Source: Clostridia bacterium (GTDB taxonomy: Bacteria > Bacillota > Clostridia > Acetivibrionales > DTU013). Taken from it: a stretch of 64,000 bases of DNA. Shown here piece after piece: positions 1 to 64,000 of this stretch. Where the stretch lies: the NCBI GenBank assembly GCA_036260935.1, contig DATALQ010000013.1, forward strand, positions 3,080-67,079. The letters run 5' to 3'. Numbering within the stretch: position 1 is the stretch's first letter; the number at the start of each line of letters is the position of its first letter. A program made the position numbers and the translations under genes. The notes under the pieces are model-generated. The model had not been told where the DNA came from. It worked only from the letters and a program-made list of their open reading frames with translations, and made no database searches.

Positions 1-2182
1 TTGCACTGGTTAATATTGATTCTTTAAGTGCCGACTCTATTATCTCATTACCACCCGCTTGAAACACCTTTGCTCCTGAGAACGCTTCAGCAAGAAGCTC
101 ATTAATCCTGCCTTCTGCCGTATCTCGGATAGTCGCCATGGAAGCCATAGCCTCTTTCCCTTCAGGCGTAGTTGCAATACCTTTTTTCTCTAAAGTAGCA
201 AAAGCAGCCTTGTAGTCTATAAGATAATGACGAATATCATCAGCTGAGCGTTTTGGTATAAAAACAAAGATTGTAGGTGACTGATTTCCTGCCTGTTTTG
301 CATCGACTCTTACGGATTCTTCTTCTATATTCCATCCATTTCTTACCCATATATAAATACGCTCTGCAGAGTCCGCTGGTAACACTGCATCAAAAATCGG
401 ATATACCTCACGACTGACCTTGGATTGTCCTTGAGATAGTGAAATCTTGCCCACTACGTCACCAAACTTTTTCTTAATTCTATCTTCACGCTCTGCAATT
501 AGCCTATGAACTTCATGTTGTAGAACATTCTTTTGGCTTGCGAATTCGTCTAGCCATGCCATATTCTCTTCTGTCTGAATTCTATATTCATCTTTTACTT
601 TCATTAAAAGCTCGCAACTGTCTAAGAGAGCAGGTAGCTTACTACGCAGCGTAGAGCTACCTGCAGATAGGTTATCTACCATCAAATCTGCTAGGACATC
701 AGCAGTAGCTTTAATTCCAATTTCTTGATTGCTTCCAGCAAGTTTATTTATGAGGAAAATGAGCCCACATGCTCGAGCCATTAACTTTTCATCATTTCCC
801 TGGGCAATCCAACTCATTGTTTTTTCATGTACCTTACGGGGTAATACCCGTGCATGTAAAAGTTTATCAGCAAGATCAAAATAAAGGTAATCTGCTGGTA
901 TAACGCTACCCAATTCTTCGTTTAGATTTGTCTGTGCAGCTTTATGAACCATACTAAGTTGATTTCGTAGTTGACTGTCCGTTCCAGTCTGGTCAAGCAC
1001 TCTTAAAGTGTACTCCCAGAATCTTCTCCGAACCGGAAGAATGGGATAATCCTGTGTAAAATACTGCGAATCTTTATTGTTATGCGCAATTGGTGTTGCT
1101 GCTAAATGCCTGGATATTTCTCCAATATTCTTATCTAACACTTTTCGGATATTATCAAGTGAACCAGGTTTTTTGGCCAGGATTACCTTTCGTATAACTG
1201 CATCCACGTCCGCATCTGATAATTCAATTCTTACTGTGAATCTTCCCTCCAGCTTTTTCAAAAATGCTGTACCTGTTACTGCCGTTTGCCCGGTACCAAT
1301 GAATAGCAGTTTACTACCAATCTGTTTGCAACATGCTTCTACAGCTTCCTGTACATCCATTGCACGTTTGCTATCTTCCCCTATATATTGTTCAATTTCA
1401 TCAAGTACCACTAATGTTAAGGGTAACTGTCCATTTTTAGCTAACGCATCATGTATTGCTTTGATCATCTGGTCGTTGCTAACATCTGCTACATTCGGGT
1501 ACATATTGTTCAGTGTTTCAACGCAAGAAGACGGAGTAGGGAATACCTGGGGTTTTACTTCAGATAAAGCCTGATGAAGCCCCTCGGCTACATAAAGGTT
1601 ATCTATTTCTTCATTCCATTCATACCCTTTGGAATCAACAAGACTTTTTACTTCATCGAAAATGCCTTCTGACTTTAGCCACATAACGAAGCGAGCAATG
1701 GAGTAATTTTCCGGTAAGTCTACAGATTTGAATATAATTCGGAGCAAAGGAAGACGCACACTTCCACCTGCACCTGAACCAAGCGTACCAGAAGCAGCAT
1801 GAAGACCCCCTAATCGTTTTCCTTGTGAGCTTAATTCAATTAGAAGTGTTTTCACACTATCCGGCAAATTCGCCAGACCTCTTGCTGTAGCACCGTTAGG
1901 AAATTTCACATCTTGCCAAAACGCACTTAGCATTTTCACTAAATGTGATTTGCCGGAGCCAAAGAAACCACTAACCCAAACAGCCGGTTGCTGTTCCTGT
2001 CGCAGATTACGAAGGTATGTATCTAATATATGTTCCATACCTTTTTCATATTGTCCATCACATACAAACGTCTCAATCTCGTACTGAAGCACATCCAATT
2101 TCTTATCATTTACACTTGCAACACCTTCATTGACAATCTTTCTTTCAGCAGGGTTAACCGTATAAATTTCTCTATTTAACAT
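1..2182 (-). CDS. brxC: BREX P-loop ATPase BrxC/PglY, N-terminal ~727 aa (3' end off the left edge)
   Basis: Absent from the ORF track because no stop lies in the window. Manual minus-strand translation from ATG 2180-2182 (MLNREIYTVNPAERKIVNEGV...) appears open to position 1. Walker A VSGFFGSGKSH at 1943-1969. GGAGGTG SD just upstream. Follows brxA/brxB in canonical type 1 order. Confidence 0.8.
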   Translation of the reverse strand, partial: MLNREIYTVNPAERKIVNEGVASVNDKKLDVLQYEIETFVCDGQYEKGMEHILDTYLRNLRQEQQPAVWVSGFFGSGKSHLVKMLSAFWQDVKFPNGATARGLANLPDSVKTLLIELSSQGKRLGGLHAASGTLGSGAGGSVRLPLLRIIFKSVDLPENYSIARFVMWLKSEGIFDEVKSLVDSKGYEWNEEIDNLYVAEGLHQALSEVKPQVFPTPSSCVETLNNMYPNVADVSNDQMIKAIHDALAKNGQLPLTLVVLDEIEQYIGEDSKRAMDVQEAVEACCKQIGSKLLFIGTGQTAVTGTAFLKKLEGRFTVRIELSDADVDAVIRKVILAKKPGSLDNIRKVLDKNIGEISRHLAATPIAHNNKDSQYFTQDYPILPVRRRFWEYTLRVLDQTGTDSQLRNQLSMVHKAAQTNLNEELGSVIPADYLYFDLADKLLHARVLPRKVHEKTMSWIAQGNDEKLMARACGLIFLINKLAGSNQEIGIKATADVLADLMVDNLSAGSSTLRSKLPALLDSCELLMKVKDEYRIQTEENMAWLDEFASQKNVLQHEVHRLIAEREDRIKKKFGDVVGKISLSQGQSKVSREVYPIFDAVLPADSAERIYIWVRNGWNIEEESVRVDAKQAGNQSPTIFVFIPKRSADDIRHYLIDYKAAFATLEKKGIATTPEGKEAMASMATIRDTAEGRINELLAEAFSGAKVFQAGGNEIIESALKESILTSA

Positions 2183-2197
2183 ATAGCACCTCCGCCA

Positions 2198-2770
2198 TTA
2201 TATTTCTCTGTCACAGGTTATAGGTAATGCATGATAGTTCCAACCATCATATCCATCTAATAGTCGATAATTATTATTTTCGTAGCTACCTGGAAAGAAA
2301 ACCAACAGGCGCCCCTTGACTTTCGGAGCAAGTCGGTCGACTAACTCCCTTACCTTTATAAAGCCAAAAACTGACCCAACACCAGACAATGCCACGACAT
2401 CATCACTGCCTGCATTTTGTTGTGTAATCAGATCACAAAACTTATTTTCGACGTAATCACCATATCTCTGAATAATGCTTCCCATTAGCTGTGGCTTTTG
2501 GTAATAACTATTGGCATATTTCAACTCGCCCATCCATTCAGCAAATATGTTCGTAAGATCAAAATGGATCCATCCATGGCCCTGATTTTTAGTTGCTATC
2601 TCAAATTCTCCAATTCTTGCACGAAGCCTCCGTTCCTCTGCCTCAGGATACACTCCAAATATAACTCTTTGGGCAGCAGCAATTTCTCTCCATGGAACAG
2701 CAATGCGATTTTCATAATTCTTCAAAAGTGTCTCAATTTTATTCACGCAGCCATTCCACCTCCTCTGCAC
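2198..2770 (-). CDS. brxB: BREX protein BrxB (DUF1788)
   Basis: 190-aa ORF. C-terminal VVALSGVGSVFGFIKVRELVDRL...LLVFFPGSYENNNYRLL matches my memory of the BrxB signature (LTGVG...FFPG.Y....RLF). The true start may be GTG at 2746 (MNKIETLL), giving an 8-nt overlap with brxA. Confidence 0.8.
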   Translation of the reverse strand: MQRRWNGCVNKIETLLKNYENRIAVPWREIAAAQRVIFGVYPEAEERRLRARIGEFEIATKNQGHGWIHFDLTNIFAEWMGELKYANSYYQKPQLMGSIIQRYGDYVENKFCDLITQQNAGSDDVVALSGVGSVFGFIKVRELVDRLAPKVKGRLLVFFPGSYENNNYRLLDGYDGWNYHALPITCDREI

Positions 2771-3524
2771 TTATTAGATTAGGAAACAGGATTTCCATTA
2801 CATTCCCAATCCGCTTGAATACTATCCAACCTCGCTGCGAGGCTATTTCAGCTAACTCTATCGCTTTTTCGCGAGAGCAATCCATCATCTTCATAAAAAC
2901 TGTTTCAAACAATTCGGGACCTCTATTCCCACATAAATATCCTAAGTAGAGAGCGTACGCAATGGCAGCCGGTTTCGCTTTTGCCCGAGCTCTAGTTTTT
3001 TTTGCCCTTCCTGTTAAGTGACCACTCTTAGTCCAGGTTGAATTTATGTTCTGCGCAACTGATTTCAACGTTGCTATGCTAAATCTTCCTGGTTCAAGGG
3101 CATCGATAAATGATTCCATTGTTTCTCTGTGCAAAACAGCTGTTTCAGGGGTGTCTAGAATAAGTTTGTGTGAACTTTTTAAAAGAGAATCTCTAGTACA
3201 CGCACAAAGTAAAGCAAGAAGCGCTCTTGAATCAGGTTCCCTTTTCCAGAAATAAAGTAAATTCCTGAATAGCGGTAACTGAGGATCTAGCGAATAAAGC
3301 TCAATCAAGTGTCTCGCTGTTAAGGTTTTTGACTTAGTTGACCGCTTACTTAAGCAATTTTCTTCAATAATTACATTTGATATCTGTTTCTCATCAATTG
3401 GATCAGGAACAGCTAAAAGCAATCGTTCAAGTTCCTCAAACATATTCGTTCTTGCTATATGTACACTATTTCTTTGAAAAGTGAATCCGAACTTTTCTAA
3501 TGTATGTTTGTTCAACTTATTCAC
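2739..3524 (-). CDS. brxA: BREX protein BrxA (DUF1819)
   Basis: 261-aa ORF, first gene of the operon. The layout (FSIATLKSVAQNINSTWTKSGHLT ... AAIAYALYLGYLCG ... ASQRGWIVFKRIGNVMEILF) parallels recalled E. coli BrxA blocks. Confidence 0.7.
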   Translation of the reverse strand: MNKLNKHTLEKFGFTFQRNSVHIARTNMFEELERLLLAVPDPIDEKQISNVIIEENCLSKRSTKSKTLTARHLIELYSLDPQLPLFRNLLYFWKREPDSRALLALLCACTRDSLLKSSHKLILDTPETAVLHRETMESFIDALEPGRFSIATLKSVAQNINSTWTKSGHLTGRAKKTRARAKAKPAAIAYALYLGYLCGNRGPELFETVFMKMMDCSREKAIELAEIASQRGWIVFKRIGNVMEILFPNLISAEEVEWLRE

Positions 3525-3802
3525 GCTCTTTTCTGCAAATTAAGAATAGCCCGAAAAATGCAAATTCAGTTTCTTACTTTATTATAATAATTTTATGCAG
3601 GTCTTTCAAAGGCAAGGTAATTATTTTCCTTTTTAACCGCCTAGTATTAGTCATTACCTTATCTCAGGTAAAAAGCTAACGTTTATAACTTCTACAAAAG
3701 GTTACAATATCCTCCATTATTCTCATCACAAAATAACTTTTAACGTAGGTAGCCGAGAATTCCCCCCAATAACAAGTGTCTGTTTTAGTAATTTCCTCGT
3801 CG

Positions 3803-3868
3803 GAAGTCTTTTTTCATTTTTGAGCCCTCAATCAGAGTCGAACTATGACCTCATCCGTACCCATGGAT
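3803..3868 (-). repeat. Diverged direct copy of the tRNA-Thr 3' half plus 19 nt of 3' flank (att-like scar)
   Basis: 3803-3868 aligns with 4081-4147 with a few mismatches or indels (ggaagtcttttttcattt(t)tGagccctcaatcagagtcgaact(g)atgacctcatcc.tacc(c)atggat). There is no matching 5' half, so it cannot fold as a tRNA. Confidence 0.75.
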
Positions 3869-4054
3869 ACTCTGAGGTGTAAAAAGCTGCGCATTACTGC
3901 GTCAAACTGCATGCCTCCGGTGCTCACATATCGCATATGCTCCGCTCCTCGGCATTTGTTTTCCTTGTACTGCTTGCTTTTCCACCACATGCTCTACCGG
4001 CAGAGCGCTTCGATCATAGGGATGTGATGATGAGTCAGCCTCGGAGTAAGATTT

Positions 4055-4101
4055 CCAAAATGAAAAAAGACTTCCTTGTTGGAAGTCTTTTTTCATTTTG
4101 G
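4055..4101 (-). terminator. Perfect 21-bp stem hairpin immediately 3' of tRNA-Thr
   Basis: ccaaaatgaaaaaagacttcc (4055-4075), loop ttgtt, ggaagtcttttttcattttgg (4081-4101). One arm overlaps the CCA end. There is no clean U-tract after the stem on the minus strand, so terminator function is inferred. Confidence 0.45.
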
Positions 4102-4174
4102 AGCCCTCAATCAGAGTCGAACTGATGACCTCATCCTTACCATGGATGCGCTCTGCCAACTGAGCTATGAGGGC
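4099..4174 (-). tRNA. tRNA-Thr (anticodon GGT), CCA encoded
   Basis: Reverse complement GCCCTCA-TA-GCTC-AGTTGGCA-GAGC-G-CATCC-ATGGTAA-GGATG-AGGTC-ATCAG-TTCGACT-CTGAT-TGAGGGC-T-CCA folds as a canonical cloverleaf. Confidence 0.9.
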
Positions 4175-4270
4175 ATTTTGTTTTGCAGGCTGGTGGCTAA
4201 AATAATAATCAGCCGACAGTTACTACTGCTGTTGGCCTGCAGCAGCCTGAGTTTAAGCCGCTGAAGGCTT

Positions 4271-4344
4271 TGGAGCGGGTGAAGGGAATCGAACCCTCAC
4301 AATCAGCTTGGGAAGCTGATGTTCTACCACTGAACTACACCCGC
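4271..4344 (-). tRNA. tRNA-Gly (anticodon CCC), CCA encoded
   Basis: Reverse complement GCGGGTG-TA-GTTC-AGTGGTA-GAAC-A-TCAGC-TTCCCAA-GCTGA-TTGT-GAGGG-TTCGATT-CCCTT-CACCCGC-T-CCA. Confidence 0.9.
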
Positions 4345-4474
4345 AAGTTATTTAGTTCAACGGGCAAGTCGTATTATAACACACTCCAATCCGATTTGTC
4401 CAGTACATAATATTTGCACTTTTAAGCATTTTTTATCCTGTCATTTTATGTATATAAGCTCTTCGGAGTATGTA

Positions 4475-5170
4475 TCAGATCCTGCCTTCTTCGAGGTATT
4501 TCTCGAGCTTTCTCTTCACCCGCTGCAGTGCGTTGTCTATCGATTTGACGTGCCTGCGGAGTTCGACCGAGATTTCCTGGTATGTACGTCCCTGCAGGTA
4601 AAGCGAAAGGACCTGCCATTCCAGATTGCTGAGGATCTCACCCATCTTTACTTCGATCCCCGCAAATTCTTCCCGGTTGATCATCATTTCCTCGGGGTCG
4701 CTTACGCTCTCTTCGCTGATGACGTCGAGCAGCGTGCGGTCGGATTCTTCGTCGAATATCGGCTTGTTGAGGGATACGTAGGAGTTCAGGGGAATATGTT
4801 TCTGCCTGGTGGCTGTCTTGATCGCCGTTATGATCTGCCTCGTGATGCACAACTCCGCAAAGGCCCTGAAGGACGAAAGCTTGTCCCCTCTGAAATCGCG
4901 AATTGCTTTATAAAGGCCGATCATACCTTCCTGTATGATATCCTCTCTGTCGGCTCCAATAAGAAAGTAAGTCCTGGCCTTTGCCCGAACAAAACTTTTA
5001 TATTTGTTGATCAGAAATTCGAGGGCCTGGTCATCACCGGTTTTCGCTTCCCTGATGATTTCCTCGTCACTTGCCGGATTGATACTTATGTGTGCCTCGG
5101 CTTGAGCATTCGGCTTCAAATTTTTGCCCCCCAATATGTACTGTAAATTAAATGCAAAAAGGCAGGTCAA
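4475..5170 (-). CDS. sigH: RNA polymerase sporulation sigma factor SigH
   Basis: Regions 2-4 are recognisable (DREDIIQEGMIGLYKAIRDF, RQKHIPLNSYVSL, LSNLEWQVLSLYLQGRTYQEISVELRRHVKSIDNALQRVKRKL). The real start is probably TTG at 5119, preceded by a GGGGGG SD (about 214 aa). Confidence 0.9.
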   Translation of the reverse strand: MTCLFAFNLQYILGGKNLKPNAQAEAHISINPASDEEIIREAKTGDDQALEFLINKYKSFVRAKARTYFLIGADREDIIQEGMIGLYKAIRDFRGDKLSSFRAFAELCITRQIITAIKTATRQKHIPLNSYVSLNKPIFDEESDRTLLDVISEESVSDPEEMMINREEFAGIEVKMGEILSNLEWQVLSLYLQGRTYQEISVELRRHVKSIDNALQRVKRKLEKYLEEGRI

Positions 5171-5571
5171 CTGGAAAATTACCTGACCTAATTATATGAA
5201 ATGCGCATTTTTATGTCAAGCTGTAACTTGCTCCAGCGCAGTCCTTCAAGGCTCTCCGACAACTCTGGGCACATACGTAACCCGATCTTCCCCGAATGAA
5301 ATGTCTTGGGAAATAATTCCATCTTCTGCCCAGTCTTTTTGAGTTTCCCGCAAACCGTTCCGCCTGATATCTCTTCGGTGTCGCCAGCAACCCTTTTCCG
5401 ATAGAAGCGTTTTCAGGCTGTGACCCCTGCCCTGTGCGTATTTCCCGGCTCACGTACAAATTACTCTATAATATTATCGGCAATTTCATTTTCTTTTGTA
5501 TATCGAATTTCATTATTGACATAAATATTCTTTAATTCATAACAACTCTTTTGATCAACGGCATATACGAA

Positions 5572-7191
5572 TCAGAATTTCTTTATGTTCCTTTGCCTTA
5601 ATATTTCATAAGTGACGATAGCCCCTGCTACGGCAGCATTTAAAGAAGATATCTTCCCCAGCATCGGTATGTTGACGACAAAATCGCAGCTTTCGCGAAC
5701 GAGTTTTCCCATGCCCTCGCCTTCACTGCCAATAACCAGCGCGACAGGACCTGCCAGATCGCTTTCGAAATATGCCTTTTCACCCGTCGAATCCGTTCCT
5801 ACTACCCAGATATTCTCTTTTTTCAGGCTCTCGATGGTTTGAACTATATTTGTTACACGTGCAACCGGTACATATTCTATGGCGCCGGCCGAAGCTTTTG
5901 AAACGGCGGCTGTGAGCCCTATCGCACGCCGCTTCGGGATGATTATTCCATGAACGCCCGCAGCGTTTGCCGTTCTCAGAATGGAGCCGAGGTTGTATGG
6001 ATCGGTGAGTTCGTCAAGTATTATGATGAATGGCGGTCTGCCGCTTTCCTCAGCTATTTGAAGTATCTTTTCCACTTCGACATAATCCTTGGCGGCGGCG
6101 AGCGCAATGACTCCCTGGTGGGCATGTGTGACGGACATCTCGTCGAGCTTTCCCCTGTCGACTTCCTGTATAAGTATATGGTTCTGCCTGGCCATTGCTA
6201 TGATCTGATTTACCGAGCCTTCACGTTCGCCCTTTGAAACAAATATCTTGTTGATACTCCTGCCGGATTTCAGCGCTTCAATGACCGAGTTTCTTCCCTC
6301 CAGTTTGTCGAGGTCCTCCTGCATTCCTGCCTGATCGGCATCCTGCCTGTCAGAACGTGAAAACTTGTCTTCCGATGCGGACTTTTTCGCATTTGTATTA
6401 TACATGGAGGATGTATCGCGGCGGTTGGGTGAAAATCCTTTACGGCCAGGTGAAATCTCATTACGCTCGGATGAAATTTCTCTGTCTTCGGGCGACGCTG
6501 TACGGTAATTGGCGGCTGTACCCCTGTTATCCGATTCCGTATATTTTCTATTATAAGCCGGTGCATCTTTTTTGCTGTAAGCCGATGCGGTATCTTTTCT
6601 GCCGTAGGCTGATGCACCTTCTTTTTTACCGTAGCCCGATACGCCATCTTTCCTGCCGTAGGCCGATGCGCCTTCCTTCCTGCCGTAGCCCGATGCGCCA
6701 TCTTTCCTACCGTAAGCCGGAGCGCCTTCTTTCCTGCCGTATGCCGATGTGCTGTCTTTTCTAGCGTAGCTCGATGCGCCATCTTTCCTGCCGTAAGCCG
6801 GTGCGCCTTCTTTCCGATCGTAGCCCGAGCCGGTGTCTTTCCTGCCGTAGCTCGATGCGCCATCTTTCCTGCCATATGCCGATGCGCCGTCTTTCCTGTC
6901 GTAGCCCGATGCGCCGTCTTTCCTGCCGTAGCCCGATGCTCCGTCTTTCCTGCCGTAAGCCGGAGCCCCACCTGGTGCAGTTGTTCCACGCCTGCCGGGT
7001 GCTTCGCCTGTCCTATCGGACGGGCCGCGACTGCCCCGGGTATTGTCTGAAAACTCTCCAAAATCGTCTCTGCTCTTCGAATAAGAACCTGATCGGCCTT
7101 TTGAGCTTCCTCTGTTTTCGGGTCTACCTGGCTTTTTATCAAAACGACCGCCACGGTCGTTGGAGCCAAAATCGTTTTTCCTTTTTTCCAT
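5572..7191 (-). CDS. rlmB: 23S rRNA (guanosine-2'-O)-methyltransferase RlmB (SpoU/TrmH) with a ~290-aa repeat-rich N-terminal extension
   Basis: The C-terminal 250 aa is canonical RlmB (LEGRNSVIEALKSGR..., ILDELTDPYNLGSILRTANAAG, ALVIGSEGEGM, PMLGKISSLNAAVA). The position between mrnC and sigH is as in Bacillus. Confidence 0.9.
   Translation of the reverse strand: MEKRKNDFGSNDRGGRFDKKPGRPENRGSSKGRSGSYSKSRDDFGEFSDNTRGSRGPSDRTGEAPGRRGTTAPGGAPAYGRKDGASGYGRKDGASGYDRKDGASAYGRKDGASSYGRKDTGSGYDRKEGAPAYGRKDGASSYARKDSTSAYGRKEGAPAYGRKDGASGYGRKEGASAYGRKDGVSGYGKKEGASAYGRKDTASAYSKKDAPAYNRKYTESDNRGTAANYRTASPEDREISSERNEISPGRKGFSPNRRDTSSMYNTNAKKSASEDKFSRSDRQDADQAGMQEDLDKLEGRNSVIEALKSGRSINKIFVSKGEREGSVNQIIAMARQNHILIQEVDRGKLDEMSVTHAHQGVIALAAAKDYVEVEKILQIAEESGRPPFIIILDELTDPYNLGSILRTANAAGVHGIIIPKRRAIGLTAAVSKASAGAIEYVPVARVTNIVQTIESLKKENIWVVGTDSTGEKAYFESDLAGPVALVIGSEGEGMGKLVRESCDFVVNIPMLGKISSLNAAVAGAIVTYEILRQRNIKKF
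6549..6972 (-). repeat. About 15 tandem 27-bp units encoding (A/S)xYGRKDGAS inside rlmB
   Basis: Peptide run AYGRKDGASGYGRKDGASGYDRKDGASAYGRKDGASSYGRKD... All three minus and plus frames stay open here, which explains the spurious overlapping ORFs in the track. Confidence 0.9.
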
Positions 7192-7199
7192 GCGGTTAT

Positions 7200-7650
7200 A
7201 TACCCTTTCTGTTTTCTCCGATTTATTTCGGTTCTTCGGTTATTTTGGTTCTTGCGGTTCTACGGATCTTTCGGTTATTTTGGGTCCTTCTGGTTCTTTC
7301 TGGTTCTATCCGGTTGTTCGGATTCATTCGGTTATTTCATTTCTCTCTGGTTCATTTGATTCTTCCGGTTCTAATGGTTTTCCCCGATTCAATCAAGGTT
7401 CATTTCGGCTAATATGGTTGCTTCTGTTTTTCCGATTCTGTCTGGCTCTAGCCGGCTCTCGAATGCTTACAGTTATTTCATTTCTCACCAGTTCTTTCGG
7501 CTCTTCTGGTTCCTTCCGGCTCTAACCGATTATCGAATACTTCCGGTTATTCCATACTTCGCCGATTCCTTCCGGGTTTCCCGGTTCTTTCAGTTCTTTC
7601 AGATTTCTCGGATACTTTCGGATTACTTCCTATTTTCTTATTCTTGCAAG
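7200..7650. repeat. Degenerate 9-bp satellite (plus TTCGGTTCT, minus AGAACCGAA), non-coding, between mrnC and rlmB
   Basis: Runs such as ttcggttct tcggttatt ttggttctt gcggttcta cggatcttt cggttattt tgggtcctt ctggttctt repeat over about 450 bp. The track shows no minus-strand ORF of 60 aa or more. The plus ORFs here are F/S/G-rich artefacts. Confidence 0.8.
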
Positions 7651-7659
7651 TTTTATGGT

Positions 7660-8118
7660 TTATATGCTGCCTTTATCGCTTTGATCCCGGGCGCCCTGAC
7701 TTTGTCCCAGCGAGATCCTCAATACTTCCTGCAACCTCGTATAATCGGCCTTCAAATAAAGATAGCCCAGCAGCGACTCGAAGCCTGTGGCATATTTATA
7801 ATCGGTAACGTCTGCGTTTTTGGGAATAGTGCCTGATTTTGCGTTCCTCCCGCGCCTGACAACATCCTGCTCTTCAGGCGTCAGAACCTCCATCAGGCTG
7901 TGGATGGTGTCGGATTGTGCTTTGGCTTTGACGAAGGAGATGGACTGCTTATGGAGCTTATGTACCGGCGCGTTGCCCTTACTGATCAGATAGGTGCGGA
8001 TATAGAGCTCATAGACCGCGTCACCCGCATAAGCAAGCACAAGGGGGGAATATGTCTTCACGTCTTCCTGCTTGACGTTCAAATTACTGCGAATTGCACC
8101 GAATATACTTTCATCCAT
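7660..8118 (-). CDS. mrnC: Mini-ribonuclease 3 (Mini-III, MrnC/YazC)
   Basis: LVLAYAGDAVYELYIRTYL...SFVKAKAQS...RRGRNAKSGTIPKNA...YKYATGFESLLGYLYL is the Mini-III signature. It is syntenic with rlmB. Confidence 0.85.
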   Translation of the reverse strand: MDESIFGAIRSNLNVKQEDVKTYSPLVLAYAGDAVYELYIRTYLISKGNAPVHKLHKQSISFVKAKAQSDTIHSLMEVLTPEEQDVVRRGRNAKSGTIPKNADVTDYKYATGFESLLGYLYLKADYTRLQEVLRISLGQSQGARDQSDKGSI

Positions 8119-8345
8119 TCTATAAAATACCTCTGGTGAGTATTATATCCTATTTGTTGTCCAATGTGAATATGATTTGCACCTGACACACAATCACAAA
8201 CAACAATTGCTCACAGTAAACATATCCCCCGTTTTGCCTGCGGTAAAGCATGAGTAAAATCAAGCCTTTCAAGTACCTGCTTGCCTTTTTCTCTTACAAG
8301 CATATCACCAATTGGCTCTGCCCGTTTTAAGTATGACCGGTATGT

Positions 8346-9797
8346 TCAGTCGCCCCATTTCAAGACGGGATTGCGTGCTGCTTTTACCTCGTCGAGCCTT
8401 GATACTACGGTAGTGTAGGGAGCATTTCTGACTTTGTCCGGTTCCTCTTCGGCTTCCCTTGCGATACTTATGAGAGTATCCGCAAAGCTGTCCAGCGTTT
8501 CCCTGCTTTCGGTCTCCGTGGGTTCTATCATTATCGCCTCATGTACGATCATCGGGAAATAGACCGTCGGCGGATGATAACCGAAATCCAGAAGCCTCTT
8601 TGCAATATCGAGAGTTCGCACGCCCTTTTCCGCCTGTGCCTCGCCTGACAATACGAATTCATGCTTGCATATCCTGTCGTAAGGCACAGTGAAATACTGC
8701 TTCAGCCTGCCGAACAGGTAATTGGCGTTGAGTACCGCCGTTTCGGACACTTCTCTCAGACCGTCGGGGCCCATTGTTCTGATATAAGCGTATGCCTTCA
8801 ATATGACTCCGAAATTGCCATAGAACGATTTCACCCTCCCGATGGAAAGCGGGTGATCATAGTCGAGTAAATATTTGTTATCCTTCAATTCAACAGTGGG
8901 CCGCGGCAGGAAGGGCACGAGTTCGTTCCTTACACCGACGGGTCCGGAGCCCGGCCCTCCGCCGCCGTGGGGCGTGGCGAACGTCTTGTGCAGATTGAGA
9001 TGGACAACATCGAAACCCATGTCTCCGGGTCTGCATTTGCCCAATATGGCATTGGCGTTGGCGCCGTCATAATAAAGCAGTCCTCCTGCCCCATGAACGA
9101 TTTCGGCTATCCTTGCGATGTTTTCGTCAAACAGCCCGAGCGTATTGGGGTTGGTGAGCATCAGGCCCGCGGTGTCCGGACCGACAGCGGAGGCTAAAGC
9201 TTCGAGGTCTACCCCGCCTCTCGCATCTGATTTGACTTCTACCGTTTCAAAGCCTGCCAGTGCTGCAGACGCCGGATTTGTGCCATGCGCGGAATCCGGG
9301 ATAATGATTTTTCTACGGCCGGTATCGCCCCGACTCTCGTGATATGCCTTTATGATCATCATTCCCGTCAGCTCTCCGTGAGCGCCGGCCGCAGGCTGGA
9401 GACAGAAACGCTCCATACCCGTGATGGCAGAGAGCATCCTGTCCATCTCGTACAGCACCTGCAGGCAGCCCTGCACGGTATCCTCCTGCTGATAGGGATG
9501 AACGCTCCTGAAGCCGTCAAGGTTTGCAATATCCTCGTCGATCTTGGGATTGTATTTCATAGTACAGGAGCCCAGAGGGTAAAAACCCGAATCGACTCCG
9601 TGGTTACGATGGGCCAGATGGGTAAAATGCCTCGCTATGTCGACCTCGCTGACTTCCGGAAGTTCGGTCGCATCGGCTCTGATATATTCTCCGGGTACCA
9701 TTGTTTCCGCAGGCTTCACGGGCACGTCGCATGCAGGCAGGCTGTACGCCTTTCTCCCGGTACGGCTGAGTTCGAAGATAATTTTGTTCTCGTTCAT
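8346..9797 (-). CDS. gcvPB: Glycine dehydrogenase (decarboxylating) subunit 2
   Basis: 483 aa. [15 protein letters not shown] and the PLP site [18 protein letters not shown]. Last gene of the gcv operon. Confidence 0.95.
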
Positions 9798-11305
9798 TAT
9801 CGGTCACCTCCCGCAGCTATTGCGACAAACCGGTCTATCTCCTGCTTCGTACGTTTTTCCGTGACAGCTACGAGCCAGCAGTCCTTCTTCCCGGGATCAC
9901 GCCCCCCGGGATTGAGCTTCCCAGCATCGAACCTCCCGGTATCGAATCTCCTGGGATCGCTCCCCCCGAGATCGGCCCCCCCGAGATCGAATCTCCCGTG
10001 ATCAGACCTCCCGGAGTCGAGGCTCCCGGCATCGAACCTCCCGGCATCGAACCTCCCGAGTTCCAGTCCTCCGATAATGCCGTGCTTCAATAAACGTTCA
10101 TTGATCGCACTTACCGGCTCGTTCAAAGATTTCACGGTAAATTCCTTAAAAAACGGGGCGTCGCTGATCTTTACGAATTTTCCGGTTTCAAGCAGCCTGT
10201 CGCAGGCATAATGCGACTTCTGCAGGCAAAGGTTCGCCGCTTCCTTCAGGCCTTCCTTCCCCATGACGGATAGATAGGCCGCTGCTGCAAGCGCATTCAG
10301 CGCCTCATTGGAGCATATGTTCGAAACCGCCTTTTCTCTTCTTATATGTTGTTCTCTTGCCTGCAAGGTCAGAGTAAAACCTCTTCTGCCCTCGTGATCG
10401 GTGGTTTGGCCCACAATTCGGCCTGGCATTTTTCTGACAAGTTCCTTTTTTGCTGCCAGAAAACCGAGGTATGGTCCGCCGAAGCTAAGCGGATTCCCAA
10501 GCGACTGTCCTTCGCCTGTAACAATATCTACGCCGCACTCTCCCGGAGGTTTCAGCAGCGCAAGTGAAATCGGATCGACGCAGGCTATTGAAAGTGCTCC
10601 GTATTTGGCGGCAAGTTCTGCGACGCTCTTCATGTCTTCAATATATCCATAAAAGTTCGGAGATTGGATTATTATCGCAGCTATGTCGTCCGGACTCTCT
10701 GACAATATAGATTCCAGCCGGCCTTTATCGACAGTTTCGCTGACCGCTTCCACCTCAGTTATTTTTATTCCATTGAACCTTGAATAGCTGCGCAGGGTGT
10801 CCCTGTATTCAGGGTGAATGCCTGTAGCTGCCAGTACTCTGCTGCGACCTGTCGAGCGCACGGCCATGAGGGCTGCTTCTACAAGAGCCGTGGCGCCGTC
10901 ATACATCGAAGCGTTGGAAACATCCATCCCCGTAAGCCGACAAATCATAGTCTGGTACTCGAATATGGCCTGCAGCATTCCCTGGCTTATTTCAGGCTGG
11001 TATGGCGTATAAGCGGTGTAAAATTCGGGCTTGGAGATGATGTGTCCTACTATCGACGGAATGAAATGGTCGTAAGCTCCCGCTCCGAGGAAACAGGGAT
11101 AAGCCTCCGCATTTGCATTCCTTCCTGCCAGGGTCTTCATATGGGAAGCCAACTCAAGCTCCGCCATACTTTCAGGGAGCTCCAGACTCCCCTTGAATCT
11201 CAATTCCTCGGGAATATCCGAAAAAAGCTCCTCAGTACTCGAGAGCCCTATCGCATCCAGCATCCGGGCCCTGTCCTCTTCCGTATCCGGAATGTATCGG
11301 GACAT
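9797..11305 (-). CDS. gcvPA: Glycine dehydrogenase (decarboxylating) subunit 1, with a C-proximal repeat insertion
   Basis: [20 protein letters not shown]..., [39 protein letters not shown] start/stop overlap with gcvPB. Confidence 0.95.
9884..10066 (-). repeat. 15-bp tandem repeats encoding GRFDA-like pentapeptides inside gcvPA
   Basis: Plus strand repeats atcgaacctcccggc-like units. Peptide [58 protein letters not shown]. Confidence 0.85.
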
Positions 11306-11307
11306 TT

Positions 11308-11697
11308 TCAGCCCTCCTTTGCACAGAAATCGGCATACTGCTGATCATTCATCAGCTTATCCGTCTCGGCCGGGTCATCCGCTGCAATGACAGCAATCCA
11401 GTTTTCATAAGGCTCCGCATTGAGCAGTTCGGGGGAATCGTTCAGAACATCATTTATCCTGACAACTGTGCCCGATACCGGCGAATACACATCGGATGCG
11501 GTTTTGACCGATTCTACGACGCTTACCTGCTCTCCTGCCTTGATTTTTTTACCTGCCTTCGGAAGCTCGACAAAAACTATATCGCCCATGGCGTGCTGGG
11601 CGTAGTCCGATATGCCTATGTAAACCTCTCCGCCTTCAAGCCTCGCCCATTCATGCTCCTTTGTGAACCGTGTTCCCTGATACGTTTTCATATACAT
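11308..11697 (-). CDS. gcvH: Glycine cleavage system H protein
   Basis: 129 aa. Lipoyl-lysine motif VESVKTASDVYSPVSG. Confidence 0.95.
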   Translation of the reverse strand: MYMKTYQGTRFTKEHEWARLEGGEVYIGISDYAQHAMGDIVFVELPKAGKKIKAGEQVSVVESVKTASDVYSPVSGTVVRINDVLNDSPELLNAEPYENWIAVIAADDPAETDKLMNDQQYADFCAKEG

Positions 11698-11827
11698 CCT
11701 CCTCGATTGATTTATTTTCTGCTTCTATTATTTATTGCTTAAATCAGTTACTCCTTAGAAGTTTATTGCTTAAATACGGCACTCCTTAGAGATTTCTTGC
11801 TTAAGTATTACACTGTTCCGACGACCC

Positions 11828-13075
11828 CTAGCGATTCCTCACCCTTCTATAAAAAGGCAGCTCGACGATACGCGCAGAATACATGGCTTCGCGCACCTTT
11901 ATCCGGATAATATTGCCCTGTGCCATACCGGCTGCCTGGGCGTCGCCCGATTCCCTGGCGCCGGAGCCGCGATAACCGGCTGAATCGCCGATATCAATTT
12001 TTCCCCCATCCTTACCGGCGGCATTCTCCCTGGAAGTCAGGTCTATCAACGCAAGCCCCATGTTCTTTTTTAAGGTTGGGAAAAAGCCTCCGCTTGTCAC
12101 ATAACCCGCCTTACAATCGCCGATAGATACCTCGTAACCACTCCTTGGCACGGCCCGGTCGATCATCTCGAAGCCTGCGAGCCGGCTGCCGGGGTTTCCC
12201 GAAAGCTGCTCCGCCAAAGGTTTTCTTCCTATGAAATCACCCTTTTCGGGCTTTACGAACCTCTGAAGTCCCGCCATCACTGGAGTTATGACCTCGGACA
12301 ATTCCTGCCCGTACAACGGCATGGCCGATTCCAGTCTGAGCGTATCCCTGGCGCCCAATCCAGCCGGTTCAAGCCCGCATGGTCCTCCCTTTTCAATGAG
12401 GAGCTCCCACATTCTTGCGGCGTCCTCGGGCCTGCAGTATATTTCAAAACCGTCCTCCCCGGTATAACCCGACCTGGAAAGCATTACCTTAATACCTCCA
12501 ACTGTCGCGTCGGTCGCATAATGATAATATTTCAGCCGGTCGGGGTCATCAGTCATAAGCTGTCTCAATATGTTTACCGATTCGGGTCCCTGCAGGGCAA
12601 GCTGGGCAAAGTCCTCCGAACGGTCGGTAATGGTGACATTTCCTCTCTTGTTTTCCTTCAGCCATTCAAAATCCTTGGCAATATTAGCTGCATTCACCAC
12701 CAGCAAATACTTATCATCATTTAGCTTATAGACAATCAGATCGTCCACCGTACCACCGTCAGGATAGCACATCGGCGAATATACTGCCTTTCCGGGCTTC
12801 GCAGCGATATCGTTGGTCAACATCCACTGCAGATAATCCACTGCGTCCCTTCCGCTCACTTCCAGCTCTCCCATGTGGGAGACGTCGAACAATCCGGCTT
12901 TTGACCTGACACATTCATGTTCCTTCAAGATACCGCCGTATTGCACCGGGAGCAGCCAGCCGTGAAAATCCACGATCTTGCCGCCGGCAGCTACATGCTC
13001 GTCATACAGCGGCGTCTTCCGGGGTTCGTGCGGTTCGTTCGGTTCGTTCGGTTCGTGCAATTCCTGTTTCTCCAT
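11828..13075 (-). CDS. gcvT: Aminomethyltransferase (glycine cleavage T protein) with an N-terminal EPN repeat and a C-proximal insertion
   Basis: TPLYDEHVAAGGKIVDFHGWLLPVQY, GLFDVSHMGE, LALQGP. HEPNEPNEPHEP at 13021-13060 is encoded by the 9-bp unit GAACCGAAC. An extra about 40 aa lies at 11914-12043. Confidence 0.95.
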   Translation of the reverse strand: MEKQELHEPNEPNEPHEPRKTPLYDEHVAAGGKIVDFHGWLLPVQYGGILKEHECVRSKAGLFDVSHMGELEVSGRDAVDYLQWMLTNDIAAKPGKAVYSPMCYPDGGTVDDLIVYKLNDDKYLLVVNAANIAKDFEWLKENKRGNVTITDRSEDFAQLALQGPESVNILRQLMTDDPDRLKYYHYATDATVGGIKVMLSRSGYTGEDGFEIYCRPEDAARMWELLIEKGGPCGLEPAGLGARDTLRLESAMPLYGQELSEVITPVMAGLQRFVKPEKGDFIGRKPLAEQLSGNPGSRLAGFEMIDRAVPRSGYEVSIGDCKAGYVTSGGFFPTLKKNMGLALIDLTSRENAAGKDGGKIDIGDSAGYRGSGARESGDAQAAGMAQGNIIRIKVREAMYSARIVELPFYRRVRNR

Positions 13076-13178
13076 TCAGGTTCCCTCCTGTCAATATTAT
13101 GCGTTAAATTTTACAAATCACTGCACATCAGCTTAACAAGCAAGAATAATCGAAAAGCGGCACTAAATGAAGCAGGCA

Positions 13179-13231
13179 GCAAAAATAAAAACAGAGAAAA
13201 ATAACAAATAATAAATTGTCATTTTCTCTGT
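13179..13231 (-). terminator. Intrinsic terminator (expression platform of the glycine riboswitch)
   Basis: Minus strand reads acagagaaaa-(loop)-tttttctctgt followed by TTTTTATTTTT. The 5' arm overlaps the end of aptamer 2. Confidence 0.7.
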
Positions 13232-13428
13232 TCCGTAACCTGAGAGATTCGATCCGCCCGGACCTTATGTATTATCCCGCGCGGCCTTGCTCCTTCGGTG
13301 CTTTTTAAGCTTTTCAGAGTTTAGTCAGTCTGCAGCCCTTTTGCCTGAAAGATTCATTACGGGGTTGACGCCCCCGCAATTTACTTCTTCGGCTCCCGCC
13401 ATACTAACGGGACTCTCCTGCAGCCATC
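13228..13428 (-). promoter_or_regulatory. Tandem glycine riboswitch upstream of gcvT
   Basis: The minus strand carries both aptamer cores: caGGAGAGtcccg...gggaGCCGAAGaagtaa...tCAGGCAAAAGGgc and CTCTGaaaagc...gCACCGAAGGAGCAAggcc...CTCTCAGGt. Confidence 0.8.
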
Positions 13429-13459
13429 ATCCTGCAATATTAAGTTGTTCCGCTTTCTA

Positions 13460-14716
13460 TTATATTACTTTGCCTGCCGTTTTGCCACAGTTAAAGTTTC
13501 TGTTTGCTAGCCATTCGGCTAAGTCCAGCGTCATACGCCTGCAGCTGTCGGCAGAGATGCAACCGGCCGTCAGCACTGCCCCCACGTCCGAAATGAGTCC
13601 TGCTGATTCTGCCCCCGAGATATGTCCCGCGCCCACGTTCGAAACAAACCCTGCTGATTCTGCCTCCGAGATATATCCTGCGCCCAAGTCCGAAATAGAG
13701 CCAGTGGCGGACCCACCCGATACACAGACAGCTTCGCCAGCCTCCGAAACTGCGCCCGCACCCTCCTTCGGGATAGTCCCCGCGGCATCTGTGAGGCGCC
13801 TTGCCAGTTGTCCGGAATCATACGGACAGCCTTCGAATATCCCCGGCAGCGCCTCTATATATGCCTCTTCCATTGCATCCGAAAAAACCTTTGCCTCGCT
13901 TATAATACCATTCTCTATCTTGAGGCCTATTTGCACGCCGCCCCAAATAAACCTGTTTTCAAGCTCGACGTCGAACCCGGTTGTCTCGCCGTACCGCCAT
14001 TCCCACGAAGAATACCTGGAATACAGCTCCTCTATAGCCTCCCTGTTTTCCAGCCTGTCGCTTATGGAATATTCTACAGGCACAGTACAGCCGTAAATGC
14101 TGCGGAAGGACGAAATGAGCGCCTGCGCCGTTGTCTCGACTGTGAGTCCGGGCATTAATTCCGTCAGGTTCACTACTCTGGACTGCACTGACTTTATTCC
14201 CTTGGATTTCATTTTGTCCTCGGAGACCTGCAGATACCTTGCGAGCTTTTCGAAATCGGCGGATACCAGTATTGTACCGTGATGATATGCCCTGTCGCCC
14301 CTGATGTAGAACGCATTCCCGGAAAACTTGCGGCCGTCGGCGGTCAGATCGTTCCTGCCGCTCTTTTCAGCCTCGATCCCAAGGGCTTTAACGGCATTGA
14401 GGATCGTTTCAAGCTGTTTTTCCTGATTATATTCTTTTTTGTCCGCTATAAAGGTAAAATTGAGATTTCCAAGATCATGAAAGACCGCTCCTCCTCCGGA
14501 AAGCCTTCTGGCAAGCTTTCCGCCTTCGCTTTCCAGCAGTTCGGTCCTGCACTCGCGCCATGGATTCTGGTTACGGCCTATTACGACGGTATTTTGATTC
14601 TGCCAGAGGTATAAAATGCATTGCCCCGGCTCAACCCGCGTCAGCAGGAATTCCTCTACCGCCAGGTTCCACCAGGGATCCTTCGTACTAGTATGTATGA
14701 TTCGCGCACCGTTCAT
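13460..14716 (-). CDS. lplA: Lipoate-protein ligase A with a C-proximal repeat insertion
   Basis: WWNLAVEEFLL, VVIGRNQNPWRE, RRLSGGGAVFHDLGNLNFTF, SGRNDL...GRKFSGNAF. Confidence 0.9.
   Translation of the reverse strand: MNGARIIHTSTKDPWWNLAVEEFLLTRVEPGQCILYLWQNQNTVVIGRNQNPWRECRTELLESEGGKLARRLSGGGAVFHDLGNLNFTFIADKKEYNQEKQLETILNAVKALGIEAEKSGRNDLTADGRKFSGNAFYIRGDRAYHHGTILVSADFEKLARYLQVSEDKMKSKGIKSVQSRVVNLTELMPGLTVETTAQALISSFRSIYGCTVPVEYSISDRLENREAIEELYSRYSSWEWRYGETTGFDVELENRFIWGGVQIGLKIENGIISEAKVFSDAMEEAYIEALPGIFEGCPYDSGQLARRLTDAAGTIPKEGAGAVSEAGEAVCVSGGSATGSISDLGAGYISEAESAGFVSNVGAGHISGAESAGLISDVGAVLTAGCISADSCRRMTLDLAEWLANRNFNCGKTAGKVI
13564..13774 (-). repeat. About 51-bp tandem repeats encoding AESAGxISxVGAGxISG-like units inside lplA
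   Basis: Peptide SISDLGAGYISEAESAGFVSNVGAGHISGAESAGLISDVGAV. The nucleotide repeats are visible at 13570-13760. Confidence 0.8.
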
Positions 14717-14889
14717 ATGAAGAAGCCTCCGAATTTATTTTATTATACTGTTCCCTTTCTTATATTTCAATCTTTAAGATTTGACCGAAATTAGGCCCCG
14801 TGAACCTTTTTATGCGTCACATGTAACATAAATCTTTGTCTAAAAATATTATGTAAAAGAACCATTTATTTTTAAAGGAGTGTTAATTT

Positions 14890-15123
14890 GTGAAGTATCA
14901 GGAATCAAATTTCGGCTCGAGAGCAGAATTTGGAGAGTACATCAAAAAAGCCATACCCGATTTGTTCGCTGGCAGACTTGCAGTTGAAGGTAAAACAGTT
15001 GCAATTCCCTCGGATCTTGATCTGGATTACAAGATCAAGTACGACGAAGATGACGCAGGCGGCTCGTTCACTCTCAAAGTAGCCTGGGAAAACCCCAACG
15101 TCGAAATCAATCTTGATGAATAG
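14890..15123 (+). CDS. Amphi-Trp domain protein (small acidic protein)
   Basis: 77 aa, GTG start behind AAAGGAG. The pattern GRLAVEGKTVAIPSDLDLDYKIKYDEDDAGGSFTLKVAWE fits my memory of the amphi-Trp domain. Confidence 0.55.
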   Translation: MKYQESNFGSRAEFGEYIKKAIPDLFAGRLAVEGKTVAIPSDLDLDYKIKYDEDDAGGSFTLKVAWENPNVEINLDE

Positions 15124-15177
15124 GGGAACGGGATATTCAGGGGGAGCATTCCCCCTGATACCGTATCATGCAGTAAT

Positions 15178-16251
15178 ATGGACAGCATCGAATCATTGCG
15201 GGAGAAAGAGGTGACCGGAATGCTGCCTGCAGTAAACGAACCACTCGAACAGGTACTAAAAAATTATCCATACAAAATATCTGAAATCAGGGGTGAATCC
15301 TACAAAGGCAAAAAAGGGGTATGGTGGATCACTACAAATGAAGGGACAAAGATACTAAAAAAGGTTTCAAATTCAGAACAGACCCTTCGGTTCATATTGG
15401 ATGCGGTCAGGCATTTGACTGCAAACGGTATCAACCTTCCGGGGGTCAGCCTGACAAAGGACGGAAAGGAATACGTCTGCCTCGACGATGTCTGCTATGT
15501 CCTGTCGGAGGCGATAGAAGGCAGGAATCCCAATTACGGCGCTGCTGAAGAGCTGGCACTGGTCGCCCGGTCTCTTGGAAAATTTCACAAGGCATCCAAA
15601 GGCTTTCGCCCGTCACCGGACACAAAGCCCAAATACCATCTCGGTTTGTGGATCGAGGACTATACCGAACAATTGACCGATATCAAAGCATATTATGAAA
15701 GCGAGTGTTTGAAAAAAACTCGCGACGCGATCGGGAATGCCGTGGTCAGCAATTTCCCTCTTTTTTACGAACGCGCGCAGAAAGCAATCGAAGGCCTGAA
15801 AGGACAGGAATATGATGACTGGACAAAGGAAGCCGAAAAGGCGGGCTGCCTGTGCCACCAGGATTATGCCGCAGGAAACCTTATCCTGACCCCGAAGAGC
15901 AGGCTGTTCGTGCTCGATACGGATTCAATAACCGTGGATATAGCTGCAAGAGACATACGAAAGCTTTTAAACAAGGTAATGAAAAAAGCGGGCAAATGGG
16001 ATGCGGATACTACCAGGCGCATTCTGAAGCAATACCAGGCGGAAAACCCTCTGACAGCATCACAGTGGGAGGTTGTAAGGCTGGATCTCCTTTTCCCCCA
16101 CCTCTTTCTCGGCGCCGTAAATAAGTTTATCTACAAGCGGGATGCGGAGTGGTCGAATGAAAAATATCTTGAGAGGATCATTGAGATGACAGGTTTTGAA
16201 AAAAGCGCACTGCCGGTAATGGAAGACTTCAAGTCCGTTATACCCGTATGA
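15178..16251 (+). CDS. CotS-family spore coat protein (kinase-like fold)
   Basis: LCHQDYAAGNLIL catalytic-loop-like motif, DTDSITVDIAARDIRKLLNK, KFHKASKGF. The likely true start is ATG at 15220, behind AGAGGTG. Confidence 0.8.
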   Translation: MDSIESLREKEVTGMLPAVNEPLEQVLKNYPYKISEIRGESYKGKKGVWWITTNEGTKILKKVSNSEQTLRFILDAVRHLTANGINLPGVSLTKDGKEYVCLDDVCYVLSEAIEGRNPNYGAAEELALVARSLGKFHKASKGFRPSPDTKPKYHLGLWIEDYTEQLTDIKAYYESECLKKTRDAIGNAVVSNFPLFYERAQKAIEGLKGQEYDDWTKEAEKAGCLCHQDYAAGNLILTPKSRLFVLDTDSITVDIAARDIRKLLNKVMKKAGKWDADTTRRILKQYQAENPLTASQWEVVRLDLLFPHLFLGAVNKFIYKRDAEWSNEKYLERIIEMTGFEKSALPVMEDFKSVIPV

Positions 16252-16270
16252 TGGTTCCCGGCTGAAAGGA

Positions 16271-17311
16271 TTGATTTTTTTGGAGAACGAAAAGGACGCG
16301 GCATTGAGTACAAAGGCTGCAGAAAGCCTGGCTCTGAACGTTTTAAAGGCGTATGGAATTTCACCGGAAAGCCTGACAATGGTGCAGGGCGGGAGTATAA
16401 AAACAGTCTGGAAGCTTTCTTCAAATGGCAGGCGGCTCTGTTTGAAGAGGCTAAAACAAACAATGGATAAAGCCGCATTTTCTGTTAACGCTCAGATTTA
16501 TGTACAGGAGGCAGGCGGAAAGGTCCCCGGGGTTATCCTGAATAAATCGGGACAGCCCATTACCGAATACAAAGAACAGCTTTTCGTAGTCTATGATTGG
16601 GTAAACGGAAACGATCTGAACTTCGGGATCCAATCAGATTTAAAACAGGCGATACAGGGGCTTGCAGCGTTCCATAAGGCTTCAAAGGGCTACGCTCCGG
16701 ATGAACAGGCCAGGGTATCCACAAAGCTTGGAAAATGGCCCGAACAATATGCTTCAATGAAAAACAAGCTCACCGAGTGGAAGAAAGCCGCCCGTAATAA
16801 CACTGCAAATCCTGCACACCAGGCTTATTACGATTATGTCGATTCCGTTATCGGCATAGCGGGCAGAGCCATAGAGAGACTCAATACGTCAAAGTATGCG
16901 AAGCTGACGGAACCGGGGTCGACATCAATCGTACTGTGTCATCAGGACTTCGGCAGGGGGAACGTTCTCTCCGCGGCAGACGGAACCTACGTGCTGGATC
17001 TGGACGGAGTAACACTCGATCTGCCGGCAAGGGATCTGAGGAAAATAATAGGAAAGCTGGCCGGCAATGCGGGAAACTGGTCGGCTGAAACCATCAGGGG
17101 TATCCTTGGCTGGTATACCGAAATAAACCCGCTGTCCGAAGATGAAAAACAAGTTCTTTATATAGATCTAATGTTTCCACATCGTTTTTACGGCCTGGTC
17201 AAAAACCTTTATCAAAATGTGAAAGCACTGAAAGCCTCGGAAATAGAACGGACCGCCAAGCTCGAGGAGGCTGGTGAGGAGCTTTTAAAAACTATGCTCG
17301 AAAAGGAGTGA
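16271..17311 (+). CDS. CotS-family spore coat protein, paralog
   Basis: LCHQDFGRGNVL, DLDGVTLDLPARDLRKIIGKL, AFHKASKGY. Paralogous to the upstream gene. Confidence 0.8.
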   Translation: MIFLENEKDAALSTKAAESLALNVLKAYGISPESLTMVQGGSIKTVWKLSSNGRRLCLKRLKQTMDKAAFSVNAQIYVQEAGGKVPGVILNKSGQPITEYKEQLFVVYDWVNGNDLNFGIQSDLKQAIQGLAAFHKASKGYAPDEQARVSTKLGKWPEQYASMKNKLTEWKKAARNNTANPAHQAYYDYVDSVIGIAGRAIERLNTSKYAKLTEPGSTSIVLCHQDFGRGNVLSAADGTYVLDLDGVTLDLPARDLRKIIGKLAGNAGNWSAETIRGILGWYTEINPLSEDEKQVLYIDLMFPHRFYGLVKNLYQNVKALKASEIERTAKLEEAGEELLKTMLEKE

Positions 17312-18447
17312 ACATCTTGAAGATCGCCTTCATATGTACGGAAAAACTTCCGGTACCGCCCGTCGCAGGCGGGGCCATTCAGCTATATATCAGCGGGATA
17401 TTACCCTGGCTCTCCGGCAGACATGATATAACTGTATACGGCGTCCAGCATCCGGGTCTGCCCAATGTCGAGACAATGGATAATGTAAAATATATAAGGG
17501 TACCCGGCAAAACCGATACTCTTTATGTAAGCAGTCTGAAAGCAGCATTGGAGCCCGGTTTTGACCTGGTCCACGTATTCAACCGTCCGCGTTTTATGCT
17601 GGCGCTTTCGGATAAGTTCCCTGAAACAAAGTTCAGTTTAAGCCTTCATAACGAAATGTTCCATCCGGAAAAAATACCTGACGCGGATGCACTCCGCTGC
17701 GTCAAAAAGGCGGAATTTATAAATACGGTAAGCAGGTTTATAGCCGACACAGTCGTTAAAAGAGTACCGGAAGCGGAACAAAAGCTCCGCGTAGTTTATT
17801 CCGGCGCCGATCCCTTACAATACCATGTGCCCTGGTCTCCCGAAGGCGAGGCCATAAAGCGCGAAATCAAGCTCAAATATGGACTTGGGGACCGCAAGAC
17901 CGTTCTTTACGTAGGAAGGCTGAGTGTCAAAAAGGGTGTCCATGTTCTGCTAAAAGCCATGGAAAAAATAATGAGCAGCAGAAAGGATGTTGCTCTTGTA
18001 GTTGTCGGAAGCAAATGGTACGGAAATAATGAAAAAGACGATTATGCCAATTCGGTGCTGGCCGCGGCAAAGAATCTTCCGGGGCCCGTAGTTTTAACAG
18101 GCTTCGTCCCTCCTTCAGAAATTCCGTCCCTTTATAATATTGGAGATATTTTCGTCTGCGCGTCCCAATGGAACGAACCCCTGGCCAGGGTACATTACGA
18201 AGCTATGGCCGCCGGCCTGCCCATCATCACCACAAACAGGGGCGGTAATGCAGAGGTCGTCGAGGGCTATGGAAACGGGATCGTTATAAATGAATACAGC
18301 GATCCTTCAGCATTTGCCTCAACGATAACACAGCTCCTTGACGATCCGGTTTCTGTGCGGGAAATGGGCATGGCGGGCAGAAAGCTGGCTGAAGAAAGAT
18401 TCAATTGGGAAAGGGTCGCCGCAGAGGTTTTGGGGGGTCAGCAATGA
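17308..18447 (+). CDS. GT4-family glycosyltransferase (CotSA-like)
   Basis: MNILKIAFICTEKLPVPPVAGGAIQ..., GRLSVKKGVHVLL, EPLARVHYEAMAAGLPIITTNRGGNAEVV. 4-nt overlap with the preceding gene. Confidence 0.85.
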   Translation: MNILKIAFICTEKLPVPPVAGGAIQLYISGILPWLSGRHDITVYGVQHPGLPNVETMDNVKYIRVPGKTDTLYVSSLKAALEPGFDLVHVFNRPRFMLALSDKFPETKFSLSLHNEMFHPEKIPDADALRCVKKAEFINTVSRFIADTVVKRVPEAEQKLRVVYSGADPLQYHVPWSPEGEAIKREIKLKYGLGDRKTVLYVGRLSVKKGVHVLLKAMEKIMSSRKDVALVVVGSKWYGNNEKDDYANSVLAAAKNLPGPVVLTGFVPPSEIPSLYNIGDIFVCASQWNEPLARVHYEAMAAGLPIITTNRGGNAEVVEGYGNGIVINEYSDPSAFASTITQLLDDPVSVREMGMAGRKLAEERFNWERVAAEVLGGQQ

Positions 18448-19763
18448 ATGTTTCGATTGTTGGTACGGGTTATGTCGGACTTGTAACGGGTGCGTGCCTG
18501 GCTTCGATGGGTATGAACGTACTTTGCTGCGATCAGGACGAGGCAAAAATAGCGAATCTCAAAAGAGGTATCCTGCCCGTTTACGAGCCGTGCCTTGAAA
18601 ATCTGGTAGATCATAGCGTCCGTAAACAAAAAAGACTTTGTTTCACTTCGGATATGAGAGCCGCCATAGAATATTCCGAAGTTATTTTTATCGCGGTAAA
18701 CACGCCTACCTTGCAGGACAACACCTGCGATACGAGCCACGTTTTCGACGTCGCCCGTGTAATCGCGCATAATATGGAATCCTACAGGCTTATCGTCAAC
18801 AAAAGTACGGTTCCGGTAGGAACAGGAAAGAAAATACGCGCAATGATCTCGGATATCCTCCATAAGAGGGGAGTTTCCACAGGCTTCGATATCGCCTCGA
18901 ATCCCGAATTCCTGAAGGAAGGCTCCGCAATCGAAGATTTTATCAATCCCGACAGGATAGTAATAGGCGCCGATAACCGCAAAGCTGTCGATATCCTGAA
19001 GGAAGTTTACAGTGAACAGGTATCCGGAAATATACCGGTAATGGTTACCGGTATAGAGGAGGCAGAAATGATAAAGTATGCCTCCAACGCATTTCTTGCA
19101 GCAAAAGTAAGCTTTATAAACGAGATCGCAAATTTATGCGAGGCCTGTAATATAGATGTTGCCTCTGTTTCTCAGGGAGTAGGCCTCGACAGAAGGATCG
19201 GCAGGCCGTACCTTAATGCAGGACCGGGCTTCGGCGGCAGCTGCTTCCCCAAGGATATAAGGGCATTGATCGGAACGAGCAGAGAGTATGGGTATGAACC
19301 ATACCTGCTGGAAAGCGTCGTTAGAGTTAATGAGCTGCAGAAGGAAAGAATGGTAAAAAAGGCTGAAAAGATACTCGGAGGCCTCGAAGGCAAAAGAATA
19401 ACTTTACTTGGACTTTCCTTCAAGCCGGGTACCGACGATATCCGGGAATCCCCGGCTCTATCGGTCCTTGAGCAGTTACTGGCAGGTAACGCGCGTATTT
19501 CCGCCTATGATCCCGAGGCAATGAAAACCCTGAAAAAAGAGCGGCCCGACATAAAAATAAGGTACTGCAGGGATCCCTATTCCGCCTGCAAAAACAGCGA
19601 ATGCATAATGCTGCTTACAGAATGGAAGGAGTTCACAAACCTGGATTTCAACCGGCTGAAGACTTCGGTAAGCAAACCTGTGTTCCTGGACCTCCGAAAC
19701 GTGTATGATCCGGATTATGTAAAAAGCTGCGGATTCTATTACGAAGGAGTTGGCAGGAAATGA
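18444..19763 (+). CDS. ugd: UDP-glucose 6-dehydrogenase
   Basis: MNVSIVGTGYVGLVTGACLA Rossmann start and GFGGSCFPKDIRAL catalytic Cys motif. Start moved to ATG 18444 (ATGA overlap) instead of the track's 18405. Confidence 0.9.
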   Translation: MNVSIVGTGYVGLVTGACLASMGMNVLCCDQDEAKIANLKRGILPVYEPCLENLVDHSVRKQKRLCFTSDMRAAIEYSEVIFIAVNTPTLQDNTCDTSHVFDVARVIAHNMESYRLIVNKSTVPVGTGKKIRAMISDILHKRGVSTGFDIASNPEFLKEGSAIEDFINPDRIVIGADNRKAVDILKEVYSEQVSGNIPVMVTGIEEAEMIKYASNAFLAAKVSFINEIANLCEACNIDVASVSQGVGLDRRIGRPYLNAGPGFGGSCFPKDIRALIGTSREYGYEPYLLESVVRVNELQKERMVKKAEKILGGLEGKRITLLGLSFKPGTDDIRESPALSVLEQLLAGNARISAYDPEAMKTLKKERPDIKIRYCRDPYSACKNSECIMLLTEWKEFTNLDFNRLKTSVSKPVFLDLRNVYDPDYVKSCGFYYEGVGRK

Positions 19764-20728
19764 GCGACAAATTGAACGACCTTTCCATCCTTGTGACCGG
19801 CGGCGCGGGTTTTATCGGCTCGCATCTTTGCGAGAGGCTGCTGTGCCTCGGAAACAGGGTCGTATGTCTGGATAACTTCAACGACGCCTACGACCATAAT
19901 ATAAAGATAAACAATATTCAGGCTGCCCTGTCCGATCCCGGGTTCAGGCTTATTGAAGGCGATATATTGGATTCGGCACTGGTCGGGGACATAATGGAGC
20001 GTTTCGGGATCGATACGGTCGTACACCTGGCAGCGCTTGCCGGAGTCCGCGCCTCCATAGCTGCCCCGCTGGACTACGTGGACACTGATATAAAGGGCAC
20101 TGTAACGCTGCTCGAAGCTTCCCGTAAACATGGTATCAAAAAGTTCATATTCGCATCCTCCTCTTCAGTTTACGGGACCTCAGCAACGCCCTTCAGCGAA
20201 GCCGATACCGCTTTGTCCCAGGTGTCGCCTTATGCGGCTGCCAAATACTCGGGTGAGCTTTACTGCAGGACATTTCACGAGCTGTACGGCATACCGACGG
20301 TCTGTCTTCGATTCTTTACGGTCTATGGCCCGAGGCAGCGTCCCGATATGGCCATAAGCAAATTTACGAGGGCGATAGCGGAAGACCGTGAAATCAATAT
20401 ATATGGAAACGGGAGCAGCTCAAGGGACTATACTTATGTCGATGACATCATAGACGGGATAATCGCGTCCATCCGCCTGAAATGCGGCTTTGAAGTTATC
20501 AATCTCGGAAATTCAAGCACCGCAGGCATATTGGACCTCGTCAAAATTATAGAAAGCAGACTAGGTAAAACTGCAAAAACCCGCTTTATCCCCGATCAGT
20601 TAGGCGACGTGCCTGCTACCTTTGCCGATATCGGCAAGGCTTCCGCCCTGTTGGGGTTCAAGCCAAAAGTCGGCCTTGCGGAGGGGATAGGGCGTTTCGC
20701 CGATTGGTTAGGACAAAAGGAAAATTGA
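19760..20728 (+). CDS. NAD-dependent epimerase (UDP-glucuronate 4-epimerase-like SDR)
   Basis: ILVTGGAGFIGSHL, SSSSVYG, YAAAKYSGE (YxxxK), FFTVYGPRQRPDMA. Confidence 0.85.
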   Translation: MSDKLNDLSILVTGGAGFIGSHLCERLLCLGNRVVCLDNFNDAYDHNIKINNIQAALSDPGFRLIEGDILDSALVGDIMERFGIDTVVHLAALAGVRASIAAPLDYVDTDIKGTVTLLEASRKHGIKKFIFASSSSVYGTSATPFSEADTALSQVSPYAAAKYSGELYCRTFHELYGIPTVCLRFFTVYGPRQRPDMAISKFTRAIAEDREINIYGNGSSSRDYTYVDDIIDGIIASIRLKCGFEVINLGNSSTAGILDLVKIIESRLGKTAKTRFIPDQLGDVPATFADIGKASALLGFKPKVGLAEGIGRFADWLGQKEN

Positions 20729-20748
20729 TAATTGTAGGACCGGTTTGA

Positions 20749-20865
20749 CAATGCAAGAAACCTTTCGGCCTGATCATGATCGAAGCCATGGCCTGCGGCA
20801 CGCCCGTTGCTGCCCTCTCCAACGGCGCGGTGCCGGGGGTCCTTAAACGTTTTCAGAACAAATAA
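20749..20865 (+). pseudogene. Relic of a GT4 glycosyltransferase C-terminus
   Basis: The short frame reads QCKKPFGLIMIEAMACGTPVAALSNGAVPGVLKRFQNK*. This contains the E(x7)E-region motif FGL..IEAMA.G.PV with no upstream body; an in-frame stop lies at 20746-20748. Confidence 0.6.
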
Positions 20866-20952
20866 AGAGTACAAACAGCCCAAACCTTTATGGGCTGCTC
20901 ATACTCCTATTCCCGACCGGACGGTCCTAAGTACTGCCTTTATGAGGCAGAT

Positions 20953-21135
20953 TTATCTGTGTTTCTTCGAGAGTGCTTTGTTTATGGCATATTCAAACTG
21001 TTCCCAACCAGTGTCTTGAATTTTTTTAATGATGCTTTTCTCTTCATGCTGATATTTTGGGGTATATCCCTTCCCTACCCTTTCAACACATCTGGCCGCC
21101 ATGCTTTTATCCCATCTGACAATATTCATGTCCAT
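20953..21135 (-). CDS. Hypothetical small protein (60 aa)
   Basis: MDMNIVRWDKSMAARCVERVGKGYTPKYQHEEKS... with an AGGATG SD 8 nt upstream. Sits in an AT-rich patch. No recognisable family. Confidence 0.3.
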   Translation of the reverse strand: MDMNIVRWDKSMAARCVERVGKGYTPKYQHEEKSIIKKIQDTGWEQFEYAINKALSKKHR

Positions 21136-21215
21136 AATTACACATCCTAACATGATAAATTTAATTTACATAATTAGTATATTAATGTGAACATGAAAAG
21201 TTGCATTTCCGATTA

Positions 21216-22613
21216 TCATTTCTGTACTACTTTTACTCCCTGCGGCGTATCCTCGAGCTGGTAGCCCATACTGCCGAGCTTATCCCTTATCTCGTCCGCA
21301 AGCTTCCAGTTCTTTTCCTTTCTCGCCTGTTGTCTCTGGTTAACCAGTGCCTCTATTTCAGGGTCGAGCGCAGGTTCTTCGGGAGCCTGCTTTCCGGCTG
21401 CCTTTGCAAAATCAAGTCCGAAGACCTCATCCATTTTAAGAAGCAGATCATACAGCGCGCGTGATTTCGTACCGTATCTCGCTATATTCCAGGCTACACC
21501 CATGGCTCTTGGTATATTCAGGTCGTCGTTAATAGCGTCTTCAAAATCCTTCCTGAACGATGCTGTCAGGCCTTCATCCACCTTTACGCTGACATCGGCA
21601 TTCTTATGCGCAAGAACACCTTCCAGCAGCCTGTCAAGAGCCACCTGCGCCGCTTTTAATCCATCCCATGTGAAGTTCAGCTTGCTCCTGTAATTCGCGT
21701 TGAGGCACATATATCTGTAAGCCAGGGGGCTATATCCGTTTTTCTTCAGGTCGGAAACGGTGTAGGTATTACCAAGACTTTTCGACATCTTGCCGTTATC
21801 GACGAGCAGGAACTCTCCGTGCAGCCAGTAATGAACAGCCGGTTTGCCGAGCAAAGCCTCGCTCTGGGCTATCTCATTCTCGTGATGCACTGGTATGTGA
21901 TCGACGCCGCCGGTATGGATGTCGAATACATCCCCGAGATATTTCCTGCTCATAGCCGAGCATTCTATGTGCCACCCCGGATAACCCATGCCCCATGGAC
22001 TTGACCACTGCATTATATGTTCCCTGGGCGCCTTTTTCCAGAGTGCGAAATCCGCAGGATGTCTTTTTTCCTCGTTGACGTCGACGCGCGCTCCTGCGAT
22101 TTGCCCCTCCAGATCCAGACCCGACAGTTTGCCATAGCCTTTGAATTTCATAACGTCAAAATATATCCCGTCGCTCGTTTCATAACCATAGCCCTTTTCC
22201 ACGAGGCCTTGAACAAACTCGATCATTTCATTGATATGATCGGTCGCTTTTGCTATATATTCAGGCTTGCCTATGTTCAGCTCGGCAATATCGTTCATGA
22301 ATACGCCCGTGTAGTACTCGGCGATCTCCCATGGCGATTTGTTTGCCTGCTTGGCGGTCTTCATCATTTTGTCCTCGCCCTCGTCGGCGTCCGAAACCAG
22401 GTGACCCACATCCGTAATATTCATTACATGCTTTAGTGTAAGGCCGTTGTACTTCAATACACGTCTGAGTATGTCCATGAACACATATGTCCTTAAGTTG
22501 CCTATATGTGCATACTGATAGACCGTCGGCCCGCATGAATAGATCTTTGCCGCACCTTCCTCCATCGGCTTGAATTCCTCTTTTTGCCTTGTAAGGGTAT
22601 TATAAAGCTTCAT
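21216..22613 (-). CDS. cysS: Cysteine--tRNA ligase
   Basis: HIGNLRTY (HIGH) and KMSKSLGN (KMSKS). 465 aa. Confidence 0.95.
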   Translation of the reverse strand: MKLYNTLTRQKEEFKPMEEGAAKIYSCGPTVYQYAHIGNLRTYVFMDILRRVLKYNGLTLKHVMNITDVGHLVSDADEGEDKMMKTAKQANKSPWEIAEYYTGVFMNDIAELNIGKPEYIAKATDHINEMIEFVQGLVEKGYGYETSDGIYFDVMKFKGYGKLSGLDLEGQIAGARVDVNEEKRHPADFALWKKAPREHIMQWSSPWGMGYPGWHIECSAMSRKYLGDVFDIHTGGVDHIPVHHENEIAQSEALLGKPAVHYWLHGEFLLVDNGKMSKSLGNTYTVSDLKKNGYSPLAYRYMCLNANYRSKLNFTWDGLKAAQVALDRLLEGVLAHKNADVSVKVDEGLTASFRKDFEDAINDDLNIPRAMGVAWNIARYGTKSRALYDLLLKMDEVFGLDFAKAAGKQAPEEPALDPEIEALVNQRQQARKEKNWKLADEIRDKLGSMGYQLEDTPQGVKVVQK

Positions 22614-22649
22614 CTCGATAACCTCCGCTGTATTTTATCTAAACCTTAT

Positions 22650-23381
22650 TTATAGCTGCTCCTGATTCTCTGATTTGACAGGAGCCTGTTCCTCCCCTGC
22701 CAATGTCGGCTTATCTTTGCAGTTTTCAATGTCTGCCGGTTTGACATGCTCCCCGCGCAGCACCGCTTCCAGGTGCTCGATACGGACCTGCAGTCTGCAA
22801 AGCTCCTGTGAAACAGGGTCAGCTATGTGTACCTGGTCCAGTTCGAAGGAGGGAGCAAGTTTCCTCCCTGCATGTTTTACAGGCCGAGCCTTTGGACCTG
22901 TAATCGTCGTATCCGGCATTACATCTTCCAGCACGACAGATCCCGCCCCTATCATGGCATTGTCCCCTATGTTTATCGGGCCCAGCAGCTTTGCTCCCGC
23001 ACCTATAAGCACATTATTGCCTATCGTGGGGTGTCTTTTGCCCTTGTCTTTTCCAGTACCGCCCAGTGTCACGCCGTGATATATGGTACAATTATTCCCT
23101 ATCTCGGCCGTTTCACCAACAACGATCCCCATCCCGTGATCCATGAACAGGCCCCTCCCGATTATAGCTCCGGGATGTATCTCTATCCCCGTCATGAATC
23201 TCGAAAACTGTGACGTCAATCTGGCGAGAAAGAAAAGCTTCCTTTTGAAAAACCAATGCGCCGCACGGTGATAAAACAGTGCGTGGAAACCGGGATAAAG
23301 CAGGAAAACCTCCAGTGTGCTCTTCGCCGCGGGATCTCTTTGCGCTATTGACCTGGCGTCGCTTAATAACCCTTTAAACAT
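22650..23381 (-). CDS. cysE: Serine O-acetyltransferase
   Basis: Hexapeptide repeats [28 protein letters not shown]...[17 protein letters not shown]-terminal tail of about 60 aa goes beyond the usual end. Confidence 0.9.
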
Positions 23382-23452
23382 ATAAATGCCTCACCTGTTA
23401 ACAACTTTCGCATCTTTTTATTATACCCATGAATAAAAAACGTTCCATACAT

Positions 23453-23715
23453 AAAAAAACTTCGCCCCTCATATAGAGGCGAAGTTATCCGCGGTCCCAC
23501 TCTAATCCGGCCATGACCAGGGTCAATTGCCGGTCTCATCTGCATATAACGGAGCATCAACCCGTGAAATCCTACTTGTTCGGCACTCGTTACAACAGCC
23601 CGATTTTCGGATCTCAGACTCACCCGGGGCACTTCTCCCGACAAATGACCAATACCGCTTCCAGCCGGTGACGGTATCTCTCTGGGGCTAATGTTTCGGG
23701 TTACTTTCCCGGTTC
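23453..23715 (-). promoter_or_regulatory. T-box leader (Cys specifier) with terminator, upstream of cysE-cysS
   Basis: The minus strand has an AGAGA stem I motif, a candidate specifier GAAGUGCC containing UGC, the T-box attAGAGTGGGACCGCGg, then the terminator aacttcgcctctatatgaggggcgaagttttttt. Confidence 0.8.
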
Positions 23716-23887
23716 ATTGTCTTTGAAACATTATACAATTTCATGTATTTCATTCATTTTATCAAATATTAGTTATAAAGTAAACAAATAAGGTGTTTCA
23801 ATCTGCATAAACAAAACATACGAAATTAATAATAGTATTGACGGCAATTTGCATTTTCATTATATCCTTTGAAAGGAAGTGATATGA

Positions 23888-24250
23888 TTGGCTGAAAATG
23901 TCGAAAGAACGCAGCATTTCAGTTTCGGACAGTTTATAATAAGGTGGTTGGTCGGAGCAGTAGTATTGGCTGTTACGGCATTTCTTACACCGGGTTTCTC
24001 CATAGCCAGCATATGGTCGTTGATCGTGGCTGCCGCCGTTATCGCGATCCTTGATTACCTGGCACAGAGGATCCTTGGAGTAGACGCAACGCCGTTTGGA
24101 AGAGGGCTGACCGGATTCATAGTAGCTGCAATTATAATCTATGTCGTCAAGTTTATTGTACCAGGCTATTCCGTAACAGTGCTCGGTGCAATACTCGCTG
24201 CTCTTGTGTACGGCATCATCAACCTGTTGATCCCCGGCAAAACCATGTAA
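23888..24250 (+). CDS. Phage-holin-family-IV-like small membrane protein
   Basis: 120 aa with 4 predicted TM segments and a TTG start. Resembles PF04020-type proteins from memory. Confidence 0.5.
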   Translation: MAENVERTQHFSFGQFIIRWLVGAVVLAVTAFLTPGFSIASIWSLIVAAAVIAILDYLAQRILGVDATPFGRGLTGFIVAAIIIYVVKFIVPGYSVTVLGAILAALVYGIINLLIPGKTM

Positions 24251-24319
24251 TATGCCAGGTTAGGTGCGAACTCACAATTGGGCATGCGCTCATGCCGGCC
24301 ACATGTCAAGTATCAAAAT

Positions 24320-24344
24320 AAAGGGATGGCTATGCCATCCCTTT
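24320..24344. terminator. Bidirectional hairpin between convergent genes
   Basis: aagggatggc-tat-gccatccctt flanked by an A-run and a T-run. Confidence 0.6.
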
Positions 24345-24361
24345 ATGTATATACTACACTT

Positions 24362-25267
24362 TTATTCATCTTTTGTCATACTTCTTTCTTCATCAATCGC
24401 CCCGGGGAAATCCGCTATTTGGGGCGGGAAGAATTCATCTATGGGGAAGTCGATTGTTTCAAACAATTCGCAGGGATTCTCATCAGTAGAAGCAACACAT
24501 CTCTTGTGCGGTACGCAGAAGTCGAATGCGGGTATGAGCAGCTGGACCATCCTGGCAAGCTTGACGATCGAGAACAATCCTATCGTCACAACGACCTGCC
24601 TGGCTATTACCAGATGTCTCGTGTCGTCCGTGGCCAGATCGGTTTCATCGAAGTCGACAGCATCGAGCATGTTGCTGACTACCTTCGGTACCATCCTGTC
24701 GCAGTCGTCGTTGGCATTTTCAAGAACTTCAGCTATCCTGGCATTCAATGCGATCGGCTCGGCGACCTCCACCTTGGCGATCGGAAGGTTATCCTGCTGC
24801 AATGCTGAATCGCCGTGGTTATCTAAGTCATGCTCCGCAAAGTGCGACTTGAATATCTTCACATTGCCTTCGGAACCGAACAGAATGACTTTCTTGTCAA
24901 AGAGTACGATACCGGGAACTGTAATAATCTTTATACCGCCAGTCACCCTGGGTACAAAGAAGTCCAGCGTCACCTTGATGAAGAATTTGATGTCAACTGT
25001 GAAGAAACCCCTCTTGAACGGCACTTCCTCGACATCGGTAAATACTCTCACAACCTCTGCGCGTCTGGCTTTTACATTGATCGCATGGTTAACGATCCAG
25101 TTCACTTTGTCGGGGTCCTTGAAATATACTCTTGCATCTTCGATGCAATCTTTTTCTTTACATGAATCATAAATCTTTTCTACCTGTATACAAACTGCTT
25201 CCTTTATCCTGCAAAGGTCCTTATCACTGATTAGGCCCGGAAGCACTTTTTCGTGATTATAGCTCAT
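24362..25267 (-). CDS. Conserved hypothetical Cys-rich acidic protein (possibly spore-associated)
   Basis: Start set to ATG 25267 (MSYNHEK...) behind GAAGGGGGA; the track's ATG 25285 lies inside the SD. Contains CRIKEAVCIQVEKIYDSCKEKDC. The antisense 302-aa plus ORF is Ser/Thr junk. Confidence 0.5.
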   Translation of the reverse strand: MSYNHEKVLPGLISDKDLCRIKEAVCIQVEKIYDSCKEKDCIEDARVYFKDPDKVNWIVNHAINVKARRAEVVRVFTDVEEVPFKRGFFTVDIKFFIKVTLDFFVPRVTGGIKIITVPGIVLFDKKVILFGSEGNVKIFKSHFAEHDLDNHGDSALQQDNLPIAKVEVAEPIALNARIAEVLENANDDCDRMVPKVVSNMLDAVDFDETDLATDDTRHLVIARQVVVTIGLFSIVKLARMVQLLIPAFDFCVPHKRCVASTDENPCELFETIDFPIDEFFPPQIADFPGAIDEERSMTKDE

Positions 25268-25488
25268 ATCTAAATCCCCCTTCATTTAAAGCTATATAAA
25301 TTTGATTTCCCTCTCATTTTCATAATATGTTACATTCGTTTTTTTGTGATATTTGGAACCGTTGAAATATAACTTCCGGTAATATTTCAGCCGATCCTTA
25401 GTAAAACTTTATAAATCAGAGCATATACTGCCATAAATCAAAATGAAACCGTCATATATATAATAAGAATAGTTGTATGGAAGTGTGA

Positions 25489-27366
25489 GTGGGGCAAATG
25501 TTCAGTCTGCAGAACAGGCAGTTTATTTTCAGGCAGCCTAACGGGGAAGTGCGCAGCATCTTTTGTGACCAGAGGCAGAACCTGTGTTTCAATACATTGA
25601 CAAGAAGAGGAATATGGAGCAACGCGGCCGTATTGCATAAAAACGTTTATCAGAACTTCTATGCGGAAATTGACCAGGACGAGAACTATCACATCCTGTT
25701 CCAGGATAGCGGCGGAAATATCATTTATTCCAGGTTGGATGGACAAAACCTCAAATCCGTTCCCGTACTGAACAGCAAGGTTCCGACTGCATACGACAAG
25801 CAGCTTTGTATTGTGCCATTCAAAAATCAGGTTTACCTGTTTTATGTTCTGCAGCATGACAACTCGTTCATGCTTGCATACCAGATGCTAGCAAACAACA
25901 GGATGGGTACGCCCAAGGTCGTGGATTATGTTTCGGGCAGCAGCGTTCCCTGTTCGGTCATTTACGACAGTAACGAAAATATTTACGCTTTTTACCAGTC
26001 TTACGACGGGAAGTATTTGCAGCTAGGTTTCAAGAAGTTCAACACGGCGCAGAAGCACTGGAGCGATTTCATGCCCATTACAAAATATCAGGGCAACTGC
26101 GAGTATCCGCACACCCTTATTGACAGCAACGGCATAATCCATTTATGTTATCAGAGGCGCACACCGAAGCTGTTCGAGATGGTATACCAGCGGAAGGATC
26201 CTGATAAAAATCTATGGTCTCCCGAAATAGTCGTACACTCCTCTGTCCACTCCTTCGAGAAGGCCTCAATTTTGCAGACTGAAAACAGGCTGGTCATATT
26301 CTGGGTGCGCGAGGATGTCATATACTACAGTGAAAGCTCGATTGCCGGAGAAGGCTGGAGTAGGCCGTCAAGGTATTCCAACCAGTATGGCCGCAGCCTG
26401 CAGTGCATATGCTACAAATATCTCCGGCCATTGCCGGACAGGATACAGGACGCACGAACCCGGAACAGCTTCAAAAGCAGCCAGGACGAACCACAGTCCG
26501 ATCACTACGGGCCTCAGGACGGCCAGTACCCATCAGGTTCGCCTGACCAAAGAGATGAGGGCAGATATGTCTCATCAATGGCTCCTGAAATTTATCCCGG
26601 CACCGCGGCAAACGGTTTGAAGCTGGCCTTTGTAAGCATCGACCAATTCGGGGATCTCTTCGGAGACAGGCCTTCTTATCCTGTTTCCGACTATGCATCC
26701 GAATTTCGGGAAGCAGGCAGTCCTTCACCAACTGGAGGCGATGTCAGAAAGATCATCCTCGACACCTTCAAGCAGCTGCAGAGTAGTGTTGATGAGGTTC
26801 GCGTAGGCTGGTCCGAAAACAAAAAGGAAATGGCACGTCTTACGAACGCATATCTTGAACTGGTAAAAGAGATGGGAAAGTACACTATCCGCATGAATAT
26901 GCTCGAGAATCAGCTGAAACAGCTCAAGAAGCCGGCAGCCAGGGATGATTCGGCAAACCGTGAACAGGCGGCAGTCAGCGGTAACGGAGATGAAAATATA
27001 GATTACGCATCACCTTCAAGGCACAAGGCATCGGAACCGGAGGCCGTAAGCAAATTCAAGGCAATCGATATCGACAGTATGGAAGGAATCCCGGGAACAC
27101 GGCGGTTTTCAAGGACAAATGCCCCAAAGATGCCCGTCAGCGCACATGAAAGCAATGATATGCCGGTTGGCGCAGATAACATAAAACCCGCAATTGATGA
27201 CCGGAAGGAACCGGAGGAACATACCCTGCCAGAAAGCCGGAACGCAGTATCACAGCAGAAGGACCAAAAGGCTCCAAAAAAGCCGGGTGCTTCGCTCGAT
27301 CCCGAAAAGCTGAAGGAGTGGGAGGAGTGGCAGGAGCCAAGGGAATGGAAGGAACGTGGTGAATAA
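25489..27366 (+). CDS. Hypothetical protein: beta-rich repeat N-domain plus disordered/coiled-coil C-terminus
   Basis: 625 aa. The N-terminal about 330 aa has recurring Y/F-x-Y strand motifs (HILFQDSGGNIIYS, NIYAFYQSYDG, IIHLCYQRR, LVIFWVREDVIYYS), which looks propeller-like. The C-half is low complexity with an LTNAYLELVKEMGKYTIRMNMLENQLKQLK coil. The start could be ATG at 25498. Confidence 0.5.
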   Translation: MGQMFSLQNRQFIFRQPNGEVRSIFCDQRQNLCFNTLTRRGIWSNAAVLHKNVYQNFYAEIDQDENYHILFQDSGGNIIYSRLDGQNLKSVPVLNSKVPTAYDKQLCIVPFKNQVYLFYVLQHDNSFMLAYQMLANNRMGTPKVVDYVSGSSVPCSVIYDSNENIYAFYQSYDGKYLQLGFKKFNTAQKHWSDFMPITKYQGNCEYPHTLIDSNGIIHLCYQRRTPKLFEMVYQRKDPDKNLWSPEIVVHSSVHSFEKASILQTENRLVIFWVREDVIYYSESSIAGEGWSRPSRYSNQYGRSLQCICYKYLRPLPDRIQDARTRNSFKSSQDEPQSDHYGPQDGQYPSGSPDQRDEGRYVSSMAPEIYPGTAANGLKLAFVSIDQFGDLFGDRPSYPVSDYASEFREAGSPSPTGGDVRKIILDTFKQLQSSVDEVRVGWSENKKEMARLTNAYLELVKEMGKYTIRMNMLENQLKQLKKPAARDDSANREQAAVSGNGDENIDYASPSRHKASEPEAVSKFKAIDIDSMEGIPGTRRFSRTNAPKMPVSAHESNDMPVGADNIKPAIDDRKEPEEHTLPESRNAVSQQKDQKAPKKPGASLDPEKLKEWEEWQEPREWKERGE

Positions 27367-27377
27367 GAAAGCCAGAA

Positions 27378-27416
27378 TCGGGGCTTGCAGGCTGAAATCC
27401 GGCTTGCAAGCCCCGA
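27378..27416. terminator. Bidirectional terminator hairpin (12-bp stem)
   Basis: tcggggcttgca ... tgcaagccccga between convergent genes. Confidence 0.7.
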
Positions 27417-27435
27417 CTATTAACAAAGAGGATTT

Positions 27436-28941
27436 CTACTTGATCTGCTCCACTTTGAAGCCGTTTGCCTTAAGCTGCGTAACTATTCCGGTCTTACCTT
27501 CCATATGACCCGCTCCAACTACGATAAAATAGGTCTTTTTCTCCGGATCAGCCAGATAACCCTTTGTTTTCTCATACATATTATTATTTCTGGAGGTCCA
27601 GAAAATCTGGTTGAATTCCTTTTCGACCGCAGTCATTTTAGATTCGTCTCCGGCAACAAATTTCTCAACTGTTGCCGAATCGCCGCTTTTCCAGGCTGAA
27701 AGCAAGGCGTTTATCACATCCGGGCCCTGGGGCTGCCCCTCGGAGTTCGTAGCAAACGACGATCCGAAATACCAGACCTGCATTTCCTTTGGAAGGGAAT
27801 CAAAAAGATCGACCTGGAATTTCAATCCTTCGATTTCCTTTAACGGTTTATTGTTAATAGCTTTTGAGGTAAAGTAAATGTCTACTCCCAAATTTGCGAC
27901 ATATGAACTCTGGGCTGCCTGGATGCTCTGTACAAGCATGGCGGCGTACCAGGGCTCGAATTTATTATATACTTCCGGTTTCAGGCCCAGAGGTTCTACT
28001 GTTTTGGCAAACTTGTCATAGAGGTCTTTGGGTACATTCTTATCGAGCGTTTCATCGCCGGCATACATCATCTTCTGCTGCATATATTGTACGCCTTCAG
28101 CCTGTTTTGTGAGGTCGATCTCCTCAACCAGATAGTCTGATTTGTCAAAGGCGTTCAGTATGTTTTTCGATAACGGATAGAGAGACGGATCAGCCAGGTG
28201 AATCGATCCCAGCAGATAAACCGAGCTATCCTCGTCGCTCGCCTTCCAGAGTAAGCCCTTTGAATCCTTGCCGGTTTCATATACAGTAAATTCATAGACC
28301 CTACGTACGAAAACCATAAGTTCCTGCCGTGTACAAGGCTTATCAAGCTCCAGGCGGTTTACTCCCCTGCCCTGCAGCAAGTTTTCAGATACGAAATACT
28401 TGATAGGATCAGGAGCCCCATTTGCACTGTTATCCTGTTCAAGGTTTATTTTTGCAGCCTTTAGAGCTTCATAAACGACATCCGCCATCTCATCCCTGGT
28501 AATAGGCTGTCCGGGCTCCAGTTTGCCGTCGCCCTTCAGTATGCCGATTGCTGCCGCAGCCTTGACTCCCTGGCTGTCCGCATCGCTGAACGGACTTTTC
28601 TCCAGCGGGATTATAGCTTTTCCGGTAATCCTCTGATACAGGTTGCATGCAACGGCGTATAATTCTTCCCGTGTAACGGCTGAAGCGTATTTGGTGAACA
28701 TATTCTGACTTGCCAGACCATAAATGGCAGACCAGTTAACGCCATCAAACGCCCATGCGCTGGGCTGCTCGGCAGGCGCTGCTGCCTGCTGGGTTGCCAG
28801 TTGAGGCGCCTGCTCCGAAGCTTGTCCCGACTGCTGTGTCTGCTGAGGCTGTGCATTGTCCTGAGCATAGACCCCAGCCTGGAGGGCAATAAAAATTGTT
28901 AAGCAAAGTAAAATGCTAATTACCTTAAATTTTTTCCCCAT
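27436..28941 (-). CDS. Secreted TraB/GumN-family protein with three SLH-like N-terminal modules
   Basis: Signal peptide MGKKFKVISILLCLTIFIALQAGVYA. SLH-like segments (FSDADSQGVKAAAAIGILKGDGKLEPGQPITRDEMA). TraB/GumN core LLWKASDEDSSVYLLGSIHLAD ... FIVVGAGHM. Confidence 0.75.
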   Translation of the reverse strand: MGKKFKVISILLCLTIFIALQAGVYAQDNAQPQQTQQSGQASEQAPQLATQQAAAPAEQPSAWAFDGVNWSAIYGLASQNMFTKYASAVTREELYAVACNLYQRITGKAIIPLEKSPFSDADSQGVKAAAAIGILKGDGKLEPGQPITRDEMADVVYEALKAAKINLEQDNSANGAPDPIKYFVSENLLQGRGVNRLELDKPCTRQELMVFVRRVYEFTVYETGKDSKGLLWKASDEDSSVYLLGSIHLADPSLYPLSKNILNAFDKSDYLVEEIDLTKQAEGVQYMQQKMMYAGDETLDKNVPKDLYDKFAKTVEPLGLKPEVYNKFEPWYAAMLVQSIQAAQSSYVANLGVDIYFTSKAINNKPLKEIEGLKFQVDLFDSLPKEMQVWYFGSSFATNSEGQPQGPDVINALLSAWKSGDSATVEKFVAGDESKMTAVEKEFNQIFWTSRNNNMYEKTKGYLADPEKKTYFIVVGAGHMEGKTGIVTQLKANGFKVEQIK

Positions 28942-28969
28942 TGATATATCTCCTATCTTGTAAATAATG

Positions 28970-29167
28970 TTAAACCTTTTTCAGCCTTTTCCAACTTTTT
29001 TCAATAACATAGCATACAATTACAACCAAACTTGCTATACTGGTAATTATGAAAGTTATTCTTAACAACGGCATATTTGTTAACACATAGTTCAATCCTG
29101 TCAATAATGAACCTAAAATACATGCAGCTATCGAAAATTTATATGCCTTAAATTTATTCTTAAACAA
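28970..29167 (-). CDS. Small 2-TM membrane protein
   Basis: 65 aa, hydrophobic, within the AT-rich islet. Confidence 0.4.
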   Translation of the reverse strand: MFKNKFKAYKFSIAACILGSLLTGLNYVLTNMPLLRITFIITSIASLVVIVCYVIEKSWKRLKKV

Positions 29168-29327
29168 TCAATCCCCCCTCACATATATGATTAAGCATTT
29201 CATAATTATCCATATTTTATCTATACTTGCTGTTTTTTTCAATATTTATATTCATAACTTAAAAGAAAACGTATTAACAGCATTGGCGCAACGGACCCGT
29301 GCTATTTCCCAGAAGAGCGATAAATAC

Positions 29328-29744
29328 CTATTCGGGTATGTGAACGTAGGCATTAATCTGCCTGATAAATAATTCCTTATCTTTAATGGATAAAATAAAA
29401 TCTCTGCTATGCGTCTTTATTCTTAATTTGGATTTGGCTAATGCAAAAAAATTATATCCTTTATCAGTTACTTCAATAGCTTCAATACTTTCATAACTAA
29501 TACTTTTGTTGAGAAATCCAAAGAAAAATATATTTATACTATTATCATCAAGTGTGCAATAGCTCGCAAATATCAAAACCAGAGAAATAAGTAATACTGG
29601 TAGATACAAGATACTTATTAAGGCGAATGCTTCACTAAATGAAAATGTTACGGTTTTATTTAGAATTGCTATTACTACAGAAATAATATAAGGGATAATT
29701 AAAGGTAAAAGATGAAACGCTTCAATTTTGAATGAAAATTTCAT
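29328..29744 (-). CDS. Membrane protein: 3 TM plus a bacterial PH-like C-terminal domain
   Basis: 138 aa. The tail ISYESIEAIEVTDKGYNFFALAKSKLRIKTHSRDFILSIKDKELFIRQI resembles bPH-type domains (inference). Confidence 0.45.
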   Translation of the reverse strand: MKFSFKIEAFHLLPLIIPYIISVVIAILNKTVTFSFSEAFALISILYLPVLLISLVLIFASYCTLDDNSINIFFFGFLNKSISYESIEAIEVTDKGYNFFALAKSKLRIKTHSRDFILSIKDKELFIRQINAYVHIPE

Positions 29745-29798
29745 AAATTAATCATAGCCTCATAAATCATATAAGTCCCCGTCACTACTGTTGTAATT

Positions 29799-30440
29799 TT
29801 AGTCGTAAATCGTTATTCCTGCATCATACTTCCCGATAAACTCGATAAATTTGTCTTTCAGAAGCTCATTGGCAGCAAGTTTCGTTTTTGCGCCTCTACA
29901 GTCCGTCAAGCCGATAGTATAACCCATGCCAAGCTTCCTTCGGATGATTTCGACTTTTGCAATTTCTTTTATCGGTACCGTCAGCTTCCTCGTGCCCAGG
30001 AACAGGTATTCCTGATCGGAATAAACATAACCTTCCAAAGATGAGAGCAGAACCGGAGCGGCAACTACAAGGCTTAAGCCTCTGAAACCTTCAGGGTAAG
30101 CGCCCGAAGCGATCAGATACAAGGCAAAAGAGATGTTTATCATACTGAATAATATAATTAGAAAAATCATCGCTTTCAAACCTGACCCCGATATAAGGAC
30201 GCAACCCGGCCTGCTGATATGTTCGCTTATCACCGAGGCCGTTATGGTCATATAAATCAAACTGAAAACAAATACCAGTTGAAAAACAATCCCGGTAATT
30301 TTGTAAACGCAAGATACTCCGCTCATCAATAAAAAGACGGTACAAATCGTTGCTGCAGCAATAAGGGTGAAAAATAACAGAAGGAAAATCACTTGTTTAT
30401 TTCTTTTTAACGATAAAAAACCGATATGTTTATATTTCAT
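29799..30440 (-). CDS. Membrane protein: about 5 TM plus a PH-like C-terminal domain
   Basis: 213 aa. The tail LTVPIKEIAKVEIIRRKLGMGYTIGLTDCRGAKTKLAANELLKDKFIEFI. A TTGACA-type promoter-like sequence lies at about 30505-30535 on the minus strand. Confidence 0.45.
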   Translation of the reverse strand: MKYKHIGFLSLKRNKQVIFLLLFFTLIAAATICTVFLLMSGVSCVYKITGIVFQLVFVFSLIYMTITASVISEHISRPGCVLISGSGLKAMIFLIILFSMINISFALYLIASGAYPEGFRGLSLVVAAPVLLSSLEGYVYSDQEYLFLGTRKLTVPIKEIAKVEIIRRKLGMGYTIGLTDCRGAKTKLAANELLKDKFIEFIGKYDAGITIYD

Positions 30441-31029
30441 GTCCTAATCCTTGTATAAATTGGTATTTGAACCATTTTAGATTATATTAATATAAATCTT
30501 ATAATTATGTAATATAAATGTCAATCAAATTTAAAGAAAAAGAGGATAATCTGTTAAGATCATCCTCTTACGATTTAAACCCGAAAAGCCGTTCCCCCAT
30601 ATTTTGACACCTAGCCCGATGCTAGGTGGGTGTCCTGCTGACAGCTGCAATCTTCCACCGCCGTTGCACATGTTCGAGACATATGACGGAATTAACTTGT
30701 GGCCTGATATATCCTGTCAAACGCCAGACTCCCTTATGAAAAATGTAGGTTCAAAATAATAGGTTTATCCGAGCATTTCAGGTCGTACGCTATTCAATTG
30801 TCTTTGGCCTTGAAAGCCATCGATACTGCGCGATCCCAAGTTTCGTCCGGATCGCTTTCTGTGTTCTTATTATAGCACCGACGAATACCGTTAACAACAA
30901 AGAGTAATCACATTTAAGCCTGTAATGCGCTTTCTTATTCAATCTGCCTTCGATTATCTGCGTTAATCAAACAAACAGTATCAGTTGTAAGGGAATTCAT
31001 GGCAACACAGCCATTTGCCCTGTTTTGCC

Positions 31030-31305
31030 TCAATATATTTTTGTATATTTATTTTTCATAAACTGCTGTTCCACCTGATATATTTCCCGTATTGCGATTT
31101 TGTTGAAAAGAGCCTCCTGCAGCACCAGATCCTTATACTCCAACGGGAATTTCAGGCAGTAGCTGCAACCTCCCTTTGCAATCTGGCAAGGCGTCGAAAT
31201 CACCTCAAAAACATATCCCCTTTTCTCCAATATGGTACAGAGCTTGAGCGCGTAATTTCCCGAGTCCGTAATAGCTATGGCATCCATGTCAGGCACCCCC
31301 ATCAT
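31030..31305 (-). CDS. DUF3343-like small protein
   Basis: AIAITDSGNYALKLCTILEKRGYVFEVISTPCQIAKGGCSYCLKF matches the recalled DUF3343 pattern (liPtP..i...CG.al.f). Confidence 0.6.
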   Translation of the reverse strand: MMGVPDMDAIAITDSGNYALKLCTILEKRGYVFEVISTPCQIAKGGCSYCLKFPLEYKDLVLQEALFNKIAIREIYQVEQQFMKNKYTKIY

Positions 31306-31362
31306 CCATCAAATAATTCCATCTATATCTTATTGGAGGTGCGCCGATAGTGTTACAACCGT

Positions 31363-32280
31363 CTACACGCCTATCCTGTGTTCCCTGGCAAAATAGAAGA
31401 GATATTGCTGCGCAATGCCCGCATATTTCCCGAAATAGTCCAGGGCAAACCCGCGAATTTCGTTGATCCCGGTCTCCTGCTTGAAATATAGCTCTTCCAT
31501 GACACGCTTCACCCAGACATCGGTGGGAAATACGTCAAGGCAGGTACCGCTGAACAGGAGAATGCAGTCCGCCACCTTGCCTCCGACGCCTTTGAGCCCA
31601 AGCAAAGCCTTTCTGGCAGCATCGGTGCTTATCCCGGCGAGACTGCCCAAATCAAAGCTGCCGCTTGCAACAGTCTCAGCCGTCTCATTGATATAGCTGC
31701 AGCGGTAACCTGCCCGGCATGCCTTCAGCTGGTCCAGGCTGCAGGAAGCCAAGCTTTTCGGGCCGGGAAAGCTAAAAAAGCTGCGGCCTTCATAATATAG
31801 CTCTTCACCGAAATTTTTCGATATATCATTAATAATTTTAATTATTCTGGGTATGTTGTTGTTTGCAGAAACAATAAACGAGATCACTGTCTCCCATATT
31901 TCCTGACGCAGCAGCCTTATGCCGCTTCCGAATTCGACCGCTTCCTTCATTATATCGTCGACGGCTACGGCTTCTTTTATTTTGCTGTAATCCCTGCCCA
32001 GATCGAAATAATCGAACCATACCCGGTCTAACTCATCCAGAGTAACGTTTCTCAGGATCAAAGCGCCATCCTCGCAAGCCACATTTGCAGCCCTTCCACG
32101 CGCAACTCCCGTATAGCTCCCATCCTGCTCCCTGCTCCAGCGGAAGCACTGCCCGCATTCAAACACCTGAACCGGGTCGAAATCGTGTACATCCCGGATT
32201 ATTATGCGTGGGATGCTGCTGTCCCCGGTAATAGAACTCCGTTCTTCGCCAATTTCAATTTCATAGCCCCTGTAAAACAT
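31363..32280 (-). CDS. ogg: 8-oxoguanine DNA glycosylase / DNA lyase (Ogg, HhH-GPD)
   Basis: FECGQCFRW N-domain motif and HhH-GPD GLKGVGGKVADCILLF...VFPTDVWV. Confidence 0.85.
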   Translation of the reverse strand: MFYRGYEIEIGEERSSITGDSSIPRIIIRDVHDFDPVQVFECGQCFRWSREQDGSYTGVARGRAANVACEDGALILRNVTLDELDRVWFDYFDLGRDYSKIKEAVAVDDIMKEAVEFGSGIRLLRQEIWETVISFIVSANNNIPRIIKIINDISKNFGEELYYEGRSFFSFPGPKSLASCSLDQLKACRAGYRCSYINETAETVASGSFDLGSLAGISTDAARKALLGLKGVGGKVADCILLFSGTCLDVFPTDVWVKRVMEELYFKQETGINEIRGFALDYFGKYAGIAQQYLFYFAREHRIGV

Positions 32281-32411
32281 AGGAAAACTCCCCCGTACCC
32301 CGACCTATCCAATTCACTCGGCCAATGCTATAATTGTTATGTTACTTTTACCATTGTAACATACATTCAAAACAGGCAGCGATAAGGTAAAATCATGCAA
32401 GGAGAGCGCGA

Positions 32412-33209
32412 ATGAAGGAAAAAATCTATACGATACCTGTAACGGAGGCCTTCGGCCAGGACCACGAATGTCCTGTCTGTCTTCTTGAAAGCAAGCTGGA
32501 GAGCGAATATACGGATTACTACCTTGGACCCGCGCTTATGGAGCCGGATTCCCGGATCGACACAAATAAAAGAGGTTTTTGCCGGAAGCATTTCGAATTG
32601 TTATACAACAGGCAGGAAAATCGGCTGGGACTTGCCCTTGAAACAGATACTCACCTTAGGGAAAAGCTTGAGGAACTGAGGGAAGCTTCAAAAGCAGTCA
32701 TAGATGCCGCGAATGGCAAGAAATCGTCCGGAGGAGTCCTCGGCTCACTTTCAGGTATGTTTTCAGCCAGGGGGGCCGCCTCTTCCAGAGCCGCCACAGG
32801 TAACACAGCAGCAGCCGGTCTGATGGAATTGCTGATGAATATCGAAGATAGCTGCACCGTCTGCAGCAGGCTCGAACAAACGATGGACAGGTATTATGAC
32901 GTTATCATGTACCTGTGGTCAAAGGAAACGGATTTCCGCAGGCTTTTCTCAGAGAAAAAGGGCTTCTGCCTGATCCATTTCAAGCACTTACTCTTTGCTT
33001 CCAATAAGTATTTGAACGCCGATGAAAGAAGCCAATTTCAAGGCATACTGGTACGCCAGCAGCTCGAGAATCTGGAGAGGATCGAAAAGGAGCTGGACTG
33101 GTTCACCAAAAAGTTCGACTACCGTAATAACGACGCACCCTGGGGGAATTCGAAGGATGCACTGCCCCGCAGCATACAGAAGCTGAAGGGCTACAGCAAT
33201 TTGAAATAG
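32412..33209 (+). CDS. Conserved clostridial CxxC protein (DUF6062-like)
   Basis: MKEKIYTIPVTEAFGQDHECPVCLLE ... CTVCSRLE ... two CxxC pairs. Family name from memory only. Confidence 0.5.
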   Translation: MKEKIYTIPVTEAFGQDHECPVCLLESKLESEYTDYYLGPALMEPDSRIDTNKRGFCRKHFELLYNRQENRLGLALETDTHLREKLEELREASKAVIDAANGKKSSGGVLGSLSGMFSARGAASSRAATGNTAAAGLMELLMNIEDSCTVCSRLEQTMDRYYDVIMYLWSKETDFRRLFSEKKGFCLIHFKHLLFASNKYLNADERSQFQGILVRQQLENLERIEKELDWFTKKFDYRNNDAPWGNSKDALPRSIQKLKGYSNLK

Positions 33210-33450
33210 TCAGCTGCTGTGGCGATTGGTTTCTATTGCGGAGTTTTGTTCAAAGAGCATATAGACTCAGCTTGGTGACAAATTTAACAATAGTATTTGC
33301 AAGCAAATACTTACAGATGAAACGAAATGCGAAGCATTTCATATTGCTCCGCTAAACGCTGCGCTCAAACAGAAATTTGCCCTTAACAATGCCTCGTCAA
33401 TATGCTCTAATTCGCAAAACTCATGCAATATCAACCAACTGCCACGGCAG

Positions 33451-34197
33451 CTACCCCACCTGTATATACGAATTCCCGTCAAGCGGGATCAGCACCTCCA
33501 GCGGAGCTACGCCGCTTATCTGCCCTACGGCATAAATCGTATAGAACCTGCCCGCGCCAAGGGTTATATTGGGAACGTAAAGCAATCTGGTTCCGGTATT
33601 GCTTTGCATGATATTGAATACATACATACCTGCCGCAACAGGCGTATAATTCGTCGCCATGCCGTAGGAAACACCTTCGAAAAGCCTTTGCCCGTTCGCA
33701 AGCAGATCCATGCCGGGGCTGTCGGGCGAAAGGTTTGCAAAACGGAGGTACAACCGTCCCGCAGGAATCTGTATAACTGTCTCAAAGTAAGTCCTGATGC
33801 TTATCGATGGCGATAACCCTGTCAAAGCCGCCGTCATTATAGATCTCGCAGGTATTTCGACCTGCGTGTCCAGCAGTGCGGGTCCTGTAGTACCGGCCGG
33901 AAATACGGTTATACCGTATGTGCCCGGAAGTATCTGAAAGTACTCGGTAAACCCTTTATAAGCCACTCCTGAAGCCACCAGGGCGGCATTTGCATAGACA
34001 TCGACCGGCTCCAGGTTTGGGGAAGCGTTAAACAGCCGAACATACGAATAGGTCTGCCTTGTGCTGGTGTATATAATCCCCTGTGTCGGAGCGATCCACC
34101 CCCGTTCGGGCAATGACTGGCTGAAATACGGACATGGCCGTTTAGCCTGGTAATCTTCCAGGTTATAGATGTATGGATATCCATTTTGGAAAAACAT
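33451..34197 (-). CDS. DUF4397 domain protein
   Basis: Two repeats of the DUF4397 pattern: VRLFNASPNLEPVDVYANAALVASGVAYKGFTEY and LRFANLSPDSPGMDLLANGQRLFEGVSYG. Confidence 0.7.
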   Translation of the reverse strand: MFFQNGYPYIYNLEDYQAKRPCPYFSQSLPERGWIAPTQGIIYTSTRQTYSYVRLFNASPNLEPVDVYANAALVASGVAYKGFTEYFQILPGTYGITVFPAGTTGPALLDTQVEIPARSIMTAALTGLSPSISIRTYFETVIQIPAGRLYLRFANLSPDSPGMDLLANGQRLFEGVSYGMATNYTPVAAGMYVFNIMQSNTGTRLLYVPNITLGAGRFYTIYAVGQISGVAPLEVLIPLDGNSYIQVG

Positions 34198-34460
34198 GCT
34201 GAATCCCCCTTCACATGACGAAAAAAGGTACCAGGGCAGTCACCCATGATACCATTATATTTTTTCATTCAATTAAAGGTTACATTTATCGTATTTTATG
34301 TCTCTCAACACTGTCCGAGGCCTTATATGATATAATGACAAATGCAAAGCGTATGAGGAAGGATTTGTCTGTATGTCTAAAAAATCCGGTTACCTTGACA
34401 AGCTGGCCGGCAGAACGGAGTTTACTGCCGATATCCCAAGAGGATTGTAACAATAAGCTG

Positions 34461-35282
34461 TTATTTCTCTATAACCAGGCTTTTAACCGTTACATTCACC
34501 TGTTTGATGTTCAGGGCAGTAAGCTTCTCGACCTCTTCGCCGACCTTCCTCTGTACCTCCTGGATAAGCTCCCTTATCCTGCAGCCGTATATGAGTACGA
34601 GGTCCATTTCCATATACGTCCCCTCAGGCCGGTTTTCAGCCCTGAACCTGGATATTTTGCTGACTCCCTTTACGTTTGTGACGACATATTCAACGATCTG
34701 GTAAACGGTATAGTCCGATATCGTATAATTGCCCAGATAGCTGAAGGTTGGCCTTACAACGGACTTTTCGCCATCGAACTGGAAATTGACCTTGCCCTTC
34801 CTCCGAAAGATCTGCAGAGGATCCAGAAAGTAACCTGAAAAATCCTTTTTGATCTCAAACGTAGGAACAGGTATTACATGCTTTCCCTGTTCCCTCCTGG
34901 TTGCCACGGCCTGCTTGATCTCGAATTCATCCGCCACATCCTCGATATGCACCCACCCGCTGATAGCAGGCAGCCCCAGCCTTTCCGCTATCCTCTGAAC
35001 CATTTCGTCGGAAGTGCCTAGTATCAAAATGGCTTCGGGCTTATAACGCCGGATGGCATCAGTTACCTCAAGGGCATGAGCGTCCTCGGTAAATAAAGCG
35101 CATTTTATAGAGCCGATCCTCGTCTTTTCCCTCTTGGCGGATTTACCGGCTATGACCTGATTCGATTTGATAAGCAACCCGTCATCTATAATAAACTGAA
35201 TATCTCTTTCACTGGCGACCCACGAAGCTCGGTGGCTCTTGCCCGTACCGCTGGCTCCGACAAAACCGACTGTCTTCAACAA
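34461..35282 (-). CDS. P-loop NTPase fused to an Asp23/Gls24-like domain
   Basis: TTG start behind CAGGAGG. Walker A GFVGASGTGKSH. The C-terminal YTVYQIVEYVVTNVKGVSKI...GTYMEMDLVLIYGCRIRELIQEVQRKVGEEVEKLTALNIKQVNVTVKSL is Asp23-like. Confidence 0.6.
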   Translation of the reverse strand: MLKTVGFVGASGTGKSHRASWVASERDIQFIIDDGLLIKSNQVIAGKSAKREKTRIGSIKCALFTEDAHALEVTDAIRRYKPEAILILGTSDEMVQRIAERLGLPAISGWVHIEDVADEFEIKQAVATRREQGKHVIPVPTFEIKKDFSGYFLDPLQIFRRKGKVNFQFDGEKSVVRPTFSYLGNYTISDYTVYQIVEYVVTNVKGVSKISRFRAENRPEGTYMEMDLVLIYGCRIRELIQEVQRKVGEEVEKLTALNIKQVNVTVKSLVIEK

Positions 35283-35760
35283 GCAGACCTCCTGATCATC
35301 TATAAAAACTCAAAGGCGCATCGATTACCTCAGAGTTTTGAACAAGACTGCATGGTATGTATATATCTTACCAGAACCCGGAGGCTGCCGCAATAAAAAC
35401 CAGCCTTAAAAGCCCTTAGAAATGGGAAAAAGAGAGTCATTGACTCTCTTTTCTTTCCCCGGATCCTCTTCATTTGTACACTTTATCAACTTGTCGTTTG
35501 TAACTTGAATGCTTTATCTTTAGTAAAATATTTAAACTTCAATTTTTAACTATATTATGTATCAAATATAAACATTTTATACACTATGTTGTGTTACACG
35601 TATATTTTATCATCCTATTACAACTTGTCAATATATATTGATAAATATTTTTGTTGAAAATACCAGTTGAAAGTATATTTTTGCTGGTTTATATCGGATT
35701 TTCTGAATTCAGTTCGGGAGCGTCCGTCGATATGGTTCAGCTTCACTGGCCGCGAGGCAT

Positions 35761-35790
35761 AAAAAAAGGGCTTTTGAGCCCTTTTATTTT
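35761..35790 (-). terminator. Intrinsic terminator after the YtxC-like gene
   Basis: Minus strand aaaagggctcaaaagccc followed by TTTTTTT. Confidence 0.7.
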
Positions 35791-35792
35791 CC

Positions 35793-36716
35793 CTACTTTT
35801 TCGTTTCGCTTTTAATCATTTTTACGGAACAGATTTCACAGCCCTGACAGAGAATTACCCGTCCTGCAAAAACGTTTTTGATCGTTTCCATCAGTTCCTT
35901 GTTTCTGAACTGACCGGTACTGTGGATTACTATTTTCCTTGGCGCAAACGTAATCAACGAGCTTACCAGCAAATCATCATAATTTATTTCTCCTTCTGAT
36001 ATCTCGTTGACGTACTCCTGGATACATTCATTCGTAATCTCGTTTTTGGATCCGTCCAGCAGCGTGTAATGGTTGTCGTAACTGACAATCACATGGACAG
36101 TGTCGATTTTGGGTTCCTGAATATCGACAAAATACCTCAGCAATCTGATAAATTCCCTATACTCACGATCCATAAGGAAGTCGTCGACAGCTTTATCCAC
36201 CACTTCCTCAAGGTCCTTAATATACTCCTTCAGCCGGAAGTTGACGAAACCGTCGAGAATTATATTATTGGAGTTATCAAAATAATCCATCAGCCTCCTG
36301 ACGATGACGTTTCTTCTTCTGATCTGGAAAAGGCTGTTGATGAACGTTTTATCATCGTTTCTGATGATATTGAGGGCTCTGTCCAGTATTTCCTTCCTCT
36401 CGGCAGCATTGAAATAGCAAAAGTTGCTGTTGATTGTCCGGACGAGAAGCCTCTCCTCATACTGTCTGATGATATAATCGGCAAGTGCGTTCGAAATATA
36501 TGTTTTAAGCACCTTGTACGATTCAAGGGATTTCTCACGATAAAATCTGCCATCGTTCACCGTGCATATAATGGAAGTCGAGCCTTCGGAATTCACCTCA
36601 TTGATGGAGTAATTGATTTTTTTGTTTTTCAATTGCCGGAGTTCATTCTTTATATGCTGCATAACCATTTCTGCGCTGCCGTTCACTCCAATGCAAAGAA
36701 ACTGCATCAACTTCAC
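35793..36716 (-). CDS. YtxC-like sporulation protein (tentative)
   Basis: 307 aa. Size, composition and the terminal CQGCEIC motif recall the YtxC family. The antisense 274-aa plus ORF is rejected. Confidence 0.45.
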   Translation of the reverse strand: MKLMQFLCIGVNGSAEMVMQHIKNELRQLKNKKINYSINEVNSEGSTSIICTVNDGRFYREKSLESYKVLKTYISNALADYIIRQYEERLLVRTINSNFCYFNAAERKEILDRALNIIRNDDKTFINSLFQIRRRNVIVRRLMDYFDNSNNIILDGFVNFRLKEYIKDLEEVVDKAVDDFLMDREYREFIRLLRYFVDIQEPKIDTVHVIVSYDNHYTLLDGSKNEITNECIQEYVNEISEGEINYDDLLVSSLITFAPRKIVIHSTGQFRNKELMETIKNVFAGRVILCQGCEICSVKMIKSETKK

Positions 36717-36833
36717 ATCCCTTCAAGTGCTAGTATATGTCTAAGCAAAATGTTGTATGCAGCCCTGAAACCATGCAAATTATCCCACATATTTTACATT
36801 GGTTCCTGTTTTTGCCAATACATTATCGTAACC

Positions 36834-37595
36834 TTATATATTATATGTGGAAAGAGGAAGAATGGAACCGATGTCGGTAACGTAGTCTTTTGAAAGTTCT
36901 TTTACCGTGATGTGCTTTCTGGAAAGGAAGGAAACCAGCGCTTCTCCGCTGGTCAGCTTTTCGAGACAGCCGTTTACTGCACAGACGGAGCTTGAGATCA
37001 TCCCGCAGGAACCGCCGATGAAGCCGTAGTTTAAGCCTGGCAGCCTGATAGAACACTCGTTTTCGAGAAATAAAACATCCAGACCTTTTTTTTCTGCAAT
37101 TCTGGCGATACCAGCATCAGTCGTTACGATGGAGTTCTCGTCAACCGCAAGAAGGGAGCATTTTGAGTAGCCCTGTTCAACATGGACCGGTTCGGCTCCA
37201 AGCCGGTCAAGCTGTTCGCGCAATACGCGGTCAGTGTATTTAAGGTTATGAAAATACAGGTGTCCCACTCTGGCAGCATTGTAAGGGATATCGAATGGGT
37301 ATGAGGGAGCCAGCACACATTCACCCATGGTCATTTCAAATCCATAGGTTGAAAGGATATCAAGCATGGACCGGTCGGTACCTGGAGCATATATTATCCG
37401 GTTGCCGCCTACATGGTGAAGCTGCATATCCGGATGACTCTCTACCGCCTTGTACAAAGCAGCGTGGGGCGGCATTATCAGCGCCTTGATCCCCAGTTTC
37501 GAAAGACCTGCGATTGCCTCACTTCCCGTTTCCGCGCCGACCAAGACCAGCCAGGCCGGTTTTGCGGGCAGATTTGGCTGCTGTATGAACTGCAT
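36834..37595 (-). CDS. Hypothetical pentein (guanidino-group-modifying enzyme)-like protein
   Basis: 253 aa. HPDMQLHH and the C-proximal FIGGSCGM resemble the His and Cys catalytic motifs of amidinotransferase/DDAH-fold enzymes (inference). Confidence 0.4.
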   Translation of the reverse strand: MQFIQQPNLPAKPAWLVLVGAETGSEAIAGLSKLGIKALIMPPHAALYKAVESHPDMQLHHVGGNRIIYAPGTDRSMLDILSTYGFEMTMGECVLAPSYPFDIPYNAARVGHLYFHNLKYTDRVLREQLDRLGAEPVHVEQGYSKCSLLAVDENSIVTTDAGIARIAEKKGLDVLFLENECSIRLPGLNYGFIGGSCGMISSSVCAVNGCLEKLTSGEALVSFLSRKHITVKELSKDYVTDIGSILPLSTYNI

Positions 37596-37961
37596 AATAT
37601 AACCTCCAACACAACTTTACTATAGCACAAATATACTTGCTTATACATAATATACAGGGTAAACTCCCTGATCGCACATTTTTAAAATCCGAATTTCCAT
37701 CAGTACTAACTGCCGTCTGCCGCGGCGGATGGCGGTTATTTAAATAAAAGGCCGGATCGCTTCATGCGACCGGTCTTTTGGTATTTATGGAACATAGGAG
37801 TTGCTGCGCAGCATAATAATGTAGCTTATGTGCTGGCGCAATAAGCTTTGCGAAGTCTTGTTCAAAAATCGTCGGTGTTCGATGCACCGACGATTTTTAA
37901 CTGTCAAGCAAGTATTTTTTATTGACTTTTTGAAAGAATAATATATTAAGGAGGACCGATT

Positions 37962-38132
37962 ATGACAACGATTAACTGTTCCTCAAACTGCAAACATCAG
38001 CAAGACGGCAAATGTACACTTGAAAATGCATTTGCCGGAACCCTCGCAATCGACACGGATTGCGTCTTTTTCGAAGAAAGGACTGAGAAAGGTAAAATTG
38101 GCGTTAATTGCAAAATGCCGGGTGAATTATAA
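37962..38132 (+). CDS. Small Cys-rich protein (56 aa, below the ORF-track cut-off)
   Basis: AAGGAGG SD 7 nt upstream of the ATG. MTTINCSSNCKHQQDGKCTLENAFAGTLAIDTDCVFFEERTEKGKIGVNCKMPGEL. Confidence 0.45.
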   Translation: MTTINCSSNCKHQQDGKCTLENAFAGTLAIDTDCVFFEERTEKGKIGVNCKMPGEL

Positions 38133-38182
38133 CAATACTGCAGGAAATAATAAAAGCAACAAAAAGCAAAGGAGATGTTGCT

Positions 38183-38416
38183 ATGAATAGAACCCCACTG
38201 GACAGACTGGCTCTTGTGCTCGTAATTATAGGGGCACTTAACTGGCTGCTTGTCGGAATAGCCAATTATGATCTGGTCACCTCCATATTCGGCGGTAATT
38301 TGTTCAATGGTACGATTTCTATTTTCAGCAGAATCGTATTCGCATTAGTCGGTGTTTCCGGCTTATATGCCATTACGCTTCTGTTTAGAGAAAGCCCCGC
38401 AAACGCAAGAGAATAG
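38183..38416 (+). CDS. DUF378 membrane protein
   Basis: LVLVIIGALNWLLVGIANYDLVTSIFGG is the DUF378 signature. Confidence 0.85.
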   Translation: MNRTPLDRLALVLVIIGALNWLLVGIANYDLVTSIFGGNLFNGTISIFSRIVFALVGVSGLYAITLLFRESPANARE

Positions 38417-38518
38417 ATGACGTAACATTATTTACCGTAATAAAATGGCCCTGTTCTACAAATCATAAGAATACGACGCTGAACTACCAGCGGCGAAAAT
38501 ATACGAGGAGGGAACTAT

Positions 38519-38710
38519 ATGGCAAATAACAGAAGCAAAACGTCATTTGGCAACATGAAGTATGAAATAGCCAACCAGGTCGGAGTTAACCTGAAGCAGG
38601 GCTACAATGGCGACCTCGCAGCAAGAGACGCCGGTAAGATAGGCGGCAATATCGTTAAGAAGGTATTCGAAGCTTATACCGGAAACACTTATGAAGTTGA
38701 AAAGAAGTAA
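38519..38710 (+). CDS. Alpha/beta-type small acid-soluble spore protein
   Basis: MKYEIANQVGVNLKQGYNGDLAARDAGKIGGNIVKKV matches the SASP alpha/beta consensus. GAGGAGG SD. Confidence 0.9.
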   Translation: MANNRSKTSFGNMKYEIANQVGVNLKQGYNGDLAARDAGKIGGNIVKKVFEAYTGNTYEVEKK

Positions 38711-38745
38711 TGCGGGGCGTTGACCCATAACAGATCTATTAAAAA

Positions 38746-38779
38746 CACAAGGGCTGCTGATTTATCGGCAGCCCTTGTG
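38746..38779 (+). terminator. Intrinsic terminator after the SASP gene
   Basis: cacaagggctgc-loop-gcagcccttgtg followed by a T-rich tail. Confidence 0.7.
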
Positions 38780-39390
38780 CTTTGTCTGGAGCAGGAGTTT
38801 GAGTGGGACAGGGAGACGAGAAACAGGGGAATAGTTCTAAACAAGTCATGTCGATCCCGCTAATAATTATATGCGGGATGACCGCCCGGCGCTGTCTGTT
38901 CCGGTTGTGTTTCCAAGCACCGACTGCAAAGCTTATAACAGAGTGTAATCGGTTTCGGGGGCAGGAAGTCCTGTCTAACGGGCTGTTCAGCCCGCTATGC
39001 CAACCGTACACCGTCGCAGAAGGGCTTCGAAGCAACTCAATTTTTCAGATCGGCAGGGCTTGCTTGTGAAGTCATGTTTTATCTCCAAAGTGATGCTCCT
39101 AAACGTACAGTCGGATAGATCTGCTGGAAAGACCCAGGATGCATGGGCGAGCAGCAAGCTTTGCTTGCGACCAGCCAGTGAGACATGACTTCTTTAGTCG
39201 AACTCATATATAAGGCCGAAATGGTCGATTGAAGTCGGTGCTTTAAAACATGATCTGAACGAGCGAGCCCTGTCGATCTGCCTTGAAAAAAGAGCCTTCC
39301 CTCCGCTTATTCGCCCTCTGCTTCGAGCCTACGGCTTGAGATGCATAAAACACGGTTTTCACAAATAATCTTAATAGGGGTCGATTTTTT

Positions 39391-39666
39391 GTGCAATTAT
39401 GGATCTGTTTTGCCGTATTGGCAGTTATAATCTTATTCTTGCTATACATACCCGATATGTTTCCTAAGTGTACATGCTGCGGCAGGAAAAAATTCAAGCC
39501 GTTTTTCAGAATACACAGGGTAGTCGGCATAAATCCAGGCTACAGCGGCAGCCGCTCCGTTTGCAGTAAATGCTGCCGGGAATACAACATAGAAGGGTTG
39601 TTCGATCTGGATCGCATAATCGAAATCAGAAGGAAAATGAAAATGGATTCTTTGACAAGGCAATGA
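39391..39666 (+). CDS. Hypothetical TM plus double-CxxC (zinc-ribbon-like) protein
   Basis: 91 aa, GTG start. One TM, then CTCCGRKK...CSKCCREY. Confidence 0.35.
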   Translation: MQLWICFAVLAVIILFLLYIPDMFPKCTCCGRKKFKPFFRIHRVVGINPGYSGSRSVCSKCCREYNIEGLFDLDRIIEIRRKMKMDSLTRQ

Positions 39667-39684
39667 ACAAAGTTTGAAAACATG

Positions 39685-39714
39685 CAAAAAAGGGGGCTCG
39701 ACTCCCCCTTTTTG
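39685..39714. terminator. Bidirectional terminator
   Basis: aaaaaagggggctcgactcccccttttt between convergent genes. Confidence 0.7.
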
Positions 39715-39766
39715 CATTCTTTCTGTTTACTCGTTGGGTTATATTCAATTAATCGATTCAGCTATA

Positions 39767-41317
39767 TTATTTGCCGTTCTTGGCGCGCCAGTCATCATAC
39801 TGCTTCTGCATCTCGGCGATTATTGCCTCTTCGCCGGAAGCCTTCAGTTCGCTGGTGAATTTGGTAACAGTCTTGTCAACGTCAGCCGAGCCGGAGAAAA
39901 GGATCGGGTAGTAGCTGTCGACAACTGCCTTGCAGGCAGCGATCTGGGTCTGGACAGGAGTCGAATTGAATACGAAACCAAGGTTCTGTTCAATAAACCC
40001 GGATTTGTTGTAATCGAGCATCTTGGTCCACAGATCAGCAGGCTGTGATTCGAGCAGCAGATCCTTGAACTGATCGCCGAATTCCCACTGGTTTCCGAGA
40101 TTCCAGCCATCGGTGCCCTTCTGGGTTATCTTGATTCTGCCGTCGTCATTTACTGTGTAATGGGTGTCCTTTATACCGAAGGTGATCATATTCCTGAGTG
40201 TCGCATCGGTATAAGTCATGTTAATGAACTGGAATGCAGCGTCAGGATTCTTGGAAGCTGCAGGTATTGCAAGCATTGCGCCTGTTGTTTCACGGTTGGA
40301 CATGACAGGTTTGGTAATATCGACCTGTACCCACTCGACGCCCGTCTGCTGTGAAAATCTGGGGGCAAAGTATGGGATAAGGGGCTGTTCGGATGCGAAG
40401 TACTTGCCGGTCTTCAATTCTTCCGTTGTATTGACAAGTGATCCGTTGTCCTTTGCAATATAACCCTTCTGATAATAATCACGCATTTCCTTGTAGTATG
40501 CAACCATTTCAGGAGTCAGGAACTGGTCGATGACCTTGGTATCCCTGTTATCCGGATACAGTGCGCCCGGTACGTTATCATCGCTAAGGTTGTTCCAGTC
40601 GAGGAAGTGGAAAGGAGTATCCATCTTGCAAGCCAGCAGAGGAACGATCTTTCCGCCTTCACCCTTGAGTATCTGATCAAAATACGGTACAAGGTCGGCA
40701 GTCTTGGTGATCTTGGTCACATCGATCTGGTACTTGTCGACAAGACTCTTCTGAAGCACGAAGCCCCAGTTGTGAGCTGTTTCCTTGTGAGTCGGCACTG
40801 CATAGTTGACGCCGTCGATTGCAGAACCGTTAAGGAAGTCTTTACCAAGTATGTCAACGATAGTGGAATCTTTTGCGAGGTAATCGTTGAGCGGCAGGAA
40901 GTAACCTGCAGGAGCATTCATGTAATAGTTTGCAGCCCAGTTTGCAGTGAAGCATACGTCGAAAGCTTCACCGGATGCAAGCATCGGATTGACCTTTTTG
41001 TCGTAATCTCCCCAGCCGAACACCTGGAGCTTGAGCTTCAGGCCTTTGTCAGCAAGGTATTTGTTGACTTCCGCCAAAACCATATCGGTGTCGGCAGGCT
41101 GTTTGTCACCTACTCTGACATAAGTGATTTCGACCGGTTCCTTCGGTGTTTCAGCAGGAGCTGCTGTTGCTTCTGCAACCGTCGCGGCCGGCGTAGCCTC
41201 AGGTGTCGCTGCGTTCGCGCCTGTGCCCGCGGTCTGGCCGCCACAGCCAGTCAATGCAAATGCAAGAGCAAGTACAAGGACCATGGCCAGGCACATAACC
41301 TTTTTAAAACTGAACAT
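39767..41317 (-). CDS. ABC transporter extracellular solute-binding lipoprotein (large family-1 sugar SBP)
   Basis: Start moved to ATG 41317 (MFSFKKVMCLAMVLVLALAFALTGCGG) behind GAGGAGG. Lipobox LTGC. Followed by two permeases. Confidence 0.85.
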   Translation of the reverse strand: MFSFKKVMCLAMVLVLALAFALTGCGGQTAGTGANAATPEATPAATVAEATAAPAETPKEPVEITYVRVGDKQPADTDMVLAEVNKYLADKGLKLKLQVFGWGDYDKKVNPMLASGEAFDVCFTANWAANYYMNAPAGYFLPLNDYLAKDSTIVDILGKDFLNGSAIDGVNYAVPTHKETAHNWGFVLQKSLVDKYQIDVTKITKTADLVPYFDQILKGEGGKIVPLLACKMDTPFHFLDWNNLSDDNVPGALYPDNRDTKVIDQFLTPEMVAYYKEMRDYYQKGYIAKDNGSLVNTTEELKTGKYFASEQPLIPYFAPRFSQQTGVEWVQVDITKPVMSNRETTGAMLAIPAASKNPDAAFQFINMTYTDATLRNMITFGIKDTHYTVNDDGRIKITQKGTDGWNLGNQWEFGDQFKDLLLESQPADLWTKMLDYNKSGFIEQNLGFVFNSTPVQTQIAACKAVVDSYYPILFSGSADVDKTVTKFTSELKASGEEAIIAEMQKQYDDWRAKNGK

Positions 41318-41389
41318 AGAAAACCTCCTCTTAATACTTTGTTTATTTGATGCATTGTACCGGGCCGGTCGGTCCGATACCATATGCTC

Positions 41390-42301
41390 TCAACCTTTTA
41401 CAGCTCCTATCGTAAGACCCTTTACGAAAAACCTCTGGAAGAATGGGAAAGCCAATACAATCGGACCTATCGAAAGCACCGCTACAGCCATACGTGCGCT
41501 TTCGCTCGGAAGTCCCGCCCCGATATCCCTGGCCTGCACGAAATTGGCGCTTCCGCTCATCAGATACTGTATGCTTGTCAGCGTCTGATACATAAGATAC
41601 TGTATATTGAACAGCTTGGCGTCGGTTATGAAAACAAGCGGCAGGTACCAGTCGTTCCAGTAATTGAGCACACAGAACAGCGCTATGGTTGCAAGACCTG
41701 CGCGGCAGAGCGGCAGCACTATCACCAGGAAGGTCCTGTACTCGCCCGCGCCGTCGATCCTCGCGGATTCGAGTATGGACTCGTTTATCGTCGTTTTGAT
41801 GAACGTACGCATGATCATCATGAACCAGGCGTTCATCAGGTACGGTACGATCATGACCCAGATCGTATTTTTCAAAGGTATGAGTTGTGTATATACGACA
41901 TACCATGGCACAAGCCCGCCCCCGAAGATCATTGTAAAGAACGCTATGAAAGAAAATTGGTTCCTGTACTTGAAAGTGCTCCTCGTAAGAGGGTATGCAT
42001 AGAGGCATATGACGATCAAGCTCAGGAATGTACCCAAAACTGAAACAAAAATGGAGGTGCCATAAGCCCTGTATATTACATCCCCTACCGCGGCTACATA
42101 TCTGTATGCCTCAACTGACCATCCCTTGGGAAAAAAGCTGTAACCGTTCTTCAGCAGTGAATCCTCGGACGTCAGGGACAGTATGATTATCAAAACCAGC
42201 GGCAGAAGACAGATCGCCGCACCGCACAGAAACACGAAATTCAGGATGGCATTGCTGCCCCACTTTATTGTATTTACACTGCTTTTTGTTCCGCTTTTCA
42301 T
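41390..42301 (-). CDS. Carbohydrate ABC transporter permease
   Basis: 6-TM MalG/LplC-like. EAA-type loop ESARIDGAGEYRTFLVIVLPL. Confidence 0.9.
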   Translation of the reverse strand: MKSGTKSSVNTIKWGSNAILNFVFLCGAAICLLPLVLIIILSLTSEDSLLKNGYSFFPKGWSVEAYRYVAAVGDVIYRAYGTSIFVSVLGTFLSLIVICLYAYPLTRSTFKYRNQFSFIAFFTMIFGGGLVPWYVVYTQLIPLKNTIWVMIVPYLMNAWFMMIMRTFIKTTINESILESARIDGAGEYRTFLVIVLPLCRAGLATIALFCVLNYWNDWYLPLVFITDAKLFNIQYLMYQTLTSIQYLMSGSANFVQARDIGAGLPSESARMAVAVLSIGPIVLAFPFFQRFFVKGLTIGAVKG

Positions 42302-42358
42302 ATTAAGCCTCCCATGGATGTTTTAGAGGAAATCGCGCCAATGGCGCTAAACATCCTC

Positions 42359-43333
42359 CTAGAATAACGCCATGTCCTTGTCGATCCTTCTGACGATCAG
42401 GTTTGCCGTGAATACGGTGATACAGCCGATAACTGCCTGGTATGTGCCTGCGGCAGCCGCCATACCGATATTGCTGGTATTCATCAGCGCTGTGTAAACA
42501 TAGGTATCTATGACCATCGTTGCATTCATCAATGAGCCGCTGTTTCTCGGGACATTGTAGAACAGGCCGAAATCGGCGTTGAATACCCTGCCTACCGCAA
42601 GAAGGGTCAATATAATCATCAGCGATTTCAGCAACGGAAGCGTGATATGTCTGATCTGCTGCCATTTGGTTGCTCCGTCTATCGATGCGGCTTCATAATA
42701 TTCAGAATCGATGCCCGATATGGCCGCCAGATAGACAACCACATTGTAGCCCGTGTATTTCCACATGTGGAAGAACACGAGGATGAGCGGCCACCAGGCA
42801 GGTTCGCTGTACCACTCGACAGGGGCGATGCCCAGAGTCTTCAATATTCCGGTGTTGAGGAATCCCTTGTCTACACTAAGCAGTGAATATGCCAGATAAC
42901 TAACTATGATCCACGAAAGGAAATACGGGAGGAACATAATGCTCTGGTATACACGCGAATGCATTTTTCCCCTTATCTCGTTCAGCGCGATGGCAAGCAT
43001 CACGGGAACGATAATGTCGAGTATAATGAATACTAAGTTGTAAAGTATGGTATTTCTTGTCATTATATAGGCATAGGGCGTATTGAAAAAGAAACTGAAG
43101 TTATTGAAACCTACGAACTTGCTTTTTATAACGCTTTCAAGGAAGCTGCCCACGAACCTGTATTGTTTGAAGGCAATGATTATTCCGAACATCGGGATAT
43201 AATTGTTGATCAGCAGGATCACAAGTCCCGGTACCAGCATGGAGAGGAGCGGGCCGTTTGTTCTAATGAAGTTGCCGTATTTGCTGCGTCTTTTCCTGGC
43301 AGGTGTATAGGTCTGCGGGATAAATTCCGTCAT
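42359..43333 (-). CDS. Carbohydrate ABC transporter permease
   Basis: LplB/MalF-like. EAASIDGATKWQQIRHITLPLL. Start moved to ATG 43333 (MTEFIPQTY...), since the track's 5' extension lacks support. Confidence 0.9.
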   Translation of the reverse strand: MTEFIPQTYTPARKRRSKYGNFIRTNGPLLSMLVPGLVILLINNYIPMFGIIIAFKQYRFVGSFLESVIKSKFVGFNNFSFFFNTPYAYIMTRNTILYNLVFIILDIIVPVMLAIALNEIRGKMHSRVYQSIMFLPYFLSWIIVSYLAYSLLSVDKGFLNTGILKTLGIAPVEWYSEPAWWPLILVFFHMWKYTGYNVVVYLAAISGIDSEYYEAASIDGATKWQQIRHITLPLLKSLMIILTLLAVGRVFNADFGLFYNVPRNSGSLMNATMVIDTYVYTALMNTSNIGMAAAAGTYQAVIGCITVFTANLIVRRIDKDMALF

Positions 43334-43784
43334 TATTTTTTTCACACCCCATCGTAAATTTGTCAAATTATGTTCCGCTGACTTTATCCTACGATTTTTT
43401 AGTTTCATATTCATGTACTGAATGTAACGCCGTATGCATAAGTGCGTCATGGAAAAGTGCCAAGGTGTCATTAAAATAGGCAAAAAAAAATGACGTCCGT
43501 CACAATATGTGACGAATGTCATTTTCTAGAATTTTTTCTTGTCACCTCGAAGGTTCCCGTATCTTTGAATTTCGGAAACTCAATTATACACTAAAATGCT
43601 CGCATTGCTTTCCTAAAGATTGATAAACAACGGTTGAAGGCGTTTGTTTCGACTTTATGCCGAATAACCTGCAGCCGTATGGAAATCTTTGATCCCACGT
43701 AATATAAAAGTACTTGCAATCCCGGCAGCTTTGGCGCGTTTCCATGACGCATATCCTCTTTTACTTTTGTTGTATGTCTGTAAA

Positions 43785-45257
43785 TTATTTGTAAATTTTT
43801 ATGACCTCATTCAATTGGTTTACAAGCCCGTCGAGTTCGTTGAAACTGCCCGCAATTCCCTCCATCCTCTTATCCTGCTCTTCAATACTTGACAGAATCT
43901 CTTCAAAAGAAGCCGTACTCTCCTGTGCAACGCTTGATATATTCTGTATCATGTCATTGATCGAAGCCGCCAGTACAGTAAGGCTTCCCGCCATTTCGTC
44001 GACCTGCTTCACGCTGCCGTGCATCGTACCTATAAAGCCGTCTATGTTCTCAAACTCGGATCTTACGTTTTGGGCCATACTGCTGCTGCGAAGCACCATT
44101 TCATGCTCGCTGCCTATCTGTCCGGATACTTCTTCAACTTTTTCATGTATTTTGCCAAGAATCCTCGATATGTTGCCGATCGATTGTTTCGAACTCTCGG
44201 CGAGCTTGCGTACCTCATCTGCAACAACTGCAAAGCCCTTGCCCGATTCTCCTGCGCGCGCGGCCTCGATGGCTGTATTGAGAGCCAGCATATTGGTTTG
44301 CTCGGCTATGCCGTTTATGCTCGAAAGGATATCATTGATCTGACGCGTATCGTTATTGAGCTCTTCCATCAGCTTAACCACGGAATTGTTGATCGAGCTG
44401 ACGTTATCGATTTCCGCATCCAGCAATGATACCTGCTGTCTACCGGCAGCAACCGAATCCAGAGTTCTCTGCGAATGACCCACCATAGTATCGGAAGCTT
44501 TTTTAATATTTGGAACGTCCCTGTCCAGGACCGCTATTGATTCGTTTATCCTGCCGACACTGTCCGTTTGGGATTCAACCCCTTTTGCGACTTCATCGAA
44601 GGTGCATGTGATGTTTTCGGAAAAATTCCTCGCAGATCCGATGTTTTCCTTGAGATTGTTGCTGAAATGACCCAATATTGCAACTGACTCGTTGATGCTG
44701 CTCAAAACATGAGCCTGTTTCCTGTTTGCCTCCTCGATCTGTCCCTTATTCACCAATTGCCTCAGAATACCCTTGGTAAACCGGCTCTGCAGCATCAATA
44801 AAGCTGTAACCAGCACCAGAAACAGGTTGATTACAATAATACCCGTAATGTCGGTCTTAAATACGAGGTCGTTGGCACTGATGTAGAAATAATCAGTTAT
44901 GGCAAGACCGATTGCCCCTGAAAACAATATGGACTTGTAGTCCTGATATATGGAAATTGCCGCAAGCGCAAAATATATTGAGAAATATGAGGGGTTGGTC
45001 TTTTCGTTGTTTATAATGAAAAAACAGATAAATCCTATGCCGACTGCCGCTATATACATCGTCTGTTTCGACAGGATACGTTTCACCGAGAATATGGTTA
45101 TCGGGACGAAAAATATCACTGCCAGTGCAACCAGGATCAGTATCGTTGTCATTCCGGTGGCTCCGGCTATACACATCGCTAATGCGAATACCAGCGAGCC
45201 CCATAAAAGCTTGGTCAGGAATAAATTCTTTTTCTGCAGCAATTCAAGCTCTTCCAT
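43785..45257 (-). CDS. Methyl-accepting chemotaxis protein with a multi-TM N-terminal module
   Basis: Signalling hairpin [33 protein letters not shown]. The first about 170 aa are 5-6 TM helices with no obvious periplasmic domain. Confidence 0.9.
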
Positions 45258-45536
45258 ACAGTTATTCCACCCTTTGTAAATTTATATCCTATATATCGGT
45301 TTTATTCGATATTTTTTCGACATTTCCTGCTGATTTGTTTTATTAATTACCTATTCCTTTGGCGTGATTCGGGTGGGTGAGCAGATGACGGCCAGCATGT
45401 GCAGGAGTGTTACAGGCTGAGTGGTATGGCGATGGTGGCTGCAGACATCTGCTTACCCCACCTGATCTACCGATAGAACAAAATTAGCGAGTACCTTACG
45501 ATACCCGCTGGGTCCACCTCAACTATTGACGAAGAG

Positions 45537-45582
45537 CCAAAAAAAGAAAACCCCCTATGCAGCCAAAAGGACGCATAAGAGG
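45537..45582 (-). terminator. Intrinsic terminator after yebC
   Basis: Minus strand cctcttatgc-loop-gcataggggg followed by TTTTCTTTTT. The two U-G wobbles are only possible on the minus strand. Confidence 0.65.
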
Positions 45583-45627
45583 TTTGTTTCAGATATATAC
45601 TGCATGAACCGTCTTTACTCCCGGTCC

Positions 45628-46356
45628 TTATTCCTGCTCCCAGTTGTGCCAGACGTTCTGGACGTCGTCCATGTCTTCGAGGTTTTCGACGAGTTTGTCC
45701 ATGAACTCGATCTGTTTGGGGTCGGTGAGCTTTGTCATGACGGTCGGCACCATCTCGACTTCGGCTTCCATAAACTCGTAACCCTTCTTCTCGAGAGCCT
45801 CTCTGACCTTTGAGAATTCGCCGGGATCCGTGGTAACCTCGAAGTAATCCTCTTCAGCCGAAAAGTCTTCAGCCCCGGCGTCGAGCGCGTCCATCATCAG
45901 GTTGTCCTCCGAGATCTGTCCGTCGTTCTCTATGAGCATTACGCCTTTTTTGTTGAACATGAAGGAAACGCTTCCCGTCTGGCCGAGGTTGCCCCCGAAC
46001 TTGTCGAAGAAGTGCCTTATATCGCCTGCCGTCCTGTTGCGGTTGTCGGTAGCAGCGTCTACTATGACTGCAACGCCGCCCGGGCCGTAGCCTTCGTATG
46101 AAATTTCCTCGTAATTGTCGCCGTCACCCTCGCCTGCAGCCTTCTTGATGCTCCTTGCTATATTGTCGTTCGGCATGTTTGCCGCCTTGCACTTGGCAAT
46201 GACGTCTTTCAACCTGGAATTGGCGTCAGGGTTGCCTCCGCCTTGTTTTACCGCTATAGCAAGCTCCCTTCCGAGCTTCGTGAAGGCTTTTCCTCTCTGC
46301 GCGTCGGATTTGCCTTTTTTGATTTTGATATTAGCCCATTTCGAATGGCCTGACAT
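45628..46356 (-). CDS. yebC: YebC/PmpR-family transcriptional regulator
   Basis: MSGHSKWANIKIKKGKSDAQRGKAFTKLGREL... is canonical. Confidence 0.95.
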   Translation of the reverse strand: MSGHSKWANIKIKKGKSDAQRGKAFTKLGRELAIAVKQGGGNPDANSRLKDVIAKCKAANMPNDNIARSIKKAAGEGDGDNYEEISYEGYGPGGVAVIVDAATDNRNRTAGDIRHFFDKFGGNLGQTGSVSFMFNKKGVMLIENDGQISEDNLMMDALDAGAEDFSAEEDYFEVTTDPGEFSKVREALEKKGYEFMEAEVEMVPTVMTKLTDPKQIEFMDKLVENLEDMDDVQNVWHNWEQE

Positions 46357-46536
46357 AAGTATACCTCCAATATAAGACTCTTTATTTCCGCATGACGGAA
46401 AATATGTTTACACTCAGGGATGTTTCCTGTAAAATGTTGTTGGTAATTTATGGATACTCTTTTAATATAAGGATATTCATAAAATCCGCACATATATGAT
46501 AACACATACGATTCAAAAGATAAAGGGTGGGCTTTC

Positions 46537-47466
46537 ATGGATTATGGTTACCTGTTTGCAATAGCCGTCATATTGATTATAGCTCTGCTGGCATTTTGCC
46601 TGGCTTCTTTCGTCTTATACAGGAAATCTCTGCTTCAGATAAAATCATTGACGGACCAGTTAAATACCTCGGCAGAGGCTGTAGAAAGGAAATCCGAATT
46701 CTTCTCGAATATGGCGCATGAGCTTAAAACTCCGTTGAGCGTGATACTCGGGGCTGTACAATTGCTTGGCAGGAAGGAGGGAGAGCAGTCTGAAAGCAGC
46801 TTTACAAAAAATCTCATGATAATAAGCTGCAATTGTTACAGATTGCTGCGCCTGACCAATAACCTGCTGGATCTCAACAGGATCGAAGCAGGATATCTTT
46901 CATATAAACCGGTCAATTGCGACCTTAACCAGCTTATCTCGGAAATCGTTCAATCGGTCAGGCCATTTGCTTCGAACAGGATGCTGAGCCTGAATTACTG
47001 CGGTACCAATGGACCGATCTTTGTCGCGGTGGATATTGAAAAAATGGAGAGGATCATGCTGAATTTGCTTTCGAACGCCATTAAGTTTACAAAGCCGGGA
47101 GGGCTCGTACTGGTATCAGTATATGTCTCGGGGGAGCGGGCCTGCATCTCCGTAAAAGATTCGGGTACAGGCATCCCGGAGGAAAGCCGCGAAATGATTT
47201 TTGAGCGGTACAGGCAGGCCGGCCGCGACAGTGCGGCAGAAAACGAGGGAAGCGGCATAGGACTCTCCCTGGTCAGATCCTTTGTAAAGCTTCATCAGGG
47301 CAATATCCGGCTATCGAGCGAGAAAGACAACGGAACGGAATTTATAATCGACCTTCCTCTGAAGCAGCTTAAAAGCGCTGATGTTTACGAGTCCGAAGAG
47401 CTTGGCGCAAGCTTTGAAGAAGCCGCCAAAATCGAATTCTCCACAATCCATACCGTACCTATGTGA
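46537..47466 (+). CDS. Small membrane-anchored sensor histidine kinase (no adjacent response regulator)
   Basis: One TM, H-box FFSNMAHELKTPLSVI, N box LLSNAIKFT, G boxes DSGTGIP and GSGIGLSLV. Confidence 0.85.
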   Translation: MDYGYLFAIAVILIIALLAFCLASFVLYRKSLLQIKSLTDQLNTSAEAVERKSEFFSNMAHELKTPLSVILGAVQLLGRKEGEQSESSFTKNLMIISCNCYRLLRLTNNLLDLNRIEAGYLSYKPVNCDLNQLISEIVQSVRPFASNRMLSLNYCGTNGPIFVAVDIEKMERIMLNLLSNAIKFTKPGGLVLVSVYVSGERACISVKDSGTGIPEESREMIFERYRQAGRDSAAENEGSGIGLSLVRSFVKLHQGNIRLSSEKDNGTEFIIDLPLKQLKSADVYESEELGASFEEAAKIEFSTIHTVPM

Positions 47467-47485
47467 TTTCACAAGCAAGCGGGAT

Positions 47486-47869
47486 TCATCTAAGCGCTAC
47501 AAGTACGCACGCCTCCGCATGGGTCAGCCCGAGCGAATCGGCGTAGCTCAGCAGTTCCTCGTCATGTGTGCCCGGCTGGAACCATATGTTTCTTATGCCG
47601 AGCCTGGCAGCCTCCTCGAGTACCGCGCGCCCTCTTTTGGGAGATACGACCATGTCGATGACATCCGGCTTCTGCGGCAGAGACGAAAGATCCCTGAAGC
47701 AGGTGCTGCCTTCCACTTCATCATAATTCGGATTGACCGGGTAAACTGTATAACCTCTGGCGAGCAATTTTCTGAAGATCATGTTCCCGTATTTTTCACG
47801 GTCTGTATTTGCACCAACCACAGCCCAAACCTTTTTTTCCAGCATATCTTCTTCTAACATCGATATCAC
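47486..47869 (-). CDS. CoA-binding protein (YccU/YneT-like)
   Basis: KKVWAVVGANTDREKYGNMIFRKLLARGYTVYPVNP. Confidence 0.8.
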   Translation of the reverse strand: MISMLEEDMLEKKVWAVVGANTDREKYGNMIFRKLLARGYTVYPVNPNYDEVEGSTCFRDLSSLPQKPDVIDMVVSPKRGRAVLEEAARLGIRNIWFQPGTHDEELLSYADSLGLTHAEACVLVALR

Positions 47870-48498
47870 ACTCCTATCGTAATATATGACTTGTCCCCTG
47901 CATACACTATGGCCTTGGCATTGGTGGTTTCGGTAACGAGCGCCGAGAACGCCTCGAATTCGTCAACCGGTATGTAGAGATACATATCTACGTCCTGCGC
48001 ATAAATCGTATCCTTTACCCTGTAGCCTTTCGAAGCAGCCAGGGCCTGCAGCTTACCAAGCAGCGAATAATCCATGGCGATACCCGCTTCTATGCAAAGC
48101 TGCCTTTTGACGATCCCAGCGGCCTCCAGCCCCAGTGTCGCGCTTTTGCCGTACGCACGAACGAGTCCAGAAGCTCCGAGCAGAGTACCGCCGAAATAGC
48201 GTGTAACCACTACCGCCACATCCTCTGCGTCAAGTTTCCTTATCGCCTCGAGCACGGGCAGTCCCGCGGTCCCGGACGGCTCGCCGTCGTCGCTGAATTT
48301 CTGCTGCGTATTTTCGCCGCAGATATAGTATGCATAAACGTTATGGGTCGCATTCCAGTATTTCGATCTAAGGGCTTCTACAAATCCGTGCGCCTCTTCC
48401 TCGCAGGCTACGGGCCTTACTGTCGCGATAAAGCGGGATTTTTTCTCTTCGAATTCCGCGGAAGCCTCCCGCGAAACGGTCAGATATTCCTTCCTCAT
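47866..48498 (-). CDS. yigZ: YigZ/IMPACT-family protein (UPF0029)
   Basis: EEKKSRFIATV...HNVYAY...FSDDGEPSGTAGLPVLE...VVVTRYFGGTLLG. Confidence 0.85.
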   Translation of the reverse strand: MRKEYLTVSREASAEFEEKKSRFIATVRPVACEEEAHGFVEALRSKYWNATHNVYAYYICGENTQQKFSDDGEPSGTAGLPVLEAIRKLDAEDVAVVVTRYFGGTLLGASGLVRAYGKSATLGLEAAGIVKRQLCIEAGIAMDYSLLGKLQALAASKGYRVKDTIYAQDVDMYLYIPVDEFEAFSALVTETTNAKAIVYAGDKSYITIGV

Positions 48499-48544
48499 TT
48501 ACTCCTCCAAATAGGCTCGACCAACGCAAACCATTGATTATCTT

Positions 48545-48587
48545 CCAAAAAATAAATGATAGCAGGTTGCCCCGCTATCATTTATTT
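48545..48587 (-). terminator. Intrinsic terminator after the NUDIX gene
   Basis: 14-bp stem aaataaatgatagc/gctatcatttattt with a T-run on the minus strand. Confidence 0.65.
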
Positions 48588-48644
48588 TACTATAAATTTA
48601 TTATGATTTCGAATTAACATTTACGGCATTCAGCTGCCGACTAT

Positions 48645-49118
48645 CTAAACGGCTACCGAGGTGATATCCTTGAACATCCTGTAGGACAGGTTCAAAAGCG
48701 CCTTGTCCTGGCTGTACGTTACCAGCTTCATGGCCTCCTCGATATCAAAATACCCCGCATCCATAAATTTTTCATTGTCATTGATTTTGTAATAAAGATT
48801 GTTTGATTTCATGATGTACCAGATAATTTTGTTACAGACCGGTTTCTGACGTGTTACGGAAAAGAACTCATAATTGGTGTGCCCTGCTGTAGAAATGATC
48901 TCCGAAGCAATATCTCCTTCTTCTTTTACCCTCGTGAGCGCTACTTCATTCGGCAATTCGCCGCTTCGAATGACGCCCTTGGGGAAAACCCATTCGCCTT
49001 TTTCGTTCTTAAGGAGAAACACCTTGTTTCCGCAGAAGATAATGCCTCCCGCGCAGTTTCTGACTAACATATTAAGGTCCCTTCCTTTCAACCGGAAGCT
49101 CAGATTTTGACGAGACAT
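48645..49118 (-). CDS. NUDIX-family hydrolase
   Basis: GGIIFCGNKVFLLKNEKGEWVFPKGVIRSGELPNEVALTRVKEEGDI approximates the Nudix box. The start is probably ATG at 49070. Confidence 0.6.
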   Translation of the reverse strand: MSRQNLSFRLKGRDLNMLVRNCAGGIIFCGNKVFLLKNEKGEWVFPKGVIRSGELPNEVALTRVKEEGDIASEIISTAGHTNYEFFSVTRQKPVCNKIIWYIMKSNNLYYKINDNEKFMDAGYFDIEEAMKLVTYSQDKALLNLSYRMFKDITSVAV

Positions 49119-49331
49119 TCCGTTACTTTAATATTATGATACCGGATATGCAAATTTTATTCAACTTTCAGAAATGTTCAAAAGTTAATTTCTTAACCGT
49201 TTATTAACATTACTCTCGTTGTATTTATCAAATCTCGTTCAATTTCTGCCATGAGCCTTTTTAATTTAAATTTAACATTTATTGTATAAAACCCGGCAGT
49301 GCTCAATTCTGCCGGGTTTGAACAAATAAAT

Positions 49332-51044
49332 CTATTTTCCCAGTGCCTTGGATATATCCTTGAATAATGCCGTCCTATCCCATACAAGTCCGCGATATGG
49401 TATTTTACCGGGTTCAGCTGTATGGTCGAGCAGATCCGTTCCGTCGGAACGATAATCATAGGATATCCCGGCCGCATTGAGAATTGTCGGAGCTAAGTCA
49501 AGCGTCGAGGCAACCCTGTTCTCCTCGCGGTATTTTGCCTTATCTGGCGTAATGATATACAACGGCACGAATTCATAATTCTTCCCGTCGATCATGGTGT
49601 CCGCCTGCCTGTAATCGGGACTTTTTATTTTAGGCGTATGATCGCCGAAAATGATTATATAAGCGTTGTCATACTTTTTCTGTATAGCTTCGATGTAGTT
49701 TTGTATACTCCGGTCCACGTAGGACATTGAGACGAAATAATCCCTTACAAGCTTGTCCTGTACATCGTCATAATCGCTCCTGTCAGCATAGTTCAAAACG
49801 CTCGTGAACGGTCCGTGGCTTGTCATTGTGATCGCATATGACAACACGGGTTTCTCCGCACCGGAGATCCTGTTCAGGGCAAAATCGAAAACCTTTTCGT
49901 CGGGAGCTCCCCAGCCGACATCCTTCATATTCATTTTTTCGATACTGTAATATTCTTCGAAACCATACGTGCGGAAGGACAGATCGCGGTTGTAATACCT
50001 CCCGATATTGCCGTGGAAGGCAAGCGATTCATAACCCGCCGCGTTAAGCTGCTTTATGAAGGCGTTCGGCGCCTTGTAGGTCGTCAGCTTGATCGCAGGG
50101 TAACCCACCAGCGGCTCTACGCTGTTTATTATGGAAAATTCGGTATCGGAAGTACCTCCGCCGAAGTGGTAGCTGACCATGTACGGGAAGTAAACGCTGT
50201 TGTTTTCCAGTGAATTCATATAGGGCATGACGTACTTTCCGTTATGCTGCTGGTTAACAATAACGGCGTCCATTGATTCCACCTGTACGATGAAAATATT
50301 GGGCTTTTCGGCTTTTTGAGCAGTTTTTACTATCTGTTTTCCGTATTTAAAACTTTTGATATAGTCCTCCGTGCTCTGCCCGTAATATATGCTCACGGCG
50401 CTGTTTACAAGCGTTCCGTAGCGCTGCACTATACGCGATTCCCCAAGGAAATGGTTCTGCGCGATGTTCGTGATAAAGACCTTGTTTTTATAATGGCCGT
50501 ACTGCGTATAAGCTGTTGCGAGCAGCGCAAGTACAACTACCGCGTCGGCGATAAGCCAAAGCTTCTTCCTCAGCCGGTTTGCCTTGAAATACGTGACCGT
50601 AAGGAAGACAAAGAACGGAAGATCGAGGAAAGACACCAGGAGCAGCGGATTCTTCGGCGAGGACGCGTTCATAACGGCGACAAAGCCTTCGTAGAAATTC
50701 TGGATGAATACCTCGATGTGCAGGTAATTGTTGAAGTACAGATAGTACGACATATTTACAAGGATATATAGCGTCTGTAGCACGTAAAACGTTATAAACA
50801 GCGCCCTGGACCTGAAACGGAACAGTATCGGGTATATTGCAGCCACGATCAGCAGCGTCGTAAGGAATTTGAAGCGGAACATGAACTTGTCCGCCTGCGG
50901 TACGAGCACCTGATTGAATATCGTGATTTTCAGGACGTTAACAAGTACGAAAAGCAATAGGATAATGGCAACGAATATATCTGTCCTTGCTGGAAATACA
51001 TCCTTGAGCCATGACTTGAATTTATTAAACAGTGACCTCGGCAT
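49332..51044 (-). CDS. LTA-synthase-family sulfatase/phosphoglycerol transferase (5 TM plus extracellular sulfatase domain)
   Basis: N-terminal TM bundle, PNIFIVQVESMD, GGGTSDTEF, IIIFGDH. Confidence 0.85.
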   Translation of the reverse strand: MPRSLFNKFKSWLKDVFPARTDIFVAIILLLFVLVNVLKITIFNQVLVPQADKFMFRFKFLTTLLIVAAIYPILFRFRSRALFITFYVLQTLYILVNMSYYLYFNNYLHIEVFIQNFYEGFVAVMNASSPKNPLLLVSFLDLPFFVFLTVTYFKANRLRKKLWLIADAVVVLALLATAYTQYGHYKNKVFITNIAQNHFLGESRIVQRYGTLVNSAVSIYYGQSTEDYIKSFKYGKQIVKTAQKAEKPNIFIVQVESMDAVIVNQQHNGKYVMPYMNSLENNSVYFPYMVSYHFGGGTSDTEFSIINSVEPLVGYPAIKLTTYKAPNAFIKQLNAAGYESLAFHGNIGRYYNRDLSFRTYGFEEYYSIEKMNMKDVGWGAPDEKVFDFALNRISGAEKPVLSYAITMTSHGPFTSVLNYADRSDYDDVQDKLVRDYFVSMSYVDRSIQNYIEAIQKKYDNAYIIIFGDHTPKIKSPDYRQADTMIDGKNYEFVPLYIITPDKAKYREENRVASTLDLAPTILNAAGISYDYRSDGTDLLDHTAEPGKIPYRGLVWDRTALFKDISKALGK

Positions 51045-52338
51045 TTTGACCTCCGTAATTGAAATTCTGCGGTATATAAGCTTTCAATTTCTTCTGCGTA
51101 AATTTGATATCCAGCCTGGCAAAACGCTGGAGACCATCCTCAAGTTCTATTTCAGGCCATCCGCCCTGAATAAGCGGCCTTGCATACTCGATGAAGGCAT
51201 CCGTCACATCGGTCCCGTCTGACGAAAGCCAGTCCTTCGGAAGGAAACGCTCCGAGTTGGCTACCACATCAAGTCTGACCTTGTCGTAATAAGCCTCGTA
51301 CCTTGCGCCCGGCTTTCTTAAAATGGTAGCCATCCAGCCCGTGCCATCCTCAACGGCGATCTGCACTGCCTTTTTCCCCACCTCGTATGCCTCATGGAGA
51401 TCCACCGGCGATGCCTGTATCGAAACGGATCTCTGCAAAACGCCCGGCAACTGCCCAGTCACCTGGCCTCTTGCCTTTATGCCATGCCCGTTCAGGTAAT
51501 TTACCACCGCCTGCGAAGCGGTTATTTTACTGGCGCCATATTCGACATGACCGAAAGCGTCGCGTGCCTCGCCTATGTTTCCTACGTCGAAGCCTTCGTT
51601 TACCACAACGATACAGCGCCCGGAGCTTTGAAGCTCGCGGTTTACATTCTCGGCCAGAGACTCAAGGCTGTGCCCGGATTCTGCCATATAGAGCTGCAGC
51701 GGCATTTCCCTGCGCGGGTCTGCAAGCCTTGCCGCCGCGGTGATAAAACCGGCTTTCCTGCCCATCGCCTGCAGAACGGCTACGGCTTCTGAACCGCACA
51801 TCCCCCTGTTTTCCTCATTCACATTCTGTATGATATGCGCCCAATACCTGGCTGCACTCCCATAGCCAGGGGTATGATCGATTATCGTAAACCTGTCGTC
51901 GCCGAGGTCGTTATCTATGGTCTTGGGAATACCCGCCACTATCAGCTCAAGACCCCTCTCCGCCGCAAGTCTGGAAACCTTGTCGGCGGTATCCATGGAG
52001 TCGTTGCCGCCTATATAGAGAAAATAGCCGATATCATGAGCCTGAATTACATCTATAATCCTGTTGAAATCCGCAGTCTGAGATTTGCCGAGCTTATAAC
52101 GGCAGGTCCCTATCGCACCGGCGGCAGGTGTGAACCGCAGTCTATTGAGTTCGTCCGCCGACTGCAGCCCCATATCGACAAGCTCTTCCTGCAGGACCCC
52201 TTCTATCCCATGCCAGCCCGCATATACAGTTCCGATGTGATCCGTATAAGAGAAGCAAGCATCCAGAACTCCCTGCAGCGATGCATTTATAACAGGCGAT
52301 GGTCCGCCCGACTGGGCGACCAGTGCGTTCTTTTTCAT
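51025..52338 (-). CDS. pfp: Phosphofructokinase, probably PPi-dependent
   Basis: QSGGPSPVINA, IGGNDS, PKTIDNDL (Lys instead of the Gly of ATP-PFKs). Confidence 0.85.
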   Translation of the reverse strand: MKKNALVAQSGGPSPVINASLQGVLDACFSYTDHIGTVYAGWHGIEGVLQEELVDMGLQSADELNRLRFTPAAGAIGTCRYKLGKSQTADFNRIIDVIQAHDIGYFLYIGGNDSMDTADKVSRLAAERGLELIVAGIPKTIDNDLGDDRFTIIDHTPGYGSAARYWAHIIQNVNEENRGMCGSEAVAVLQAMGRKAGFITAAARLADPRREMPLQLYMAESGHSLESLAENVNRELQSSGRCIVVVNEGFDVGNIGEARDAFGHVEYGASKITASQAVVNYLNGHGIKARGQVTGQLPGVLQRSVSIQASPVDLHEAYEVGKKAVQIAVEDGTGWMATILRKPGARYEAYYDKVRLDVVANSERFLPKDWLSSDGTDVTDAFIEYARPLIQGGWPEIELEDGLQRFARLDIKFTQKKLKAYIPQNFNYGGQNAEVTV

Positions 52339-52534
52339 ATAACCCCCAAAAATAATCTAGTATTACGAAAATTCAGTCTCTTAAATATTTCACATAAGAT
52401 TATAACACTAGTTCAATATTTAACAACTGTTAAAAATCCCATGTACATAGTGCGTCTGGGATTTTTGACCCTTTATTGATCAGGCAGGATTGCCGATAAC
52501 CATATAGGGTATTTGTATTAAAGGAGATCACGCC

Positions 52535-53461
52535 ATGGACGGCACAATTTTGTTGATGGATTATTCGGCCTATGAGAGGCAGAAAATCCGCCATATCATA
52601 GAAAAAATCGGATATTTCAATATTATCGAGGTTGGGGACAATAACCAGTTCAAGCTGTTGAATACGGATATTGCCGATCTCAAGCTTATAATAATGGATC
52701 TTGCTTTTCCTGCGGAAACCGACGGTTTTGCAGCGCTGTCGAAATTGCGCTCGGCACCCGTCAGGACTGTTCCCATAATCATCGTCACCCAGGCCGACAG
52801 GTCAGACCTTAAGTCCGCGGCTCTGCGCTATGGCGTCAATGATTATATTGTCAAGCCATATCAGCTTAAAAGACTCGAAAGCTCAATAAACAGCCTCGTC
52901 AAGACAGAAAAAACATTCCGATACGATACCAGTGAAATAAATGATATCAGAATGTCGTTCGACAGCTATGTGGAGCGCGAGATCAAATATTCCAAGCGTA
53001 CCGGTGCTCCGCTGTCGCTTATACTTATCACGACTCTGCAGCTGTATTCAGCGGCAGGTTCGGAAAAAAGCATAACTGACGAATATAAAGCTTCGGTCTT
53101 CAACATAGCGGCAAAAAAGGCCCGGGAAGCACTGCGAGCCACAGACACGATCGTTCTGAACCATGGCAGGGACATAATAATCGTACTGCCTTGTACCGAC
53201 GAAACCGGGGCCCGTCTGGTTTCAGAGAAGATAAAAGCTTATACGGAGCCCGAATTCGAAAAAATCAATTCAAACAGGAATGAATATATTTATCCTGTCT
53301 ATGTGGCGTATCCGAAGGAGGGCGACAGTTTCCAGGCATTGATGCAGACAGCCTTCAGGAAGATCGCCGATAAAGAAATGCTGGAAAAGATCACATCGAT
53401 CCCGTCGGACACACGCAAATATGCGGACAAGAGCTACAATCGTTACCGCAAGTGGTGGTAG
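52535..53461 (+). CDS. Response-regulator receiver fused to a degenerate GGDEF domain
   Basis: Receiver LKLIIMDLAFP ... VTQA ... YIVKP. The C-domain aligns to the GGDEF fold, but the active-site position reads NHGRD. Confidence 0.75.
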   Translation: MDGTILLMDYSAYERQKIRHIIEKIGYFNIIEVGDNNQFKLLNTDIADLKLIIMDLAFPAETDGFAALSKLRSAPVRTVPIIIVTQADRSDLKSAALRYGVNDYIVKPYQLKRLESSINSLVKTEKTFRYDTSEINDIRMSFDSYVEREIKYSKRTGAPLSLILITTLQLYSAAGSEKSITDEYKASVFNIAAKKAREALRATDTIVLNHGRDIIIVLPCTDETGARLVSEKIKAYTEPEFEKINSNRNEYIYPVYVAYPKEGDSFQALMQTAFRKIADKEMLEKITSIPSDTRKYADKSYNRYRKWW

Positions 53462-53466
53462 TCGGC

Positions 53467-56118
53467 TTACCTCCCATAAAACCAGTCTGCGAATTCGTCG
53501 ATCTCACCAATCAAGTTTTCATATCTCGGTTTTATCTTTAAAGCTTCAGTTTCTTGTACTTTTTCGTTTTCTAATGTCTCTACATGAAATTGCCGAATAA
53601 GCGTTTTGATTTCAGCGGCTTTTTCAGCGATCTCTCTCTGTAGTTCAGGGCCGGCTGGTTCGAGGGGAAGCTGTTCGAGCATGGCTTTGTTTATTGCCAG
53701 GTATCCTCCGGCCAGATGCTTTTCATGGAATTGTTCGCCGATATACCCCGCCATGAATCTGCTGTTGAGAAGGCCTAGCAAGAAAAGCGGATCGTATCCG
53801 CCAAAACCATATAATGCATATGCGCCTACGCCCAACGCAAGCGGATCCTGGCAGTAGTCGGCTTCCAACTCCCTGGTCAGGCCCGCAATAACGATCTTTT
53901 CATCACACCATAGCTTCCATTTGCTTTGGGCGATATCTCTGTTCTTGGATACAAAGGCCTTTTTATAGGTTTTTCCCATATATCTGATATTCTCGAACCC
54001 GACGCAGTATTTATCGATCGAACCGCTTACGACGAAGGGAATTGCGCCGTCTATGCGCTCTTCCGTGATACATGCTGCAATGGCTCTTGCCTGGAAGCCC
54101 GCCGTTCCCGACGCAAACCTGAGGCCGTGTTCCTTGAAAGTTCCATAGGTTTTGAAGCTTCGGGTCTTTCTGATAAACGTACAGCTGTGGTACCCCGAAC
54201 GCGTGCAGCCCTGGCACTCCTCGGAAGCCATGCCGTATTCCGCGTATTCACCGCCTGGTGCGCCTTTATTGCCTGCGACTATAACAGGATAAACTCCTGC
54301 ACTATGGAAAATATCGGCGTCGGAAACGCTGTAGCTTTGTCTCAGGCCATTCTCTTTTAGATATTCGAGCACCGGTGAGGCATAATGCGAGGACAGCAGG
54401 CTGTTTGGGACTATCCAGCAGTAAACGCCTTTATCGTTGGTTTGTCGTATCCCCTCCAGCAAAAATGCGGCGTATATGTCGAAGGATCCTCTCAGCAAAG
54501 GGTGCATCGACTTGAGCGAACGCCTCAGCCCGGCATATCTGGCCCCTTCTATGGCTGATATGTACGGCGGGTTGCCTATGACTATATCGAAGCCGCCCTT
54601 CTTTTTAACAGTTTCCATAAAGAGCGGGCTGTTATCGAATATCTCAGTACTGCGGCCCAGGCTGCTGCCGGATATAATATTTCCGAAAATGTAGGCTGCC
54701 AGAGGTTCCTGAGGGTTTGGGAGTTCCCCAGGACCCGGGAGTTCCGGGAGTCTCGCTAGGTCTGGGAGTTCCTGAGGGTTCGGGAGTACCGGGTGGTCCG
54801 ACAACTCCCGGAGACCATTTTCGTATGCTGAGGCGAGGGCGCACCAAAGCCTGAGTCTGGTTATCCTGACAGCATCCTCGTCGATATCCATTGCATATAT
54901 ACAGTTCACTACAGTGTAAAGCATCAGGCGGTATGCGTTACTTTCGGACAAGTCTGCCGGAGAACGGGTTGAGACAGCAGCACGGACCCTCACTATTTCC
55001 TTCAGTATACCGAGTACGAAAGCACCGGAGCCTGCTGCTGGGTCGAATATCCTTACCTGCCGGAGAGCGTCATCTATCTTTCCGAAGCTATGTAGAACAG
55101 ATGGAGAAAGCCCGGAAACAGATCCGTTTGCCAAATCATCTCCGCCATCTCCAGAAAGGCAGTCGCTATCCAGAAACGAACGGCAGTCCTCATAAGGTAT
55201 CTCCGCAGCGTTGGATATATAATGGGCGAGGCTTTCACGACACATGAAGCTGACGATTTCCGAAGGAGTATAAAAGGTACCCTTATTTTTCCTGACGTTT
55301 GTATCCAATCTGCTTTCAAAGAGATCCCCCAGCATCTCGGGATCTATTGCCAGTATCCGGTCATACGGCTCGCTTTCGCTCATTCTGAAACCCGGCAGCT
55401 TTACAAGGGCCGAAAAATCAAGGGTGTTCGTATATCTCCGGTTGAATTTCTTCAATACTTCCTTTTTGAATGAATTCAAACTGAACGCTTTTTCAAGGTC
55501 CTTAATAGACCTCTGTTTCTTTATAAGCAAAAGCTTCAACAGTAGTTTCCGGGCCGCAGTTCTTGTGATACCCGTTATTAGCGATACTTCGGGCCCGATC
55601 TCCTTTACTGCTTCAACTTCGGACCCGACGTTCTTTACTGCTGTAGCTTCGGACCCGATGTCCTTTACTGCCACAGCTTCAGTTCCGCCGCCCCCGCCAA
55701 GGATGTACGAAACCCTGCTCAGCTTGAAGTTGTTCAGGGCACGGGTATCGCCAGGTGCTTTATTGTCAGGATTAAGCCTGATCAATGACAGCTTCCATTC
55801 CTTTACACCGTCTATGTAGAATGCTGCAATGGCGGCCTCGCACCTGTTAGTTACAAGAACCTCTTCTATCTGTTTTCTTTCCAGTGAACCATATCGGACA
55901 TCATTGGTCTTTCGCCCGGAATTGACCGCCAGAATTGCCACAGCCGTACCTTCACTGCATATGAATCTGTTTAGGACGGCGAAATCAGATGCGAATCCCG
56001 TGGTACGAAGGAATTCGCCGTTATCGGCCGACTCCGGGCAGTAAAATAATCTGGTAGAAAATTTTATAAATCTGCCAAGATCGAAAGGTTTTTCAACGAC
56101 CTCATCAAGAAGTTTCAT
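53467..56118 (-). CDS. Eco57I/TaqI-type (gamma-class) N6-adenine DNA methyltransferase, ~883 aa, no partner nuclease gene
   Basis: Motif I VRIFDPAAGSGAFVLG (about 55021-55050), motif IV IVIGNPPYI (about 54562-54573) and a TaqI-C-like specificity region. Start set to ATG 56118 behind GGGGGTCGGGG, 20 nt after the dut stop. The track's 989-aa version overlaps dut. Confidence 0.8.
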   Translation of the reverse strand: MKLLDEVVEKPFDLGRFIKFSTRLFYCPESADNGEFLRTTGFASDFAVLNRFICSEGTAVAILAVNSGRKTNDVRYGSLERKQIEEVLVTNRCEAAIAAFYIDGVKEWKLSLIRLNPDNKAPGDTRALNNFKLSRVSYILGGGGGTEAVAVKDIGSEATAVKNVGSEVEAVKEIGPEVSLITGITRTAARKLLLKLLLIKKQRSIKDLEKAFSLNSFKKEVLKKFNRRYTNTLDFSALVKLPGFRMSESEPYDRILAIDPEMLGDLFESRLDTNVRKNKGTFYTPSEIVSFMCRESLAHYISNAAEIPYEDCRSFLDSDCLSGDGGDDLANGSVSGLSPSVLHSFGKIDDALRQVRIFDPAAGSGAFVLGILKEIVRVRAAVSTRSPADLSESNAYRLMLYTVVNCIYAMDIDEDAVRITRLRLWCALASAYENGLRELSDHPVLPNPQELPDLARLPELPGPGELPNPQEPLAAYIFGNIISGSSLGRSTEIFDNSPLFMETVKKKGGFDIVIGNPPYISAIEGARYAGLRRSLKSMHPLLRGSFDIYAAFLLEGIRQTNDKGVYCWIVPNSLLSSHYASPVLEYLKENGLRQSYSVSDADIFHSAGVYPVIVAGNKGAPGGEYAEYGMASEECQGCTRSGYHSCTFIRKTRSFKTYGTFKEHGLRFASGTAGFQARAIAACITEERIDGAIPFVVSGSIDKYCVGFENIRYMGKTYKKAFVSKNRDIAQSKWKLWCDEKIVIAGLTRELEADYCQDPLALGVGAYALYGFGGYDPLFLLGLLNSRFMAGYIGEQFHEKHLAGGYLAINKAMLEQLPLEPAGPELQREIAEKAAEIKTLIRQFHVETLENEKVQETEALKIKPRYENLIGEIDEFADWFYGR

Positions 56119-56137
56119 CCCCGACCCCCATAACCGT

Positions 56138-56758
56138 TCAGCCGCGGCCCGAATGTCCGAAACCGCCGCCCCTGTCAGTTCCAATCCCGCGCGGATCAGG
56201 ATGTTGAATGAAGTTTGCGCGTTTATATTCATTGAATACCATCTGCGCAATTCTGTCGCCCTTCTTAATATATATGGTGCCATATGGATTGCCAAGCCCG
56301 TCGATGTAGATCTTTTGTCCGGCGACGGCCAGCGATGCGGTGGGCAGAACCTTTCCCTCCCGCGCGAGATACTCCAGCAGTTCGATCTCCCTGTAGTTCC
56401 GGTACAGGCCCTCCAATATACCCGGATCAGCCGCAATCTGATACGGCAGGTTGGCTATGTTGTACGTATTTTGCAATATGACTCCAACCGTATCCCTGTA
56501 ATCGCTGTCTATAGTGCCTGGGCCATTGGGTATCCTGAGCTCTGTTTTCAGGGATAACCCGCTCCTGGGTCTTATTTGCGCCTCATATTCAGGGTCTATC
56601 GCCATGCTGAAATCGAGCGGCATTATTTTGGTTTCACCGGGTCTGACAGCCATGTCCTGTGTGGCGAAAAGGTCGCAGCCCGCGGAATTGGTCGAGGCGT
56701 AAAGCGGAATTCTCCCCTCTCCTCCGACCTTGATATATACGTTGATTTCATTTTTCAT
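56138..56758 (-). CDS. dut: dUTP diphosphatase (trimeric type) with a ~55-60-aa internal insertion
   Basis: Motifs SAGCDL, RPRSGL, GTIDSDYRD, GDRIAQMVF, GGGFGHSG. The extra segment lies between motifs III and IV. Confidence 0.85.
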   Translation of the reverse strand: MKNEINVYIKVGGEGRIPLYASTNSAGCDLFATQDMAVRPGETKIMPLDFSMAIDPEYEAQIRPRSGLSLKTELRIPNGPGTIDSDYRDTVGVILQNTYNIANLPYQIAADPGILEGLYRNYREIELLEYLAREGKVLPTASLAVAGQKIYIDGLGNPYGTIYIKKGDRIAQMVFNEYKRANFIQHPDPRGIGTDRGGGFGHSGRG

Positions 56759-56862
56759 AAGCTATACCCCCAGGTAGTCTGTTTGAATTTTTGTATGAAT
56801 TGTTTGTTTGAATTTCAGTTTGGATCCTCTGCCCGAGAATTCCCCGAGCTGACCGAAGGCCG

Positions 56863-59688
56863 TCATACCCCTCTGAAATAATGCCCCTTCGTATAACCCG
56901 GTCCCGGCTGCATGTTCGCCACACGTTTACCCGCCTGTCTGTCTTCGGCTTCCTGCCGTGCCGCCCTGTAAAGCCTGATAAGTTCCTTTATCCGCTCAGG
57001 CCCCTCATCCCATATATAAAGCCTTAGCATTCCTACTCCGGAATCGGTAAGATTGTTTACGATATCGGGTACAAAAAGTACGTCTGAATTCAGTATTATA
57101 CTCCTGCAATCAGTCCTGTCACAAAGCACAGGAAACTCAGAGCCTTTTCTGTCCCTGAGGCTGTATCCCTCCTTACTGCAAGCGCCGCTGCAACCGCGGC
57201 CGGCAGTGTACCCTCCTTCGATACATCCCACGGGGCAATATTCGCTTATCATCAACGGTATTCTGCCGTAAACCGCGGCCTCCGCGACAATATGCCTACC
57301 GTTGTCGGCACTCACAGCAGCCAAGGCCCTGCCGATGCAGGTCGCCTGCTGAAGCGTCAGTTCCGCGGAGAGTGCAATGCTGTCAAGCCCATACTTTGCC
57401 GCCTCGGTAAACGAATCGGTATTGAAAATGTTGAGTGAAATGTCTCCCGCCAGCCTAAGTCCGGACGGAACGAATTTACGTATCGTGCCTATATTTCCGC
57501 ATAGTACGCCCTCTATCAAGGATTTGGGTCCTATTCCCACCCCGGCTTCGGGAGCATCGTCCGGATTCCGTTCGTCTTCGTATCCGTCGTCCGGATTCCG
57601 TTCATCTTCGTATCCGTCATCCGAATACCGTCCACCTTCGTGTCCGCCGCCTGTTATACGGCTCAGAAACCTTTCGATCAATTTATCATAATTGCCTCTC
57701 GTGATTGCGGGCAGCCAGGCAAAAACCTCGGTCCCTGCTGCCTGCAGAGCTTTGGCGGTATTTTGGAAGCCTGGCTTTCCAATAGAATTAAAAGGCAGAT
57801 AGACTCTGTCGGCCCCTAAAGAAGAATATTCCAGTTCCTTGTCCCACTTGTAAAAGTAAAGGGATAAAGCAGGACGACCGACCGAAATTTGTCCTGACCG
57901 TACCTGCGTTATATGCGGCAACGAACATCCCACACAGCCGGCAGGCCGCGCCGCACCGTCGCTGTCGATCGCCTGATTGACGCTCTCCAGGCTGCGCCTG
58001 TCTGGATAGCGTTCTGCCCTAATTTTATAGAGCTCAACGAGCGCCTGTCTCCTGACCTCGTTTATTTCACTTACCGGGATTGTCAGTCCAGAGGCGATTT
58101 CAATCTTCAGTTCCGTAAAAACAAAAGGCGTCGATCCTGTCCTGTATAGCTGCTCCCTCAGTCTCTCCTCCGAAAGAGGCTTGTTCAAAGCTTCTTCGGG
58201 ATTCATAGTTCCCTTGGCTGTGGCGCTATGTCTCCCGGAGTCCCATACACGGAGAATAAGCGGCCGTCCGTGCTGTAAAACCGCCTCGCCGGCAATTTTC
58301 ACACGCTTTACAAGCTTACCCGAGAAGGTTTCACGGGCTTGTTTGTTCAACGTTATATCCAAAGTCTTATAAACTCCGAAGCCAGGTGCGATCCTGCCCT
58401 TGAATTCCCCGATCACCGCAAGGTCGCCCTTTTTAGCCATTTTTGCGTTCTGCTTCCCAAGCGTTATAGAGGTAATCGTACCTCCGGGGCTGTCAGTGCC
58501 CCCGGTCCATATCTCTACACCGTCTCCCATGTGCAGATCCCATTCCAGCCTTATCGTCACAGTTTTCGTACGGCTGTCATACGCCTGTACTTTCCCAAGA
58601 TAGATACCGCTGTTATTGGGTTTTTCATAGCTCATCATGTCGGCGCCTGTTTTCCCCATCATATAACCTGTGGAAAAACCGCCCCTGTTGTATATCTGAA
58701 GGATATCGTGCCTGTCATTTTCCTCCACACCGGGCAGAGGCCCATTTCCGGCGCCTTTATGCCCGATGGCAAGATCCAGGTACTTTCTGTACAGCCGGAC
58801 AACAGTAGCTACATATTCGGGGCTCTTCATCCTGCCCTCGATTTTAAGCGAACGTATGCCAGAATCTGCGATATCAGCCATGAACTCGAGCGTACACATG
58901 TCTTTAGGGCTCATAAGGTATCCGGAGCGTTCTGTTAAGGTGCGATTCCGGTATTCATTTATCCGCGTGCCGCCCGAACTACCTTCGCCCGAACTGTCCC
59001 CGCCGGATCTGCCACCGCCCGGCCTACTACCGGGTAAAGCCGCCAACTGGTAGGGCAGTCTGCAGGGCTGCGCGCATTTTCCGCGGTTGCCGCTTCTGCC
59101 GCCTATCATGCTGCTCATGAGGCACTGCCCGGAGTAGCAGACGCAGAGCGCTCCGTGCACAAAGACCTCTATTTCGAGTTTCGTATTATGCGCTATATCG
59201 GAAATTTCCTTCAAGGGTAGTTCTCTTGCAAGCACAGCCCTGCTGAAGCCCATGTCTTCGAGCGTACGCACTCCCGCCAGGTCATAGACCGTCATCTGTG
59301 TACTGCCGTGCAGGGGCACATCCGGCATCACTTTTCTGAGAGCGGCGGCAAGACCCAGATCCTGTACAATAATACCGTCGATACCTGCGTACCTCGCTTC
59401 AGCGGCAAATTCGACCGCCTGTTTTATTTCATCGTCGGAAACGAGAGTATTCAGCGTCAGATAAAGGCTAACGCCGCGCGCGTGGGCATAAAGCAGCTCT
59501 TCGCGGAGCATTTCGGCGTCGAAATTGTCCGCATTCTCCCTTGCGTTAAAAGACCTGCCGCCAAGGTAGACCGCATCCGCTCCGTTTTCCACTGCTGCAT
59601 GCAGAGCGTCGCGGTTTCCCGCAGGAGCAAGAAGTTCGATCATTTTTCCGGATTTGTTCAATTCGTTATATGTCCCGGGTCTGTCCAT
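56863..59688 (-). CDS. Large U32-family peptidase (PrtC/collagenase-like) with low-complexity insertions
   Basis: ELLAPAGN start region and the U32 signature EVFVHGALCVCYSGQCLMSSMIGGRSGNRGKCAQPCR. Confidence 0.85.
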   Translation of the reverse strand: MDRPGTYNELNKSGKMIELLAPAGNRDALHAAVENGADAVYLGGRSFNARENADNFDAEMLREELLYAHARGVSLYLTLNTLVSDDEIKQAVEFAAEARYAGIDGIIVQDLGLAAALRKVMPDVPLHGSTQMTVYDLAGVRTLEDMGFSRAVLARELPLKEISDIAHNTKLEIEVFVHGALCVCYSGQCLMSSMIGGRSGNRGKCAQPCRLPYQLAALPGSRPGGGRSGGDSSGEGSSGGTRINEYRNRTLTERSGYLMSPKDMCTLEFMADIADSGIRSLKIEGRMKSPEYVATVVRLYRKYLDLAIGHKGAGNGPLPGVEENDRHDILQIYNRGGFSTGYMMGKTGADMMSYEKPNNSGIYLGKVQAYDSRTKTVTIRLEWDLHMGDGVEIWTGGTDSPGGTITSITLGKQNAKMAKKGDLAVIGEFKGRIAPGFGVYKTLDITLNKQARETFSGKLVKRVKIAGEAVLQHGRPLILRVWDSGRHSATAKGTMNPEEALNKPLSEERLREQLYRTGSTPFVFTELKIEIASGLTIPVSEINEVRRQALVELYKIRAERYPDRRSLESVNQAIDSDGAARPAGCVGCSLPHITQVRSGQISVGRPALSLYFYKWDKELEYSSLGADRVYLPFNSIGKPGFQNTAKALQAAGTEVFAWLPAITRGNYDKLIERFLSRITGGGHEGGRYSDDGYEDERNPDDGYEDERNPDDAPEAGVGIGPKSLIEGVLCGNIGTIRKFVPSGLRLAGDISLNIFNTDSFTEAAKYGLDSIALSAELTLQQATCIGRALAAVSADNGRHIVAEAAVYGRIPLMISEYCPVGCIEGGYTAGRGCSGACSKEGYSLRDRKGSEFPVLCDRTDCRSIILNSDVLFVPDIVNNLTDSGVGMLRLYIWDEGPERIKELIRLYRAARQEAEDRQAGKRVANMQPGPGYTKGHYFRGV

Positions 59689-59831
59689 TTTATCACCTGT
59701 ATATATTTAGAAGGTATTATCGGATATAGATAATCTATCCCTTAATGCTGCGGCGTATTCCATTATAAACGGCTAATGACGCCGTTAAACGGCTTTTTGG
59801 GCCCTGGTCCGTTCCGTTATATGGAATTACA

Positions 59832-59866
59832 TAAAAATCGCTCCGCAGGTCCTCCCGCGAAGCGAT
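59832..59866 (-). terminator. Intrinsic terminator after zapA
   Basis: Minus strand atcgcttcgc-loop-gcggagcgat followed by TTTTT. Confidence 0.6.
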
Positions 59867-59880
59867 AATATTGCAAAACC

Positions 59881-60369
59881 TTAGTCTCTCGCTCTTTCTG
59901 CCTTATCAAGCGAATTGCGGACTTCTCCGAGTTCTGCTTCCCGTTTGGCAAGTTCGAGCTTGAGAGTTGCATTCATTTCGCCCAATGCCGTATTTTCCTG
60001 CAGCAGTCGCTGCCTTTCCTCCTTCAGCCCTTCAAGCTCCTCAAGCGCCTTTTTGAGTTCCTTCCTGGCGTCTTGTTCACCCTCGCGGCTCTTGAAAAAG
60101 TCGTCGGCGACATTTATCGCTGTCAGGACTGCTGCAAGAGAAGTACTGAGACTGTTAGTGTTCCTCAATATCTCAGTCATTTTTTTATCTATATAATGCC
60201 CGACCTTCTGAATATACTCTTCCGGCTCGGTCCCGACTATAGTATAATCCTTGCCTGCAATCCTAAGCTCCACCTTGTTCCTTGTGCTCAATGTATCAGC
60301 ATCCTTTCGGCAGCGCCTTAAGTTCTTCATCCTGTCGCTTCGCGTAAAGAGAGGATGGTCTTTTCCCAT
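59881..60369 (-). CDS. zapA: Cell division protein ZapA
   Basis: VELRIAGKDYTIVGTEPEEYIQKVGHYIDKKM...LAAVLTAINVADDF plus a C-terminal coiled coil. Confidence 0.85.
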   Translation of the reverse strand: MGKDHPLFTRSDRMKNLRRCRKDADTLSTRNKVELRIAGKDYTIVGTEPEEYIQKVGHYIDKKMTEILRNTNSLSTSLAAVLTAINVADDFFKSREGEQDARKELKKALEELEGLKEERQRLLQENTALGEMNATLKLELAKREAELGEVRNSLDKAERARD

Positions 60370-60433
60370 CCTCTCACATTATACTATATTCAGCCAAAAA
60401 AGCATATATTTTAATATTTTTTATCCTTTTTTA

Positions 60434-61882
60434 TTATTTGCTGCTTTCTTTTACGGCATCATTCGCGCTTTCCTTTACCTCTTCCTTGCCGCTCGCATAC
60501 TTTCTAAGAATATCGGTAATGTCGACGCCCGTGAGGCCTTTAACTGTTTCAGGCAACTGAGCAATTACACCCGTAATATCCTTTGTCAGCTTCGAAGCGC
60601 CGGAATCGCCTATCATGACAATTTTTTCCGTCTTCGAGAGAGGCTGTGCCACTGCTGATGCTATGTCCGGCAGCTTTTCGATGACCATCTGCGCGATAGC
60701 CGCATCGTTGAACTGCTTGTAAGCTTCTGCCTTCTTGGCCAGGGCTGCTGCTTCAGCTTCACCCTTTGCTTTGATGATCTCCGCTTCCGCAAGACCTGCC
60801 GCCTTTATTGCTTCCGCCTTTGCAAGACCTTCGGCTTTAATCGCGTAGGATTGCGCTTCGGCGTCCTTGGACTTCTTTACCTTGTCGGCTTCAGCGGAAA
60901 CTTCGGTCTTGAACCTGTCGGCTTCGGCAGGCTTCCTGATCATTGCATCGAGTTCCTTCTCTTTTCTCAGAGCTTCCTGTTCCTGCAGCTCGATTTCTTT
61001 CTGTTTCTTGACGATCTCGACCTGCATTGCTTCCTTCTGAACTTCCTGCTGTATGACGAACTTCTTCTTGTCGTATGAAAGATCGGCCTCGGCTTTTCTT
61101 TCATTGATGGCAGCCTGGTAATCGGCGACCTTCATTTCCTTGTCCCTGTTCGCTTCCGCAACCTTGGTCTCTGCGAGGTACTTGGCTGTCTGTCCTGCCT
61201 GCATGGCCTCGGCGCTCTTTATATCGGCGTCCCTCTTGGCTTCAGCCTGGCCAATGACGGCATCCCTCTGAACCCTTGCGATCTGCGCCTTACCGAGACT
61301 TTCCAGGTAACCGTTCTTATCGGCGATTTCCCTGATCGTAAAGGATATGATCTTGAGACCCATATTTGCGAGGTCACCGGCTGCAAGCTCCTGCACCTTT
61401 TGTGCGAATGCGTCCCTGTTCTGGTTGATCTCTTCTACCGTAAGGTTTCCGACTATCGAACGCAGATGACCTTCAAGGGTCTGCGTAGCGATTCGTTTGA
61501 TCTCATCCTCTTTCAGGCTCAGGAACTGCTCTGCAGCAGTTGCTATTGCTTCCTGGCTCGAATCGATCTTTACCTGTGCAATACCATCGACTGAAACCTG
61601 CACGCCCTGGGAAGTATATGCGCTTGAATTGACGTCGAGAGGCATAATCCTTAGTGATATTGTCTTCGAAATTTCCAGTACCGGCAGAACAAAAGTCGCT
61701 CCGCCCCTGACTATCCTGAACCCTACTACCTGACCATTGGGAAGCCTCTTCTTGCGTCCCGAGACTATCAATGCCTCATCCGGTCCCACCTTGACGTATC
61801 TGCCGACAAAAACAGATACCAGTATGAAAAGGATTACGACTAGAACTAAACCAATTATTACCGGCAACGCGTATGAACCCAT
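60434..61882 (-). CDS. Flotillin (SPFH/band-7) family protein, FloT/YuaG-like
   Basis: N-terminal TM, SPFH domain, long Ala/Glu/Lys flotillin repeats (AEAEIIKAKGEAEAAALAKKAEAYKQ). Confidence 0.9.
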   Translation of the reverse strand: MGSYALPVIIGLVLVVILFILVSVFVGRYVKVGPDEALIVSGRKKRLPNGQVVGFRIVRGGATFVLPVLEISKTISLRIMPLDVNSSAYTSQGVQVSVDGIAQVKIDSSQEAIATAAEQFLSLKEDEIKRIATQTLEGHLRSIVGNLTVEEINQNRDAFAQKVQELAAGDLANMGLKIISFTIREIADKNGYLESLGKAQIARVQRDAVIGQAEAKRDADIKSAEAMQAGQTAKYLAETKVAEANRDKEMKVADYQAAINERKAEADLSYDKKKFVIQQEVQKEAMQVEIVKKQKEIELQEQEALRKEKELDAMIRKPAEADRFKTEVSAEADKVKKSKDAEAQSYAIKAEGLAKAEAIKAAGLAEAEIIKAKGEAEAAALAKKAEAYKQFNDAAIAQMVIEKLPDIASAVAQPLSKTEKIVMIGDSGASKLTKDITGVIAQLPETVKGLTGVDITDILRKYASGKEEVKESANDAVKESSK

Positions 61883-61900
61883 TACAAATCCTCCCTTAAA

Positions 61901-62602
61901 TTAATTATTTCCAGCATCTCTGCGTGGTTTTCCGTTCTCTTTGTTTTCCTGTTCCTCGTAGTTAATTTCGATATCGTCCAGCGTCAGCTTCTGCTGAACT
62001 ACAGCAACATTTCCCGCAATCTCCCTTATTATGACTGCCGCGCCTCTTTTGATCGGGCTCCCCTCCATGGATCTGGCGGATTGAGTATACCTGATCCCGT
62101 TGGCAACATAGGCTATCTCGCCGAGCCCTTTTTCCGGCACTGGTGTTATTACTTCGGCTTCGGTTCCAGCAAGCTCGTCAAGAGAGTAAATCGAATTGGA
62201 CTGCGAGCCGTACATGAACTTGACGATCCCGAAAAACAGCGCCGCTCCTATGGCTCCTGCAACCCCTAATGAAATGATGGTACTCATCAGCCCGGAAATA
62301 CCGAAGCCCTTCATGGAAATAATACCCACTGCACCGAAGGTACTGATCGCGCTCGCAATAACAAGCGGATTGAAAGGTGACGGGGTATCGGAGGAATCTG
62401 ATGCATGCTGTGCGCCGGCGGTATGCCCCGCGTCGGCGACATGGCCCGCGCCTGCTCCTGCCGCATGGTCGAAACCTCCGGCATGGTCCATTCCGACCGC
62501 ATGATCGAGGCCTCCTGCATGATCGAAGCTGCCGATATGATCTGCCCCGCCCGCGTGACCTACTCCGTGATCACCTCCATGATCCCCGAGGATCAGCGAC
62601 AA
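61901..62602 (-). CDS. NfeD-family membrane protein (YuaF-like) with a His/Gly/Asp repeat
   Basis: TM helices plus a C-terminal OB-like GEIAYVANGIRYTQSARS...GAAVIIREI. Immediately upstream of the flotillin gene. The frame stays open upstream, and a CTG at 62651-62653 sits 7 nt after GGGAGG. Confidence 0.75.
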   Translation of the reverse strand: MSLILGDHGGDHGVGHAGGADHIGSFDHAGGLDHAVGMDHAGGFDHAAGAGAGHVADAGHTAGAQHASDSSDTPSPFNPLVIASAISTFGAVGIISMKGFGISGLMSTIISLGVAGAIGAALFFGIVKFMYGSQSNSIYSLDELAGTEAEVITPVPEKGLGEIAYVANGIRYTQSARSMEGSPIKRGAAVIIREIAGNVAVVQQKLTLDDIEINYEEQENKENGKPRRDAGNN

Positions 62603-62883
62603 AACAGAGTAAAATAAGCCGAATGCAAGGCAACCGATAAATACGTAAAGCAGAAAATCACCTCCCGCAATAAAACTGCCAAGATTATTTTACCATATCC
62701 GCCCGGTCATTGAAATGGGATGCAAATCTGTACAATATACGGTGCATGTTTTGTATAAGTCTTATCAATCGAAAGCACGCTAAAGCTATAATCCTGATCG
62801 CCGCATAAAAGCAGACAAGGCCGGCCGTGCAAACTCTGTCCGGCAAGCCTTGGTCAAAAACATACATTATCGCAACCGTTATA

Positions 62884-64000
62884 TCACTCCTGATTCAGAT
62901 TCAATATCTTCCCATCGTCAGGGTTTATATAAACGAGCCAGTAACCGAACGCACCATAGCGCTGCTTGCTCCCATCGGCCTGTACCCATTTGCTCAGCTC
63001 CCCGAACGGTTTCCGGTCTACCATATGCATTCCGGGAACTCCGCACACAACGAATTTTTTGCCGTCCCTTCTGGTAAATATGCCGACTATAAGGTGGCGG
63101 TACTTGTAATGAGCCAGCATCACCGCCGGATTGAACATGAGAGGCGATCTGATATTGTTTTGATAAAGGATATTATTGAGGTTAACAGGGTTGGTTATCT
63201 TCCACCATAAGTAATCGCTACGTTTGCTATGGAAGGGATCGTTAGCTTCAAAATTACCGTCCATGATGGCCTTGAGCCTTGACAGATCACCTGCCGGCTT
63301 CACCTGCTCGGTCGGCGTTCCCCCATGGACACGGCATGCCTCGCATGGACTGGCATTACCCGCTTCAGCATTTAAAATGGCTCCGCAGATATTTCCGTTC
63401 AGGTACAGGCACCCTGTATTCACACTGCCCGGACCGTCGCGGTAAATATATTCGGTCTGCGAGGCTGCCCTATCCTGTGCCGGTTCAGTAACCGGCGGCT
63501 GCGCACTGTCCGGAGACACCGCCGTGCCATCGTCAGCCTGTGCTGCCTGTACTTCCTCCGGCTGTTCTACCCTGGCCGACTGTTCTTCACGCTCCAGATC
63601 TTCATACTCCTGTCCTTGCTCTGCCGACAACTGCCCCGATTCCGCGGACTCCCCAGCCGGTTCCTGATACTCCTGTCCTTGCTCTGTCGGCAACTGCCCC
63701 GATTCCTCGGGCTCCCCAGCTGGTTCCTGATATTCCTGTCCCTGCTCTGCCGGCAACTGCCCCGATTTCTCGGGCTCCCCAGCAGATTTCTGATATTCCT
63801 GCGCCTGCTCTGCCGGTAACTGCCCCTTCTCCTCAGGCACCTGTGCCGGTTCCTGATACTTCTGTCCCTGCCCATCTCCAAAAGGCTGACCGGGTTCATA
63901 GGGCTGTATCTGCTGGGGATATGGCTGGTAAGGGCTGTACATCTGAGGCTGCGGAGCGAACATCTGGTATGGGTTATATGTATCTAAAGGCTGTTCCTGA
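62884..64000 (-). CDS. Hypothetical protein: Pro/Gln/Glu-rich repeats plus a conserved C-terminal globular domain (5' end off the right edge)
   Basis: The frame is open upstream of the track's ATG to position 64000 (QEQPLDTYNPYQM...). C-domain YLWWKITNP...RHLIVGIFTRRDGKKFVVCGVPG...FGYWLVYINPDDGKI. Confidence 0.5.
   Translation of the reverse strand, partial: QEQPLDTYNPYQMFAPQPQMYSPYQPYPQQIQPYEPGQPFGDGQGQKYQEPAQVPEEKGQLPAEQAQEYQKSAGEPEKSGQLPAEQGQEYQEPAGEPEESGQLPTEQGQEYQEPAGESAESGQLSAEQGQEYEDLEREEQSARVEQPEEVQAAQADDGTAVSPDSAQPPVTEPAQDRAASQTEYIYRDGPGSVNTGCLYLNGNICGAILNAEAGNASPCEACRVHGGTPTEQVKPAGDLSRLKAIMDGNFEANDPFHSKRSDYLWWKITNPVNLNNILYQNNIRSPLMFNPAVMLAHYKYRHLIVGIFTRRDGKKFVVCGVPGMHMVDRKPFGELSKWVQADGSKQRYGAFGYWLVYINPDDGKILNLNQE
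63606..63850 (-). repeat. About four 60-bp tandem repeats encoding SGQLPAEQGQEYQEPAGEPE units
   Basis: Near-identical blocks ctgccccgattc..cgg.ctccccagc.ggttcctgata.tcctgtcc.tgctctg.cg.caa. Confidence 0.85.

Follow-up and report, generated by a model that had tools for sequence, protein, structure and literature searches.

In-frame tandem-repeat segments in conserved enzymes of an uncultured Clostridia lineage

Why a single stretch of clostridial DNA should carry so many in-frame tandem repeats inside conserved genes, and whether these repeats are products of mutation, of selection or of assembly, is the question raised by this locus. The window, the whole stretch of 64,000 nucleotides from a Clostridia bacterium that was analysed, was searched with TRF (period >=9, score >=50). 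Fourteen tandem arrays were found, arranged head to tail, with 2.3-14.8 copies and 59-92% matches. A preliminary description had listed eight in-frame arrays with units that are multiples of 3, and all eight were recovered by TRF and translation; all lie on the minus strand inside ORFs, with gene identities assigned from Pfam. The repeat described in rlmB, about 15 units of 27 bp, was measured at 27 bp and 14.8 copies. Two of the described unit lengths required correction by TRF, from 33 to 30 bp in the methyltransferase and from 60 to 63 bp in the last ORF. The features are collected in Table 1.

Table 1. Genes, inserts and tandem arrays in the 64-kb window, with positions counted from its first nucleotide.
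Feature	Position	Strand	Evidence
rlmB, 539 aa; SpoU methylase core (residues 297-528) and 290-aa N-terminal tail, predicted disordered	5572..7191	-	Pfam
RlmB tail array, 15 units x 27 bp, (S/P)(A/G)YGRKDGA	6553..6963	-	TRF 6564-6962, x 14.8
Intergenic purine-rich degenerate 9-bp (GAACCGAAA) minisatellite, mrnC-rlmB spacer	7192..7659	-	non-coding
gcvPA insert, 11 diverged 15-bp units (GRFDA-like), residues 417-471	9893..10057	-	TRF 9889-10058, x 11.3
Intergenic tandem duplication, 31 bp x 2.4, gcvT-gcvH	11730..11804	.	TRF
gcvT C-terminal barrel insert, 38 aa, Gly/Ala/Asp-rich, no clear repeat	11915..12028	-	
gcvT N-terminal HEP/NEP expansion, 9-bp unit x 4	13031..13057	-	TRF 13023-13058, alignments
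lplA insert, 73 aa, just before last helix of C-terminal domain	13562..13780	-	
lplA array, 51 bp x 2.3, within the 73-aa insert	13581-13695	-	TRF
Eco57I/TaqI_C-type N6 methyltransferase, 883 aa from M107 of long ORF	53467..56118	-	Pfam; gene call on L088
Methyltransferase insert 2, ELPxP-type 9-bp units	54703..54795	-	TRF 54735-54793, score 39
Methyltransferase insert 1, 3 units x 30 bp (EAxAVKxIGS)	55585..55683	-	TRF 55587-55680, x 3.1
Third intergenic array	56780-56815		TRF
U32 peptidase insert 2, GYEDERNPDD x 2-3, 30 bp	57535..57651	-	TRF 57546-57646
U32 peptidase insert 1, Gly/Ser tract, 15-bp units, inside U32 domain	58963..59022	-	TRF 58970-59021
Flotillin C-terminus, weak array, 24 bp x 2.3	60438..60493	-	TRF score 56
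nfeD His/Asp/Gly-rich GxDHAG repeat, 18 bp	62399..62587	-	TRF 62412-62527
Last-ORF array, 63 bp x 4.3, 21-aa acidic Q/E/P units	63601..63873	-	TRF 63604-63871

Repeats account for 2.55% of the bases of the window, against 0.36% in 1.43 Mb of distant Bacillota loci (TRF). The 14 arrays compare with ~2.8 per 64 kb in these controls (Poisson P about 2e-6), an excess of roughly 5-fold in arrays and 7-fold in repeat bases that was measured in a window chosen for its repeats and that refers to control loci all centred on one operon, not to a genome-wide null. Individual ~20-kb control loci reach 13.6 arrays per 64 kb at the 95th percentile, and sister-species loci hold about 13 per 64 kb (TRF). The enrichment could have its cause in a mutator-like state of the lineage, in which tandem duplications arise or become fixed more often throughout the genome, either because replication or repair is altered (for example through weak mismatch repair, weak exonuclease activity or a polymerase prone to slippage) or because effective population size is very small; such a state would underlie slippage rather than compete with it. 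The excess over controls, the density in sister loci, the strain-level length steps given below and the duplications found in intergenic DNA of both the window and loci L002, L005, L082 and L090 are all consistent with this account. However, a few unrelated control loci show a similar local density, and the sample of sister loci is biased because these were fetched around repeat-bearing genes. Furthermore, the spread of arrays is not window-wide, as had been described, but confined to two clusters at 5.5-14.7 kb and 53.4-64 kb. The central 39 kb, which encodes cysS, a hexapeptide-repeat acetyltransferase (probably cysE), ugd, ogg, yebC and pfk, contained no TRF array even in its intergenic DNA. 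Clustered arrays are not predicted by a uniform mutational process, which also counts against the slippage explanation preferred below; to account for the empty central 39 kb one has to call on tolerance that differs between genes or on a regional influence such as GC content or expression. A genome-wide mutator-like state is accordingly regarded as plausible but unlikely.

The arrays might also be short-read mis-assemblies that are absent from the organism or are not translated in it. The source is indeed a short-read MAG, one Logan unitig terminates beside the nfeD repeat, and a single G, in a homopolymer within the gcvPA array, separates two assemblies of the locus. Apart from this single base the two assemblies are identical over 8.5 kb; the units are 15-35% diverged, so that the arrays can be assembled; no array disrupts the frame, and conserved protein sequence resumes after each; and orthologous arrays were present in independent samples and species. 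An artefact is very improbable on this evidence, and the inserted segments may be translated and their host enzymes active, as far as can be judged from sequence. The same one-nucleotide difference between assemblies accounted for an apparent 469-aa variant of GcvPA, which was rejected as a change in copy number.

Orthologs from four sister species and from distant relatives indicated that the segments in gcvPA, lplA, gcvT, the U32 peptidase and the methyltransferase are species-specific. The closest sister species either lack them or have something different in their place, in line with the earlier view that these enzymes normally lack them, a view that did not hold for nfeD and RlmB. Homologs of solved structure do not contain the segments: alignments to 1WYT, 1X2G and 1YX2 are interrupted where the inserts occur, the inserts fall outside the aligned regions, and their sites are loops, termini or linkers, much as the preliminary description had supposed. 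The gcvPA insert is missing from 1WYT, and AF2 pLDDT values are 26-40 for residues 422-468 of GcvPA and 80-95 for the flanks. Its native 15-bp seed is present once in L090 (GRFDP) and once in L002 (ERLDP) and as three near-perfect copies in L089 (ERFNP), and at this hot spot other, unrelated inserts are found in GcvPA homologs. Likewise, the HEP motif at the N-terminus of GcvT is native and single in L090 and L002. These copy numbers (1, 1, 3 and, in the window, 11 for gcvPA; 1 versus 4 for gcvT) support an origin of the units from local sequence. GcvPB contains Q/T repeats in L089 and L090 and none in the window. The gcvT barrel insert, which had been overlooked, maps between residues 338 and 341 of Bacillus subtilis GcvT (1YX2); among the four sister species it is 38, ~20, ~58 and ~10 aa long, and its length in both L024 and L007 is 0. 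For the GcvT hairpin insert, length and sequence are different in all four species. Among the species compared the lplA insert occurs in the window only: LplA of L089 and of L090 is 340 aa long, the insert is missing from the L002 ortholog too, the alignment to Escherichia coli LplA (1X2G) ends at residue 309/337, and L024 LplA has an unrelated insert of ~30 aa at the same site.

A similar picture was obtained for the second cluster. The methyltransferase gene is syntenic in all relatives examined, and its insert 1 is missing in L082, L084, L085 and L086, while the site of insert 2 differs by 45 bp between strains L084 and L085. The U32 peptidase has two hot spots at which homologs carry unrelated inserts, one after residue 226 (in many homologs) and one after residue 680; insert 2 has a net charge of -11. 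The flotillin C-terminal tail is variable in relatives too, and its weak array is an addition to those of the preliminary description. The GxDHAG repeat of nfeD had been listed with the insertions, but it is conserved across the clade, being shared with the three sister species L082, L084 and L086, and is an older feature, not a recent insertion. The last ORF is DUF7922-like, with its array in a hypervariable middle region where orthologs of 611-739 aa carry other repeats; its frame is open to base 64000 and the gene continues past the end of the window. The description of the host genes as canonical genes of central metabolism does not extend to this ORF, which is no housekeeping gene, or to the Eco57I-like methyltransferase.

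Strain pairs of the relatives at 99.7-99.8% identity differ by in-frame steps of 48 bp and 45 bp inside arrays and otherwise by one 109-bp intergenic indel, copy-number change being observed in the relatives only and from short-read assemblies. Active, lineage-specific repeat generation, as proposed earlier, is supported by the ongoing repeat birth and copy-number change in this clade. Periods are divisible by 3 in 11 of 11 genic arrays of the window and in 0 of 3 intergenic arrays (TRF). When the sister loci were included, the ratios of divisible to non-divisible periods were 23:1 in coding and 8:10 in non-coding DNA (Fisher P = 2.5e-4, with a crude coding/non-coding classifier). The three intergenic arrays were not part of the preliminary description. 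The mrnC-rlmB spacer has stops in each of the three frames and contains a TRF array at 7223-7373 with periods 9/28/56; in L002, L003 and L024 the corresponding spacer does not exceed ~70 nt. A phase-variable contingency locus was considered and rejected, the genic units being 9-63 bp long and divisible by 3, not frame-shifting units of 1-8 bp.

In-frame mobile elements or imported foreign DNA would offer another route to many insertions in the conserved genes of one genome. Palindromic elements of Rickettsia, reportedly described by Ogata et al. in 2000, are inserted in frame into protein genes and likewise place surface segments in many conserved genes of a genome. The likeness is superficial, since the Rickettsia elements form one dispersed palindromic family whereas each insert here is unique, non-palindromic and, in gcvPA and gcvT, derived from local sequence. 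No similarity was detected among the inserts and no further copies elsewhere in the window, no inverted repeats that could represent palindromic arms were seen at or around them, and the units, as seen in gcvPA, derive from flanking native sequence. Pfam identified host-protein domains only, with no intein, Hint/endonuclease or other domain within the inserts; an intein or self-contained inserted domain was rejected on this basis. Mobile or foreign elements are thus exceedingly unlikely.

The best explanation, to which we assign a probability of about three in four, is expansion by slipped-strand mispairing, with selection screening the products for reading frame and solubility. The arrays are coding minisatellites and low-complexity segments that encode Gly/acid-rich floppy loops with predicted disorder. 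They would originate when short native sequences undergo slipped-strand mispairing, or unequal exchange, as the DNA is replicated, so that 9-63 bp of native sequence are copied in tandem at a loop, at a terminus or in a linker between domains. Frame-breaking expansions would be purged by selection, so that within genes only multiples of 3 survive, and aggregation-prone expansions would be purged as well, leaving segments that are rich in Gly, Ala, Asp, Glu and Pro, poor in hydrophobic residues and predicted to be disordered. The arrays would then drift by point mutation while units are still gained and lost. This process would span a genus-level clade of uncultured Clostridia in which the same core enzymes bear a different set of inserts in each species. 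The composition observed is a 2.2-fold enrichment of Gly and a 3-10-fold depletion of Ile, Leu, Met, Phe, Trp and Cys, with a net charge <=0 for every insert but that of RlmB. Third-codon-position excess was not found in the arrays other than RlmB's, and the majority of inserts are probably passengers that the proteins tolerate.

The RlmB array would be the exception, remodelling a clade-wide disordered tail that is basic and rich in Tyr, Arg, Lys and Gly and whose composition is under selection. Tyr and Lys are invariant in 15 of 15 units, the net charge of the array is +13, and diversity at the three codon positions is.15/.18/.34, highest at the third (Mann-Whitney P = 0.008). AF2 pLDDT is 38-52 over residues 1-297. 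The first and last ~60 aa of the tail are conserved in L002, L089 and L090, and L002 has a different 14-aa unit at the site of the 27-bp array. Among the 112 of 120 homologs in which the start motif of the catalytic core could be located, an N-terminal tail of at least 56 aa was present in 112 and was net basic in 111, so that the segment is not the oddity of one genome for which it had been taken. Arg and Lys together make up 25% of the tails and 11.5% of the core; 51 of the 112 tails contain tandem repeats, with lineage-specific units. The tail is therefore one whose composition is kept while its sequence turns over, and it appears to be a clade-wide, rapidly remodelled module with purifying selection on composition. 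The preliminary description had left tolerance and selection as alternatives; a peptide-level selection signature is seen in the RlmB array alone, and the remaining arrays look neutral or tolerated. The NCBI annotation of rlmB covers 277 aa only. Arg/Gly/Tyr-rich disordered RNA-binding tails of the RGG/YG type are known from RNA helicases, RNase E and FUS-like proteins. The RlmB tail resembles these in being basic, repetitive, predicted disordered, conserved in composition and attached to an RNA-modifying enzyme, although its units (YGRKDGA, DRYGKPAG, DRKPYG) also hold Asp/Glu and are not canonical RGG boxes. The tail most likely helps the 23S rRNA methyltransferase to bind RNA; a literature search returned no paper on RNA binding by the RlmB tail.

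Selection may have acted more broadly, in that the clade was positively selected for acidic, Gly-rich disordered segments on cytosolic enzymes, with slippage supplying only the raw material. Solubility 'bristles', stress or desiccation tolerance and condensate formation would be examples of what such segments serve. The poverty of all inserts in hydrophobic residues and their charge, RlmB's excepted, would then be explained, as would the repeated use of the same sites across species, the conserved nfeD repeat and the selected composition of the RlmB tail. A solubility filter by itself, however, predicts the same composition, the third-position excess is confined to RlmB, sister species manage with neither the gcvPA nor the lplA insert, different species have unrelated sequences at any one site, and intergenic DNA contains duplications of the same kind whose periods are not divisible by 3. 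Adaptive tails of this kind are doubtful as a general explanation, though the consistent acidic/Gly bias could reflect positive selection beyond the solubility filter.

Slipped-strand expansion with such filters is a known kind of process; its density in core enzymes is unusual. Intragenic repeats of Legionella pneumophila, 95 in 85 ORFs of one genome, are also head-to-tail multiples of 3 in ORFs; their copy numbers vary between strains (PMC2639597), which is seen here for the relatives. Pathogen VNTRs concentrate in surface, virulence or uncharacterised genes, whereas the hosts here are glycine-cleavage enzymes, lipoate ligase, an rRNA methyltransferase and a U32 protease. With a genome of about 3.4 Mb, L. 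pneumophila has roughly 2 repeats per 64 kb, which is close to our Bacillota control rate, and the window exceeds this Legionella-type density about 5-fold. Low-complexity regions of prokaryotes grow mainly via replication slippage, are transient and species-specific, and subsequently decay under mutation and purifying selection (Persi et al. 2023, PMC10120016). Because slippage-grown regions had been documented (PMC10120016, PMC2639597), the earlier impression of an undescribed phenomenon is too broad, and it retains force insofar as housekeeping functions are largely 'no LCR, no paralogy' (PMC10120016), a tendency from which several single-copy core enzymes of this clade depart. In Plasmodium, lineage-specific, disordered, repeat-derived insertions similarly occupy loops of conserved enzymes, where they are neutral or weakly selected and polymorphic (PMC3140889, PMC5762703). 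Plasmodium is a eukaryote with extreme AT bias and Asn/Lys-rich inserts, in contrast to the GC-rich, Gly/Asp/Glu/Ala-rich inserts of this bacterium of ~47% GC.

Taken as a whole, the interpretation given in the preliminary description is partly supported. We put forward only tentatively the further idea that in-frame minisatellite birth and turnover are heritably raised across the clade, making 'accordions' of core enzymes and an RNA-binding sticker-spacer module of the RlmB tail. If this is true, GcvPA, GcvPB, GcvT, LplA, the U32 protease and RlmB would carry species-specific disordered segments in uncultured Clostridia of soils and wetlands, a bacterial counterpart of the low-complexity situation in Plasmodium, and the Tyr/Arg/Lys-rich tail of RlmB would be continually rebuilt from new repeat units.

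The 125-kb contig that contains the window comes from a metagenome-assembled genome labelled 'Clostridia bacterium', with NCBI proteins HEX2945047-HEX2945097 and the locus tag VHT96_. The sample SRR12844108 was also assembled independently, and the resulting Logan unitig L001 (8,496 bp) matched window positions 12763-4269 exactly, with the exception of one base. The gene identities proposed in the preliminary description were confirmed with Pfam. The nearest GTDB relatives compared were L002 (JAEXNT01; 85% identity in GcvPB) and L003, L004 and L024 (77-78%), together with the sister genomes L089 and L090, and all of these retain the gene order lplA-gcvT-gcvH-gcvPA-gcvPB-mrnC-rlmB-sigH. The sister genomes include the 1.2-Mb contig ERZ27268923 k141_10357 and ERZ27268878 k141_58326. 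The cluster at 53-64 kb likewise has an order common to its relatives, namely DUF7922-like, nfeD, flotillin, zapA, U32, dut, methyltransferase, response regulator and pfk.

Features of the window and of two sister loci (window positions unless a locus is named)
Feature	Position	Strand	Description	Source
tRNA	4274-4344	-		Rfam
rlmB	5572-7191	-	SpoU_sub_bind + SpoU_methylase	Pfam
mrnC-rlmB spacer	7192-7659		468 nt; purine-rich degenerate 9-bp (GAACCGAAA-like) minisatellite; stops in all frames	
Intergenic array	7223-7373		periods 9/28/56	TRF
G6/G7 tract in gcvPA	9901-9908			
gcvPA, gcvPB, gcvT, lplA				Pfam
Intergenic array, gcvT-gcvH spacer	11730-11804		period 31; 31-bp x 2.4 tandem duplication bearing AAGGAG motif	TRF
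Glycine riboswitch	13323-13430	-	single aptamer, upstream of gcvT	Rfam
6S RNA	30574-30787	-		Rfam
N6 methyltransferase	53467-56118	-	Eco57I/TaqI_C-type	Pfam
Intergenic array	56780-56815		period 13	TRF
U32 peptidase			DUF3656-type	Pfam
Flotillin				Pfam
NfeD-like protein				Pfam
nfeD start region	~62600-62680	-	sister-species start out of frame	
Terminal ORF	62884-64000	-	extends past window end	
GcvPB with Gln/Thr-rich N-terminal repeat	L089 9392-11068; L090 9359-10966		QTQQTRQAQQIQQ...	

Each tandem array listed in the preliminary description was recovered by TRF, and on translation each one lies in frame on the minus strand. Two unit lengths were revised, from 33 to 30 bp (EAxAVKxIGS) in the methyltransferase and from 60 to 63 bp (21 aa) in the last ORF. 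Counted as non-overlapping arrays with a period of at least 9 and a score of at least 50, 14 arrays occupy 2.55% of the bases in the window, compared with 2.8 arrays per 64 kb and 0.36% of bases in a control set of 1.43 Mb of more distant Bacillota loci collected around gcvPB. The Poisson P of this excess is about 2e-6, a value to be read with the fact that the window was chosen because it contained repeats. Individual control loci of about 20 kb are sometimes as dense locally as the window (95th percentile, 13.6 per 64 kb), and the control background is in line with the 95 repeats counted in 85 ORFs of a single Legionella genome (PMC2639597). The arrays are not spread across the whole window, as had been claimed, and are confined to 5.5-14.7 kb and 53.4-64 kb. 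By the same thresholds no array was found in the intervening 39 kb, which encodes cysS, UDP-glucose dehydrogenase, an epimerase, OGG, YebC, PFK and others, as well as a hexapeptide-repeat acetyltransferase that is probably cysE. An entropy-based low-complexity scan of all ORFs was uninformative (3.3% of residues flagged in the window versus 2.4% in the control) because transmembrane helices and coiled coils dominate it and units of 9-21 aa are not low in entropy.

Within genes, the period was divisible by three for 11 of 11 window arrays, and for none of the three intergenic arrays. When loci from sister species were added, the ratio of multiple-of-three to other periods was 23:1 in coding and 8:10 in non-coding sequence (Fisher P = 2.5e-4), with the coding class assigned by a crude automatic rule, an open frame across the array and 150 nt on either side. 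Because that rule misassigns arrays near gene ends, for example those of gcvPA and the gcvT N-terminus, the window arrays were classified by hand. Duplications therefore arise in genes and in intergenic DNA alike, and only those that preserve the frame last in genes. The minisatellite in the mrnC-rlmB spacer may be an expanded rlmB 5' leader or a decayed coding repeat; the orthologous spacer is at most about 70 nt in L002, L003 and L024. Tandem duplications in or beside the gcvT-gcvH spacer were also seen in L002 and L090.

Ortholog alignment bore out the proposal that the extra segments are insertions in the case of gcvPA, lplA, gcvT, U32 and the methyltransferase. The 55-aa segment of gcvPA is missing from all relatives aligned, and the 73-aa segment of lplA occurs only in the window; LplA is 340 aa long in L089 and L090, the segment is missing from L002 as well, and L024 carries an unrelated insert of about 30 aa at the same site. 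A hairpin of GcvT holds inserts of 38, ~20, ~58 and ~10 aa across the four sister species, unrelated in sequence, and none in more distant relatives. GcvPB has no insert in the window or L002, and a 52-75-aa Gln/Thr-rich repeat in L089 and L090. In GcvPA, a second hot spot lies after residue 201, with unrelated Gly/Ser/Ala-rich inserts in 23 of the 120 best homologs.

At the level of sequence, the clearest evidence for amplification of a seed is the gcvPA DNA. The site holds a single GRFDP in L090 (LEL-GRFDP-EKKDCW), a single ERLDP in L002, three near-perfect 15-bp units encoding ERFNP in L089 and, in the window, 11 diverged units followed by a conserved 12-residue stretch. The same native block of five codons has thus expanded in two species independently of each other. 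The pattern recurs at the N-terminus of gcvT, with one HEP in L090 and L002, versus four HEP/NEP units in the window. A 469-aa GcvPA from the same 90% cluster was considered as a copy-number variant and rejected, as its sequence is identical with an extra G in a G-run that shifts the frame. This tract reads G6 in the window, which retains the frame and the conserved C-terminus, and G7 in the Logan assembly made from that sample, where GcvPA would be cut to 469 aa; the discrepancy reflects either an assembly error in the homopolymer or true heterogeneity inside the repeat.

Mapping onto solved structures, as proposed in the preliminary description, showed that alignments break exactly at the gcvPA, lplA and gcvT inserts, near residue 403 of 438 in Thermus GcvPA (1WYT), near residue 309 of 337 in E. 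coli LplA (1X2G), and between residues 338 and 341 in B. subtilis GcvT (1YX2). In an AlphaFold2 prediction from a 74-sequence alignment, GcvPA residues 422-468 had pLDDT values of 26-40, with flanks at 80-95. The pooled inserts contain 20% Gly (2.2-fold enriched) and are also enriched in Ala, Asp, Glu, Pro, Gln and His, while Ile, Leu, Met, Phe, Trp and Cys are depleted 3-10-fold. Net charge is -17 to 0 in all segments except the RlmB array (+13), and the GC content of the repeat DNA is 0.54-0.68 versus 0.50-0.55 in the host genes. No cross-similarity between inserts, extra copies in the window or inverted repeats were found; a dispersed or palindromic mobile element is therefore ruled out. 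Intein and phase-variation models were also tested and rejected.

In the second cluster, U32 homologs have a base length of ~835-850 aa and range from 850 to 998 aa in the wider clade of the window, because unrelated repeats fill the same four or five hot spots. Inserts in the methyltransferase differ in identity and site from species to species. This gene has no nuclease partner and lies between dut and response regulator-pfk in all relatives examined, and so looks like a vertically inherited orphan instead of a mobile restriction-modification system. Read from 56436, the long ORF overlaps dut; the true start is Met107 (56118). Ongoing turnover was visible in assembly pairs of relatives that are 99.7-99.8% identical and differ in three places in all. 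L086 and L087 differ by 48 bp in a KPEI array, L084 and L085 by 45 bp in the methyltransferase ELxELx array, where the window has its ELPxP units, and the third difference is a 109-bp intergenic indel.

Two of the proposed insertions in this cluster were reinterpreted. The GxDHAG repeat of nfeD is little changed in L082, L084 and L086, relatives with a syntenic cluster, and is therefore older than these species. The sister-species GTG start and first transmembrane helix (VIFLLYVF...) of nfeD are out of frame in the window, probably through one base in a T-run, and the window ORF starts at TTG 62602; its N-terminus reflects either a homopolymer error or a genuine truncation. The 9.5-kb Logan unitig L088, from an independent assembly, ends at ~61930, just past the flotillin start codon and about 470 bp before the nfeD repeat, which may reflect assembly difficulty there. 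The terminal ORF is not a housekeeping gene with an insertion, but the C-terminal half of a 611-739-aa repeat protein whose middle, in every relative, is a hypervariable linker made of repeats, with units such as KPE, PQ-rich and ENIPEN. Its orthologs begin with a conserved ~200-aa domain (weak DUF7922 match) ahead of the linker and end in a highly conserved Cys-containing domain, and the gene adjoins nfeD and flotillin.

The RlmB repeat, which had been grouped with the insertions, is not an accidental one. The start of the catalytic core was located in 112 of the best 120 homologs, and in all 112 it is preceded by an N-terminal tail, 56 aa or longer (median 88, maximum 288), that is net basic in 111. 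Arg and Lys make up 25% of the tails versus 11.5% of the core, and hydrophobic residues 7% versus 30%. Tandem repeats occur in 51 of the 112 tails with lineage-specific units, e.g. GYRGAASENRGPAS, DRYGKPAG, DRKPYG and RPKYTPSDG. Among sister species ~60 aa at each end of the tail are conserved and the central array is swapped, with a unit of 9 aa in the window and 14 aa in L002, L089 and L090. A signature of coding constraint was found in this array only, with nucleotide diversity between units of 0.15 at the first, 0.18 at the second and 0.34 at the third codon position (Mann-Whitney P = 0.008) and no third-position excess elsewhere; Tyr3 and Lys6 occur in every one of the 15 units, and a higher-order period of 81 bp is marginal (identity 0.688 at offset 81 versus 0.677 at 27). 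AlphaFold2 predicted nearly no secondary structure for residues 1-297 (pLDDT 38-52) apart from one short helix at 284-295, followed by a well-folded core. From the conserved composition and ends, the tail is a selected, repeatedly rebuilt module. The NCBI/PGAP annotation gives RlmB as 277 aa from Met263 rather than 539 aa. The 262 preceding codons are in frame and specify the basic repeat tail, and sister species conserve this stretch at its two ends; the deposited annotation is probably truncated. A literature search on RlmB N-terminal extensions gave no relevant result.

The best-supported explanation is slipped-strand expansion. A short native seed would be duplicated at a structurally permissive site, the expansions would be filtered for reading frame and also for soluble, disordered sequence, and the arrays would turn over fast. 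This model matches a published account in which low-complexity regions of prokaryotic genes form quickly by replication slippage and are transient (PMC10120016). According to that paper, housekeeping functions normally have neither low-complexity regions nor paralogy, which sets this clade somewhat apart. The enrichment could stem from mutational bias, relaxed selection or positive selection. The finding is a real, well-delimited instance of a known process and not a new molecular system. For annotation, gene callers truncate repeat-bearing proteins, as with RlmB, homopolymers within arrays produce spurious frameshifts between assemblies, and ortholog length by itself misleads in this group. 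Insofar as the enrichment proves genome-wide, the clade would offer a natural setting in bacteria in which to study the birth of disordered regions from short native seeds, their filtering by reading frame and solubility, and their occasional functional recruitment, as in the RlmB tail.

Follow-up and report, generated by a model that had tools for sequence, protein, structure and literature searches.

The DNA analysed here is a 64,000-nt stretch of contig DATALQ010000013.1 from a Clostridia bacterium (hereafter, the window). It carries a gene for a predicted DNA methyltransferase (MTase), which lies directly behind dut in the following arrangement:

52535-53461, plus strand: receiver/GGDEF-like gene, convergent, with its end 5 nt away from the stop codon of the MTase gene
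53467-56118, minus strand: MTase gene, 883 aa, Eco57I/TaqI-class gamma N6-adenine DNA MTase (open reading frame, translation and Pfam Eco57I)
56119-56137, minus strand: dut-MTase spacer, 19 nt, with a G-rich ribosome-binding site (GGGGG..GGGG)
56138-56758, minus strand: dut, 206 aa, trimeric-type dUTPase with an insert of about 55 aa (Pfam, NCBIfam)
56863-59688, minus strand: gene of a U32-family peptidase, 941 aa (Pfam Peptidase_U32, 3e-89)
59837-59866, minus strand: intrinsic-terminator-like hairpin after zapA and upstream of the U32 gene, with a 13-bp stem, 8 GC pairs and a T-run

The MTase gene was read from the ATG at 56118 to the stop codon at 53467-53469 on the minus strand. This start is backed by eight orthologues, in which M1 is invariant and the N-terminus follows the pattern MK[LF]L[DN]E..E.PFD. 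A longer open reading frame from a TTG at 56436 was rejected as it overlaps dut and has no such orthologue support. The dut product was recognized by Pfam dUTPase (2.7e-22) and NCBIfam dut (110 bits; cut-off, 103), and its insert-bearing form is kept family-wide, whether the MTase is present or not. An earlier note on this DNA had placed both genes exactly; it had also put the MTase ATG 20 nt after the dut stop, behind its own Shine-Dalgarno sequence. A G-rich ribosome-binding site is indeed present, and the distance is 19 nt.

A scan of the locus revealed no terminator-like sites between the U32 gene, dut and the MTase gene, in line with the earlier reading of the dut-MTase interval, and a strong one lies after zapA. 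The U32 gene is probably the first gene of a U32-dut-MTase transcription unit, in which the MTase gene appears to be co-transcribed with dut as the last gene and is probably translationally coupled to it. Promoter-like hexamer pairs are present within the U32 gene (57122-57095) and dut (56295-56267), so the MTase gene could also have a promoter of its own; the underlying scan yielded 12 sites, compared with 8.0 ± 2.8 expected by chance. The genes flanking the MTase code for ZapA, the U32 peptidase, the receiver/GGDEF-like protein, PFK, a sulfatase and a NUDIX protein, and GC content at the locus (46-52%) is similar to that of the remaining window. Both agree with what had been noted before, namely a housekeeping neighbourhood free of restriction, helicase or PglZ partners, and a core-like composition.

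Within the MTase, the following segments were distinguished:

55684-56118, minus strand: N-terminal domain, aa 1-145, secondary structure a-a-b-b-b-a-b-b-b, degenerate copy of a widespread domain (N-domain)
55587-55680, minus strand: 30-nt tandem repeat, 3.1 copies (TRF score 125), encoding a linker of AVKDIGSEAT-like units (aa ~146-177)
55345-55581, minus strand: helical remnant, aa 180-258, residue of a helical spacer
54259-55344, minus strand: catalytic domain, aa 259-620, with motifs X, I and IV
55018-55047, minus strand: motif I, FDPAAGSGAF, aa 358-367
54735-54793, minus strand: Pro-rich insert of 9-nt repeats in the catalytic domain
54562-54573, minus strand: motif IV, NPPY, aa 516-519
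53653-54144, minus strand: target-recognition domain (TRD), TaqI_C-like, aa 659-822

Motif X (GTFYTP, aa 280-285) precedes motifs I and IV, and the order X-I-IV is that of the gamma class. The protein matches Pfam Eco57I (PF07669; 88.8 bits, 5.9e-25; cut-off, 25.3) and MmeI_Mtase (27.5 bits; cut-off, 27). Its catalytic motifs are invariant among 15 homologues, and residues G280, Y283, T284, D359, G363 and N516-Y519 across 60. The AF2 model has a pLDDT of 82.9 and a pTM of 0.82, with pLDDT >90 for the greater part of residues 660-820. CamA, M.BseCI and M.TaqI could be aligned to it, TRDs included, along some 700 columns. By this fold alignment the C-terminal region is a TaqI-type TRD, though its Pfam TaqI_C score (21.6 bits, 2.7e-4) stays under the cut-off of 26.5. 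Motif I, NPPY and the TaqI-C-like recognition region, all three named in the earlier note, are therefore present. Judged by these features, the protein is likely to be an active N6-adenine DNA methyltransferase.

The region preceding the MTase fold had been put at about 340 aa, because the count ran up to motif I. The fold begins near residue 259, which leaves about 260 aa made up of the domain (1-145), the repeat linker (146-179) and the helical remnant (180-258). The linker is disordered (pLDDT <50 at residues 145-175 of the AF2 model), and its repeat is missing from the orthologues. A profile of the N-terminal domain built from 13 sequences matched 1,816 cluster representatives. In every case the match was N-terminal, the domain heading MTases of about 1,000-1,250 aa; the window protein matched the profile with 1.3e-38. 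Among some 90 family representatives the conserved residues of the domain are basic (R77, R81, R109, K134, R135), and the window copy has G77, K109 and S134 at three of these positions. The helical spacer is likewise reduced: the AFS motif and motif X are 69 aa apart in the window MTase and three same-genus orthologues but 189-282 aa elsewhere, i.e. the spacer is about 120-210 aa shorter than in other family members. Its KGWL and xLNGGLF motifs are gone, not only here but from all 16 dut-linked proteins. The N-domain is kept in two of three sub-clades and is wholly missing in ten species, which represent one monophyletic deletion.

These data bear on the proposal, also raised earlier, of a single-polypeptide type IIG/IIL restriction-modification enzyme resembling Eco57I or MmeI, the N-terminal 145 aa of which would be a divergent nuclease. 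With its N-domain followed by a helical region, a gamma-MTase and a TaqI_C-like TRD, the protein does resemble type IIG enzymes in overall build. Eco57I, MmeI and BpuSI share the Pfam Eco57I/MmeI_Mtase matches, the domain order and the TaqI_C-like TRD with the window MTase; MmeI and BpuSI are among the PDB matches, and 'REase_MTase_IIG' models scored best in PADLOC (1e-28), yet these cover the MTase part only (aa 244-621). The window MTase differs from the three enzymes in having neither a PD-(D/E)xK domain nor an MmeI-type helical spacer, and it gave no Pfam match to MmeI_hel or DUF7814. Profile and fold analysis of the N-terminal region made no PD-(D/E)xK call, and the earlier note's failure to see a convincing motif is borne out: (i) no D...(D/E)xK is conserved in the orthologues or the ~90 family representatives, where no acidic residue of the N-domain is invariant and Arg/Lys are conserved instead; (ii) the DGVKEWK segment was discarded as an ExK motif since E107 varies (E/K/I/M) among orthologues; (iii) a domain-only AF2 model found no PDB fold match, nuclease or other, better than E 9e-3 (TM 0.34-0.39). 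[quoted passage not shown] A single-chain restriction enzyme is thus very improbable.

The gene order ZapA-U32-dut-MTase was recovered in 9 genomes by whole-genome search and at 17 loci in a scan of GTDB species, the two sets overlapping. The MTase occupies this same locus in at least 17 species, and is kept across several genera of uncultured Hungateiclostridiaceae from anaerobic digesters and rumen. At least 15 species, all represented by metagenome-assembled genomes of this family, share the dut-MTase junction, which consists either of a spacer of 6-21 nt with GGAGG/GGGGG or of an ATGA/TTGA stop-start overlap (15 species); the U32-dut spacer is just 24-45 nt in many relatives. Sixteen dut-linked MTases form one clade (SH-aLRT 99), the internal topology of which agrees with a tree of U32, dut and ZapA. 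The adjacency, whose conservation the earlier note had proposed to check, has thus been kept and passed on vertically. Several lineages have lost the gene, and the pattern of presence and absence costs about four changes. An 86-aa C-terminal MTase remnant persists in one relative (L054/G011), which is sister to a genome with an empty site (G021). In MTase-free relatives dut directly abuts the receiver/GGDEF-like gene, so that the site of insertion is bordered by this gene on its downstream side. The earlier note had also considered a pairing of nucleotide-pool sanitation with DNA modification. Such a functional link may exist, and the tight junction is conserved, but one insertion in an ancestor and vertical inheritance thereafter would by themselves explain why dut and the MTase gene are neighbours.

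Outside this clade, MTases headed by the N-domain adjoin PLDc_2+SNF2+Helicase_C proteins (1,090-1,194 aa) at six loci in three phyla: three in Bacteroidales (L043, L044, L049), one in a genome of the same family as the window (G015/L024), one in a cyanobacterium (L082) and one on a metagenome contig (L087). The complete two-gene system of G015/L024 adjoins an AbiEii gene. An arrangement of PLD-nuclease/SNF2-helicase and MTase has already been noted for Cj0031-like genes (PMC9881135), and PADLOC lists such PLD(HKD)/SNF2 loci with an Eco57I-type MTase as C3a139 'HKD+Snf2'. Their MTases have the same N-domain, core and TRD type as the window protein. The latter, however, has no partner, has its helical spacer deleted and its conserved basic residues lost, and is encoded in a housekeeping operon, outside any defence island or mobile context. 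A PLD-SNF2 partner was found neither beside the window MTase nor elsewhere in its own genome, which is 88% complete, and is missing from all nine dut-linked genomes, several of which are 97-99% complete. Other family members are solitary as well (P0017, L022, L052). Taken together, sequence comparison suggests that the most likely ancestor of the window MTase is the methylase of a two-gene nuclease-helicase/methylase defence system, the cutting half of which is gone; such a descent would make it an orphan methylase and not a restriction enzyme. Loss of the partner is the parsimonious reading, and the captured ancestral gene may already have been solitary.

Could the MTase instead still do the modification for a functioning restriction or defence system, with the nuclease encoded elsewhere? 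As the window genome is 88% complete, an unlinked nuclease of a different family has a place to hide, and the N-domain is retained in two of three sub-clades with dN/dS ~0.38. A BREX locus is, moreover, located in the same window (BrxB at 2198-2770, about 50 kb from the MTase). BREX has its own PglX, however, which was found at the contig start (C20:135-800) and hence outside the window, as the earlier note had expected. PglX/BrxX proteins have the MTase superfamily fold in common with the window protein (PDB 8C45, 9EWZ). Assignment of the latter as a PglX was rejected, its NCBIfam scores of 33.4 and 31.8 bits being far below the respective cut-offs (400 and 900); no PglZ, BrxC or BrxL adjoins it, the neighbours being U32, dut and the response regulator. 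Further, no PLD-SNF2 homologue occurs in the nine dut-linked genomes, the candidate partner contacts (family-invariant Arg/Lys, helical spacer) are eroded or deleted, and forms devoid of the N-domain would be unable to dock in the ancestral way. A nuclease acting from another locus is, on this evidence, quite improbable.

The existence of complete systems in the same bacterial family (G015/L024) raises the possibility that the orphan MTase acts as a 'vaccine' against circulating PLD-SNF2/MTase systems, without a regulatory function of its own: with their motif methylated, the chromosome would be safe from post-segregational killing, and DNA could be exchanged more easily. The window protein is 40% identical overall to the Bacteroidales members, and its TRD is 46-52% identical to theirs; two of these three members, L043 and L044, have a partner gene. 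Identity to the TRD of the same-family system L024 is only 23%, and a host function would account at least equally well for the long vertical retention in a tight operon with dut. We consider this purpose unlikely. It is compatible with the orphan reading as to what the protein is, and differs only in the reason for its retention.

Evolutionary rates differed among the parts of the MTase. Values of dN/dS were 0.12-0.28 for the catalytic domain and 0.10-0.16 for the TRD, with 0.05-0.11 for dut. The C-terminal tail gave 0.19-0.48, and the N-terminal region 0.38 in the only long-form pair that was unsaturated. Mean pairwise identity of the core (0.65) and the TRD (0.64; 48 of 164 columns invariant) about equals that of U32 (0.62), and drops to 0.37-0.41 in the N-domain and 0.17-0.29 in the inserts. 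The catalytic core and the TRD are under strong purifying selection; the N-terminal domain, helical spacer, linkers and C-terminal tail are eroding. With dN/dS of ~0.38 the N-domain itself is relaxed but not neutral and may therefore retain function. One might take the gene for a functionless, decaying relic, since it has been lost several times with one remnant left, changes more rapidly than the genes around it and has gained inserts of low complexity; alternatively, its substrate might not be DNA. Both ideas are hardly credible given that the frame is intact in all 16 species of the tree, all catalytic motifs are invariant, dN/dS is 0.10-0.28 over core and TRD, and the model, TRD included, can be superposed on the DNA-bound structures of CamA, M.BseCI and M.TaqI.

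CamA (CD2758) of C. difficile was the best PDB match both by sequence profile (3e-66) and by fold (E 2.7e-20, TM(target) 0.65), which bears out the comparison with sporulation-linked orphan methylases drawn in the earlier note. It likewise combines a gamma-class core with a C-terminal TaqI-type TRD (7LNI/7LT5; PMC8187626), and both proteins are solitary and lineage-conserved in Clostridia. CamA differs, however, in its length (577 aa, no extra N-terminal domain) and in being species-specific, whereas the window MTase spans several genera. CamA recognizes CAAAAA and has a sporulation phenotype (PMC8187626), but with sequence identity of just 14-16% a transfer of specificity by homology is not justified. 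Dam and CcrM are of another MTase class and evolutionary origin; like the window MTase they are solitary, conserved above genus level and encoded in housekeeping operons, with a conserved specificity domain (PMC4752239). Two traits of orphan MTases were found here: conservation across related species, a criterion taken from that study, and the lack of a cognate restriction gene in the flanks and, as far as PLD-SNF2 partners are concerned, in the genomes searched.

We therefore regard the MTase as probably a domesticated, stand-alone orphan m6A MTase that was captured once behind dut, inherited vertically and derived from a subunit of a two-gene system; of the options in the earlier note, the orphan methylase kept beside dut in a housekeeping context is the one that agrees with the retained adjacency and the lack of a nuclease domain or partner. 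Capture downstream of dut would have occurred in the ancestor of most Hungateiclostridiaceae. The ancestral protein would have been a modification/specificity subunit, with cutting done by a separate PLD(HKD)-nuclease/SNF2-helicase protein that was then lost. Parts dispensable for methylation would since have eroded, and the AdoMet/catalytic core and TRD been retained. Because these are kept while other parts erode, the enzyme most likely methylates one fixed asymmetric-type sequence chromosome-wide, as Dam, CcrM and CamA do, and would not act as a restriction enzyme. It may serve the host, be it in epigenetic regulation or in replication/repair marking, or offer standing protection against related restriction systems.

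Lineage-conserved orphan MTases head the list of candidates for epigenetic regulation in bacteria, and to our knowledge few are known in Clostridia besides CamA. The MTase described here is a new example of an already known kind, and the practical payoff will be modest until a methylome defines its motif. Its traceable origin from a defence subunit and the stepwise loss of modules nevertheless make it a clean natural example of the domestication of a restriction-type methylase. The protein also draws attention to its N-terminal domain, a large and unstudied family (~1,800 cluster representatives) that accompanies nuclease-helicase partners of the PLD-SNF2 type. A further, rather unlikely idea is that the tight, in places overlapping, dut-MTase junction is itself functional. 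The amount of MTase would in that case follow dUTPase and replication-associated expression, and adenine methylation would mark DNA that has just been replicated or repaired. In a Clostridial family without Dam, this could provide a strand or timing signal of the Dam kind or a developmental switch of the CamA kind. The solitary member L052 of another Bacillota metagenome-assembled genome, placed after dnaX-ybaB-recR, would show this logic a second time, independently. As part of the same idea, the series of intact, degenerate and deleted N-domains would outline the surface on which the PLD-SNF2 effector docks in a widespread, uncharacterised defence system.

The pairing of dut (dUTPase) with a gene for an Eco57I/TaqI-class N6-adenine methyltransferase (MTase), described in the earlier note, was confirmed. 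The features of the locus are as follows.

Features of the dut-MTase locus
56138-56758, reverse strand: dut, 206-aa dUTPase (Pfam dUTPase, 2.7e-22; NCBIfam dut above cut-off)
ATG 56118 to end 53467, reverse strand: MTase ORF, 883 aa, 19 nt past the dut stop
55587-55680, reverse strand: tandem repeat in the MTase gene, 30 nt x 3.1
54735-54793, reverse strand: tandem repeat in the MTase gene, 9-nt Pro-rich array
59866-59837, reverse strand: strong terminator-like hairpin after zapA

The MTase matched Pfam Eco57I with 88.8 bits (cut-off 25.3), MmeI_Mtase also and TaqI_C weakly, and its motifs were arranged in gamma-class order (motif X GTFYTP, motif I FDPAAGSGAF, NPPY). Because eight orthologues share the N-terminal sequence MK[LF]L[DN]E..E.PFD with an invariant M1, ATG 56118 rather than the upstream TTG 56436 is the true start. 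It is preceded by a G-rich, Shine-Dalgarno-like run as had been noted, although the spacer after the dut stop measures 19 nt and not 20. No terminator was detected in a scan between U32, dut and the MTase, the strong hairpin being located after zapA instead. Two promoter-like hexamer pairs inside U32 and dut (57122-57095 and 56295-56267) are candidate internal promoters; the scan returned 12 sites, barely above the shuffled expectation of 8.0 ± 2.8. A candidate promoter of sporulation type (CATACAAA), lying between U32 and dut in the window, was dropped, as it is not conserved in relatives, with spacers of 24 to 284 nt. The flanks are of housekeeping type (NfeD, flotillin, ZapA and a 941-aa U32 peptidase on one side; a convergent receiver/GGDEF-like response regulator gene, PFK, sulfatase, NUDIX and UPF0029 on the other), and base composition is unremarkable, in line with the core-like context first described.

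The dUTPase itself contains an insert of ~55 aa between its Pfam-matched halves (56279-56467, dut aa ~99-160). Insert-bearing dut genes of ~206 codons are kept in at least nine further family genomes (eight genera), and the insert is shorter or different in four (G004, G012, G016, G023). It occurs equally in family members that lack the MTase and was rejected as an MTase-linked feature. The U32-dut spacers of six other loci (L030, L032, L034, L036, L038, L039) carry multiple copies of a short, REP-like repeat, (A)GAACTGTCCCC / GGGGACAGTYC, which expands them to 100-284 nt; the spacer in the window lacks it.

Orthologues were sought by whole-genome search of 40 relatives and then by a scan of GTDB species genomes; all organisms in the comparison are uncultured MAGs. 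The adjacency of dut and MTase proved to be conserved: orthologues were found in Hungateiclostridiaceae MAGs, always in the order ZapA-U32-dut-MTase, followed by a convergent response regulator or NUDIX gene. In 15 species the MTase start either lies 6-21 nt behind the dut stop with a GGAGG/GGGGG box or overlaps it (ATGA/TTGA), an operon signature, possibly with translational coupling. In six genomes (G004, G006, G010, G013, G020, G021) the site is empty, with dut abutting the response-regulator gene, and in two (G008, G017) it holds unrelated cargo. In G011 (locus L054) an 86-aa C-terminal MTase remnant alone remains between dut and the regulator. In yet another genome, G015 (locus L076, contig C70, 4812-6573), some 1.7 kb of inserted DNA, probably an insertion sequence, breaks the receiver/GGDEF-like gene beside dut in two (aa 1-131 and 128-308).

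The 16 dut-linked MTases formed one clade (SH-aLRT 99), inside which ten short forms were monophyletic (100). In IQ-TREE trees built with the 'quick' setting, concatenated U32, dut and ZapA from the same loci gave the same internal topology as the MTase, namely (L029, L041), (WIN, L027, (L026, L028)), with WIN denoting the window's copy, and identical short-form branching; the remnant-bearing genome was sister to an empty-site genome. MTase presence and absence required about four changes on the tree. Most simply, the gene was inserted once behind dut in an early ancestor, descended vertically and was lost several times. The link between dut and the MTase may be functional or historical: selected co-expression is favoured by the tight, conserved junction, but one ancestral insertion is enough to account for the adjacency.

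The earlier note had also considered a single-polypeptide type IIG enzyme, with a nuclease in an N-terminal region of unassigned function. Such a region exists, with a length of about 260 aa and not 340. The full-length AF2 model was confident (pLDDT 82.9, pTM 0.82) and predicted a compact a-a-b-b-b-a-b-b-b domain (residues 1-141), a disordered linker, a short helical region, the MTase and the target-recognition domain (TRD). A PD-(D/E)xK nuclease was not found in the orthologue alignment, in a family-wide conservation count, by domain-only AF2/Foldseek or in Pfam, NCBIfam and PADLOC scans, consistent with the first reading of the sequence; the DGVKEWK segment mentioned there is not a conserved ExK, its Glu being E, K, I or M in orthologues. 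Foldseek comparison of the domain-only model (pLDDT 75.8) with the PDB gave nothing significant, the best matches being DHH pyrophosphatases (E 9e-3, TM 0.34-0.39), too weak to interpret. Given no nuclease signal in the N-terminus, an active type IIG enzyme is very improbable.

A profile of the N-domain searched against 1.84 billion proteins retrieved 1,816 cluster representatives (1,068 at E<=1e-10). Full-length members are mostly ~1,000-1,250 aa and always carry the domain at the extreme N-terminus. Among 89 full-length representatives, conserved positions were R77, R81, R109, K134 and R135 together with A96, F100, W108, S111 and G141, and no acidic residue was invariant. Such conservation suggests a module for binding nucleic acid or docking a protein rather than a PD-(D/E)xK site.

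Outside the dut-linked clade, MTases with this domain repeatedly adjoin a protein of 1,090-1,194 aa with PLDc_2 (HKD nuclease), SNF2/ResIII and Helicase_C domains. This partner lies (i) immediately upstream of the MTase in three Bacteroidales loci (L043, L044, L049); (ii) immediately upstream in L024 of G015, a genome in the window's family, beside an AbiEii gene; (iii) overlapping the MTase gene on a metagenome contig (L087); and (iv) downstream in a cyanobacterium (L082), at a distance of 1.7 kb with toxin-antitoxin-like genes in between. Its best PADLOC model is the candidate 'HKD+Snf2' (C3a139), and the arrangement has been mentioned in passing for Cj0031-like type II R-M genes (PMC9881135). 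The family's nuclease is thus provided in trans, which explains an MTase without a nuclease motif of its own. The L024 pair (G015, contig C109, 939-8665) is complete, with a 1,090-aa helicase and a 1,125-aa MTase next to the AbiEii toxin gene; G015 has no MTase at the dut site.

No partner homologue was detected by tblastn in the window's genome (88% complete), and none in nine searched genomes that have a dut-linked MTase, several of which are 97-99% complete. Apart from this MTase and the BREX PglX, the window's genome has no Eco57I-type gene. Compared with the TRDs of the Bacteroidales MTases L043, L044 and L046, of which the last had no partner beside it, the window's TRD shows 46-52% identity; with other family members the value is just 17-23%, which points to the Bacteroidales-type lineage as the source.

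Further, the dut-linked proteins have lost or altered parts of this architecture. The N-domain is missing altogether in ten of the 16, and the KGWL + xLNGGLF helical module, which follows it in most other family members, is absent from all 16. From AFS to motif X there are 69 aa in the window protein and its three same-genus orthologues, compared with 189-282 aa elsewhere. At family-conserved positions the window protein carries the substitutions G77, E80, K109, S134, G144, E147 and A148. Catalytic motifs are all invariant among the homologues aligned. Simple pairwise Nei-Gojobori estimates of dN/dS, from pairs with unsaturated dS, were 0.12-0.28 for the catalytic domain, 0.10-0.16 for the TRD, 0.38 for the N-terminal region (one long-form pair, L026/L028) and 0.19-0.48 for the C-terminal tail, with 0.05-0.11 for dut. 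Mean pairwise identities agree: 0.65 for the MTase core (aa 481-620), 0.64 for the TRD and 0.62 for U32, as against 0.37-0.41 for the N-domain, 0.22-0.39 for the helical remnant and 0.17-0.29 for three inserts. By these measures the gene is maintained, unevenly across its regions. TRD conservation alone does not discriminate as an orphan signature, since TRDs of Bacteroidales members are also alike (0.62-0.73 among themselves). Both tandem repeats are in-frame and encode linkers that are unique to the window's genome and disordered in AlphaFold; they are recent, and add to low-complexity inserts seen in neighbouring genes.

Conserved synteny, the partner not found and no nuclease signal best support the domesticated or orphan methylase among the readings first proposed. 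The MTase is quite probably an orphan m6A DNA methyltransferase that has been domesticated: its ancestor would be the M/S subunit in a restriction-like system of PLD-SNF2 type, and it would be expressed from the final cistron of a U32-dut-MTase unit, its effector-coupling modules decaying and catalysis and specificity conserved. This agrees with a general pattern in which conservation at genus and family level sets orphan MTases apart from R-M MTases (PMC4752239). Possible reasons for the enzyme's retention are gene regulation, the marking of replication or repair, and protection from related restriction systems.

Profile searching of PDB sequences (3e-66) and Foldseek (E 2.7e-20, TM 0.65 on target) both ranked CamA first, an orphan MTase from C. 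difficile that is specific for CAAAAA (PMC8187626); M.BseCI, PglX/BrxX, MmeI and M.TaqI came next. As identity is only about 15%, the match indicates a shared architecture and not a shared motif or role, and TRD similarity is too low to transfer CamA specificity. The BREX-related 'BR' systems, with DUF1156 MTases and TUDOR/REase-domain helicases (PMC12839542), are a different family and were rejected as an identity for this one.

A link to the window's BREX island was likewise rejected, as the island has its own PglX. This gene, expected off-window and separate from the MTase, was located at the very start of the contig (C20:135-800), truncated by the contig end. Within the window the island occupies 2-3524, with BrxB at 2198-2770 (Pfam 4.8e-10) and a large AAA-type ORF (2-2182) running off the window end. 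Another contig (C30:104761-105684) encodes a type I HsdM-like N6_Mtase (Pfam 6.2e-65), which predicts one or more conventional R-M systems in the organism in addition to BREX. Finally, a solitary MTase of the same family with an intact N-domain was found in Bacillota MAG SO_2017_LW2_29 (L052:3255-8727) directly following dnaX-ybaB-recR, with a gap of about 150 nt to recR, a second case of the family embedded behind DNA-metabolism genes.
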